Part shown: piece by piece, positions 1 through 64,000 of the stretch | Numbering within the stretch: position 1 is the first letter of the stretch | Layout: every line of letters begins with the position of its first letter | Assembly (NCBI GenBank): GCA_030141605.1 | Contig: JAQGDQ010000622.1 | Coordinates: 61,410 to 125,409 of the forward strand | Origin: Tubiluchus corallicola | Lineage: Eukaryota; Animalia; Priapulida | DNA: 64,000 nucleotides | Reading direction: 5' to 3' | The notes under the pieces: generated by a model | Database searches by the model: none | Told to the model about the DNA's origin: nothing | Seen by the model: only the letters and a program-made list of their open reading frames with translations | Made by a program: the position numbers and the translations under genes

Positions 1-473
1 TGTATGATACTTGTAAGTTACAAGGGATACTGGCTGATTGCTGTACCTTTGCATCTTTGATTGTTAACTGACTAAGCGTGATTTGCAACGAGAGCTTTAA
101 AAGGAGCTTCCAGAAATTCTTGGGTAACAGGTTAACATATTCAAAGCAAAACCGCTACACTACCATATTTGCACATGATAAACATACCTGCTTACAAACA
201 AAACGGTACTTAACATGATTGTTTCTACATATATTATAGTGCACAAAAGCCGAACAAAGATGACATAAAAATAGGAAAGGCTCTTTGGGCACATACAAAT
301 GTTTTATTTTAAGGACGTGAAGGAAAAATATTGAGTTAATTACGCGGAGTCATTTGAGTCAATTACCGACATTTTTTGTGTACATCTGAATAGAAGTGGC
401 CCGTACCAGGCGTTTTTGAGTCAATTAAACGACTGAGCTTATTAACTGTGAGTCTATTAAGCGGCGCCTACTG
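1..473. mobile_element. pogo/Tigger-like MITE (family A), right part
   Basis: Ends gtctattaagcggcgcctactg|TA; colinear with 50720-51212. Confidence 0.85.
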
Positions 474-1732
474 TAATATAAATGATCGGAATGCTTATCA
501 AAGCTTTCTCATTGGAAAATCGTTAGCGATAAATTCAGACGTAAAAAATCTGTTGCATTGTTTGTACTTAAATATTTTACATTTCTAAGCTATGAATAGG
601 TTGGCACAATATTAGTGCAGTAGCTATACAAGTTACAACAGATTAGATGCAATTCTGTCTTACAGTATGTCATAACATTAGTTAAATTTCAATCTAGTGT
701 GTCGACTACTGTTATGAACATTTCTGTTCTTTGCTAGTAGTTTATGCTCAATTGTCTTTCCAGTATTATAAATACAAAAGTAGTGATGAGTACATAGGGG
801 ATGTGGCCAGAAAAAATGGGCAGAGTTAGGCAAAATTGAGGCGAGGAATCTTTGCTTGGATGGGCCATTGCCTGTGAAATGTGAACAATGATTGCTGGAT
901 AGTCAGGTTTGGTCAATTTGGGGCTACAAGTCAAATCTCAGGTTTACCACACAGTTCATTTCCCGCATTTTTCGTCTACGCACCAGTTGCTATAGCAACA
1001 GCTTAACTCAATGTGCCTATTTTAGACACGCTGTCCTATGCTACAGCTAGCTATGTCCTACAGCATGGAAACGGGAAATTTTGTGTTGCAAAACCTGCTC
1101 AATTTAACATCTGGCAGCAGTAAATATCACATAATTAGCTTGATTATGACTAGTGTGTCAACAGCCATCAGTCTGCCAGGAAGTACCAGGTAGACTTACG
1201 TTGTAAATGACTTTTTCTTAGAATAAAACAGCACAATAAATAATCTTTTAGAGCATAAGAAAGGCAAAAAATTAGTGTTTAAGACAAAAAACAAGTATAT
1301 AGGACAAATTTAAATAGGTTTAAAATTTGTTAATTCTAAATTTACATTTGTAAAGACACTGTAATTTAATTTTCTTGTGTCTCGTGCATTTCTCAAATAG
1401 AAGCTAACATTAAATTGTCAGTTTGCCAAAAATTAGTAACTTGAAATGCTTTGAACCTATTTAATGTGATTAGTAGCGATTATGTTCTACTTAGGCAGAT
1501 GAATATAAAACGTGGAAAACGAGAAGAAAGTTGAATTTTCTGCTCAGAATAAACTTTTTGTTATAATTGTAAAAATATACCGTCGCTTGAATTTTAATAA
1601 ACTGAATGAGATGGAGAACACATCCGGCAAGCGTAGTCTTTTCCTTCAAATATACAATAAAATAAAGTGATATTGTATGCACTGCTGACCCATATGTGAT
1701 AAATCTAAACCTAAGTAAAACCTCTATAATAC

Positions 1733-1923
1733 CTGCAGTCAAGCCTCCATCTTCTGCTGTGCCAGAGCGATAATACACTTTATAATCATGATTTCTAGGT
1801 ACTGCCCATACACCCTGTTCTCCAACAGAAACCAAAGTCCAAGTATAACCAGAAATTTGTTCCCAATGTGTTCCAGCAAGGTCAGTGCCCGTCATTCCAG
1901 CTCTTCTGTACATGGTACCATCC
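1733..1923 (-). CDS. Tectonin gene exon 4
   Basis: ttcttctag| acceptor, G|GTATTA donor; DGTMYRRAG...WEQISG...VSVGEQGVWAV. Confidence 0.85.
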
Positions 1924-4900
1924 CTAGAAGAAACAACAAATTTCACTAAGCATTAATTAAAAATTGATTATTATGCTAATATTTTTCAAAATGCTAAAAA
2001 TTTGAAAACGTTAATGCTTACAATTTTTTTTAAGAAAAAAGGTATAAAAATGTGATACCAGTCAGTAATATGTCGGTTACTTGAAATATTTTACAAGTTA
2101 TAGTGCTCATTGTCATTAGACTAGAGAAAAAAGAGAACACTAAAGAAGAAGAAGAGAATTCCAAACAGCCACCCATTTCAAAGGTATATTAGCCCCCCCC
2201 CCCCAAAAGAGGTCATCGCAAGAAGAAAAAAAATGAAATATAGCGTGAAAGAAACGGTGAACCAGAACTGAAAGACAGCTGTAAAAGGTACACAGAAAAG
2301 ATATTAACATAAAAATCCCCAAAGCCTCAGAAGCAAAATGTGTCACATGAGGAGAAACTTCAAAGGTGCAGCAGCAATAAGTGATCAGCTGCAAAGAAAA
2401 ATGTCACAGCGTACTCGTCAATTCCCCAAAGTGCCAGATCATTTGCATCGTTGACACTAATCATCTTCATGACAACCGCATCTTCCGAATGACTCGTTAC
2501 TTCACCTTGTGGTCTGTCCGCTGAAATATCTGTAAATAACAATATCAGACCAGTCCGAAAAGAGCAGCCAGACATCTACAAGCAAATATTTAATATAATT
2601 ATAATATATCTTTTGATAATATTATTTACTATCACTTAGTTATTATCCTCATGCATGAGGTGCTAGTAATAAACATCTACCTGCAGTTTTTAAAAATTCT
2701 GTGAAACTTAAAATAAAGAATTATAACATGCGGTTTACATGCATAATATGTCACCAATGCTGCAAGACATTTTATTCACTTTGTGAAATTAAACAGATTT
2801 CATAACCCTAACTCATTTAGAAAAGTACTTTATATGACTTATAAGTATAATGAAACGGTAAAACATTATAATAATGTTAACCACATACTAAGCGTACATG
2901 CTCTGTAACGTTATTATTGGTTAAATTAAGTTAGTCATTGCTTTTAGCATTCTTTGATTTTAACTCATTTGAGGGTTACCTTGTCTCTTTTTTCTTTTTA
3001 CACTATGTCACCTATGTGTCTACTCAAGTTATTTTCCTCATCGAAATAATTCTATAGTAATTTATTTACATTACCCAGTATAATAACTGCATATTCACCA
3101 GAACTGTAATTGTTGCAATATCCTGTTATCTGTACATTTCTTTTGCATGGTAACCGCTAAATTTTTGGATTTATATACTTTGGCCATTACAAATTTTATA
3201 GTGTTTGGAATGCAAAATTAAGCTAAACCAGGACAAAACAACACAAACCAAGCTGAATAATGGCAAACCGAACAAAACCAAGTATAACGGCTATAGTATA
3301 ACCAAGTATAAAACCAAGTATAACGAACAAAACCGTCGCATGGTTGCTATTTTGCACTAATGGTGATTGAATTCAACGGAGATTATAAAAATGTCATAAA
3401 TCTGACTTAATGTTTAACCACAGGAAATTTATTACGTAATTATCCATGTAACCACATCCAGCAGCGCTTCAGATCTCAGACCACAATATAATAATCAGAT
3501 TTTACAATCGCAAAAAGTAATAATCTCGTAAACTCGTATAACAAGTCACATTTTAACAGGCATCCATTTACGTCGTCTGCCCAGCAGTAGAACAATGCAT
3601 CATTCCCTACACAACCGCCAAAGAGGAGGGCAGTACAGTCCAATATAGGAATACATTGAGACAGAGCAGTTACACCAAGAATAAGCCAAACAAAATCAAG
3701 TTAAACTAATCCCAGCCAAATAAAACAAGGAATCAAAAAAGTGTGCTTAATTGCATGGTTGTCCACCTTCGACCCTTGTCACGAATTTACAAGAAAATCG
3801 GAACATTGGAATTTGCAAATACAACTTATTGCACCTGATGAGCATGTGTATGACTAGTTTTATAACCCAAAAGAGGAAGCAACAGTTGTACTGTGAGGCA
3901 TTATTGTTTTTGCAGAATTTGTAAAAAACTTTTCAGGCTAAATGCTCTGAAAGTAAATTTAAAAATTGAAATTTATTAATTTACAGAACATAATGTCACG
4001 ACTAATAAGCACTTTTAGAAGCACTTTACAATTTACATTAATAGTCATGAACATTTACAATAAAAACAGTGTGCACGTGGTATTATAGTCTGCATACAAG
4101 CTGAACTGATATACACAATAAATATTGTCAGAAATAAAAATAATATTATTAAAAATATATAATATTAATAATACATTTTGTAATAATATTATCATATAAT
4201 ATTAAAAATAAAACTACTCATTCATATAATAATAAAGCACAATTATAAGAAAAAAGACATGAAATGTAGTGTCAAAGTGAAAAATCACAGATAAAAGACT
4301 CGACAAAATAAATGTTTTTTAGGACTTCCTTAAACTTCTGTAAATTCGAACAATTTCTCAGCTAAACAGATAGCGAGTTCCAAAATTTAGGAGCAAGGGA
4401 CGAAAAAAAACCATCTGCTGGAAAGTGCGTTTTTTCATTGAGTGGTACATTGAGCTCAAAGTATTAGAATGAAGCTCTTGCTGCACCTATATTTCTTGGA
4501 TAGAGTCGCAGCTGTAATCTTTCCTGTAAATAAGCCAGTGCCTGACCATGAATCAATTGTAAAAACCAAGACTTCAAAGACCCAACTAAATTTTATTGTA
4601 ACCTCTGAATGTTAATAGAATCGAGTAAGAAAAACAAAAAAAATGGTTTACTTACACTTCAACACGTGAAATTGTAAAAAAACTGAAAAAACCGAAATAC
4701 AATTTGAGTGAAACAAACTTTTCCAAGATACATCAACACAAACCAGTAAACATTGTGCTTTGTGGAAAGAGGCGCCATTGTGGTACTGATACAGGGTACA
4801 GCCCATCATTGGAACAATCCAATACATTGCTAACGACACTACCCAACTGGTACATGGCAAAAATGGGAATTGAATAAACAATGCACCATGCAACAGAAAA

Positions 4901-5701
4901 TGTAACGCTTTACCGATTGGCATTACCTGTCATAACGTAGAATTCATTACCAGATGTGACATAAATAACATTTTCCCCGACTGCAGCCCTTTCGAACGCA
5001 GCATCTGCAGCTATGCTTATCCAATTCAAACCACCAGAGCCAACATTGTGATATGTGCCATTACGAAATAGCAAACCTCTTTCTTCAGTTTGTACCCAAA
5101 CACCAGCTCTGCCAACAAAAATATCTACTGCATCTCCAGCATCTGACAGCTGTTTCCATGACGAACCGATAAAGCCAGCTAAAACATTTCACCAACATCG
5201 TTAAAATGTAATGGTAAATAGCATGTTAGCACATAGTACAAAAAATTAAGTCTGAATTAAATTAGCTTCATTATTCAATCTCTGTGAAACAGAGAAATTA
5301 GGAAAAATAAAGAAATGAGAATCTTCCTAACAAAATTAAGCACTCAGTTTCGATCTGACATGTATATCATCAATGCACAACAAAATTATGCAATGCATAT
5401 GTAGGCCTATACATATTATAACAATGTGTATAATAACTGTATAATGCATATGCAAAGGCACCGATGTACACTCTCATTCAGGACCCATTCATTCTCTGGA
5501 CACAAAATTCCTTGGATAATAATAATTTAAATGACCAAGGAGAATTAGTTAATATATGAAAAAACATTTGAAAAAGTTGCATTGTTGGTGTGCTACTGTG
5601 ATTTGCTTATATATAATTAATAGCAATATAATATTATTAGATTATATGATTATTATGTTATATTATTATAACAAAACTATATAATTAGCAATACATATTT
5701 A

Positions 5702-5758
<57 letters not shown>

Positions 5759-6419
5759 TATATAGGTACACACTAACACATATAGCTTGGAGCTGGTATT
5801 ATAGTAAAAGCCCATGTGCACCAAAAATAGTATTCTTTGGCCAATACAAGCAAAATTAGTTATCACATAAAAAACTAGGTTTGAAAATCTTGCACTGGTT
5901 AATAAGCCAATTAGACTTGTTAATTAATGTTACTTTTTATGTTCATTAAAATCAAGTTGGGCGAAGTGTATATAACAGTCTAATAATGCCTATAAAACAC
6001 TGGATTTTTACTAGTATCTAATTGTGAAATTGGTGGCTCAAAACCAGACTCACATTCATTTTAAATTTCTTTATTTCAGGCAACATGTCGTTTCACAAAC
6101 TTTAAACTGCAGTTTTAACCCATTTTAAGGTAGTAACACTAAAACCAGGATAACAAAAATGCATGTGTAGTTGGCTATGTTGCTATAAATAATTAATACT
6201 ACCTGTTATGAAATCTAAAATTTTTAAGTGATTGATTAAGTAAATGATGGCTTACAAATTACAAATTAATAATCTAGCTCACTGTAGCACAAAATTTAAA
6301 ATAAAAACGCAAAATTATTTTAAATATTACCATTACTATGAAAATATAACAAGCTTACCATTTAAGTAATGCAAATCAACTAAAAATAAAAACAACGCCA
6401 GCGTAATTGTCGAACTCAT
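1733..6419 (-). CDS. Secreted tectonin (tachylectin/Hyd_WA-type) beta-propeller lectin, 3'-partial; exons 6419-6359, 5178-4927, 2529-2415, 1923-1733
   Basis: Four GT-AG exons join in frame (phases 1,1,2,1): MSSTITLALFLFLVDLHYLN-A-GFIGSSWKQLSDAGDAVDIFVGRAGVWV...YVMT-D-ISADRPQG...ISVNDANDLALWGIDE-DGTMYRRAG...GTHWEQISG...VSVGEQGVWAV...KVYYRSG. The recurring W-x-Q-I-x-G / ISVG / VWAV / YR-x-G pattern is characteristic of tectonin repeats. Confidence 0.85.
2415..2529 (-). CDS. Tectonin gene exon 3
   Basis: tttacag| acceptor (an in-frame alternative AG lies 9 nt downstream), GA|GTACGC donor; ISADRPQG...ISVND..LWGIDE. Confidence 0.8.
4305..4580 (-). mobile_element. Decayed 3' fragment of an L2/CR1-type LINE
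   Basis: Minus strand reads HGQALAYLQERL...FSSLAPKFWNSL...NLQKFKEVLK with stops, a typical ORF2 C-terminus. Confidence 0.7.
4927..5178 (-). CDS. Tectonin gene exon 2
   Basis: tttag| acceptor, 252 nt open, G|GTAATG donor; two propeller blades (SWKQL..VGRAGVWV..FRNG; NWISI..AVGENVIYV). Confidence 0.85.
5705..5756. repeat. (TA)n microsatellite
   Basis: About 25 TA units. Confidence 0.95.
6359..6419 (-). CDS. Tectonin gene exon 1 (signal peptide)
   Basis: ATG, hydrophobic TITLALFLFLV, donor G|GTAAGC in phase 1, matching exon 2. Confidence 0.7.
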
Positions 6420-6974
6420 GTCGCTTACGAAGTGCGTGCAGTAACACAAACCACAACTATGGTAAGCGAGAAATGATCTGACTTTGTTGACAAGAAAAAG
6501 CTGATTAAATGTGCAGAGCACTGAGAGTGTCATAGTGATGCTGACAATCCCATGGAAATAAGCTCATAAACAATTAACAAGCAACATCGCCAGTCAACAT
6601 GTTTATTTATTCAAGGCATTGCGATAATTACAATTACTGAACACAAGACAAATATGATATGCAGGTAATAAAGTGGCGTCAGACATCCGCAGACTGAAGC
6701 AGCATTCTCAAACTACAAGTATGCGGTAAGATTGCGAAACAGCCGTAGTCATAAAACAAGGCAAGACATGAATATATGTACACCATGTGTTTCAGGGTCC
6801 CGGTTATCAAGTTAAAACCACCAAACCAAATCTTGGTGATGCTAAACCTTAAACTATATGTTGACCTATAAGGCTAAAAGTAAAAACTAGAATGCTCAAT
6901 ACTGAATTACACATTCTGAGTTTGGAGTACTCCGCTCGAAAAAAGTGTTAGGGAAGAATTACTTTTTGCACACT

Positions 6975-7403
6975 CAGGGTTCCCACAGAATTTGAAAATA
7001 AATTTTCCTGACTCTTCCATGACTTTTCCTTGACCAAATATTGATTTTCCATGACCAGGATAAGCAGAAATTGCATTACTAGTATACACATATTCCAACA
7101 TTTTTGTGTATGACATTCATATATATATACTGATATATAATGTGTCAGGCTAATCATAATTTTTGGAACAGAAATTGAAACTGTGAGTCTGCCATAGCAA
7201 AATTTCATTTGAACACGAATCACTGAAAAATATGTTTGGAAAAACATCGGTTCACGGTGAATATTTTTGCAACCCTTTCTCATTTCCCTGGCTTTTTGCC
7301 CCATTTTCATCATTTTCCCTGACTTTTTAACAAATTATCTTTTTCGCTGACTTTGCAGGATAGCCTGTACTTTCAAGGATTTTCCCTGACAGTGGGAACC
7401 CTG
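6975..7403. mobile_element. hAT-like MITE with 5-bp TSD
   Basis: TIR cagggttcccac / gtgggaaccctg; ACACT on both flanks; internal ccctgac/ccatgac repeats. Confidence 0.8.
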
Positions 7404-7499
7404 ACACTGTAGTGCAGTCCTCGCTCTTCCGTGAGCTTGCTGATGGGAGAATGTTTAAAGCAAAGCAGGTTGAGACACTGATGTTAACAATAAATTACA

Positions 7500-7921
7500 A
7501 AAAATTAGTTTTTATTGTCCTATCAATATTATTCTAGGAATATCATCATCGTATCGAACATTGGTATTGCTGCATATCGTTCATCTTTATAAAAGCATTT
7601 CACTTTGCTTTTTCATTTATGCACTAGAATTATGAAATACCATCACACCAGTACGACAACATACACACTAATTCAGAATTCATATATCCACGGCCATATG
7701 AATTAAATCATAGTTTTTTCATTTGTGCATAGTTGTAAATATGTTTGATTTTATTCGTCGTTACTTTCCATTACTGCACAGTAGTTTAGATTGCACTGAC
7801 GCATTTGCCTTCAGCAGTGTAAGTTTTTATTAACTAACACTGATTGATTATCTCTGTAAAGTTTTTATCAGTGATTATCAATGTATTTTAATGGCAAATA
7901 AAGATTATATATATATATATT
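7500..7921 (+). mobile_element. Decayed LINE 3' end related to the element at 60118
   Basis: tgcactgacgcatttg..cagtgt and ttttaatggcaaataaaga(ta)n match the reverse complement of 60120-60250; 7505-7615 also resembles 58085-58195. Confidence 0.65.
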
Positions 7922-9578
7922 CTCAACAGACATGTAAAAACTTTCAAGTTTGCAACCTAGACAGTCCACTTTCATAAAAAGCAGTAAGTTAATTAAGTAA
8001 ATTTTTTGGACTCGAACAATAAAATTATCAGTGAAATTATTAGTATTGCTTCTTTCAAGTACAGTAGTTTGTATCTGAAATAAACTAAGAACCAGGGATT
8101 CAAAACGTGCATAATTATTACACGTATCTCACATAATGACAATGATATATACCAGTATAAGTATGTTACATTAGTAAGGTATAGATAGGGTTGGCCTACT
8201 GCATAATAACCTCTAACATACGGTCCAGTTGCATTTTAGTAATATTTAATCATTATACAATGATGGAGATGTGCAGGCTAGATTCTACATTGCCAAAATT
8301 TATGTTTGTGATAGTAAATAATACGAAAAATGAATTACAGACAAATCTCTTTATACAACCTGCTTTGGGATTGCAAAAAGATGGCATTATAATGAGGTAT
8401 ATTAATACATCATTACATGTATGGATATTTTGTTTTGCTAAAAGTTTGGGCATTAAACGAGGTTAGCATTGCAAAGGGTGGCACGTTGTAACAAGGTATG
8501 ACTGTATACTGTATGACTGTATGACTATACACTAGGACATCAGGATATCGTCAATAAAGAAGTCACTGGGAGATAACATAAGTCATATTTTCTTGATTAC
8601 AAAATGGTTTAATCAAAAACTCATGGACGTAAGCATTGTGCATTTTTTTTTCTATAAACGAAACTAGACTATATATTTCCACTAATTCATTTGACTAATT
8701 TCAATTGACAATAATAAAATCTAGAACCAGGCCAATATTTCTCCTGCTATAATTAATGAAAAGTTGAGCATTTTTTATAACAGCATTAGACAGAGCTGTA
8801 GCTAAATGTCCGAATGTACCTGCGTTAATTAAGCTCTGCAGGGGTGCGAAATAACTTGCACGCTGATTCAGCAGTCAACGAAACTGATTGACATTATGTT
8901 AAACGTCACTTGTCCTACTTCGACTAGTGACCTACTCCGCTCCCAACAACTACACCTTACATAATAATATGCTTCATTTGAATTTTGTAATATTTCTAAA
9001 AACTCGCGCATGTATAAAAAATGTTGATGGCATCGGGTTGCCTTGTTGACAACTGATGTGACTTATTTTTTCAGCTTTTATTCGCCTCAAAATGCCATTT
9101 TTTTGAAAGTTCACAGTTTTCAATAAGCTTCGCTAGGTGGCACGTCTGTTATACTGGTTACTATGGTGACTGCCCGCCAACATGCCACGCATGCGTATAT
9201 ATAACACGTGTTTTAGCGAGATGTGAGAGTGTAATTTTGAGTAAATTTTGAAAGTATTTAATGAAATGTGTTATTAATTGCTTGTGTGAGAGTAGGCCTA
9301 TTAACGTACAGAATCTTACAAACAGCTCTTGTGTAAAGGAGAGAGAATTTGTGTGAACATTTTGTCGATATTCATTCTGGGTGTTGTGTTCGTTACTTTT
9401 CAAAAGTAATCTGTCTTGATTACTATTTACGTTAGAAAATTGTAACGAAATTACTCATTACTGACTTTTAGCAAGGGTAATCACTTACTGATTACTCATT
9501 ACTTTTGGGTGGTAGTTTTAATAGTGCTCTAATGAAAAGTGTTCATCTGTTTTGCAGATATATTATATATATTAATTA

Positions 9579-10310
9579 GGCGCTATTACACTTTCGCACC
9601 GCCTAGCTTTTCTTGGCCTATTGGTTGTTTTCACGCCTGCAGGCCAGAAAGCAGACCAACAGGCGTAATATACACCATATTCCCATAATATTATTGCTTC
9701 TTACGCTTTATAAGTACAGATTAAAATCATGCATTACTTACCCACCGCCGCCATTAAAAGCTGCACGTGAATAACCGTGTTTACACCACTGATGCGCAAT
9801 CGCTCTCGCGCAGTGACGTGTTTGGCCCTTAACCTGTATTTGTAGTTTCTTCGCATAATTTATGATTATTAGGGTTGCAGCTACGGGAATTTGTATCGTA
9901 TCGCGGGTGGGCCTGGAACGGAACAGTTATTTATCATTAATTTTATTTATTACTGTAGTATTATTACTATTAGATTATAAAAAAGTAAAGGTTTTTTCTT
10001 TCTTTCGTAAATGCGGTGAAGATGAAAGTGTGTCACGTGCCTCTTAAGCTAGGCCCTGATAATGCATAAACTAGTACGAAATTTGTCACGTGACTACACA
10101 CACAAACAAGATGGCGATACGCCCTGTATAGGTGTAGAACTGTGAATACAGCGTAATTATTGGTAATTATACCTAAATATATTATTAAATTACAATTAGA
10201 TTAGCGGAAAGATTCACTGATGACGTAAGAATAATAGAATGATGACTTACGAGCCTACAAACGAGTAATAACCTATAAAAAGCTAGGCGGTGCGAAAGTG
10301 TAATAGCGCC
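9579..10310. mobile_element. MITE with perfect 33-bp TIRs
   Basis: ggcgctattacactttcgcaccgcctagctttt / aaaagctaggcggtgcgaaagtgtaatagcgcc; TA flanks (TSD ambiguous in AT-rich context). Confidence 0.88.
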
Positions 10311-12847
10311 TATTAATTATATTATAATAATTTTTAATATATTTAAGTTTACGCAAAAGGTGTACTGCATAGTGTTAAACTGTTATATTTACTTCTTCTG
10401 CCATTACAAAATTAAAATAAATGCTCTCTTGCCATTTGTCAAAAGCTCCTGCTTGCTAAGATCACCATGACGTCGGATCTTTGTCACTGATAGCGATTGC
10501 AAACAACTGTACACACAATAGTGTTCAGCAGTGTTACTTTACTGGGCCAGGGACTACTAAATATACACAGAGAAGTCCTTGACTGGTCCTGGGCCTTCAC
10601 TATACTATATTGGCCTATAGTATACGCACTGTGCATGACTAAGTATTGAGTGCATAAAACAATAGCTGCAGCTGTAAAAGTCAGTCAGTCTGAATGTCAA
10701 ATAATTAGGTCATTATTTGAGCAAAGTAATAAACCACCCCATGGAATTTGCGTGCAGGCGTTGCGTGTCAGAGATATACAAAAGAAAGGCAGCAAAACGA
10801 CCACAAAATAGCCTATGTTTAAAATGTCTTTCTATGGATATAAGTAATGCAAGTTTAGTAGCGTTATTGCCAAAGCAACGAGTCATCTGATTACAAGGGT
10901 AAGCAGATTAATTGCATTGTATTACTTGTTACTATGAAAAGTAAGCTGATTGCAGTAATGTGCTGCCATCTAACATTGGTCATTCATTGCAAATGGCGAT
11001 ATCATATTATCATGATTAGCTCACCAGTTGCCACATCAATTTAAAAATAATAATACTGTTAGGTAAGCCTGGGTATTGTTTTTTTAGGTTTATGCCTTTT
11101 TCACAGCTAGCCCTTGTCATGCATTACCAAAATTTTGAACGTGTTATTCATCATAGTGAAAATTACACTGAGTGTCGGGAAACTAATAAGCTTTTGCATT
11201 TATGACTTAATATGTCATCATATCATTTGTTTTTATGCCTAACACCAAAATCGTGTTAGTTTTGCAAATTTTAACCATTCAAATAGGAAGGAGTGTCAAA
11301 AAACACATCATTGAGTTCACTACCCCAGCCAAATTTACTAGATGGATATAAGTTTTCTCTCTTTTAAAATCAAAATGGTGTTAAATCCCTGTAAGATAGT
11401 TAGCCAAATTACTTTCGAATTTTTTCCTGTATTTCCTTTTTATACTTTTTATTTATGTTTTTGACAGTTTCCCCAGAATAAGCCTTTCACATAATTGACA
11501 AAATGTATCCTTTATTGTAGATGAGAGCTGTTGCAGGATGTAGAATAATTTAGTGATTGGGCCGACCACAAAAAAAATTGTTTTTGTCTTACCTCATGAG
11601 CTCAAAAATATTATTAGGGAAGAAGGAAGATTTTTTAAGCTTTGTGAATGTTTAAAGCTGAATCGCTAAATCGTGGAATATTTAAGAACTGTTGAAATAA
11701 AGTTATTTTCCACTGGTTAGCAGTGATGTTCTACATTTTTTCAATGCACATTTTTCAAACTTTTTTTTACTTTTGCATCACTAAATTATCATATAATTAT
11801 CAATTATTGTATAGCCTCTTTTTATATCACGAACATGTACGTTCTAATAATTATGGAATAAGCAGCCACACTACTCGGCCATTAATACACCGATTTGGCG
11901 GAAAATCCCATACTTTTTAGCCTCTAATACAATGAGCAATCTACAAAATGGCAACTCTGGCCGAGAGTTAGCCATGGAAAAACATGGCCGCATCCTGCGT
12001 TCCCCTGAAAGACCAATGTTATAATAATTATTGCATTTTACATTTTAAATTAATAAAAATACGCTTTTATGTGACTGCATCAAGTAAGCATATAAACTTA
12101 CAAGAAAAAGTATGAATTTCCCAGGGAGGTTCGCAAAAAAATTTTACCCAGGCAATTAGACGGAAACAAAAGAATTTTGATTAGCACCCTTGTCATAGTG
12201 TCAGCAGTGCAATGAATCTGCTTTTGTGGCAAAAGGAGAAAAATGTGACTAAAAGAGGGACGGTCTGATACCTTGACGTTAAAAATAACACTTAATTGAC
12301 AACTTTATTAAAAATGAAGTATTGAAGTTGTATTTGAATGGAATTGTATAGACTAAGTGATGGCAGCTCAGCAGCGTTTAGAACTGATTCAACAACGTCA
12401 GTAATTTTTGCTTTTTGTATCCACTTGAAAGTTGAATGGGGGTGGTGCAGAGTAAAATGGAAATGGAAATTGCCAAATGTGAAACATTGATTGGTGCATG
12501 GGGAGACACTGCCTTCTTATTTCACATCCATTTAGCGTGATGTTTTATAAATCACACTATATGTGGGGCTGCATGCAGAATATTAGCAATGATACCAATA
12601 ATGCATTCAGTGGGGTACACTTGTAGTAAAATACCCAGTAATATTGTTTTTGTTATTTTTCTATAGAGAACATCAACAAATGCGCCTTTTTTGTTGAAAT
12701 CTGAGAAATCTAGACAACTGTGTACTTTTGTTGCCTATATAAGTCACCAGGGATGTGTGTTACTATGTTTATTGACAGCCTGAATATTGTTACATAAAGA
12801 GAATTGTAGTAATTCCTTTTTGGGACAAATTTCACTCTAATCCTGAT

Positions 12848-12914
12848 ATGACAGTCATCTCAGCTATCTTAAGCGTCACGTGTGCTACTTACTTCTTCGC
12901 CAGCTCGTATGCAG
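12848..12914 (+). CDS. Receptor exon 1, signal peptide
   Basis: MTVISAILSVTCATYFFASSYA, S-Y-A cleavage motif, donor G|GTAATT in phase 1. Confidence 0.8.
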
Positions 12915-15900
12915 GTAATTTCAGCAGCGTAATTTTTGCTTGCATGTTAATTGTAATTGTTTGTTTATATATGTGGTTGTATACAATTGATGGTGTATCC
13001 ATTTACTTAGTTCAGGGCTTGTACTCGTCCTATAATTCCTACATTTTTTGAAAACATCCTAGAATTCTATATTTTGGGTTATGTCCTATAATTCCTATAA
13101 AACTTGATAAAACTATAAAAATGTCCTATAATTCCTATAAAATCATGAATACTCAATGAAGTGAGAATGTTTCTGGTATTTTTCGCGTGCCTTCGGTGTG
13201 CATAACCACAATTAAATATTATAAGTACATATCTTTATGATTTGGGCATTTTAGTGAATGTAAATAACAGTTGTCTGTTGCGAAGTATGTATGTTTTTAC
13301 AGAGTTGGTATTCTCATTGCGTGGTTAGAAAAAATTATTTACTTTTTCAAAGAAATTGTGAAAATCGTGGTCGTGTAAGGTTAGAAACTTTCGTTTTTAA
13401 ACAAAAATGTCCTATAATTCCTATATTTTTTTTCAAAAAATGTCCTATATCTTTATAGAATAATGTCCTATATTTTTGAGTAGAGTACAAGCCCTGTTAG
13501 TTTACTTGTTACATTTTTTGATGAAACATAGGAAGTGCAGGCTCCTTGTTTATAACTGCATCTTGTTTGTCGACAGTTATGTAGTTGGTACTTATTGTTT
13601 TCAAGTGAAATGAGTAGATTAGTAAGAATTAGGCTTATCATGCGCACACTGCTTTTTGCCTATGGATGGGCATTTGTGGTGAATTGGAGGTTGATAAGCA
13701 TTTCTGCACTGATTTTGTTTCTTGCTTTTAGTATTGACTTTGATTTGTAGTAAATGCATTTTAGACAAGCTTACTCCACTTTTTGGCCTACCCTGCTTTT
13801 GTTTAAGCTTTTTCTGTATTTGTCTGGTTTCAGCAAAGCCCTTCGGACATTACTATGGTTGCTACCTGCAGGGTAATCCAATGATTTATGATGAAGTAGA
13901 CCTTCCTGTTATTCTAAATGATGTAAATTCCACGAAAAAATGCCTCTTGGCCTGCTTAAATGAAAACTATCCGTATGCGGGGCTTGCCTTTTCTGATGAT
14001 GACATTTTAACATGTTCGTGTGGGAATAGCTATGGACGATATGGTGAAGAAACTGAAGGGTGTAGTAAATGTCCAGATGACGGAAAACTCAATTGCTCGA
14101 TTGATGGAAACACCAGTGCGGTATATGATACTGGATGTAGGTATTGCTATTTTAGTACAAATAGGTGAATGTTTGTTTATGTGTTTGTTTGTTCCTAATA
14201 ACCCAGCAAGCATTGTCTTTTTTCTTACTAAACTATTGCCTCTATTTGTACTCGCAGGTGGAATGAATAAACTAACCACAAGATGGCTGTTCAATTTTAG
14301 TATGTTTTTAGTACAGCCTACTAAATGTCTATATAGACGATGCAGTTCTACATGGTATCATTTGGTACATTACTATGTGATAGGTACCATTTTTAAATGG
14401 TTTTGAAACTAGGTATTTCAGCTAATTTTTGCACAATTGTCATCTAAACAATTTATTTAGCAAATACACTGACAAAATGTCAGGCTGTATGTATTGCAGC
14501 TAGGTGCAAAGCTCGAGGTCAAATTTATGCCAGTATACTTCTAAGCAAGCATTTTTCACAACTCGATGTTTAAGTAAATTACATAGACCACAGATTCATA
14601 CTTGAAAAAACTAATGTCAGTGAGCAAGCATGGCTACATTGAAACAAGCAGAAAGGCTTCATAACTATCTGTGTTCTCATATGGCGAATTAATTGAAGCC
14701 AATATTGAGAGTTTCAGACCCCCGAACTCATGGAGTTTACGGTCCGGAAGTGACATTTTCCAATTTCATCAAAACGAAATGCATTTCCTAGGTAATCAAG
14801 CTTGGAAAATTCAACAATTGCAAAATTTTGATTTTGAGGCAGAGTTGATGTCAGCACAAATTTTCTATTCAGCACTTGCAGTTTTGGTTATACTGCCAAA
14901 TCTTGAAGTTTATGACTTCATCATAAACAGCAGTCTATTTATATATACAATGCATACAGTTAGTTGGTACCTTGTTATTTCTGTCTTTTGCATTGGCTTT
15001 TGTGATTCTCTACTGTATCTAGAATGTTTACAACACGCTAGAAAAAAAGTAATGTAACAGCTATTCCTTCCCTAGCTATTTACCAAAAACAAATCTGGCT
15101 TCCTTCAATATATCAATGCTGTTGCTGGTAGTTACTTTAGCTAATGACTACCAGTCTACAACTGTCTGCTTTCAGTATGGTATAGGGAGAGACCAGAATT
15201 CCGTGGATGCTGGAAGATAGACGCATCCGGCAGAGATTTCAGGAATAATTTCACCGCTTCCTCGCCGTATGATTGTATCGCCGTGTGCAGGAAGTTTGCC
15301 AAGCAAAATAAGAACAACAAAGCAGACAGGAAAGCATACGTGAAAAGTCCGGAGTGGCTTTCGTACTTTTCGATTTTTGAACAGCCACAGTCCTGCTTCT
15401 GCGATGGCAGTTTGGGCACGTCAAAAGCATTAGAGCCTGCCAAAAACTCCTGTCCGAGGTGTGGTAATGAGGGTTTCTGCTCTGGGACAAATAAAACTTA
15501 TGCTGTATATGATACCGCAGGTAAGAATGGGTAACATGCTGTCTTTAGACCTCCATGTGCTCAGTAAAAGAACTATTATTTTTATCATTTATTTTAATTT
15601 CACAGTTTCGCAGAAGTCCTAGCATATATCCATAATAGCTTCGTATTTCAAAACCATGTATGCTCTCTGCTTTAGTTTTTGGATATTTTATCAAAGAAAA
15701 TCTTACTTAAAAATAATGGCTAGCTATAATTGCTAATCATTTTCTGTGTTGTGTAGCAAATGAGTTTTTTATGTAGCATTTTTGAAAACAAGTAACTGCT
15801 GCTAATTCTGCTTATAAATTTGCACATATTATTGTGTGCTAAAATTTTTAATGATTGGTTATTGGTGTATGCATTATTGCAATAAAAATGCAAAAATCAG

Positions 15901-18900
15901 TATTGCATCTAAAAACAGCCTTAATTATATACTCATTCAATTATTTAAGATCATTGCAAAGCAATTTTATAAAAGCTTGTAAATTACTAATAATCAAAGA
16001 CACTTTCAAGCATTTTTCTGTTTTCTGGCAGTATGCAATGCCACAGGGCTGTACTTTCTGTGGCACTGCATACTGAACGTTACTGTGCGTTGCACACCAT
16101 TCACCCCGTCCAGCGCCTGCTAAAATCATAATTTGATTTTTCTGGTAACTTATTTCTTACATGTGCTGGATAAAAATTCATGTTACATTTGTTTATCAAG
16201 TCATATTGATTTGTCATTTTACAACTTCTCTTCAGTTTCTTGAAAAATAGTGTTTTAAGCCTGCAAATGCATTGCTGGTTTGTTCCATGTGGTGAAGTAT
16301 AATAAAGAAGTAAGGCTCATTGCAAGATAAAAATGCATTGCCGTAAGACATAATGTTCTATGATTGTTGCAGTATTTTGCCATGTACAATGTCATTGCAT
16401 GCAGGATAGTCCGCAGCATTTGGTGTAATGCAAAAACTGAGGCTCTTATAATTTCAGCTCCTAAGTCGTGGTTTAATGATCTGGGATTTGCTATGGCAGA
16501 AACCATGCAGTTTCAATATTAGTTTTGACTGAACTGCTCAGTTAACTTTCTCGCAAAATGTCCTTGCGTTGAAGCAGTAGACAGGCTGATGCCATTATCA
16601 CTGAAATTTCACTAAAAATTATAACAAGTGGCAGAACATAATTAGTACGAAAATTCTTGTTTGGATTTATACGCATTAGAGAGTTTTGTTTCTGCGTGGC
16701 ATCGAGTCATCGAAGGGCAAGCATTGCATACAGTAACTGTGTACAGCATAATATCAACTCATGTAAAGGCAAGTATTGCATGCAGCAGTTATGTGCAGCA
16801 TGGCATCAAGTCACTCAAGGCAAGTATTGCATGCAGTAAAGATGTGCAACATGGCATCAAGTCACGCAAGGCAAGTATCGCATGCAGTAATTATGTGCAG
16901 CATGGTATCAAGTCACGCAAGACGAGTATTGCATGCAGTAAAGATGTGCAACATGGCATCAAGTCACGCAAGGCAAGTATCGCATGCAGTAATTATGTGC
17001 AGCATGGTATCAAGTCACGCAAGACGAGTATTGCATGCAGTAAAGATGTGCAACATGACATCAAGTCACGCAAGGCAAGTATTGCATGTAGTAATTATGT
17101 GCAGCATGGCATCAAGTCACGCAAGGCAGGTATTGCATGCAGTAAAGATGTGCAGCATGGCATCAAGTCACGCAAGACGAGTATTGCATGCAGTAATTAT
17201 GTGCAGTTTTGGGCAGTTTTATTTTTATTACCAGATTTTGTTGCGTTCTTGCAGAATCTCATGTGTGGTTCTTCGTGGGCTGTTTCATTTGGGATGATGC
17301 GTATTTCAAGAATAAGTATCCTCCCCAAACTGCTCCCACTCACATCAATTGCCGAATAAAATGTCTAAGAGAAGGCTTTTACTACGCCGCCATCCAAGGC
17401 AAAGACAATAACTGTTTATGTGGCAACACGTACAACTATCACCAGTTCTCAACCAACTGCAGACCGTGTGAGCCAGGTGGAACGTTTCTGTGCGCTGGAG
17501 CTAATGCCATTGCTGTCTATTATACAGAAAGTAAGATGTACATATTAAAGTAATAATTAAACAATTGTGGATTAGAAAATCTATTACTAAAAACAATTAT
17601 AAGTGAGAATGCAATTTCACTTGTTTGGATAATTGTTGCCTTCCTAGCTTGTACCACATTACGCTTACATTTGTTATATTGTTTGATACGTGAACGAAAT
17701 ACACGGATGAGTGCTATTCAATACATGAACGAAACAAACAAAATTTCAGACATTTGCTAGAATACAGGAACGAAACGAACAAAAATTTGGAAAAATAACT
17801 GCAATATACGAAAACCAACAGCACAAAAATTTAATAATAGTTTATTAAATAGTTTGTAATAATAAAATTTGGAATATTTTCTACTGACTGTACCAACTGA
17901 AAGACACCATTATTTTATCTAATTCGTACGAGAAATGTGGTCCCGCATTCTGAAACCAGACGTACACAGTAGGGGTGAACATCGAATGTCATATTCGATT
18001 TGAACGCATTTTTTAATTCAAATTTGATTCAAACATAAAATTGTAGATTTGAATAATTCAGCACTTCGGTCACATACGTTCTTTTGTCATTGAAACGTTT
18101 TAAACATCACGCAATTAGAACAATTTAGTAGCAATTTTTCCATGTTTAAACTAATTATTGGTGGATTTATTGCAGAACAAAATTGAGTAATGAGGTCTAT
18201 ATTTGCAGGATCTTTGTAAAACCTCTTTTTACTGAGAGTATGGAAAATTGTTCGAAAAGCTTTCAAACTCAATTCGAAATCGAAATGCTGAAATTCGGTT
18301 TGATTCGAATTCGAAATGCTGAAATTCGGTTTGGTTCGAATTCGAATGTCACACATTTGATTCGATTCGAATTCGATTTCTGGTATGAGAATGCTCACCT
18401 CTAGTACACAGACAGTTGGTCATAGATATCTTTGCATGCATGATGGCATAATCAGAAGCAAAATTTACATTGTAAGATACAAGAGCTAACAGAGTTTTTT
18501 AATAATATACTCACTGTTGTTTTTACTTATTTAAGTAGACGAAAGTAGATGTAAATACATATAGAAGCTGCAGAAAGTAGATGTAGATTTAAGGTAGATG
18601 TGATAGAAGTAGATGTTACAAACGCTGATTCGTTTTGAACTGATTTCAGATGCTATTTCTAGCTTCATGAAGCTAGGATGTTAGTTCACATAGTGTTTTG
18701 CTACCTACAATTCTCATTGATGTTGCATTTGCTAGATTGCTTGACACCTTTTACTGCTGAACTCAGGGGATTATTTGGTTGACTGACCCATCGTTTCGTG
18801 AAAAATGTCATGTAAACTACCTTGGGATGCATAGGTCCACCAACTGTATTAAACATGTATTAAAATGTTTTCTAAGATACTAATGCTACTGATCTTTTGT

Positions 18901-21900
18901 GTCAGTAGAACTTTCTCTTTTTTACCTCCACTTTCTACCTTTAATTGCCTTTAAAGGAATGATGGGAAATCATATTCATGAAATTGCGTCCTGTTACTTT
19001 GATGCGGACATTAATAAGGTGCTTGAAGTCACACTAGATGAGCTTTTGCTGTGTTTCTTGAACAAAGCCATGTTCTTAATTCATATTTATGCACAGTGTG
19101 ACATTCACTCTACTGTTTCAGTTTGAGACTACTGCTAATGAACACCTAGACAAAGCCTATGTAATAGCTTTTAATATGTATAAACTTCATATATTTTGAG
19201 TGGATTTACAATTTTTACTCATCACTGTAATTCCACTATGTGGAGTTATGAAGGATGTGGTACAGTTTAGTTAAAGACAGATATATACAACTACTTTGAG
19301 AATATAATTATGCAAATAGTTGATTAAAAATACAAGTAGTTTATTAAAATATGCAAAACCTGTATAACAGACTTCAGATACGATATCAAAAACAATTATC
19401 AATGTGCTTCAGCCCATAAGACCATATAAAAATATAAGTTGTTCAATAGCTGGTACTTATTTCAAGAATCCATTACAAACTGTTACAGAAATCCTTTGCA
19501 AATACAATGCACTAGTTGTTAGCATGCAAGGCTATGTGTGGCACAAAAGCCTACTCCAAAACTTCAGTCGTGTGGCATAAATAACAGTGCTCTCACTATT
19601 GTTTCACCGTATCTCAAAAATTGCAGTTTGCAAATTTTGTAGAAAGGACAGTTTTCTTCTGTTTGTGAAATAATACTGCATTTCTGAAGGCTCAGAAATA
19701 ACGTCACTTAGATTCTATTGTTCGTCAATGATCTACTACACTCTATATTCTTTAGCTCATTACCTGTGCTGATTATACTCCTCTGCAAGCATGGCATCTC
19801 ACACACTGTCTTGAACTGGTGCCAAAATTAACCTATTTTTAATGCAAAGAAGTTAAACTGTGCATCCTTTTTTCAGCAATGAAATGCTATGCTGCTCTTT
19901 AGAAATGCAGGTATAGTAAGTCCTCGCTTAGTGACTCTAATGCATTCCAGCAAAATGTGACAATATGCCAACATCGCTAAACGAAACTATGGTTTCCATA
20001 AGAAATAATGTAAAAGCATTCAGTTGCATTGCAGGGGCAAAAATCGGCTAAAGTTTGCAATTTCCCACACACAAGAAATTAGTTGGTGAACCACATTAAG
20101 GTTAAGGTTTGGGTTAGGGTTGGGGTTAGTGTGTTTAAATTGAGTGGGAATTCTAAGCTCTTTCCCAAAAGTCAATAGTGCTTGGCTTTGTAAAAGTGTC
20201 CACATATGTTGCAGGAGAAAATCAATAACACTTGGCTTACTAATTAAACACTTATAGCGTTTGTTGCTCACAGTTCTACTTTAAGTAGTTGTTTAATTAA
20301 AAAGCTAATGAGTAAGTAAAGTATGAAAACTAGAATCCAAACTTGAAACAGTCCTTCTTCATCTGGTTGCTCTTTTTAGCCATTTTTACTTCTTTTTCCT
20401 TCTCCTTAAGATTTTTTTGTAAGAAAATCTAGGGTTGGGTGCTTAGATTTTTTCCTTTTTTCAGTCAGCACTTATGACACTGCATTACTTTCAAGCTGTG
20501 TTTGCTCTCATGGTCATTTTCAGTGTTGTCTTTGTGACATTTAAAATGAGGTGAAGGCAACAATTAATTATGTAACACCAGAGAGTTTTGTCAACCAGAG
20601 GAATGTTGTTTAAGCCTGGAAAAGCTATGAATCATCATGATCTGCTTAGCTTTGTCTGATCGCTTGTTATATACTTAGAGTATGAATGTAGTAAACGAGA
20701 TTTAGTGCTTAAAAGTAAAGCTAAAAAGCCATTGTTAAAACCAAACATGCATTTTTAAGTTATTGTTACCAGTGGATACAATTTGTTAAAATCTTTGGTA
20801 AGCGGGAGACAGACATAGAAACTGTTGCAGATAAAAACAGGCAAATCTTCAAAACACTCGGTCAAGTTTTTAAAGTTTACTTGATGCTGCTTGTTACTTT
20901 AAATGCATATATGTAATCTTCATACAGATCTTACATAGATTATATCTAGATATGCAGCTGCAGAGATACACATTACCGATACAGATACAAATCTAGGTAG
21001 AAATTATGTTGAGAATTTTAGAATATATAAAACTTTTATGTGAACTTTTCATAGTTGCATACAAAAGCTTGGTTATTTTGTTTGTTAGCGTTTTACTTTG
21101 CATTTCCAGATTTTGGCCCGCAAGCATTCAAGTTGGGTTGTTGGAACGACATAACGTCGTGGAGTGGCAAAAGACCCCACCTTGCATTCTACAATCGAAA
21201 ACAGTCTCCAAATGGTTGTTCAAATCGTTGTCGAGTGAAAGGCTTCCCATACGCATCTTTGATGAACGACAATTTTTGCAACTGTGGCTACAGTTTTGGT
21301 CACAAGGGGCCGTCAAATTCTCCGTGTAATATAAGATGCCTTAACAACTATAAGGGTCGTGGAATCTGTTTCAGTAATAGGAGATTGAGGAAAGACAGCA
21401 CAGGGTGGTACTATAATGCGAAACCTTGTCCCACATGTGGAGGATGGAATAAAAGAGAAGTCTTACGGGCTATTGGTAACAAACCTTTTCACTGTTTCGT
21501 TGTGTGCACGCGCAGTTGCTGCAGGTCAAAAATTAAGTGTACCACAACAATGTGTTTTAAAGACAACTGTCACATGATGTGTGTAAAGCAAAGCTGTGAC
21601 TACACCAGTTCAGTAACTTCAACTGTTACACATGGACTTTGCTTAATTATGCATTAGTCTGCGCATAGAGTGATTTACTAGCAGGATCTTGCTTAGCAGC
21701 AAGAAAAAATGAACTAGGTAAGGTTCTAGCTAGCAGCTAAAACTGTTAACATTAAAATAGCATAGGCAGCAAAGCATTGTCTAACATACACAAATGCGTT
21801 GCCTAGTACACTTAATCTTTGACCTATTCATGATCATCATCAATTGCTGGAACTGTAAAAAGGCCTATTGCAGTTATTGCACAACTTGAACTGGAAGCTT

Positions 21901-24900
21901 CAACATTATTAAAACTTTATGTTTCGAATTTTATCAATATTAACTTATATTAATGTGAATTTTCTGCTGAATCCAAAATACTTGAGTTAAACTTGAATGG
22001 ACTATACCATTTATCCAAGCTTAGAGTCGTTTGCTATAATTTGTACTTGAAGTACAACTACACGGATAAGTACATTTTACGAAAAACAGGTACAAGTAAA
22101 TAACGACTTTTATACCAAATGTTATATTTATTCCAAATTCAAGATTATACTTTTATTTTTCGTTACACTCAATGCATATAAATTTTTCGAAATTTGTGTT
22201 CGTCAACCTGTAGCGATCAGCTGTAAATATATTTCCTGCAATTCTGAAGGCTCTTACTACGCCTGCAGAGAAAGTCATAATAGATAGATAATATTATGCC
22301 GGCTTTACCAGTGAGTTCCCAAAATTTTAATGGGTACTCTCTGCTACATGGTCGATTTAAGAATTTGCTGATTTCTAGTGAAACATAACGCATCAACAGT
22401 TGGAATTCTGTGTTGGGGTTGCTTTGTGTAAGTGCAATATAGAGTCTGCAAGTCTGGCTTACCCTGGTGCCAAAAAAATGAAAACTCGTTTTTTCAATAT
22501 AGTATTTCAGTGTTTTTTTAAGTAACTCTGTTTTTTTACTTCCTTGTGAAGCATGAGTACTTGTAAAGAACTTGAACAGTACTTGAGATTTCAAATACAA
22601 GTACTTTGTTTTAGAACAAGTACTCAGAAAATAGTACTTGAGTACCAAGTACAAGTACAGTTCGGGACACCAAGCTTGCAGTTATCGTGCAGGAAAAAAT
22701 TCTACATCGAGACCAAGAGCTATTTCAGTAGAAGATTATAGAAATTTATTTGAAAAAAAAACAAAACTACTACTAAAGCATCTTGACAGTTGATTATAAG
22801 TAATTCACAACTATCCAAATTGTAACTGACTGTTGCTACTGTGTCAAAACAAACCATCATTCATCGTCTGAATTAATAAACTTGTTCTGTTATAGCAGAA
22901 TGAGCAGGCGACTTCAGCATTTTCCCCATCATGAGAAATACATCTACTTAGCTTTTCGAACATATCTGCTAACTTTGCATATGTAAACACTTGAAATTTA
23001 TACTTTGCGAAGTAACTCTATAAAGTGGTCTGTTCTAATGCTTGTTCTCTTTGTTGTTCATGTAATAAATCTTTAGCCAATATTTACATTGTAACGTTGC
23101 ATTTTAAATTTTTATGAAAAATGGTTTTCCATAGCATTGGCATTCTAAATGACAAGTAGCAATTGTTTAGAAGAACACAATGCATGAGTAGTCCAATGCT
23201 TCACATTCTGGACTAGTTGCTAAATAAATTTCACCGAAAAGCCATCTAACGATGAGTTCAATGAAGTCTTGAATGGCATTATGTTCCAGTATCACTATTT
23301 ATCCATTCACAATTGCTATTTTTCTCCAAAAAAAAGAATAAAGTCATTTGAGCAATTCTAAGGGGTCATGCCGTCTGTGGTTGTTTGGTCAGTGTTTAGA
23401 TTTATTCTACTTTACCATAGCCAGGGTAACACTGATTCCTGAAACTTTTTATGGAGCTTGTAGGTCCGCTTCTGGTACTCATTTGAAGTCTTGTTCAGAA
23501 AAATACATTTTCATAAAAATGACAGATAGTACGTTTTTATTTCTTTAAAAGTTTGAATACACTTCAAGTTGAGTTTGAAAACAATAAAGAATTTTTTTCC
23601 AAATTACATGTAAATTAGAATGCAGTTTACTAATTTTTGCAATTTTATTGTTTTTGTATTACTTAAAGAGTTAAACCCGGGAGAAAAGTTGGGAACAGGA
23701 TGCTATCCAGCTAACGGTACTTATAATTTGGCTTTTAAGATTAAGACCCAGGCGATGACAGCAGACATGTGCGTTCATTACTGCTATATAAGAGGTAGGT
23801 TGTATTCTCATTTAAGCAAATTGAGTTACTTTAGTTGAATAAAATTCAATTTTTATTATTAAAACTTTCTGTTTTCCATTTAGTAGTGAATGAAATTGCT
23901 TTGTGCAGGACCCACTCAAATGATATAACTTTTAGTAGCCAAAAACTAAAGTTTAGTCAGAATGGCTCAAGAAAATATCAAGTAATTAAATTCTTGATGA
24001 TTGAATACCTCCTTACTCTAACCTGCTTTCATTGTACTGTGACTAATGTAACACAAAAATATAATATAAAAAAATTGGCTGTGTTTAAAATTTTCGCTAA
24101 AAAAATTGGGAGAGTGAGATGGCTCTGTTTATGTCACTTAAATTTGAGTAATTTAAAATTAGTTATGAAGAGTTAAGATATCATTCATGGTGGATGCTGT
24201 TGGCGATATGGGTCTCAAATTCTGAGGATTCGTACTTGGCTCAAACATGCAAGACTCAACAAACTACATTTAACGTGAACGGCTGATGTTACATGGCATG
24301 TTATCAAATGCTCATGAAACACAAATTACTTGTTGATGATCTTCTGAAATAGAAACTAAAGAAATGTTTGCTTTTATATTCTACTATGAAATGTTTATTG
24401 TAAAGTTATAAGCATTCATTGATTTTTTATCAGTCACATAACCTTGGTTATGGTGGTCGTTTTTAACCTGGATTCCACTAGCTATTTATTGACAATGCTG
24501 CATACAGGCAGTTATTAAAGAATCCTTCGTTTAAATTAACTTAAATTTCATCATTTAACAAAGTATTTAGCTTCATACAAGTATTTTTGTGCATTTCTTT
24601 GTTTACCATTATTGTTGCTTTGGTCACCAGCAAAACCCTGTCATATTCGAACATCCATTTGTTACTTCCTAACTGTCTAACCTGTTGTTCATGTTTATGC
24701 AGATGGGTTTGCGCACAGACGTACATTGTGTCAAAACACAGTGTGCAACTAGATTTTTTATGAAATTCTATGTTTTTGCATGTCCTGTAATTGCACTCGT
24801 TTATTATGGTTGTGCTCTTGTGATTTCTTTGTCATTGCCACTCTCCATGTTTCTCGCCCGATATTACTGCACACTGGTTTTTAGCCAAGAACACCACCCA

Positions 24901-27900
24901 CCCCCTTGTTATTGGCTTATCCTTTCTACTTGCTTGTTATTCATTTACAGGCCATAAGTATGCTGTCCTTACTGGATTTACTGAATGTCGGTGCACCAAT
25001 GACAACATTGAAGAACATGATGTTGCTGGGAGGTATTGCGACGTTGCGTGCGCCGGAACGTATTTGGGTAGAAACAATTTCTGGGGCTATTGCGGAGGTT
25101 ACTACAGCAGTCAAAACTATCCAGCTTACTACAGTATTTACCGAACATACCATGGTAGTTAAATTTTTTTAATTAGATGAGTAAGTACAGTAATTCCTCG
25201 CTTAATGACTCCCGCTTAGCAGTGTTTCGTTTTAATGACTCTGAACATTTTTCTATTCATCATTTTGGGATACATTTTTAAGCGAGGTCTTACTGTACAC
25301 TGTTTTTAGCCGACCAGGTATATGCTTTTAAGCAGCACATTAATGTGTTACAGTTTTCTTTTTAGTGAAACAGTGAATTCAACTCTATCCTTCTCCACAT
25401 AATTGCTAGTACTGCCATATTGTTAGAACTTTATGAGATAATAAGATTGTAATATTTTACATGTAACTGATACGTCTAAACACTCATACCCAGACTTCTT
25501 ATTTATCTTTAAATCATGTTCTGAATTTCCGTATTTTAGATTACAAAGGTAAGGAAATTTGCGGAATGTACATGGTCAAAGGATATTGTAAACAGAAAAT
25601 GGATAGGTTTTTTTATGACATTAAAGCAGAGAAGTGCATCCCATTTCGCTACAGTGGCTGCAAAGGAAATGCAAACAATTTCTTGACGTTTGACAATTGT
25701 ATTGATGCGTGTGCAGGTAAAGTAATAAAAAGCTGATGGTACCATTCAATTGTCTTGTGCCATACTTGTGAATTTATGAATTAACTATGAAACAGTTTTA
25801 AAAATATTTGTAAGAAAGTTGTTCTTAAATGAAGATCATCGGAAACTGCTTAAAGGAAAACTCAGAAATGATGTTAAAGAAATTTGCATATTTTGTCCTT
25901 GAGGCTTGTTTTTAAACTTGTCAAATTTCACTTTACACTCTTAGTTACGCCATCTTCATCTTTGTAAATTGGTTTCGTAATAATTATAGCCGCTTGGATA
26001 ACATTTATTTGAGCTCTTTTGATAAAAGCTGGTTCCACTGTTGTGATGAAGCCAGTCGCCGAGATTTTAATATTCCTTTTCTGGATATCTATGGATATCC
26101 TGCTAAACCCACTAATTAGATCAGACATGGCAAGTTTCAGTAATAGCGTTTGTTGTACTCAACAACACTAACTACACAATGCAACTGTAACATTTGAGTG
26201 TTTACGGTTTGTTAATCTGTTTTATTGACAGACGTTTTTGCTCTTTAGAAGTTATTGACTGCAAGTCCAGTCCATGCATGAACGGTGGCACTTGTGTTCA
26301 AGGCCAGAAATGTTTCTCATGTATCTGTCTACCTAGCTTTACTGGGGATGTTTGCCAGTCAGGTATGTAATTATTACACCTCAGTACATAATGTTACAGG
26401 CTTGGGTAGCATGTTGGTAGTTTCCACAGTGTTTTAAATCTAAGCCAAACATCTGGAGAAATGCTGCCTTAGACACAGTCTTCTAGTTCTTCACTGCTGG
26501 TTGTCAGTGACTTCAGGTCTAACAAGACTCCAAGTTGTTTCTAGGAAAAAAACTCAATGGCATTTATCACTGCTCGCTAACTTTCTATTTTTTGCTGACT
26601 TTTACTAACATTAATTTGTATTTTATACACCAGCATTTGCAGGCCCCATCTTTGACCATTAGACTCGCTACGCATGAACAAAACAGAATACAGAGTATTC
26701 ATTTATTGCGTAATGACTGTTTCCTAATATAACTTCAAACGTAGCTATCATAAACAATGCCCAGAAGTCAACATTTACAAAGACTGTTTGTGCGACAGGA
26801 AATGTAGACAGTGAATTTCAGCATAAGATCATATAGGCGAAAAGTTGATGGGGAGGAAAAAGACATACGGTGCAACAATCTTCATTCTGTAACTCTCGCG
26901 GGAGTGGCTTCCCGTGTGATTGGAGAGAGGGATGGAACGGAATGCGTAGCTAACTTGTAGGGTTAGGATGGGCAATGTCGCGAGGTTCGCCTTAATTACT
27001 TCGCATTGATTAACTTGACTTTTAAATATTACATTGTGTCTTCTTGCTCATTTCTTCATCTCATTCCCTCCCTTTTTTAGGCTTGTTATAGCATTGATAT
27101 AGCTTAAATTTCCCTCTAATCTTACTTGTATTTATTTACTTCTGAATGACCTTTTACATTAATAGTGCTCTAGTTTTCTGTATTTAAGCTGTGTACGACA
27201 GCTTTCTTCAACGGTAGTAATATGAGTCTCTGCTGCAGCATCACGAGATGCGAGAAATTAAGCCTCTACTTATACTTACTGTCATAATTACCACTCTGTA
27301 TTTATACAACATGCTGCTTCTCATACGTTATCTTATATTATTATTATGTTGTGTTATTTCATTTTGTTTTTTCTTTACTTGTCCCTTATGATATCGATAC
27401 TTTTTACGTTATTCTTTATTAAACTAAAATTAAACTTCATTGAAGAAATTTCAAAAAGCAATAATATTATAAACAAACTCTAAACCAGATATTTACAAAA
27501 TTAGGGCTGAATTTGTTGGCCGCATGGTCATTTGCCACCCTTTCTCCTTATAACTAACTTCTTTTAACACACCAAGTATGCTTTTAAGGAATAGTTGTTA
27601 AATTGTCAGAATTATTGTTATGTTTATTATGCACTGTCAAACTTAAAAGAGATAAATAAACAATCTTAATCTTAATGTTGATGTAGTTTTGAATAGAACT
27701 CAATATGTTTGGTTTTAGTCAAAGGATTTTTACAAGAGATTGTTACAAGGGTATGTAATCTCACGTAATATTTCGTCTGTTTACCAATTGATAATACTGC
27801 ATGTTTGACATCGTGTATAAGATGATATTTTATATGCTATGTTTTTGTACTATGACATAGGTGTGCCAGGTTGTAATTGTAACAAAGAATTGACCAGTAT

Positions 27901-30900
27901 TGATGATTTAAAAGTTCTGTTGTTTTTGTTTTTAGCGCAGACAGCAGTCTGGGAAGTTAATCACTGTAAGCAGGCAGGTGTATGCAGCACTGTGTACATA
28001 ACTAACAACTCTACTTACGAATGGAGTGAAATTCAAGATTCTAACTGTTCCACTGGTAACTAATTGTAGCTTGTAATTGATTGTAAAGGGTTAACCCAAA
28101 TCTGTGTACAACTGTTTAAACTTTCCCTGGGATGAGATATGGTTTTATTTCATTAACTTAATTCTGATAAGGCCGCTCAAAAATAGTTTGCCGTAAATTG
28201 AAACTGGGTAAAATAATAGTATAATGAATGCCATTAAATATTACTCACTATTGGCCAATGATGCTTGAATGCTTTGTGCGGTGTCTTGCTTATACAAAAA
28301 TAATATAACAGTAACAGGATGAACCCTAGTAGGCATCCTGTAATTTCTCGGTGCTAAATTGCACTCTTCTTGGTGGTAAATTGCACTCTTCTTATTCCAA
28401 TTCCAGATTTTTTCATACTAAATCTCTTGCTGCTTACAAGGAGTACCCTTATTCTCCTTGGAAGATCCCAAATAGTTTCAGAAGTCTCTTTTTCCCTAAC
28501 AACAGTTTGTGAAAGTTTTTGCACAGTTAAAAAACTTGTGGATTACTGTAAAATTACCATAAAGATCCCTGCATTCCGGAAGACAAAATTATGCCTGTGA
28601 CATACATTGCAGAATGCATTATCAAACCATATTTAGTTTGCAACCGCATGTGGTTTCGTACTGTATATTAGCGATTTATAATTTGTGCGAAAATGCCATG
28701 AATAGCAATTTCTTCTGCTTTTTTTGATACACATTTGGAAAAGTCCTTAATGAGACGATGGGAAGTTATTATGAATCATTTGATACTAAAATGTTAGCCA
28801 GATAGTTGAGAGAATGGCAAAAAGCAGCTACGCTGGCTTACCCTTATATCTTGGTTTGCTGGAAAAAGTGGGGAGACGGGCTGACTTTGCCAATTGTTCG
28901 TATTTACCTATACTAATCTAATACAGTAGGTACCGTGTATTAGTCGCACAGCAATGAAGAGAAACCGCTAGTACAGGCTGCTTCTGAGATACAAAGGCTT
29001 CTCGCGTCGTTACACCATGCTTGGTTACACCGATGTAGCGATGTAAACAAAGTGAGGGTCAATCAGCTCGCGAGACAACGGACTGTGTCCAACTGTCCGT
29101 AGTATGCGGGACTTTTAACAATCGAGATTTTATTCAATGTGTGTAAAAGTGAGGTCTGGCAAACCGAGATATGAGTGTATATGCACCTGTGCGACCACGC
29201 CACATATACAAATGTGCCAGCTAGCCTGACATATTAATACATCCGTTAATGTAACTGCAATATCTCGCAATCTTAACCTATAAGTAAGCAAAATTATTGC
29301 TCTAACATACAGTCATGCAATTTTTTAACTGTGTTAACTGTTATTTGACAGGAATAAGTATTATCATATTAATTTGTCTTTCTCTGGTTGTTTTGTTATA
29401 TCTATATTGTACTAAAGCGCTACTTTTTTGTTTCAGGTATGTTAGCTAATTGTGAGTGGACCAGTGGGTTAAATGTTACGTTTCCGGAATTGGCCGATGC
29501 AGCGTATCTGAAATACTTGATGCCGATCAAGAATATTACAGATTTTTCTGTCTGCATGGTAAAATGAAATTTTCCTTTCATGTCTAAACTTTTGAGTAAC
29601 TGTAAGAAACAAGGATAATTCAAATGAGCAGTTTAAAAGAACAGCAACATTTTTTTGTTGGATGTCCCACAATAAGCAACAATTTTTTGGCAGTTTTTTA
29701 AAAGCAATAACGTTTCTATTGTTCAACTAGCAGTCATCATCAGGTGATGGAAAAAAATTGTTTATTACCCGATTGCTTATGATGAATGTGTGCAGGAGAA
29801 ACGTTAATAAAAAAATTGATAAAAAACAGGTTGGTTATTATTAGATATTTAAGAAATTGATGCCATTTTTGCTATACTAAGAGTTTGAAAATTCTGTGTA
29901 CATAACTGATGTACAGGTGTACAGGTGTACTGATTGGCATGAAATTACCATTATCAGCATTTCTGGAACTGCAGGCATACTCTTTATACTTTACTTATAT
30001 TTGTGATTTTTGTTATTTCTACATAAAAAAATTACATGTAAAATTAAATGTAAAATCCATAATATTAAAACATTGGATCTTCTTTTGTTTAAATACAAAA
30101 TCTGCTCTTGGAGTGTCAGCAGAATTTAAATTTAAGTTTATTAGCATTTCTGTAGCATTCTAATGATATAGTTACGTTCGAATTTCATAAGGAAGAGCAT
30201 TCTAGTAAATGGAGTGCAATTTCTAAATCAACAATTTTGCATGATAGTTGAAACAGCTTGGTAAAGCAAGTTTTGTATAGTCTTATGTTTTTATACTCTT
30301 ATTGTACTGCGTTAATTGCCTAGCATTTGTTTTGTGCCCATGATATGAATAGTGACACAATTTTTTCTTTTATGTTTAGAATTGTCTTACTTTGCAGTTT
30401 ATTTATGTCATGCTTAGGTATATAGCTTTAACTGTAGACCAACAGCTGTCCAGCTCTGAACCATAACAACGTCTGGATTGAATTAGTCTACATAACAACA
30501 TTTAGAAGTGATGACTAAACGTGATTAAGGTGATAATTGCCAAAGCATCTGCTACGGATTGCAGTTTTTCTTTACCCAAGAGTTGCTCTTCGTGTACCTT
30601 CTGATATTGTCATGATTGCTTTTACATTGGCCTGGTGCCTTGCCATATATCCAGATCAGCTACCCGTTCACCATATATCTTATTTGTGTTGCACTTTTAC
30701 AATTCCTTGGATACCTTTCTGTCTTATCTTGCATGTCTTCTTTGCCTTGAAATAATATTGCTTTCATCCCATGTTCCACACTTGCTCACATCTGTGCTTA
30801 CTGTCAAATACGTGATTGTTGTAGTTTCTATGAATATGAAGCAGCAATATTTTAACTGTATAAACAAAATATTTGTCTTAAACATGATAGATAAAGCTGC

Positions 30901-33900
30901 TAACTTCTTGAATTTGTACTATATTCTTACCTACATAGTATACTCTTAGCTGTATGGCATAAAAAAAGTTTACGTTCATTATACCATGTTTTCAAGTTGA
31001 TGTTTGCAAACTAAAATATCATGTGACTACTTAGTAATGGTTAGTGAATGTCAGATAAATTTTTTCTGGAAATTTCTATGCAATTTTTGCAGAAGCTAAC
31101 CTGCTGCATGATGCATTAGTATAATTTTGCAAGCTTAAACTTTTAATATTTTGTGTTTGGATAAATAAACTTACCCTAAAAATTATCTGTAATTCTTAGT
31201 CAAATTTAAAAAAATGATGCTAGCCCTTTTTTGGCATCACTCACCAGGTCTATACGTTTATGAATTCATTAAATTCTATTATTTCAGTGGCTGCAGCCAA
31301 AAGTCGGAAGTGGACTTGATGTGAAGAATGTGACACTGCTTTCCTATGCAAGTTCAGACGGAAATAGCGAATTTACTTTGAAAATGCGGAACTGCACATT
31401 TTACTTTCTGAATCTGCTATCGGGGTCGATGTACGTATGAAAATAATGGAAAACAAAGTGAAGTTTAATACACTGTACTCTGCCTTCATATGTGATAAGT
31501 CATCGTTAGTTTATACTGTGTAAAGTTTTCATCATTTCACTTGAGATGGTTAGTGTTATAAATGTATCTTAGAAGAGAATATTCAACAGTTTAGAAGCTA
31601 TTCTATATGAATCAGTGCTTGCCTTATTGCACATAAATACAGAAAGATGTCCATTACAAGAATATAAAGTTCTAATGATACTGTTTTTTAAAGTAAAAGC
31701 ACAGCCTCACCAACAATTTTAGCAAAAGTTTAAGGAATGTGTTGAAATAATATTCCATTTGCTTTTGTAAAATAATTAAATAATTTATGGTTTTACTTAC
31801 ACCAATTACTGTATACACGCAATTCATCGATTGGGCGACCATTCACGGATGACGTCAATACAGGAATTATAATACAGTAGGCGTCGCTTAATATTCTCAA
31901 TCGCTTAATTGACTCAAATACTCCTGGTACAGGCTGCTTCTATTCAAATGTGCATAAAAACTGTCGGTAATTGACTCCGCATAATTGACTCAATATTTTT
32001 CTTTCGCATTCCTGAAATAAGACATTTGTATGTGTCCAAAAAGACTTTGATACTTTTATGTCATGTTTACTTTGCTTTTGTGCACTATAATTTATGTAAA
32101 AACTGAGAAACAATCATGTTAAGTGCCGTTTTGTATGTAAGCAGGTACGTTTATCATGCGCCAATATGCTAGCGTAGCAGTTTTGCCTTGAATCTGGTAC
32201 CCGCTCGTTCTTGCAGTTAACCTCGTAACCTAGGGTATTCGATTTATTTATTTCTTTTCTGCTTAAGTTGTTGGTTTTGATATTTATAAAACATGACTGG
32301 GCATTTACTCTAAACGAAGTACGTGGTTAAAATGATGCAAACTAGATGCTGCTAGAATTAGTTCTTCAGCTTTTTTTACATACACACAATTTATATATTT
32401 TATATGCTGATTTCAAGTATCTTGCATTTTTACCTACCGGGCAGTCTGTGTTGATTTCTTCATTGTTCTATAATCTCCTCCTAAGCTCATTAACAAACTC
32501 CTTCCCGATTGGTATGTTTTGCATGTTAGCCTCAGGGAAAGAAACTGCCTGTTTTAATTCTGTCACTTGTTATAGGTTTGACAGTTTTGAAGAAATTTCA
32601 TTGATTTAATTGCAACAGCCAATTTGTTCCAACAAAGTTAACCCATTTTTTTCTAAATAGGCGGATAGATTTCAACACAGTTTTCATTTCAGGGTGGTAT
32701 GACGTAAGCCTTTGGCATACTGACAACGAATTCTTGCAGTATTAGTTTGAAATTTCTTTAATGCTTTTTATTTCCTGTGCTTGAACTGTAGCTACATTTT
32801 ACAACTGTTCTTGAAATTAAACTAATGGCAAAGAGATAGAGATTGTCATCGCAAATTTGTAGTTATTCAGAACTACGATACATTTAAAAATTTGCAAATA
32901 TTGTGACCCAGTTATTTCATTTTAATAATTTGCAGTCATGTCGCATTTATGGCATTTGTACGCACAAAATAATTCACCTTTTCTGTTTGAGTTGTTTTTG
33001 GTGAATTTTGCAGGTATGTACTGTCACCTGAATGTGCAAACTTAACATTAGCAGATGGAGCCTTTCACTTCTTTTGTTTTGTTAAGAATGAATCAAATGT
33101 TGAGATGTGGATTGATGCTGCTACTTCAAGTAAGTACTTTCTAATATCATATGTTACTGTTGTACGTATTTTTATTATAAGCTTCAACAACGTGGTACGT
33201 ACTCAACAGAACAGAACTCACAACTTTCTTGTTTGTGTATTCTTCACGTTTACTTAAGTAATCCTACCTAATGTTACAGTATGCAAGAATGATCTTGATA
33301 GTGCACACCGATCTGTTGTGTAATAAATATCCCGTGTATCATGGGTGAAAAATATCCCTGTTATTTTGTCTAGGTGTATTTTTTACTTGAGTTGAGAAGC
33401 AGACTTTAGTTTGTGCTAGAACCACAAGAGCAGCTAGCTCAACTAAGATGCTAAATTCTAGCTGTATTGATATTTTACGAAAAGAAATAGAAGCTATCAG
33501 TCTATTGTATGGCTTTATCAGAACTTTTCTTTAAGATAAACTTAGCATCACTGTTAAAACAAAGTCATCTGATAGAGATTCACATTATTTTTTTCCACAA
33601 TTCGTAAATGCAGTTACGTTCAAGTAGTAGCCACACCACATTTCACATTAGAAGTTAAAATTGTACAAATTTACTAAAATTATTTTAAAATTAACTCTCT
33701 GATATATTTGCAAAGGAAAAATTATACAGAGTTTTGCATAAGCGTGGCAGTTTTTTTGGAAACATTTCCATTCTTTCAGTTGCCGTTTGTTAAGTGTCAA
33801 ATATTTTTTAAAGTCAGGATTCAGGGATATCAAAACATATTTATGAACTGTAGCAATTTACTTTTATTATTTGAGTTTTACACCAAGGTACACCAAGTTG

Positions 33901-36900
33901 TTAAGTTTATATTTGACAATTTTTCTTTACCATGTGCAACAATGCAACACCTGTGAGCTTTTTAATGCCCATGCAGCTAAAGAGACTAGCTTGTTATTTG
34001 GGATTGCATAAAAAGGTGGAATTTTTGTCTTAAAATCAATGTCATCTTATCGTGTTTGGGACTGGTAGTTTATATTACCCAATTTTAAGATTTGTGTTTT
34101 TTTTATTAGTGTTTGTGACATTCCTAACTGAATTTTCAAAGCGTCTCTAGTTTTCTTGGTATTTTTTGATAATATTGCACTATTTCTATGTAGCCATCGT
34201 AACTGAGAGGTTCTATATATACCCCTTTCATTTGACAGATTTGTTTCTTTTCACGCTGTTGATAACAAAAACATATAAATTTAAGTAATTTCACGAATTT
34301 CTAAAAAACTGTTTCAGGTTCTACCAAAGTGAATAATGTCACAGTGACATCCGGCGGGTCCTTGTTTTTTGCAAAGAGTGAACAGAACGCAAACGGTGGA
34401 TACGTGGGAACAGTTAGAGATATCCGATTTTTTGCGAGAGCTTTGGACACTAAAAACATTAGTGAGCAAATCTTTTTTCTTGTATTGATAACGCACCCCC
34501 TTTTGGGGTTACACTCTAATGAAACAATAATCCACATTAATATTTCAGACAACGATATTCAAGAATAGTTTTTAGTTAAGTGGTTTGCATAGAAACAGTG
34601 ATATGTCTATTTAGTGAAGACTTATAACTATGAGAACAAGATGTCTTCAATTTGGGTTTTGTTTCATTGCTTATATGTATACATTAATTTGCATGCTGTT
34701 TATTTGCCCTTTGTTTTTTATGTTCTCCCGTGGCTTAATAAGATATTGAAGTCATTCCAGGATCTTGTTGTTTTACGTACCATTCGTTACTATTGTTTAT
34801 TCTGTGCTAAGACTTTCATTACTCAAAGGTACACTACCTAGAGTCGCCATTTTTTCAATGTAGACACCTCGGACAACGGAATATAAGGATACCGAACAGG
34901 GACATTGGTCAGCTTTACAATTATTTCTCAACTCCTATAGAGCTTTGGACTAGTTTCAAAATTTATTTGACAACTATTTTGCTAGTGTATGTGGTAGATG
35001 TGCACTGAGTATTTTTCGGAAAGTGAGCTGGTGAAAATATAAAAATACGTTCATGTCAGTAGCGTAAAAAGTATGTCAGCTAGAGAGACGAGACTTGATT
35101 GGCACCTGGGATATCAGCTTAAGCTACCGCATAGTCACTGTGACCAAAACCAAAAAGTCAAGGTCAATGGGCATTTACAAATTCCTTCTATAGCTTCTAA
35201 TAATTCAAAAATTACAGTATTTATGTGGTTAATAATAGGCTTTTGATAAAAAGGGCTAAAGTCAGCAAACCTTTTTTGTTTGCTGGTGTAAACACTGTAC
35301 AGATTACACCAATTTTTATTGCAGTGTAATATAATGTAACTTAATGTAATATTGCTGTTTCATTTCATAGTACTGTTCATGTTGCAGTGAATTACGTTAA
35401 CTCACAATTCATCACTTGGCTCATTCGTCTTGCAGAATCTTCAGTTTACGACTTTGTCCTAAACTCTTTTCTGGTTCGCATTTTATTTCTTACATTGCGT
35501 CGTAGATTCGCCATAGAGTCATTTTATTCATTTTAACACAATTCAAATTCCTGCTGGGAGAAAATGAGTTACTGCTCATGAAAAAAAACCTAATCTTTAT
35601 AGAAACACTTATTCTTTTTTAATATCAGCTTTTATAATACATAGGTAAACAGTTTTTTTATTAAACAGTTTTGTATGTAACTAAGCAGCAAAAATTGTCA
35701 AAATTTAGTCAAAAAGACAAAAAGTGTCACCTTTTAGCTAAATGTTTTGTTATTGACAGCTGAGCTGTATGACACTGGAAGGAATGCAATATTTCCGAAA
35801 GCCATTCCATTGCCAGAAAAGTTTCTGCACCGAAAGGTTTTGATATGTAATGGTACGTGCCAGTATTGATTTTTTACTCTCTTAAATTTTATATGTAATT
35901 CCGTCATTACAATTAGCCTGCATGAATGAATAATAGTAGTAACTGGCCACTTTAATTATTCAAGTTATGGATGTTATGGATGTCAGAGTTACCCTGCAAA
36001 ATATTTTTTGCATAGTTATAATCATAATTATTAGGTTATTATTCATGATGGTACAAGCACACAAAGAGAAAGCATAAATGCTGATACTGGTTAACCAACT
36101 GTAAGGGATGAACTTTGGGCTGTCATGATCGCTGGGAAACATGATAATTTAGCATTTGCGACATCTGTCTTGCAAGCAGAGGATCCCTGTTGTGTTCCAG
36201 CTTTTCCTGTTTTTCAGAACTTTTCAAAATTCAATTTATTGTGGTTTTGTACCATCATACATTGCACTGTGTTTAATAATTATATACTCAGTTGTTAATT
36301 CTTTGTTTGCTAAACACGCCTTGAGTCGGCGATAGTAGAGAGTTTCCGCTACAATCGCAGAACGCTTCTTCGTAAAATCATTAGTACCGCAGAACTCGCT
36401 TTACAATCACAATTACAATTACAATCGCAAGCTAATTGTAAGCTTAGTAGACAGTCAGCATCGACAGTTTCTGCACAGTTTCCAGCTAGGTAGTATCATC
36501 TTTAGTTTGTAACTGTGTGTTTTATTTTGTCTCGCTGTGTCTAAAAAATATAAATCTTCTAAACTCTTCAAAAGTTAGTCACTATAGTCAGCGCAGTCAG
36601 AGCAGTATAACAAAACACACCAAACGTGATTCTGACTGTGGCTGTAGTGACGCCATTTCAGAATCGCAATTTTTTGCTGTTTGATAGTGGCGGAAACTCT
36701 GTAGTACTAGATAAGTCATTGAGCCTGTAACAGTGATGCTTTTAGCTCATCTATTTTTGTTATAGTTATAATATTTCTGTTTCTTAAGTACTATTTAATT
36801 TTTCATTCCTTCAGCTTTGGTTACTTCTATGTCTTATATTTTTTAGCCGTCGTGAATTTTATTCTGTTTATGCTTTTTTATCAGTAGTGTTCATCTTTGG

Positions 36901-39654
36901 ATGTTCCTGCTCACCGATTACTGTTGTCTGGTTTGATTTCGTACGTCTTGGAAATTTCACTCAGGAAACAGTGAATAACGGCTTGCTTCACTTTTTTTGG
37001 GATGGAGGGAATGTGCTTGTTGTTTCTCTCTTCTGTATTCTCTTTTTAATTTAGTTGACTTTTTTTGCTAATTGCTACCACTTTGCCCCTTTTTTCTGCT
37101 ATTCTGCCTTCTTTTCCTTTTCAATTATTATCCTTTTCTTTATTGATTTCCAGGTTTCTTTTCCTTTTGTCTATTCTCACCTGTTTTCCCCACCTTCTTT
37201 TGTGTTTCTTTTATTTCATTTTCCATTTTCATTTTTATATGCACCTTCTACTTTGACTTCCTTCCCATCCATAGTTTATACTTTGCTTCCCTCTACCTCC
37301 TCATTTACTTTTCTAACGTGCTACACAGAATAATAGAAATTTACCTCTCCATTGTAGGTGTTTTGACTAATTCAGGATTACTTTGTGTCATATTAAACAC
37401 ATGTAGTTCGAATTTCGATTCTTAGTTTGTCTTCATTTTCGTTATCTTATTCTTTGAGTTTTATTCTCATCTCTCGGAACGCTTGATTTTTCTTTACACA
37501 ATGCTTTGTTTCAATATTGGCCTTCTAAAACATCACTGGTTTTCAACTTTTTCGATGCACCACATAATCAAAATGTTAAACAAAGAAAGCTCCATAAATA
37601 TCTATCTCTTTATATTGTTTATAGAAACTGGTGCATGTGAAAGCTTTCCCTGTCAGAATGGCGGCACTTGCAACAACCACGGAAACTACTACAGCTGCAG
37701 CTGTCCTCTAGGATTTTTAGGAAATCAGTGCGAGAAGATGGTGGGAAATTGTAGCTCTGTTCCTTGTAAAAATGGAGGAACCTGCCTAGAAGAGTCGGGC
37801 GTCAAAACTGCTTATCGTTGCCTCTGTCCAGAAGGCATTTTGGGACCCACTTGTGCTGTTAAACCTGAAAGAGCTACAGGAAAAGAACGGAGAAGTTTCA
37901 GCGCACCATTTTCCATGCGAACCACCAACGATTGCAGTGCATGCCAGAAATATGAGAAATGCATTCGAAGTGGTGAAGGTTACGTTTGTGTTTGTCCTGA
38001 GGGGTACACAGGTGATAGGTGCGAAAGCAATCTTGTAAGAGTTGCCCCAGAATTACGAATGCTCAGAACTGACAATTTTACCACTGATAAGTGCCACCCT
38101 AACCCTTGTCAAAACAGTGGCAGTTGTGTTCAGCGTGGATCTCCGTATGGTAGACAATACAACTGCTTCTGCACAGAAGGTTATACTGGTTACAACTGCG
38201 AGTACATTTTTGACATCAATAATAAATGTTCTCCTAATCCATGCCTAAACAATGGAACATGTGTTCCAGACGATGAAAGTTTCAGTTGCTCTTGTACAGA
38301 GAGATACATTGGGTCTTATTGTGAAGTGGAGGCAAGCATTATATCTCCGAAGATACTGCCTCTTCACCGTTCTTGTTTTACTGATCCTTGTCAAAATGCT
38401 GGGACATGCGTACAAGGTGGACAGAATTACAGTTGCTTATGTCTGGAGGGGTACAGTGGACGTAACTGTGAAGACTTTGTGGGCCTTCCATCCTCCACAC
38501 AGACGATTGTCATTGACAAGTGTATTCCAAATCCTTGCCGGAATGCAGGGACCTGCAAACAAAGTGGACAAAATTACACTTGTTTATGTCTGGAGGGGTA
38601 CAGTGGACCTAACTGTAAAAACTTTGTGGGCTTTTCATCCTCCACACAGACGATTGTCATTGACAAGTGTATTCCAAATCCTTGCCGGAATGCAGGAACC
38701 TGCAAACAAAGTGGACAAAATTACACTTGTTTATGTCTGGAGGGGTACAGTGGACCTAACTGTAAAAACTTTGTGGGCTTTTCATCCTCCAAACAGACGA
38801 TTGTTTTTGACAAGTGTATTCCAAATCCTTGTCAGAATGCAGGGACCTGCAAACAAGGTGGACAAAATTACAGTTGTTTATGTCTGGAGGGGTATAGTGG
38901 ACCTAACTGTGAAGACTTTGTGGGCTTTTCATCCTCCAAACAGACGATTGTTTTTGACAAGTGTACTCCAAATCCTTGTCAGAATGCAGGGACATGTGTA
39001 CAAGGTGGACCAAATTACAATTGCTTATGTCTGGAGGGGTACAGTGGGCGTAACTGTGAAAACCTTGTGGGCTTTTCATCCTCCAAACAGACGATTGTTT
39101 TTGACAAGTGTACTCCAAATCCTTGCCAGAATGCAGGGACATGTGTACAAGGTGGACCAAATTACAATTGCTTATGTCTGGAGGGGTACAGTGGGCGTAA
39201 CTGTGAAGACTTTGTGGGCTTTCCATCCGCCACACAGACATTTGTCTTTAACATGTGTATTCCAAATCCTTGTCAGAATGGTGGGACGTGTGTTCTCCAC
39301 AACAATGGGTCATATACTTGTGATTGCAGACTAGAATATGATGGCGCCACCTGTGAAAATAAATACATGCCCTGTGGCATCAACGTGGAAGAAGTCTTTA
39401 GCGATATGAACCGCGAAATTTTGCCCTGCACTACAGATGCTGACTGTCCAGGGAAACAACAGTGCTGCCCCGAATATGGATGCTTGCCATTGGCATATCT
39501 TTACACGTGGGAACGGATCATCGGAAGCTGGCAGAATATCGTTTATGTTGCTCTCGGTTGTGCGACTGCTATTGTCATTATAGCCGTGATTTGTGGTGGT
39601 TTAGTTTGTTTGTTTGGTAAAGTGTCATCCATTGTTTCACCGTCATTTAATTAA
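12848..39654 (+). CDS. Mosaic type-I membrane protein: SP-5xWSC-Kunitz-EGF-linker-pentraxin/LamG-12xEGF-WAP-like-TM (16 coding exons)
   Basis: 16 GT-AG exons (listed below) splice in compatible phases into one ORF from ATG 12848 to TAA 39652-39654. Domains were recognised by Cys spacing and motifs. Confidence 0.8.
13013..13496. mobile_element. hAT-like MITE with 6-bp TSD
   Basis: TIR cagggcttgtactc / gagtacaagccctg; TTAGTT on both flanks; internal tcctata repeats. Confidence 0.88.
13834..14136 (+). CDS. Receptor exon 2, WSC domain 1
   Basis: YYGCY...KCLLAC...YPYAGL...CSCGNSYGRYG...AVYDT. The donor is 14136 (phase 1) or 14140 (phase 2, paired with acceptor 15186). Confidence 0.85.
15176..15520 (+). 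CDS. Receptor exon 3, WSC domain 2
   Basis: FRGCW...DCIAVC...SCFCDG...CPRCG..GFCSG...AVYDT; donor G|GTAAGA. Confidence 0.85.
16695..17206. repeat. 51-bp minisatellite, about 10 copies, with alternating A/B units (102-bp dimer)
   Basis: Unit starts at 16769, 16820, 16871 ... 17177; taaagatg and taattatg variants alternate. Confidence 0.95.
17255..17530 (+). CDS. Receptor exon 4, WSC domain 3
   Basis: FVGCF...NCRIKC..GFYYAAIQ..NCLCGN...CAGANAIAVY; 276 nt, phase 1-1. Confidence 0.85.
17970..18403. mobile_element. hAT MITE with 8-bp TSD
   Basis: TIR taggggtgaacat / atgctcacctcta; GTACACAG duplicated; subterminal TTCGAA repeats. Confidence 0.88.
21110..21475 (+). CDS. Receptor exon 5, WSC domain 4 with basic insert
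   Basis: KLGCWND...GCSNRC..GFPYASL..FCNCG...CNIRC...TCGG; 366 nt, phase 1-1. Confidence 0.85.
22016..22678. mobile_element. hAT MITE
   Basis: TIR caagcttagagtc / gacaccaagcttg; TSD catttatc/cagttatc; subterminal aagtac repeats. Confidence 0.75.
23669..23794 (+). CDS. Receptor exon 6, WSC domain 5 N-half
   Basis: GTGCY...MTADMCVHYCYIR; donor G|GTAGGT. Confidence 0.8.
24951..25154 (+). CDS. Receptor exon 7, WSC domain 5 C-half
   Basis: GHKYAVLTGFTECRC...CDVACAG...YCGG...SIYRT; this frame is not in the ORF track. Confidence 0.85.
25188..25295. mobile_element. Short pogo-like MITE
   Basis: TA|cagtaattcctcgcttaa ... ttaagcgaggtcttactg|TA; a related left end lies at about 19914. Confidence 0.7.
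25540..25716 (+). CDS. Receptor exon 8, Kunitz/BPTI domain
   Basis: ICGMYMVKGYCKQKMDRFFYDIKAEKCIPFRYSGCKGNANNFLTFDNCIDAC: six Cys and the FxYxGCxGNxNNF signature. Confidence 0.92.
26249..26362 (+). CDS. Receptor exon 9, EGF domain
   Basis: DCKSSPCMNGGTCVQGQKCFSCICLPSFTGDVCQS; 114 nt, phase 1-1. Confidence 0.9.
27936..28055 (+). CDS. Receptor exon 10, Cys-containing linker (degenerate EGF-like)
   Basis: Strong pyrimidine tract and AG, 120 nt open, G|GTAACT donor; HCKQAGVC...SNCST. Confidence 0.65.
28850..29168. mobile_element. MITE family B copy 1
   Basis: atat|cttggtttgc ... gcaaaccgag|atat; shares cgtagtatgygggacttttaac and gtgaggtctggcaaacc with 47514-47848. Confidence 0.75.
29437..29558 (+). 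CDS. Receptor exon 11, start of pentraxin/LamG-like domain
   Basis: NCEW...VTFPELADAAYL...ITDFSVCM; phase-0 donor joins W of the next exon, giving FSVCMW. Confidence 0.8.
31288..31430 (+). CDS. Receptor exon 12, pentraxin/LamG-like
   Basis: WLQP...TLLSYASSDGNSEF (pentraxin TLFSYA motif); phase 0 to 2. Confidence 0.8.
31875..32235. mobile_element. pogo/Tigger-like MITE (family A), inverted partial copy
   Basis: TA|cagtaggcgtcgcttaata start; reverse-complement match to 120-473. Confidence 0.8.
33014..33129 (+). CDS. Receptor exon 13, pentraxin/LamG-like
   Basis: LADGAFHFFCFV...VEMWIDA (cf. DGxWHHxCxTW...YxDG); phase 2 to 1, donor GTAAGT. Confidence 0.8.
34318..34461 (+). CDS. Receptor exon 14, pentraxin/LamG-like C-part
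   Basis: SGGSLFFAKSEQ...YVGTVRDIRFFARAL...I; donor GTGAGC. Confidence 0.8.
35760..35852 (+). CDS. Receptor exon 15, linker
   Basis: ttattgacag| acceptor, TELYDTGRNAIFPKAIPLPEKFLHRKVLICN, G|GTACGT donor; phase 1-1. Confidence 0.65.
36338..36701. mobile_element. MITE
   Basis: TIR gagagtttccgctacaatc / gatagtggcggaaactctg; TAGTA on both flanks. Confidence 0.7.
37625..39654 (+). CDS. Receptor exon 16: 12 EGF + WAP-like + transmembrane helix + short tail
   Basis: Lies within the 723-aa ORF; acceptor tttatag| before ETGAC; 12 six-Cys EGF units; CTTDADCPGKQQCC; TM IVYVALGCATAIVIIAVICGGLVCLF. A possible donor lies at 39616 (G|GTAAAG). Confidence 0.9.
38368..39290 (+). repeat. 147-bp coding tandem repeat (49 aa, EGF + S/T linker), six copies plus a partial one
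   Basis: gacaagtgt recurs at 38515, 38662, 38809, 38956 and 39103; aacatgtgt at 39250. Confidence 0.95.
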
Positions 39655-40472
39655 TTAAGTGCTTTATTGCTGCACTGTTTACTCACATTTTAATTCCTAC
39701 ATCGCTGTGTTGTCATTAAGTGAAGTTATGATGTATAATTAATGAATTAGTGATTTTTTTCTTTGACAAATTTTACAATTCATGTTAGAGGATTATCAAT
39801 GTTTCTGATAAGTGCGGATTGTGTGAACAAACTGGACTAAATAATTTGTAACAGAATTGGGCGTTCTTGATTAAGTTAAATAAAATTAATAATTTTTTAT
39901 AACTTAACGTGTTGGTAATGCAAATTATCACTGGCTATGTTTTCACAAAAAGCATTTCAGAAAATGGTTTGGCTTATTTGAGTTTCGTGAGTCAGCCATT
40001 TTTAGAAGTGACTATTGAAACACTGCTTTTCCTCTCAAAAATTCATTCGAAGACGAAGATAAAGTCGGAGACAGTGTGGAACTCTGAGGAATACCGTCTG
40101 ACAAGAATATTATACAGCTGAATCTCAATCCTGCTCGGAAATTTATTCATTTGGAAGAGTTTTATTTATATAAAAAATAGGTGTTCTTGAGAACTTCTTC
40201 GAGTTATTGAACATTTAATTATGACTGTCATCAAGATAAATGTAATTATTGATAACTCATTATTTTAATTGACATGTTTGCTGTGTACAGCGTGTTGGTC
40301 TGCTGTCGCTTCCTACTTTGAAAAAGTAGGGTACACTTTGGTACAGGTACTAGGTTTTACTTCTAATTACTTCCTTAATACTCATGTTATCCCAGTTTTT
40401 TAGTGATAGCGGTAACGCTGCAAATGAACACATTCATTTGATGTTATGGAATCTAGTTGTTTTTAAATCTAG

Positions 40473-43400
40473 ATGAGGGTGCATGTCGCTCCAATCCATG
40501 CTTGAATAATGCAACTTGTGTACATGATTCGAATACGTACAACTGCTCCTGTACACCAGGTTTTTCAGGACAGTACTGCCAAGGTGAGAGAACTCTCCAG
40601 ATGAATTGTTTGCTTATGTAATAAATGCAGAATTAATGCTATTAATGGCAATTTACATGGGCCTGATTTTATAGGTTACAAGGCCCAGTTCTTATAGACA
40701 TTTTCTTCATTTGTGAGCAGGCTGTGAATGTTATGAAATTAATGTTAAAAATGTTAAACTAAGATTGAGATTGTATTAATCTTTCATTTCACTTTCATAT
40801 ATATATATATATATATAGCATCTGCATTGTTAATCAAGTAATTAAAGTATGTAATATATATATATATATATATTACTTTAATTACTTGATTAACAATGTA
40901 GATTTATATATGCTCAAATATATTCGCTGCTAAGAATCATTTTATTTCCTAATAAAACTAATAGTACATGTTACTGCTCTTTTATATTCTATTTAGCTTA
41001 ACAGTATGCTACTTCTTGTATAACATAACTGTTGTATCAATATTTAGTTTATGATCATTGTGCGTCTAAACCATGTTTAAATGGTGCAACTTGTGTTGGC
41101 GGATTGGATGAGTTCAACTGTAGTTGTGCACAAGGTTTTTCTGGAACAAAGTGCGAGTTGGGTAAACTCATTTATTATTAATAATATTGTAGACTTATAA
41201 ACTTCAGTTCTATCTTACATGTCAATAATGTTAGGATTCTTCCTAGTAAAAATTAATTTCATTATTATAACCCGTAAATTATCATTTCCTTATGCTTTCA
41301 TTAAAACTCTAATTTTAATTGCGGTTGTTCTTGTGGTTTAGATATTGATGAATGCGAATCCAATCCCTGCTTGAACAATGCAACTTGTGTTGATTATGTG
41401 AACGGCTATATCTGCTCGTGTGCTGAAGGCTTTTCTGGGCTATATTGTGACATCGGTATGGTATTTCTTTTACTGAATGTTAATACATTATTAGTATGTT
41501 CCTAACTTATATCTTTTCCAGTAAGTTTATTCGTTACAGTTATTTTGTAGGGTTTGCCAAAGATAAGTAAGTTAAATTGAAATCACTATAAAATGCAGAA
41601 GTTTATTTCAAAATGAAAAATGTTGTACTTTAAATAAATTAGTAAGACTTAGAGTTATGTGATCAGTACAAATTATGATGCACACATTTTAACAACTAAG
41701 AAACTACTAACAACTTGTAGATATTGATGAATGTGAGTCAAATCCTTGTTTAAATGGTGCAACTTGTGATGATGGACTGAACTTTTATGAGTGCAAGTGC
41801 GTGGACGGTTTCTTGGGAGAATACTGTGAGATAGGTTTGTATCTTCGAATTAGATACATTTCTTGGGGTTTTTGTGCATTTCTTTCTACTGTATAGTATG
41901 TTTTCAAAATAGTTCTTATATGGTTTTATGCAAGATTTTCTGAATTTGTTTTCATTCAATATTGTGGAAAAGTCTTAATTAGAACCTTGGGATTTCGCAT
42001 AGCAATGTTGAGGACTACTGAAAAGCAATTGTTAAACTTTTTAAATTATAAGCTACTCATAAATTCTTGATATGGATGATTTAGCGATTTTATGATTCAG
42101 TGAGTACTTTGTGACACCAATCCCTAAAGCAGTGGATGCCTTTAGATTGACATCTTTCAACATAGTATAGTCTGCTCTTTTAACAAGAATGTGGCTATAG
42201 TAAGACACAACACAGCAATATTGGACATTTCAACAATAATTGTTCTTATTGTTTTTTTTTTAAATTCAACAACATTTAGAGCTACTGACCAGTTGCACTC
42301 TAAATTGAAATTAGTATATATGCAGCTGTGCTATTTATTCCTTTAATACTTAATATTGTTGTAATAAACTATGTATCTTACTTAGATTTCAACGAGTGCA
42401 AGTCTAACCCATGTTTAAATAAGGCAACGTGTGTTGATCAAGTCAATTCGTACAACTGCAGCTGTGCACAGGGCTTTCTAGGAATAAACTGTGGAATAGG
42501 TTCGTCTCATTTTATTTCAATTTTAGAAACTGAATCCCTAGATTAGTTCCATATGCAGGCACTCGTCCATCACTTAATTTTACTGACTTCGGTGTTTTTT
42601 ATGACATTTTCTAGATTTTGATGAATGTTCGTCTGAACCATGCTTAAATGGCGGCACCTGTGTCGATCGTTCGAATGCGTATGATTGCGTTTGTGCACAC
42701 GGCTTCACTGAAGAACATTGTGCAACGGGTATACTTCCTGCTGTAATTTGCCAAGTAAAATCTACGCATTACTAATTGCTTATCTTAGAGCTAGCAAAAT
42801 CATTCTTAGCTGTTGTCAAATTTTAAGTGAACTTCCTTCATGAGAAGAGGTAAGTTAATGATTGGTGTGGGTTCAGTACTAAGACTGGTCGATCTTTATC
42901 AGTATCCTCTGTCAATTCTTATAATTAATTCTCACAGAGACATTTCAGCTTTAACATGAAATCTTAAAATGCTGCACTAAATTAGTTACGTAAATTTCAC
43001 TCAAATTCATTTTAAATATATGACTGCAATTAAAGATTATCGATATTATTTTTGCTTGGAAATATAAACACATTCAAGTTAATAGAAAAAATCTGAATTG
43101 TCACTTCAGGGATTGAACCTATAGTTCGCTGACACTGAATCAGACTTCATAACATTTTCACTATTAGCTCACTTAGAGACCAAACTCTTTTGAGTCAAAC
43201 CTTTAGTTAATAATTAGAAAAACATCTCTCTTATTACAAGTGCTGAACAAACAAAATTGACTGCTCAAACAGTTGTGTGTTTTGTGCTATTAAACATCGT
43301 GGCAATGCAGCCATTCTATATGTTATCAACAGACCCATAGGGTCATCTCACTATTGAGTTAATAATGTGATGCATCACTTGAAGCAGAGTCCTTCAATGA

Positions 43401-46400
43401 TTCACTAATTTGTTGTTTACAGGTAGTCTGTGAATTATTTCTAGTGTTATTAATTGTTGTGTTTCTTGCGGGTTTGAATATTTTGCTCCGTTTCCTCTTT
43501 TAACTTGAATTCAAAATTGTTTTATGTGATTGTTTCAATATATTCATCGGATAATAACTCTTATAATACTTTTTACAAGCTTTTTTCAGCATACCCAGAG
43601 CAGGGAAGATCGCTTTAGTTGTACAAAAAATTCTCCATCCTTTTTGAACATTATGACAAGCACTAACGAATTCTTCTGAAATGGTCTTAAGTGAAATAGT
43701 TTTTACTGCATAGTCATTAGCAGCAACATTGCCCATCATCATCCACAATTATCAACATCATCAACACCTTTATTATTATTATTTTATGTGAGTAATTACT
43801 TTTGCCATACTTTAGAAATTAATGAATGTGATTCCTACCCTTGCTTAAATGATGCAGTTTGTGCCGATGGTGTAGACAAATATGTGTGCATGTGTCCTAA
43901 AGGTTTTTCTGGACTGCAGTGCGGAATAGGTACATGCTTTTCTTCTGTTAATTTATTGTTTTACAATATTGTTAACTTGTGCTCCAGGACAAAAAACCAA
44001 TAAAACCGTTTGGTCTAGTTTACTAGTTTTACTTCTGTTTTACTTATAAATATATTTATATAGATAATTATGACATAAACTAGGGTCGCAAAGAGAGCGC
44101 AAGTTATCAGGAAAGATGAATTTCATCCAGGTAATAAATACTTTGAAATGCCCCCTTTGCCCCCCAGCCATAGATACCACTCAATTTACTCTAAAAACTC
44201 AAGAACTTTAAATTCCTTTTATCCCATTGCAATTTGCACCTTCAGCAATAAATTTCAGTAAATCTCCAATATTAATTCTCTTTCCAATATTAAATCGCTG
44301 TCCAACTGATTGAATTATTTGTATTAATCGCTTTGTTATTTCCATAAGTTATGGCAGTACGTAAAACCACATAAATTTCATTGTATGTGTTATGCTCTAA
44401 TGACAGTAAATTGCTTGCTCACTTTTGACAGTACATCCTTGCTATTCTAATGCATTTAGTGTATTTTGTTGATTACTAGACCTTGATGAATGTGCTTCGG
44501 ACCCCTGTTTGAATGGTGCAGCTTGCCTTGATGGTATCAATGACTTCGAGTGCATCTGCACACACGGTTTTTATGGACTATTCTGCGAAGAAGGTATTCA
44601 GCCAGCCAGGTTGCTCTTTAAGAAATTTTTATTTCTTATTAGCCAAGTAATGAGTGGCTTTGTGTAACTGCAGCTGCCTTTTGTTCTAGCAATTTAATTA
44701 ACATTCACTTGTCACTGACACTAACACTTCTTTTCATTAATGTTTTTTCGAAGCTATATACATAATTCGTTATTTCAGCAAGTGCTACAAGTTTGACTAG
44801 GAATACATACGATTTTAGTGTAGAGTGTAATAGTAGCTGATTAGAAATGCTAAACCTGGTCAGAACAGATTGTTTAAATTTCTGGTTTTGTGTAGGGCAG
44901 GTGACATAATGTCCATGTTCAATGTTTGTCTGTTGAACTGAAGTTAATATCAGTGTCTTTTTAATCGCCACATGACAGTTAAATACATTTTCATTGTTGT
45001 TAATTTACAACCACATCGAATTCTAGAGGTGAACGAATGTGATTCCTTTCCATGTTTAAATGAAGCAATGTGCATTGATGCTTGGGATGACTACGAGTGC
45101 TTATGTTCTGATGGTTTTTATGGAAGAAACTGCGGGTTAGGTATAGCACATTTTTTACATTATTATCTGAATACTAAAAAAATAATTGAAAGAACAAGTT
45201 TACATAAAGTGTTCTTACTAAATTATTCCTCTGAATTTGCTTGAGTCGAATCTGCAGTCCAAGAGGCTAGAAACCCTATGAATTATTTTTATCTATGGCA
45301 CCATTAGTGATGTGAGACAGTGACAAAGCCATGCTACATTTTAGAAGCTTTTTCTGTACACGTTAGTAAACTGATCAATTTTTTTTATGACTGGTGTCAC
45401 AGCATTGATCTATATAATATAACTGTGTAAAAATTATCCTCAAATCAAAGCAGAATTGTTACGGAGGCACCTGTTGTTTGCTCATGTGTAGGCCCCTGCT
45501 CGCCCAATTTCCAGATCTCCCGCCTCTTTGTAATGTCACTGTAGATCCAAATGCTGTTTGGATTTATACACCATTTGACGTGGAATGCCAGTATAACGTG
45601 TGTACAGGTCTTTACAGCTTGAATTAGTAAGAAGTACCTCCATTTCTTTTTACTTTACCATATTAATTTCGTCTCACTGTATTTCTCGCTTTATCCTGAG
45701 GCAGCTCATTGCGTGTAAAAATGTTGTGAAAAAACATCTTGTTAATTTCGATATAGTTTTTGTCGAGCAACAATCTGTCTGTTGAGATAGTGTGCATTAA
45801 GATCGCTTTTGTTTTTAGCATTTTTTTAATCATTTTTCATACAAGGCCTTAATTTTCTTTAGATATTAACGAGTGTGAGTCAGTCCCCTGTTTAAATAGC
45901 GCAGTTTGTGTAGATGGCTTGAACAAGTACACCTGCATGTGCAAGCCAGGTTTTTCTGGACAACAATGTGAAATGGGTATAAACATGTCTTATTTGTTAT
46001 ATCTAAGGCAAAACCTTTGTAACTATCCTATCAGCTCTTTGCACTTCAATTTACTATTCTGTGCTATACTTTGTAACTATGTAATCAGTGTGCTACTATA
46101 AACTGTGATTGAACCATTGACAGGTGTCATCGGTAATACCGATAACATCACAATGAAAGATATGATTTGACATGTCACAAAGTTAACAAACGAAGATATT
46201 TGTTAAGATAGTTGAACTGAAAACCCGGAAGTTCAAAATCGCAACTATTTCGCTAACAACGATCCCGTTTTAAAAGTTCCTGTGAGAGAAGGAACAGTTG
46301 TTGTTGACTTGCTTGTCATGCATTTCTAAATGAATGTGATTGCTTCATGAAAAAGAGGAGTGTATTGATGGAGGATAGTCAAGGGCATGTAATTACAAGC

Positions 46401-49400
46401 AAATAATAATTTTATTCTGACTGCAAATTGAAAAATGAAGTGCAAAGTAGTCTTAAATCTCTTCTGTAAAATGCGTTCAAGGTAATTAATATTAATATTT
46501 TGCACTTGTTGAAACTTGAGTTAACCTGGTAAACTTGTGACACCATTTTTAAAAAGTACGGAGATTTCCTGATTTACCCTGTTTTAAATGTTACGTCAGT
46601 GGCATAGCTAGGGGTGGAGGAAGCTCGTCTTTCCTGGGCAGCACTTTTCATATGGTGACATTTTGAATAGGTGCACTAAAAAGTTGATTATGTTTGCGGG
46701 TAGAAAGGCAAAACACCTGTCCAAAATATCTATGTTTGTCCGAAATAGAATTGCCCAGCTGCCCTGCTAGACATCATCATTTTAAATTGTAGCACCTGGA
46801 ATTGGGATGCACAACTGCAGTTAGCGGGCCACAGTAATGGCAACGCTACAGATTAGAAACTTAATTAAGAACTTGGATAATGAAGCCATTAAAGTAGAAA
46901 CTTTCACTGTTTGAGATTCAAAGCTCACTCAGGATATGCCAAGCACCTGGTAAACTAATATGACAAGCTATTGGATAAGCAAAATTGGATAAGTTAGCTT
47001 ATCTGGACTTATCTATAATTTTTCGACCTTTCAAAGTTGGACTGTCCAAATAATCGAAGTACTAGCTACTGTAGTACTTTTTTATTTTATTAGTTTATCT
47101 CCTCAACTTATCACAACTACGAGGCAACACTGTTTTATTTTGGGAATCGTAAACCTTATGTAAGAATTTTTATCGAGGGAGGTGCAGCAACGTCAAGTGC
47201 CGCCCGGGGAGCCACAAGCTTTAGCTATGCTGCTGTGCAATGTCTAACATGTCGTGATAACCAAGTACTTATTGTTAATAAGGTGTTTTTGTTATATTTC
47301 TAACTTGTAGATATTGATGAATGTTCATCTAATCCCTGCATTAACGAAGAAGCTTGTATTGATGGTCTGAACTCATACAAATGCCTCTGCAAGCCAGGTT
47401 TCTATGGAACAAATTGTGCATTAGGTACGTGGTTGCAACTTCTTCCTTGTTCTTAAATGATAAAAAGTAAAAGAACCTCGAAAAAATGAACAAATTGATA
47501 AATACACTCATATCTCGGTTTGTCAGGCCGAATTTGCCGATTGCTCATATTTACCGACACTAAGCTAATGCAGTACATGTCGTTTATTAGACTCACGGCG
47601 ATGTAGACTCAATCAGCTAATTGTCTCAAAAACGTCTAATACAGGTCGCTCTTGACATACAACCTACACAAGTGTCATTACATGCTGCTTAGTTGTATTG
47701 ATGTAATGATGTAAACAAGGTGACGGCCCGCCAACTAATGGTTCGCTCACAAAACAACGGATTTTATTCGTAGTATGTGGGACTTTTAACAGTCCAAATT
47801 TTGTCCGATTTTTCCTATATCTGTAAAGGTGAGGTCTGGCAAACCAAGTGTTGATTCAGCTTTCATTTATTTCACTATTGTACTTTTGGAAATACAATAA
47901 ACATTGTTATTCTTACATATTTTGAATGGAATTCCAGATTATAACGAATGTGAATCCAGTCCCTGCTTAAATGGAGCAGTTTGCGTGGATGGCGTGGATG
48001 TTATTGACTGCATTTGTGCACCAGGTTTTTCTGGATCATATTGTGAAACAGGTATTTTAAGAATGGCATCTACTGTTCTATTAAAATTATATACCGTAGA
48101 TTTGTTTAACCTTGAGCTGACAGTGTTTTAAATTAGGCTATCAAAAATTGTGCACATTTCCAGCCAGTGTGCAAAACATTAATGTGTTAATATTCTGCTT
48201 TCTAATTTCACACGTATCTGATTGGAGTGGTTGTTGCTTGATGAGGCTGTAAATGCTGGCACATAGCACTAATTTTCAACATCAGGCTATATGTTCATTT
48301 ACAATAAAATATATTGAAGCTGGGAAAATGTCCTCGTTGTGCTTGTTTTCATGCCTGTAAGTTTTGTAATAACCTTAGGCTATAATGCAGGGTTTGTTAT
48401 AAGCTTATTTTGGATTTTGAAAAATTGTATTAATAACGAAATTTAGAGCTTTGTTAAATCCTAGTCATATTGTTACTATTCAACTGTAATTATTGTTCTA
48501 TTGTAGCGCGAGTACATTACTTACCATTACTTCAACTTAGATCGTACATTTCGTGAACATGTGTGTAAAATTTGTTGCTGTATACCTGCAGAAATTGATG
48601 AATGTGCATCCAGCCCATGCTTAAATGATGCAATATGTGTCGATAGTGTGAATGAGTACACCTGCAATTGTACTGAAGGTTTTTCCGGATTACATTGTTC
48701 AATAGGTACATGTTTTTCATAATTTTATTATCTAATAATTAATTTTGAGTTGCATTTAACTAAAAAGTCGTATGATACGGAAGTTAAGCTTAACAAAAAA
48801 TTTTTTACGTTTTTGGTAGAATGCATTCAAAATAAAGAAAACAGTTGAGTGATCAGGGTACCTGTTTAGCAACAGGATGGAAAACTGATTTTTGAAAAAC
48901 CACATGCTAGGTGGCATCATCAGAAATATTGCCTCCAACTATTAATGTCATTGGCGGAGGATCTAAAATCATAATATACCTAAGACTCTGCAAGCTTCAG
49001 GGTCTCATTTTTGTGGACTGTTCATTGAAATGAGGTAGATTTATTGTATGGTAAAAAAGTTTATGCGTTGACTTTGTCTCCACTTAGGTTTCTGTGTACT
49101 TTCTTTGCATCATATATTGGATGCATAGTTTTCCCCAATTTTTCGATATTAATTAATTTTCTTAGTTTTTTAATTAAAATTAGATATTGATGATTGTGAG
49201 TCCAGGCCATGCTCAAATAATGCAACTTGTATCGATGGTTTGAATGCCTACACTTGCATCTGTGCTAGAGGTTTTTCAGGACCACATTGTCAAGAAGGTA
49301 TGAAGACTTATCTAACACAATACACAAAGAAGTTTTAATTTCTATTTTTACATTTCTAGTCTTCCCCAGTAAGATTTACTTAGCACTAAGAACCTGAATA

Positions 49401-52400
49401 ATGTAAAAAATGTGATTTGAGGTAATTCAGACACACCTAAATTAGTAGTTAGGTTTTGTACAAAGCAAAACACTTTGGAGCACCTGTGAATATCTTTACT
49501 TAAAATGCTGATTGGCAGTCATTTAAAACAATATGATGATGTCAAGTTTTTACTCAAATGATAAAGCCTGAACTTAATGAAATTCCTTTTTTGTGTCACC
49601 AGTTTATTTTCAACAGTCCAACAAGTAAAAAATGTTTTCCACGCTATTAGCAAATTTTAAAAGAATGTTTTTTGGAATACACATAATTTTTTTCATCTCT
49701 AAGTGAAATGTTTCGTTGTTTTTTACAAAGTTATAAGATCTAAATATTGTTGATCGAATTTCAGATTTTGATGAATGCCAGTCGAATCCTTGTTTTAATG
49801 ATGGAACTTGTATTAACGGTTTGAATAAGCATGATTGCATATGTTTTGAAGGTTTTACTGGACTTTACTGTGAAACAGGTAATTATGCATACTGTGTTTT
49901 TTCCTGCAATGTCCTAATAAGAATGGAGAAAGGATTACAAAACAGTTAATAATTTATTAAACATAATAAAGCACATGTCTTTACAGAAATTAATATTATT
50001 TCATGACTACCACTTATGAATGTATAATAGTGAATCTGAATAGTTTTATCTGTTTGTGTATCGCACTTTAGACATTGATGAATGTGGATCCAATCCGTGC
50101 CTAAATGATGCAACATGTATTGATGTTTTAAATGGCTACAAATGTATATGTAAACCAGGATTTTCTGGAGAGAATTGTATAATTGGTATGTTTTTTCTTG
50201 TGTTTTTTTAGTTAAGGACGACTATGCATGTCTAACTAATAAATATTTGACTAATATACAAATTTAATGTACAAACGTACAAATTATCAGTAAACTGATA
50301 AATATTACTGCTACAATTGCAACTGTAATTTCGTTTTAAGGTTGAATGTGACAATAGCCTCTTGACTTATGTACTTGAAATCAATAATTGATACTCAGTA
50401 ATACTTGATTTGCTTTTGAGAGCTATATTAATGTTTTTTATACAGTAGACGCCGCTTAATAGACACACTTTGGGACCGAAGTGTCTGGACCCATTAACCT
50501 ATTAACCGATGGGTAGTATTACTGGTATAGAAAGTATGAGTCATCAGCTTAGTATACACTGCAAAGGTTTTTAATGAATTTTAGAAATGAAGTAGTGCCT
50601 AAATTCCTTGTGCAGTTAAAAATTTTAAAAAATATTTTAAATATTAATTCATATAAGTGAATTAGCAATTAATTAAAAAGTATACTTTTCTAAATTACAC
50701 AAGTCTGTTTATTTGCAAACGTCACCGTACCTGCATCAGTGACTGTTAACTGATTAAGCGTAAAAGGGTGATTTGCAACAAGAGATTCAAAAGGAAACTG
50801 CTAGACAACTGATTAAACGTTTAGCTTCCAGAAATTCTTGGGTAACGAAAGTTAATTGTTGTGGACGAGCGGGTAACACATTCAAAGCAAAAGTTACGTT
50901 AGCATATTAGCGCATGATAAACGTACCTGTTTACAAACAAAACGGTACTTAACGTGATTGTTTTTACATATATTATAGTGCAGAAAAGTGAAGTAAAGGT
51001 GACATAAAAGTAGGAAAGGCTTTTTGGGCACATACAAATGTCTTATTTTAAGTACGCTAAGGAAAAATATTGAATCAACTATGCTGAGTTATTTGAGTCA
51101 ATTACCGACAGTTTTTATGTATATTTGAATAGAAGCGGCCCGTACCAGGCGTTTTTGAGTCAATTAAACAATTGAGTTTATTAACTGTGAGTCTATTAAG
51201 CGGCACCTACTGTATTTAGATATTGGTGAATGCGGATCTAACCCCAGCTTAAATAATGTGTCATGCATTGATGGTTTGAATGGCAATGAATGCATTTGCA
51301 CAGAGGGCTTTTCAGGAATGTACTGCAGAATGGGTAGTGTTAGGTATAGGATATTGAGCGTGAAAACAAGACTAGCACATCTCTACATTGAAGTACCGGA
51401 TGGTGTAGCTCAATAGTAGCTTGCTTGCTTACCACCCGGGAGGTCGTGGGTTCAACTCTCGACTGAGACTTGAAAAATGGTATTGCTGGTTCTTCGACCA
51501 AGCACGCAGGTTAATCAAAGTGACGTGCGGGTAGTAATAGTCGGGACCACCTTGGAAATAAGTATTGAGTTACTTAAGGTGTTATCCTTGGTCTATGTCC
51601 TAAACGAAATTATTTATGTTATTGAGTCAGCACAGCATAATTTCTTAATGTGGTTCCAAAATCTAACAATATTTATGATATGTGTGAAAGTTAAAAGGGG
51701 AAGAATTAAAGTATATCTAAAAAACCTCCCGCACAAAGTTATATTACTTTGCATTACACTTACCTGTACCAATTTAAAATATTCGCACCATCTGGTAAAA
51801 CTGCTGGAATCGCTATCCCAAAGTGCACCAATCAGTCACCAAAAAAGACATTGATTTCATTGACAATATAATGTAATTTAAACTGTTTCTTAGTCGAGTG
51901 TGCTACAAATGCTTTGGTTATTTTTTCAAACTTTACACGATGTCATTTATACTTATTCCAAGTGACTTAATTACCCTCAAAATGGCTGCATCTAAGAGTC
52001 ATCGCGGGAGTTTAAATTTAAAAGTTTTATGCAGCCTTGCTTATAATGGTTGCACTATGGACGATGATACAGCCAGTAAGTGATACAAAATTTCAAGACC
52101 TGCTTTGACATGGTTTTTGTATTAATGGTGTGAATGAATACAAATGATATGTGCACAAGGGTTTACTGGACTATATTGTCAGATAGGTATTTATAACATT
52201 TTCTTTATTTTATATGTATTTATGCGAAATTGTATAAATGACTGAAAAAATTAATCATAAGCAATCTATTTGTTCACCTATATGTGGTTAAGCCAGAATA
52301 GATTGAACATGTGATCTAACTGTCAGTTTACTTCAGAGATTGACGAATGTGCATCTGACCCATGTCTAAACGGTGCAAGCTGTTTTGATGGTGTGAATGA

Positions 52401-55400
52401 GTACAGCTGCAATTGCACACAAGGTTTTTCCGGACCCCAGTGCTTAATAGGTACAGGTTTTTTGTTTTATATTTTTAAGTACGAGTTAAAAAAAGTTGTG
52501 TGTAATCAAAGTTAAATCCTAACAAAACAAAAAGCAAAACAAAGCATTAATCCCTCAAATTATTCTTCAGAATGTAAAAAACACAATAGGAACAGCTAAG
52601 CCATCACAGTGCAGGTCTAGCTAGCAAAGTAAGGCATCACTAAGCAGAGTGAGTTAGTGAATTTATGACTGCCATGGAAATTTAAACTGATTCAGTACAT
52701 TTTCATCTGCCCCTGACAAGGGTGTAGCATCAGTAGATAGTTAAGACAACGTTGTAAGTTCCATGTCTCGCTTTATGTATTTTGTATTTTTCTAGGTTTC
52801 ATTTACATTAAAAAAGTTTGGCCCTGAACTCATTTCCACTTTGGATTTTATTTATTTTGTTTGTGTCTTAATTGGGTGCATAATTAATGCATGTTCAAAT
52901 AAATTGTCTGATAATTCTGTGTTAATATTTACTCTTTATGTAAATGAAATCCAGATGTTGATGATTGTGAGTCAATGCCTTGTTCAAATGGTGCAACTTG
53001 TGTTGATAGTTTGAATGCCTACACCTGCTTCTGTGCACAAGGTTTTTCAGGACCACATTGTGAGAAAGGTATGAAGATTTGTGTAACACGATGATACATG
53101 TAAGAACTTCAACTTCTGCTGATTTTAACCAGTGGAGGATTTACATAGCAACAAGTAATTGAGCAATTAGTATGAAAGACTGAATTCAGATAAAAGAGGA
53201 TATAGTAAATCAGCGAATACTCTTTTGAATAAGATACTTGTTTTTGGTACACGTGAGCATTTGTAGTTAAAGGAAAACCAGACCCATTCTTAAACTATAA
53301 CTCAAAAACAATTTAGTCTATGAAATATTAAATGGGAACATGATATTTTTCACTTTTTTTCAAGAGTGAAAGAATTATTACCACAAAAACTAATTTTTAG
53401 TTTGTGTGACTCATTCTTCGCTGTTACATCTATATCGCCGTTTAAAAGCTTGTGTTTAACAATGGTAAACTTGAAATTTGAATTTTACAGTTAAAATTTG
53501 CTGTCTTTCATGTATCACACTGAATGTTGTACAGTAAAATTGTGCCTATTTTCGCTTTCGCAAACACGTGCAACACGTTCATGAAATGTTTGTGCTGTTA
53601 ACAATTATATTCAGTTGTGTTGTCATCACTAGCTGTGCACGCCTGCCATTAATTAGGGTTTTAACCTTTCACAACATTACCAGAAATGATTTGGCATTAT
53701 TATAGGTGTCAAAACGTATACTTTACCGTACTTTAAAATATACCCGGATATGAAGAATCTTCCTCTTTTCCTTTAAAATGTTGCTTAAGAAGACAGCCAG
53801 CAAATCAGTAGAAATAGAATGCTTTGAAATCGGTTGCAAAAATGTTACTAAAAATTCCTTGTCTGCTAATATAACCTTTTGGTCATCAAGACTTGTTGCT
53901 CAGTCGCTCTTGTTTTCCCATCCTGGTCCTGATAAGTTTGAAAATATCTACCGCTTTTTCAGTAAAATTTCTTTTTTCATGTCACAGTATTTTCAACTGT
54001 GCAGCAAATAAAACATGTTTCTAAAGTTAATTTTTGTAAAATGTCCATTTTAGTAGAAGTTTTCAGCACAGTTAAAAAATTAATCGTGTAAATAACAGAG
54101 AACAATATGAACTTTAATTTCTGCAGCTTATCGCTGTTGTTTGAATTTCAGATTTTGACGAATGCCAGTCGAATCCTTGTTTTAATAATGGAACTTGTAT
54201 TAACGGTTTGAATAAGTATGATTGCATATGTTTTGAAGGTTTTAGTGGACTTTACTGTGAAACAGGTAATTACGTACACTGTGTTGTTGTTAGTAAACAG
54301 AAAATGTAAAGCAAATAATAATCAAGCAAACCTGATTGTAAATGTCATTGTAGAAATAGACATTATTTTCTGACAATGATAGAATGTGTCTATGTAATGA
54401 CAAGCGTGCAGTACAGCAGAAGTCAGTTAATAAATCTAGCCACTTATTGTGGCCACTACAGCTGCAGTGGAGCAAGACAATATTTTAGGTTTGCAAAATT
54501 CGTTATTTTTAGAGCCAAACTCTGTTTTAGAAAAACCACATTAAGTATGGGTTTTAGACTTAAAGTAACTGTAACAACTTGACATATATACTGCTTGTTG
54601 CCAATTATTAGCTACGTAATTGCTAGTTAGTCAAGGCAAAGACTGTTTTCATAATACTTCAATTAAGTTATTTAACAGTTAGTTTCATTATGAGTCGAAT
54701 ATGTAATCCAAGAGGCTAGAAACCCTATGAATTATTTTTATCTGTGGCACCATTAGTGATGTGAGACAGTGACAAAGCCATGCTACATTTTAGAAGCTTT
54801 TTCTGTACATGTTAACAAAGTGCCAACAAATTAGCTCACAGTCTGTCATGTCGAAAAAGTATTATGTGGTATGTAACCTAGTAGATCCTCGGTTTTATAG
54901 AGCCAGGCACTTCATACCAAGGTGCATTTATTAATCAAGGTGTGTTGTAATAAATTTACATATCTTGTTTTTTTTATCTATTTCTGTATTGCACTTTAGA
55001 TATTGATGAATGTTGGTCTAATCCCTGCTTAAACGATGCAGCATGTATTGATGTTTTAAATGATTACAAATGTTTATGTAAACCAGGATTTTCTGGAAAA
55101 AACTGTTCTGTAGGTATGTATTTCTCTTGTATTTTAGCAAAGTCTGTTGTTCTACTGTAGCTGTTGCAAAAAGGTTTAGCAAAGCTAGTAAATTTGTTTT
55201 ATGGGTGTAATGTCCAAGCTTAATTATTCGTCAGTAAACTGACCAAATGTTTGAACTCTACATGTGAATCTCAGTTTGATGTTAAGGTTGAATGTGCCTA
55301 GTGAGCATTTTTATGCTAAAACAGCAAACTGACTGGTATCTGAAAATTTTAAATCTACCTCTTTACAGTCACTTCTTTGATGCTTGCAAAGTGTTTAATC

Positions 55401-58400
55401 AGATCAGTTATGTTTAGAAACTAACACAGTGTGACCTTGCTGCTTCAATTTCCTGCCATAGCTTGCTGTACCGTTGGTACACGAATAAAAAATTTGTGTT
55501 GTTTGTGAGGCCTGTATTTCTAAAGACATAAGCATTAGTGTAAAGGCATGAAACAAGGCAATATTTCTGTATATTATTTTAATATTGACATGATTGGTTT
55601 TATCTATAAGCCTTAATAGTCTTACTAGTGTTAGCGTGACATTAGAGGGCCGTTCATTCGTTCTTATCGTTGTCAAACGTACGTTAGTTATCCATGCAAA
55701 GCTTTTTGTTTAAATTTTTAGATACTGAAAAGCTCTGCATAATCTTAGAATCTGGCAGTGTTCATGGCTGAGTGGGCATGTGCATGTTTTGCATGAATCA
55801 CTTATAATAGCCTAGGTTCGATGCTCATCCTGAGTAGTTTTGTTCACCGTACTGATTCTGGCAGTTTATCTCGTAAAGCGAGGATGTATATAGATGTGAA
55901 CGTGACTCTCACTTTTAGTGCTTCATTTTAAAGAGAGAGAAAGATGCCCATGACAGTGGGTCAGGGTGTGGTCACACCACAAACATGCTGAAGAGGCTTT
56001 GCAGTTTAATTCTGGAATCCAGCTTATCATAATTTATGCTTGGCATTTCTCTAATTATTAACTATTAAACAACTATTAATGTAACTTCAGAAATTGATGA
56101 ATGTGAGTCCAAACCGTGTCTGAATGGTGCAACTTGTGTTGATGGTCTGAATGCATACCAATGCATCTGCCCGCAAAGTTTTTCTGGAATACATTGTGGA
56201 GTAGGTATAAGCTTTTTAGCTTTTCTTACTGATTGAAAACAGTTTTTTATTTGCAAGCTACGTTAACTCTTTTGTGGGCAAATTAATGTGGTTTTTCATA
56301 AAAAAATGGGCAAATAGAATTTTTGAAGATATGTATTGTTACAGAATCGTTAGAGCTTTACAGAATAGTGTCTAAAAGTACATAAAAAATTAAATTATGT
56401 TTACTATCACTTACCTGTCTATGTTTTGACCATATACACTAGACCCTTTTTCAACTAGGACTAGCGCTGGATCCAGTTACAGCTATGTCACCATCACTAA
56501 AGTGCTGACTATTATTACTGTTGCCTGTTTTGCCTATTTGTGCTCAGATGTATCAAGAACACTTACAATGCCTGCATCAGTCACGTTTCCAAGTGTGTTA
56601 ATAGATGAAGTACAATGTATGTGAAAATCATTAGTATTTACTATTGCCTGTTTTGCATATTTGTTCTTAGATGTATCAAGAACACTTACAGTGCCTGCGA
56701 CAGTCACGTTTCCAAATGTGTTAATAGATGAATGTCAGTCAAATCCTTGCTTCAATGGCGCTACCTGTGTAGATGTTTTCAATGCATACTATTGTGCATG
56801 CGCTGAAGGGTTTTCAGGGCTAAACTGTGAAATCGGTACGTGTGAGCTATTTTTAAAGCAAAAGTCAAGTCTCGTGGGAAGTCAAGCTTATTTTAATGTT
56901 TGAGAAAAATATTAGAAAGTTTCAGCAATAAAATTGTGATAAGCACCTCATGTAATTAGTAAAACCAAATTCAAGTCTCGATCACTTCACCCTTTGGTGC
57001 GCTGTTTTTAGACGAAAAATGGCGCCATCCGGTTTCCGTACAATATAAACACTTATCCTGACAGTTGCTTTAGAATGTTTTCTGGACTTATAGTGCGAAC
57101 TCTAGAAGCTAAGTAACCTGCCCGACATCTGCCTTGTGCTAGAAGCTAAGTAACCTGCCCGACATCTGCCTTGTGCTAGAAGCTAAGTAACCTGCCCGAC
57201 ATCTGCCTTGTGCTAGAAGCTAAGTAACCTGCCCGACATCTGCTTTGTGCTCGAAAGTTTTGATGCATATCTGAAAGTCAACAAAAATCTGTAAATTAAT
57301 TACTTACACAATTAATGTACACTACTTACACATTTTAAGATGTAATCCTGTAGATTAAGGCAATGTAATCACTTTAAATTTGATCATAATTGATCCAATG
57401 ACTAATTTCTGGATAAACACAGTTAAATGCAGGAATGTAGAAATTTTGCAATGCGTACCTTCAGACAACTTTCTTTCACGGTATTCATGCTGCCCAGCAG
57501 TCACTGCCTTACTTCATTTTTTTCAAATATGCCGGCAGTGGTATTCGTTTGGCGGGAAATAAGACGTAGTTATTGTAAATTTCCTTTACATTTTTAAATT
57601 TACGTTTTTAAACGAAGCATTCTATGCGCATATTTTGTGTATTGATTTCAATCTTTTTAGTTGTATATTGAAATGCAATAAATGTTGTACGAGGGTTGGT
57701 TCTTCCTTTAAGTCTTTCAAGCGATTATAAACACCCTTACTAACGCACTGTTTGAAGCAAAAATTTACGTTTTAATGCTATTATTCGTATGCTATGTAAT
57801 ATTTGTAATAGGTGACTATTGGGAGTGAGGAGTTTAAGTAGAATGGAAAAGTTTGGAAGTGGAATGCCGTGGAACTGAGTGGAGTGAAAAATTCCAGATA
57901 GTAGAATAGAATAGGGGTATAGTAGTAGATTACAGTAAAAAGCAGATCAGAGAAGAACTGCACAACATAAGAAGGTAAGGAAATTAGATTTGGTTAAAGG
58001 AAAAGAGCTAGAGGAAGTAGGGATGTGAACAATAATGATACAGATTGATAATTATCGATTATCGTATTGATGCATAAAATTTGTTTTTATCATTAGCGTA
58101 TCAATATTATTCTAGGAATATGGTTATTGTATTGAATTTGGCACGATTGCTTACGCTTACCTTTATATAAAGTTGCTTCACTTTTCTTTTCTACTTATTT
58201 ACAGTAATTACTCAAAGAAATGGATAAAAAGAATTATTTAATATTTGATAAGGTTATCAGACGCTGGAACATTTTCTTAGACTTTTGCCTGGCAATAATG
58301 GCTATCTTCATTCTGATTCATACCAAGACGGATAGAGACCCCTTTACACACTTAGATACTGATGCGCGGAAATCAAATACACTGTACCGAATTTTTAGCG

Positions 58401-60096
58401 TCACTTTCCCACTCATGTGCAGCTCGTTTGAATATATTACTTATATATTTATTTATGAATCATTATGACAAAAGAAACTTGCATTTTATACCTAGCAGCC
58501 ATTTAAGTATGCAGCACTGAATCCACTGAAGCACTTAATAATTTTAATTATTAATGATTCTACTTCTGTCTAACTTCACTATTGTTTTTATCGTTCGAAA
58601 TAATTTATCTTATTGCGTCATCTAAAAATAGTTTGTCGTTATCATATCTCCGAATTTGTATCGTTTAACATCCCTAAGAGGAGAATGGCGCAGAATAGAG
58701 TAGTTGGAAGAATAGAAAAGACTGCAACTTGAAAAGAAAAGCAGCAGATTAGAGTGAAATAGAGTTTAGTAGGAAATAAAGAACATGAATGAAGCGGAGT
58801 GAGAGAAAACAACAGAGATGAATTCCATACAGTGAATAGAATAGAGCAGCCACTATGCCAGACAGCATTCGTATTCGCAATGTACATTCGCATTTCTAAT
58901 TTGTTGTTGAATTCATTTTAGAAATCGACGAATGTAGGAGTAATCCGTGCTTAAACAACGCAGCTTGTGCTGATGGTTTAAATGCATACACTTGCTCTTG
59001 TTTGAAGGGGTACTCGGGAACACATTGTGGAGTAGGTATAAACTTTTTTATCTTTTGTTGATAATTAAATAACATGGAACATATTTGTTGTTAAATTTAA
59101 ACTTGCAATATTTTTTATTTGTTTCTGCTGTTTGCTATTAGTATTATTAGCGATTTCCTCGTTTTTAAAGGAAATTGATGAATGCGACTCTAATCCTTGC
59201 TTAAATGGGGCAACTTGCACTGATGGATTGAACAGGTATGACTGTACCTGCAGAGAAGGTTTTACTGGAATTGACTGTCATACAGGTAAGCGTTTCTCAT
59301 ACCGCACTTATTCAGAGAAGATTTGTTTGATGCTCATTAACTTAATGTGTCCAAAAAATTGAAGTTGTTAATAAACCTACTTATTTAGTATCAAAATCAA
59401 GAAAGCAATAATTATAGGTTCTGTTTCACTTGTTAGCATACATTCTATGTATCTTATTGTTAAAGGAAAACCGGATTCAGTTTAAACTATAGCTCAAAAC
59501 AATCTACACTGTAAAATATTGAAAAGGAACATGTTGCTCTTCTAATAATGACTTATGTGAAAGAATTATTACCACAGAATGGCAATTTTGCATTCGCACA
59601 GCTAGCTCGTTGCTGCTACATGCATTTTGCCATCTGCTAGTTAGATGGGCACTAAGGCGTGTATCTCGAAACAGTTTCAAATATCGATTTCAAACAAGCA
59701 GATTCAATCCATTCAAAAATATGATATGTGTGTATCTATAAATAAATATATCAGGAGAGTTAGTATATAGAGACGACAATCTTTCTTGATAAAATTTTTA
59801 CAACTCAGTGACTCATCACAAATATGGTGTCACACTTGCATCAAACTCATCGTAGACTAATTCAACAGAAATTAGCAGGCATTTTAGACAATAATTAACT
59901 ACTTATTAGCCCACCACAAACAGTTAAATTTGCTGGAATGTCATTATAGATTCTTTGATAAGATTGTTTTATTGAATAACAGAATTGAATGAATGCGGGT
60001 CCAACCCCTGCTTAAATAATGGAACTTGCACTGATCAATTGAATGGCTATGACTGTACATGTGCACAAGGCTTTACTGGAAAAGACTGTGATATTG
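40473..60096 (+). CDS. Array of 27 single-EGF phase-1 exons (fibropellin/Notch-like cbEGF), probably continuing beyond the LINE
   Basis: Exons E1-E27: 40473-40583, 41048-41161, 41342-41455, 41721-41834, 42386-42499, 42615-42728, 43816-43929, 44480-44593, 45027-45140, 45863-45976, 47311-47424, 47938-48051, 48592-48705, 49184-49297, 49765-49878, 50072-50185, 51220-51333 (damaged), ~52099-52186 (pseudo), 52337-52450, 52955-53068, 54152-54265, 55000-55113, 56091-56204, 56671(or 56728)-56835, 58922-59035, 59172(or 59151)-59285, 59983-60096. Consensus DIDECxSxPCLNxAxCxDGxNxYxCxCxxGFSGxxCE. Confidence 0.9.
40820..40903. repeat. 30-bp inverted repeat around a (TA)n loop
   Basis: atctgcattgttaatcaagtaattaaagta / tactttaattacttgattaacaatgtagat, 1 mismatch. 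Confidence 0.9.
46597..47235. mobile_element. Old hAT-like MITE
   Basis: cagtggcatagcta / tagctatgctgctg termini; GC-rich subtermini; TSD eroded. Confidence 0.6.
47514..47848. mobile_element. MITE family B copy 2
   Basis: ctcggtttgtcag ... ctggcaaaccaag termini; homologous to 28850-29168. Confidence 0.75.
50443..51212. mobile_element. pogo/Tigger-like MITE (family A), complete
   Basis: TIR cagtagacgccgcttaatagac / gtctattaagcggcacctactg; TA on both sides. Confidence 0.9.
51220..51333 (+). pseudogene. Damaged EGF cassette exon E17
   Basis: [38 protein letters not shown]: Cys2 lost (AGC), D to G, Y to N; a MITE sits in its acceptor tract. Confidence 0.75.
51398..51600 (+). mobile_element. 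tRNA-derived SINE
   Basis: A-box-like tagctcaatagtag and B-box-like ggttcaactct at tRNA spacing; no clean cloverleaf; 3' end approximate. Confidence 0.6.
52099..52186 (+). pseudogene. Decayed EGF pseudo-exon E18
   Basis: cctgc...tgtattaatggtgtgaatgaatacaaatg-atatgtgcacaagggtttactggactatattgtcagatag|gt: 5' end missing and a 1-nt deletion in a Cys codon. Confidence 0.8.
56511..56732 (+). repeat. 123-bp-spaced tandem duplication of an acceptor plus linker segment
   Basis: ttgcctgttttgc..ag|atgtatcaagaacacttaca..gtcacgtttccaa.tgtgttaatagatgaa occurs twice (exon starts 56548 and 56671). Confidence 0.9.
57102..57251. repeat. 37-bp minisatellite, 4 copies
   Basis: ctagaagctaagtaacctgcccgacatctgccttgtg at 57102, 57139, 57176 and 57213. 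Confidence 0.95.
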
Positions 60097-60452
60097 GTAT
60101 ACACTTTTGATTAACATTTATATATATATATATAAATTCTTTATTTGTCATTAAAAATGGCTCACTCATTACAATAAAATTGAGTAATACTCAGCGTAAT
60201 GTTAAAAACAACACTGTTCAAGACAAATGCGTCCAGTGCAGACTAAAAAAACTAAAGTGTAAAACTAAGGCCTAATTATATACAATAAATGAACATATTT
60301 ACAAACACAATATTAAAATATTTTTACAAAACAATATTACAAAAAAAACATTAAATTTTGCAAGACATATTTTACACTATATATACATTTAACATGACAC
60401 AACAGAAACATGTTTTACATTACATAATTTTTTTTTAATTTTACATTTTTAA

Positions 60453-62006
60453 TCATTTTATGGAGTTAGGGGCGGGGATAGATGAAAATTGAGTCTGTGT
60501 AATTAGTATCAGATATGCACAATGTGGAAGTTGAAACCTGTTATATTGATATTCTTTTAATTTCTTTTTAAAGTGGTGGAGAGATTCTATTAGTTTTATT
60601 TCACTGGGTAGTAAGTTCCATGAATGTATGGCCTGTTTTGATATAGAGTTATTTCCAAATTTGTTGTTTACTGTAATTTGCTTTAAATTGTATGTTCTAT
60701 TGTTTAAAGTGGTATCAGGAATGAATGCTAAGGGATTGTTTATAAATGGAATGCTCAGTTTGTTGATATATTTATAAAGAAATATCAGTGTTTTGTAATC
60801 TCGATAGGCTTCTAATATTGGTATTTTTGTGGACGTTCTTATGCTTGTTGCAGATGCAGCATGTTGTTTAGCAGTTTTATTAGAATAGCCATGAATTAAT
60901 CTAAGTGCGTAGTTTTGCATTGTATTTAGTTTTCTAAAGTTTTCATTCTTAACGTTTTGAAGTAAAGTGCAACCATACAGATAATGTGGTAATATTAGAC
61001 TTTTGTAGATGAGAATTTTTGTTTTCTTGGTCAGATGGCCTCTGGTTTGGCGTAAGAATGCCGTGCTTAATGCCATCTTGTTGTGTATTTGTTGAAACTG
61101 TTCATCCCAAGTGAGTTTATTATCGACAGTAATGCCTAAAAATTTTACATTTTTTGCTTGTTCTATGGAACAGTCACCTACTTTTAGTGTTGTATTAGAA
61201 GTAATGTCATTTGATTTGGGTGATATTACCATAAATTCTGTCTTATCATCATTCATTTTTAAACCAAAATAGTTAAATGCTGTATTTATATTTGTTATGT
61301 CTTTTTCTAGATTATTTTTTGATGTTAGAAAGTCTGCGTGTGCTGTATAGATAGTTGTATCATCGGCATATTGTGTTAAGTCTGAATTATGTAAAACTAA
61401 ATGAATTTTATTAACATATAAACAAAAGAGTAAAGGACCTAATATCGTACCGTGCGGGATGCCTCTCAGTGGTGTGTCCCATGCTGAAAAAGTGTGTTTG
61501 TTCAGCTTGACTCTTTGTTTTCTATTGTGTAGGTAATTATTAATTAGTTTGAGAGAAGTATAATCGAATCCTAGTTGGCGTAAGTTGTCTAGTAGTAAAT
61601 TGTGATCGAGGCTGTCAAAAGCTTTACTTAGATCTAAAAATGCTGCTGTTATATATTTGTTTTTATTTAAGTTGTAACGCCACTCTTCAGTGGCATCAAT
61701 TATTGCGTCTATTGTAGAATGTAGTTTTCTAAAACCGAATTGATGATTTGACAGTAACTTATTATTTTCAATGTAATGATTTATTTCGTTGTAGATAACT
61801 CTTTCAAATACTTTGGCTAGTACATGCACTACTGAAATTGGTCTGTAGTTTTTAGCGTCATCTTTAGCATCTTTCTTGTATATTGGAGTTATGTTTGCTT
61901 GTTTACACACTGCTTGAAATTCTGAGCGCATTAAGACTTGGTTTGTGATATATGTTAGATGAGGAGTAATGATGCTGGCACAGTCTTTTAAGATTTTTAT
62001 TGGCAT
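60453..62006 (-). pseudogene. LINE ORF2 C-part: reverse transcriptase
   Basis: NYRPIS, QFGFR, DLSKAFD, YADD, FLGI, WNLLP motifs; out of frame with the APE part. Confidence 0.92.
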
Positions 62007-62324
62007 GTCTGAGGGTCCACTTCCTTTATTTATATTTAAACTGTTTAATATTCGGTGACGCTGGTAAATGAGAAAGTGGATTGTGTTACTGATTGGTTTT
62101 TGTATATATTGTGTATATTTGCATTATGTTGGCGTGGCAAGTTGTCAAATTTTCCGAGATTGCTAAATGTGGAATTTAATTTGTTAGCAATGTCAACTGG
62201 ATCAGATATCATACTGTCATTTTCTCGTAAGCTGTTTATTTGTAATTGATTGTTTCTGTATCTGTTAAGTACGTCATTAATTAATCGCCATTTTTGCTTA
62301 GGTGTAGTTGCATCATTGCATTTA

Positions 62325-63482
62325 TTAATATAATATAGAATAATCTCTGACTGTTTTCCAGACTGTGCCTGTATTGTTTTTGGTTGGTTCTTTTTTGTCT
62401 ACTAATATTATAAAATCATGATCAGAATAATCACACGAGAAGTTTTCTTGTACTTGGAAATTGTCTTTAGCGTTTGAGATAAAGTGGTCTATGGTAGTAG
62501 ATGATGTTTTAGTGATTCTTGTGGGTTTATTACTTACGTTTAGTATTTGTGTGTTATATTGGTCCAAGGCTTCTTTATACTTTTTGCACTGAGCAGTATT
62601 TGTTGAACTAATATCGATATTAAAATCCCCCATTAATAAAACTGGTTGATTTTCAAGCACAGCACGTTCGAGTTCAATTTCAAAATGTTCTAAAAAAGTT
62701 TTATATTTTTGATTTGGTGGCTTATAAATGACACCTACAATGTAGTTTTCAATATTACACCAAATTGATTCTATTTTGTTAGTTTTAATTCCTTTGGCTT
62801 CGTTAAATGTCATGTGTTTTGGGATGTACATTGCAACCCCTCCCCCACGTTTATGTGTGGGACGGTCTCGACGTATGAGTGTATGATGAGGCAGTTGTAT
62901 GGAGGCACTGGGTATTTGCTTGTGTAGCCAAGTTTCGGTCATTCCAACGACTAAATTTTCAGATGAACGAATTGTGTCTTTAAGCAATGCATGTTTTTTT
63001 GTCAGACTTTGTATATTGATACATAGAAATTTCAAATTCTTTTTATGTTTTTGCATAAAATCTGCCAGCTCTAAGTCAATGTGGTTTTGCGTGGGGGTTT
63101 GGTTTAAGGGACCTGGATTAGTTTCAGTACAACCAATTATAAGCAACATTTTTAATACTGTTAGAAAATAATCATGGTTACAATTATTTTTAATCCAGTT
63201 TAATAAAGTAGGGGAGTACTGAAACTTGTAATATAAATCTCTAGTATCTGAAAGTGTGCACTTTCTCACATATGAAAACTGTAAAATAGAAGCAGAATAG
63301 CAAAAATTTACGCACGAGTTATTTTCGATCCATTTTTGTGATATTATTACGCAGCAAGACGTGCATACACGTTTCAGTGTACCAGAGATTGGCACTGGAC
63401 ACATCTGTCTTGAGTTTGTACATTCTTTACACAATATTCGTTTATTTTCAGTAAAACTTAAAATTTTTCGTTTAAAATTCAT
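62325..63482 (-). pseudogene. LINE ORF2 N-part: Cys-rich leader, 2A-like motif, APE endonuclease
   Basis: Complete set of APE motifs; ends prematurely after RDYS. Confidence 0.88.
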
Positions 63483-63577
63483 GATTAAAATATATGTATA
63501 CTATATCACGCTTATTGCAGTTATTTACAGTTTAGTTCATTCGTGTCTTTAATAAACTGTTTAATAGTTTTTCAAGT

Positions 63578-64000
63578 TTACACAAACTTAGAAATGAATT
63601 CTTTTACTAATCCGGTAAACAGATTTTCAATTTCTGATTTTAATGCCTCTTTTTGAATAGGCTTAGTATCAGCTGAAGGTTTATCAGAGTCATTTGAATA
63701 ATTTACAGGAGTTGGTAATAATGGTAACCTTTTCACTGCATTTGCGTAACTAGCTGGTTTATAATTATACTGACTTTGTGTAAAGCCACGAGTAACTCTA
63801 TCTTTGTTTTGATTAGTCTTAACCCTATACCATCGATTTGGGTCATTAAACAAACATAGTTTAATGCATTCTCGCAGCTTTTGTACACCTAATCTACTCG
63901 GGTGTAATCCGTCTCTCGCAATTAAATTGTCATCTTCAAAATGACATTGCAAATTGCACAAAATGGTATTAGTTTTAGTTGTCAGAGTTTCAAGTTCACT
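63578..64000 (-). CDS. LINE ORF1 C-terminal part (esterase-like)
   Basis: ARDGLHPSRLG motif as in SGNH-type ORF1 proteins of CR1/L2 elements. Confidence 0.7.
   Translation of the reverse strand, partial: SELETLTTKTNTILCNLQCHFEDDNLIARDGLHPSRLGVQKLRECIKLCLFNDPNRWYRVKTNQNKDRVTRGFTQSQYNYKPASYANAVKRLPLLPTPVNYSNDSDKPSADTKPIQKEALKSEIENLFTGLVKEFISKFV

What the first reader, a model, noticed from the sequence alone, without database searches (positions are those of the whole stretch)
35760..60096. One receptor head with two alternative stalks: a TM-anchored single-exon stalk versus an array of at least 27 EGF cassette exons
Seen: after linker exon 15 (phase-1 donor) comes exon 16 (12 EGF, TM, stop, AATAAA at 39879). 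About 820 bp after the stop, phase-1 EGF exons begin with no visible ATG/signal exon. The first cassette begins DEGAC, echoing ETGAC at the start of exon 16 and unlike the DIDEC-type start of E3 onward. Splicing exon 16 (donor 39616) into the array would place disulfide-bonded EGFs in the cytoplasm, which is implausible. Inference: exon 15 splices either to exon 16 or to E1. Every intact cassette is symmetric and frame-preserving, so any subset could be skipped, giving a glycan-sensing head on a stalk of tunable length and composition.
Basis: partly seen in the sequence, partly recalled or inferred. Interest (0 to 1): 0.88.

Follow-up and report, generated by a model that had tools for sequence, protein, structure and literature searches.

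The report
Receptor gene with two candidate stalks
An animal gene for a predicted sugar-binding surface protein ends in a membrane-anchored EGF stalk and is followed by a second run of 27 one-module EGF exons that likely serves as an alternative stalk, but no RNA was found to show this splice or any mixing of the modules.

Summary
The anatomy is real. Fifteen exons splice to a 905-aa open head: signal peptide, WSC-type modules, Kunitz, EGF, LamG/pentraxin-like domain. Exon 16 adds 12 EGF, a WAP-like piece, a transmembrane segment, a stop and AATAAA. 819 nt after the stop, 27 EGF units begin: 25 keep six cysteines, two are decayed, two have shifted acceptors. Three older duplicate pairs show purifying selection (dN/dS 0.16-0.30), so the array has been coding.

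Best reading (0.55): alternative 3' ends of one gene, with exon 16 a skippable terminal exon. Support: compatible phase, no intact leader exon in the gap, little room for a promoter, and a weak GA-C echo. Main rival (0.27): a separate downstream EGF gene; a signal-like exon with one stop lies 126 nt before E1, but such look-alikes also arise by chance.

Combinatorial skipping is unsupported: 11 of 14 non-first head exons are equally symmetric, no docking or selector signal was found, and tandem exons are mostly constitutive. No RNA run, ortholog or array end was available. Verdict: a new variant of a known kind, unproven.

The parts
12848..12914 (+). Exon 1 (coding part), predicted signal peptide, phase 0-1
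   Evidence: hydrophobicity 2.3
13834..14136 (+). Exon 2, WSC
   Evidence: Pfam E 4.7e-7, above cut-off
15176..15520 (+). Exon 3, WSC-like by cysteine pattern
   Evidence: open frame; no Pfam hit alone
17255..17530 (+). Exon 4, WSC
   Evidence: Pfam E 2.4e-5, below curated cut-off
21110..21475 (+). Exon 5, WSC
   Evidence: Pfam E 4.9e-9; Atlas 0.95
23669..23794 (+). Exon 6, first half of a WSC-like module
   Evidence: no Pfam hit alone; spliced region aligns to WSC proteins
24951..25154 (+). Exon 7, second half of the WSC-like module
25540..25716 (+). Exon 8, Kunitz
   Evidence: Pfam E 6.6e-17
26249..26362 (+). Exon 9, single EGF, 114 nt, phase 1-1 like the cassettes
27936..28055 (+). Exon 10, small cysteine-containing spacer
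   Evidence: open frame
29437..29558 (+). Exon 11, predicted start of LamG/pentraxin-like domain
   Evidence: open frame; assignment by position
31288..31430 (+). Exon 12, LamG/pentraxin-like
33014..33129 (+). Exon 13, LamG/pentraxin-like
34318..34461 (+). Exon 14, LamG/pentraxin-like
35760..35852 (+). Exon 15, last common exon, phase-1 donor (score 7.7)
   Evidence: covered by an X1 DNA contig with 0 differences
37625..39654 (+). Exon 16 coding part: 12 EGF without calcium-binding leads (six in a ~147-nt internal repeat), WAP-like piece, TM, 11-aa tail, TAA
39538..39615 (+). Predicted transmembrane segment (26 aa)
   Evidence: 19-aa hydropathy up to 2.6
39616..39622 (+). Possible phase-1 donor at the end of the TM; score 4.7, reached by roughly 8% of GT sites; probably unused
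39879..39884 (+). AATAAA with a GU-rich stretch 20-60 nt downstream
40274..40346 (+). Signal-like ATG-to-donor segment, in phase with E1, with TGA at 40319; chance look-alike or decayed leader
40473..40583 (+). E1, 111 nt, non-calcium EGF, GA-C lead
41048..41161 (+). E2, EGF, partial calcium consensus
41342..41455 (+). E3
41721..41834 (+). E4
42386..42499 (+). E5
42615..42728 (+). E6
43816..43929 (+). E7
44480..44593 (+). E8
45027..45140 (+). E9
45863..45976 (+). E10
47311..47424 (+). E11
47938..48051 (+). E12
48592..48705 (+). E13 (closest to E19)
49184..49297 (+). E14 (closest to E20)
49765..49878 (+). E15 (3 differences in 102 nt from E21)
50072..50185 (+). E16 (closest to E22)
50443..51212 (.). 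High-copy inverted-end element flanked by TA, ending just before the E17 acceptor
   Evidence: X1 depth 2,300-6,700; ends read
51220..51333 (+). E17, decayed: five Cys, calcium lead and aromatic lost; AG/GT kept
52111..52186 (+). E18, frameshifted remnant (recognisable part)
52337..52450 (+). E19
52955..53068 (+). E20
54152..54265 (+). E21
55000..55113 (+). E22
56091..56204 (+). E23
56728..56835 (+). E24, 108 nt from a shifted but in-frame acceptor
58922..59035 (+). E25
59151..59285 (+). E26: nearest AG is one base out of frame; an in-frame AG at 59151 adds 7 residues
59983..60096 (+). E27, last unit seen; the array's end is not in the window
60453..63500 (-). LINE-type element (endonuclease and reverse transcriptase frames), probably inside the intron after E27

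Best explanation
One gene likely has two alternative 3' ends: its head (signal peptide, WSC-type modules, Kunitz, EGF, LamG/pentraxin-like domain) splices in frame to exon 16, a predicted terminal exon for a membrane-anchored 12-EGF stalk, and likely also, by skipping exon 16 and its poly(A) site, to E1 and a mostly constitutive run of about 25 predicted calcium-binding EGF exons. Shown: open frames for both joins, domain content, splice-site phases, purifying selection among older duplicates, and decay of single cassettes. Inferred: that either junction is used; that exon 16 is the default because its acceptor scores higher; that the choice is a competition between poly(A) use at 39879 and splicing, as in calcitonin/CGRP; that the array forms a longer, stiffer rod; that the head binds glycans. 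The array grew by exon and block duplication. Dead units (E18, probably E17) would be spliced out, which is turnover over evolutionary time and not evidence of regulated mixing.
For: Head plus exon 16 gives 1,581 aa; head plus 26 units gives 1,897 aa with no stop. The array is under constraint: E13/19, E14/20 and E16/22 have dN/dS 0.29, 0.30 and 0.16, and 25 of 27 units keep six Cys. It needs an N-terminal secretion signal (six-Cys EGFs; O-glucose motif in 25 of 26, O-fucose motif in 16 of 26), yet no intact ATG-to-phase-1-donor leader with a hydrophobic core lies in the 818-nt gap. Only about 570 nt separate the poly(A) region from E1, in a gene whose median intron is 1.34 kb and whose divergent neighbour's ATG is 6.4 kb away. 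E1 is the first unit of its run (no calcium lead) and shares Gly-Ala before Cys1 with exon 16's first EGF; 0 of 508 non-calcium EGF units in the retrieved proteins have that pair, about 1% expected. The gap resembles neither exon 1 nor the neighbour's leader. Skipped terminal exons tend to carry a canonical signal (PMC3647115, passages).
Against: Exon 16's acceptor outscores E1's (7.4 against 2.5 on a noisy matrix trained on 14 head acceptors), so E1 use needs active skipping. E1 ranks only 8th of 26 array units in identity to exon 16's first EGF; it is 72% like E3 and 50% like that EGF, and the tree does not join them. The GA-C codons are two point changes from the usual GAT GAA, so parallel origin is possible. 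A non-calcium first EGF is also normal at a protein's start (118 of 120 first EGFs), so it does not favour one gene over two. A signal-like segment with a phase-1 donor sits 126 nt before E1. No X1 contig bridges exon 16 to E1.
Confidence: 0.55

Rival explanations
1. Two genes: the receptor ends at exon 16, and the array is a separate Notch/fibropellin-like EGF protein with its own leader. The leader would be the 40274-40346 segment (a null allele or base error here), or a split or unrecognised leader.
For: 40274-40346 has an ATG, a hydrophobic core of 2.57 (exon 1: 2.3), 45% GC (top 5% of intron 73-mers) and the gap's strongest donor, in phase with E1. The same scan recovers the neighbour gene's real leader as a positive control. 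Exon 16 has a stop, AATAAA and a GU-rich stretch. E1's non-calcium start fits a first EGF.
Against: The segment holds TGA at codon 16, while the array is nearly intact, so it would need a rare fresh null. Look-alikes arise by chance: 4 others in about 120 kb of both strands (about 3% for an 820-nt gap), and a looser scan finds intact ones in head introns, such as 13521-13587 and 30372-30417. Donors of that score occur 1.08 times per kb in head introns. Promoter, 5' UTR and leader would have to fit in about 370-570 nt.
Confidence: 0.27
2. The array is the old 3' end of the gene, cut off when exon 16 and its poly(A) site arose upstream, and is now silent or barely used and starting to decay.
For: Exon 16 is a single 2-kb exon in a gene otherwise built one module per exon. 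Four units (E17, E18, E24, E26) are damaged or have shifted acceptors. The youngest pair, E15/E21, differs by 3 non-synonymous and 0 synonymous changes (too few to test).
Against: Damage is concentrated: 23 of 27 units have canonical AG/GT, length and six Cys, while E17 and E18 carry several lesions each and lie next to a transposon insertion. That fits loss of single exons in a living gene better than uniform decay.
Confidence: 0.1
3. Other arrangements: exon 16 is internal and its 39616 donor joins a cytoplasmic exon beyond the array; or an internally started type II form uses the TM as a signal anchor for the array; or the adjacency is an assembly join.
For: 39616 is the only fair phase-1 donor at the TM end and is in frame with E1. 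The 11-aa tail has a single lysine. No X1 contig covers 39850-40548.
Against: The donor score is ordinary and is produced by Gly-Lys codons. Candidate tail frames in the gap are no longer than chance gives (61% of 820-nt intron windows have one). A hole in contig cover proves nothing.
Confidence: 0.08

Closest known systems
Skipped terminal exon / coding-region alternative polyadenylation, as in CALCA calcitonin/CGRP (PMC3647115, passages)
   Same: A common exon can join a proximal terminal exon with its own stop and canonical signal, or skip it for downstream exons, giving different C-termini.
   Different: Here the swapped parts would be whole extracellular stalks of 675 and at least 990 aa; use of the distal path is not shown.
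C-terminal substitutions from tandem duplication, as in NECTIN2 and FBLN1 (PMC8373072, passages)
   Same: Two related multi-module C-termini chosen by alternative poly(A); NECTIN2 swaps a TM-containing end.
   Different: One end here is a single 2-kb exon of non-calcium EGFs and the other at least 27 one-EGF exons; specific homology of the two starts is weak.
CD97/ADGRE5 EGF isoforms and CD44 variant stalk exons (PMC9101421, PMC4443741, passages)
   Same: Skipping of EGF exons (3-5 repeats) or insertion of stalk exons under a glycan-binding head changes a receptor's ectodomain.
   Different: Those isoforms are shown in RNA and share one TM exon. Here skipping is unshown and the array would replace the TM exon.
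Notch/Crumbs/fibropellin-type calcium-binding EGF arrays (best database hits, 27-36% identity to exon 16)
   Same: Six-Cys EGF units with calcium, hydroxylation, O-glucose and O-fucose motifs (motifs recalled), one unit per phase-1 exon.
   Different: None of the 120 listed hits carries a WSC or Kunitz family. The closest WSC plus EGF protein, Mactra antiquata KAL4222352.1, interleaves the two and has no Kunitz hit.
Dscam1 mutually exclusive arrays (PMC8373072, passages)
   Same: A long array of similar tandem exons in a surface-protein gene.
   Different: No docking or selector complementarity above control introns and no intron under 115 nt; the units look built to be strung together.

Membership tests
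Skipped terminal exon / coding-region APA (CALCA type) | Common upstream donor in frame with both acceptors | tested here: met
   Both joins are open: 1,581 aa and 1,897 aa
Skipped terminal exon / coding-region APA (CALCA type) | Proximal exon with its own stop and poly(A) signal | tested here: met
   TAA 39652 and AATAAA 39879; GU count matched by 5 of 38 non-coding AATAAA, itself included
Skipped terminal exon / coding-region APA (CALCA type) | Both junctions seen in RNA | not testable with these tools
   No RNA holder listed
Skipped terminal exon / coding-region APA (CALCA type) | Distal path has its own terminal exon | not testable with these tools
   Outside the window; no genome held
Tandem-duplication C-terminal substitution (NECTIN2/FBLN1 type) | The two ends are specifically homologous | tested here: inconclusive
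   Shared GA-C lead, but E1 ranks 8th of 26 for exon 16 EGF1 and the tree is unresolved
Dscam-type mutually exclusive array | Docking/selector complementarity | tested here: not met
   Best 8-mer complement in 3 of 25 array introns against 4 of 25 for two control introns
Dscam-type mutually exclusive array | Steric exclusion by very short introns, or frame exclusion | tested here: not met
   Shortest intron 115 nt; units are 3n and phase 1-1
CD97/CD44-type cassette skipping | Frame-preserving symmetric exons | tested here: met
   26 of 27 units have a 3n, phase 1-1 form; so do 11 of 14 non-first head exons
CD97/CD44-type cassette skipping | Weaker splice sites than constitutive exons | tested here: inconclusive
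   Donor match 5.8 against 6.4 of 9 (p 0.15); pyrimidine tract 0.62 against 0.70 (p 0.011), units not independent
CD97/CD44-type cassette skipping | Skipped isoforms in RNA | not testable with these tools
   No RNA holder listed
Calcium-binding EGF tandem array | D/E-x-D/N-D/E lead and C-x-D/N-x4-Y/F motif (recalled consensus) | tested here: met
   Lead in 22 of 26, hydroxylation motif in 21 of 26; exon 16 has 0 such leads
Separate secreted EGF gene (fibropellin-like) | Own intact signal exon | tested here: not met
   None intact in the gap; one look-alike with a stop. Split or non-coding-first leaders are not excluded
LamG/pentraxin domain in the head | Profile match | tested here: met
   Local profile of 57 inter-EGF segments: 17.1 bits, E 9e-5, best of 501 including 500 shuffles; single exons give no LamG or pentraxin Pfam hit
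WSC glycan-binding lectin (fungal WSC3) | Binds long beta-1,3-glucan | not testable with these tools
   WSC family met for 3 of 6 exons scanned; binding known for a fungal protein (PMC7816849, passages)

The most novel reading that the evidence does not exclude
A single invertebrate lectin-like receptor head is switched, by poly(A) choice, between a flexible membrane-anchored 12-EGF stalk and a rigid calcium-binding EGF rod of at least 25 modules whose length and make-up are varied by regulated exon skipping, giving a family of same-specificity sensors with tunable reach.
Probability: 0.14. Interest if true: 0.78.

Novelty: new variant of a known kind. Interest (0 to 1): 0.45.

Why it matters
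If the 35852>40473 junction exists, one putative glycan-binding head would be shown at two very different distances from the cell, or anchored versus released, by swapping a whole stalk. That extends calcitonin-type and NECTIN2-type end-swapping to a block of about 1,000 residues, and lets the role of stalk length and stiffness be tested with the binding site held constant. The domain string was not found in the searches run here. If the array is a separate gene or constitutive, this is ordinary exon-shuffling growth of an EGF protein.

Tried and rejected
RNA: no RNA holder listed. The guessed-RNA run X2 gave 9 partial pieces on 33000-52900, on repeats plus one short EGF match whose flanks are unlike this locus, and 0 pieces on 39400-41500. 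This is a blank, not evidence.

DNA run X1 does not cover 39850-40548, so the TGA at 40319 could not be checked for another allele.

No whole genome is held, so the array's end was not read.

Ortholog searches found none: exon 5 by word index (0 of 28 candidates); exon 5 by HMMER (105 hits, none matching the Kunitz, LamG or TM parts at E 0.01); exon 16 (120 listed of 2,841, generic EGF proteins); metagenome contigs (0 of 304 and 0 of 73 stretches); PDB for exon 14 (0). The neighbour gene gave no taxon (0 of 202; Atlas unreachable), so the animal group is unknown.

Rejected: a hairpin hiding the AATAAA (z -0.86); a spliced cytoplasmic tail in the gap (matched by 34 of 56 control windows); docking/selector pairs and shared intron motifs; similarity of the gap to exon 1, to the end of intron 15 or to the neighbour's leader (p 0.24, 0.94, 0.85); a phase-1 donor at an EGF boundary inside exon 16 that would join part of it to E1 (none at a module end among 17 listed).

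Papers: no paper on this domain set among the hits (1 unrelated listing). Searches returned 0; two searches gave listings only, none read. Fibropellin features are recalled, not checked.


Full report
Setting. The window is AT-rich (about 34% GC), intron-rich animal DNA; no whole genome is held and the animal group was not identified. A + strand gene starts at ATG 12848. Fifteen exons with AG/GT ends splice into 905 codons without a stop. Pfam finds WSC in exons 2, 4 and 5 (two above the curated cut-off), Kunitz in exon 8 and EGF in exon 9; exons 3 and 6+7 are WSC-like by pattern only. A local profile built from 57 inter-EGF segments of Crumbs, EYS and related hits matches the region of exons 12-14 at E 9e-5, ahead of 500 shuffles. 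Exons 11-15 therefore most likely form one LamG/pentraxin-like domain, and exon 15 is its end, not a linker.

Exon 16. It opens at 37625 in phase 1 and reads 676 codons to TAA 39652: 12 EGF units without calcium-binding leads, six of them in an internal ~147-nt repeat, a weak WAP hit, a 26-residue hydrophobic segment and an 11-residue tail. AATAAA lies at 39879 with a GU-rich stretch behind it. Neither is rare: 0.94 AATAAA per kb, and 5 of 38 non-coding ones have as many GU words. X1 DNA contigs confirm exon 15, the exon 16 acceptor and the TM-stop region with 0-2 differences each.

The array. A DNA profile finds 27 EGF units from 40473 to 60096. Of the 26 with a readable exon, 25 have six Cys, 22 the calcium lead, 21 the hydroxylation motif, 25 the O-glucose motif and 16 the O-fucose motif (motifs recalled). 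E18 is a frameshifted remnant. E17 has five Cys, and a high-copy element ends just before its AG. E24 and E26 need shifted acceptors. E13-E16 pair in order with E19-E22, a block duplication; three pairs give dN/dS 0.29, 0.30 and 0.16, and the fourth differs by only 3 nt, all non-synonymous. The array has therefore been coding, and decay is confined to a few units. After E27 comes a LINE, and the array's end lies outside the window.

How does the array get a signal peptide? No intact hydrophobic leader ending in a phase-1 donor lies in the gap. My post-hoc scan puts such a segment at about 3% for a gap of this size, and a looser scan finds intact look-alikes in head introns. Donors of that score occur about once per kb. 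A real but broken leader on an otherwise intact gene would need a rare fresh null, so I count it as a modest lead for a separate or once-separate gene. X1 does not cover the site.

The echo. Gly-Ala before the first Cys occurs in 0 of 508 non-calcium EGF units among the proteins, about 1% expected from single-position frequencies. That is the best positive sign that E1 and exon 16's start both follow exon 15. Against it: the codons are two changes from the usual GAT GAA; E1 is 50% identical to that EGF, 8th of 26, against 72% to E3; and the 32-column tree resolves almost nothing. A non-calcium first unit is also expected after a signal peptide (118 of 120).

Mechanism. I commit to alternative 3' ends (0.55). 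Exon 16 would be a skippable terminal exon: its stronger acceptor (7.4 against 2.5, noisy matrix) and canonical signal make it the default, and skipping it joins exon 15 to E1. This is the splicing versus polyadenylation competition described for CALCA; skipped terminal exons tend to have canonical signals (PMC3647115, passages). Duplicated 3' ends chosen by poly(A), including the TM-containing NECTIN2 swap, are known (PMC8373072, passages). The products would carry one head on a linker-spaced stalk or on a longer calcium-stiffened rod (stiffness recalled); whether the rod is anchored or secreted is unknown. Glycan binding is inferred from fungal WSC3 (PMC7816849, passages).

Combinatorial skipping. 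I put regular, regulated skipping at about 0.2-0.25. Symmetry is no sign of it: 11 of 14 non-first head exons are phase 1-1 too. There is no docking or selector signal above controls and no intron under 115 nt. Array donors are not significantly weaker (p 0.15); pyrimidine tracts are slightly weaker (p 0.011), though the units are not independent. Most tandem-duplicated exons end up constitutive (PMC8373072, passages). Precedents for skipping exist in CD97 (3-5 EGF) and the CD44 stalk (PMC9101421, PMC4443741, passages). If the array is transcribed, E18 must be skipped.

Novelty. No ortholog or same domain string turned up; the nearest WSC plus EGF protein is differently built. These searches used single exons and miss distant or very long relatives. 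No supplements were read, and none bears on a claim. The mechanism is of a known kind, the architecture and scale look lineage-specific, and the key junction is untested. Interest 0.45.

Noticed in passing
window 1491-6419, minus strand: A divergently transcribed multi-exon gene with a signal-like first coding exon (ATG 6419) and tectonin/Hyd_WA propeller hits (E 4e-5 to 8e-3), a probable lectin next to the WSC receptor.
   Followed up: partly
window 49748-49901 and 54135-54288: E15 and E21 are 93.5% identical over the exon and about 20 nt of flank with 0 synonymous differences, while neighbouring block pairs have pS 0.33-0.44 and the introns no longer align; this suggests recent gene conversion.
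   Followed up: partly
window 38384-39293: Six EGF-plus-linker units of about 147 nt inside exon 16 are 88-93% identical, a young expansion within one exon; its copy number could vary between individuals.
   Followed up: no
window 50443-51219: A high-copy TA-flanked element ends just before E17's acceptor, displacing its pyrimidine tract; a likely cause of that cassette's decay.
   Followed up: partly
window 56560-56727: A short duplicated sequence replaces the acceptor and first codons of E24 yet supplies an in-frame AG, and E24 keeps its core consensus.
   Followed up: no
window 30372-30417: An intact signal-like ATG-to-donor segment in intron 11, out of phase with exon 12; treated as chance and used as a null example.
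   Followed up: partly
window 45242-45373 and 54691-54822: A 132-nt intron segment is present twice at 94% identity, out of register with the exon block duplication.
   Followed up: no
window 60453-63500, minus strand: LINE with endonuclease and reverse transcriptase frames split in two.
   Followed up: partly
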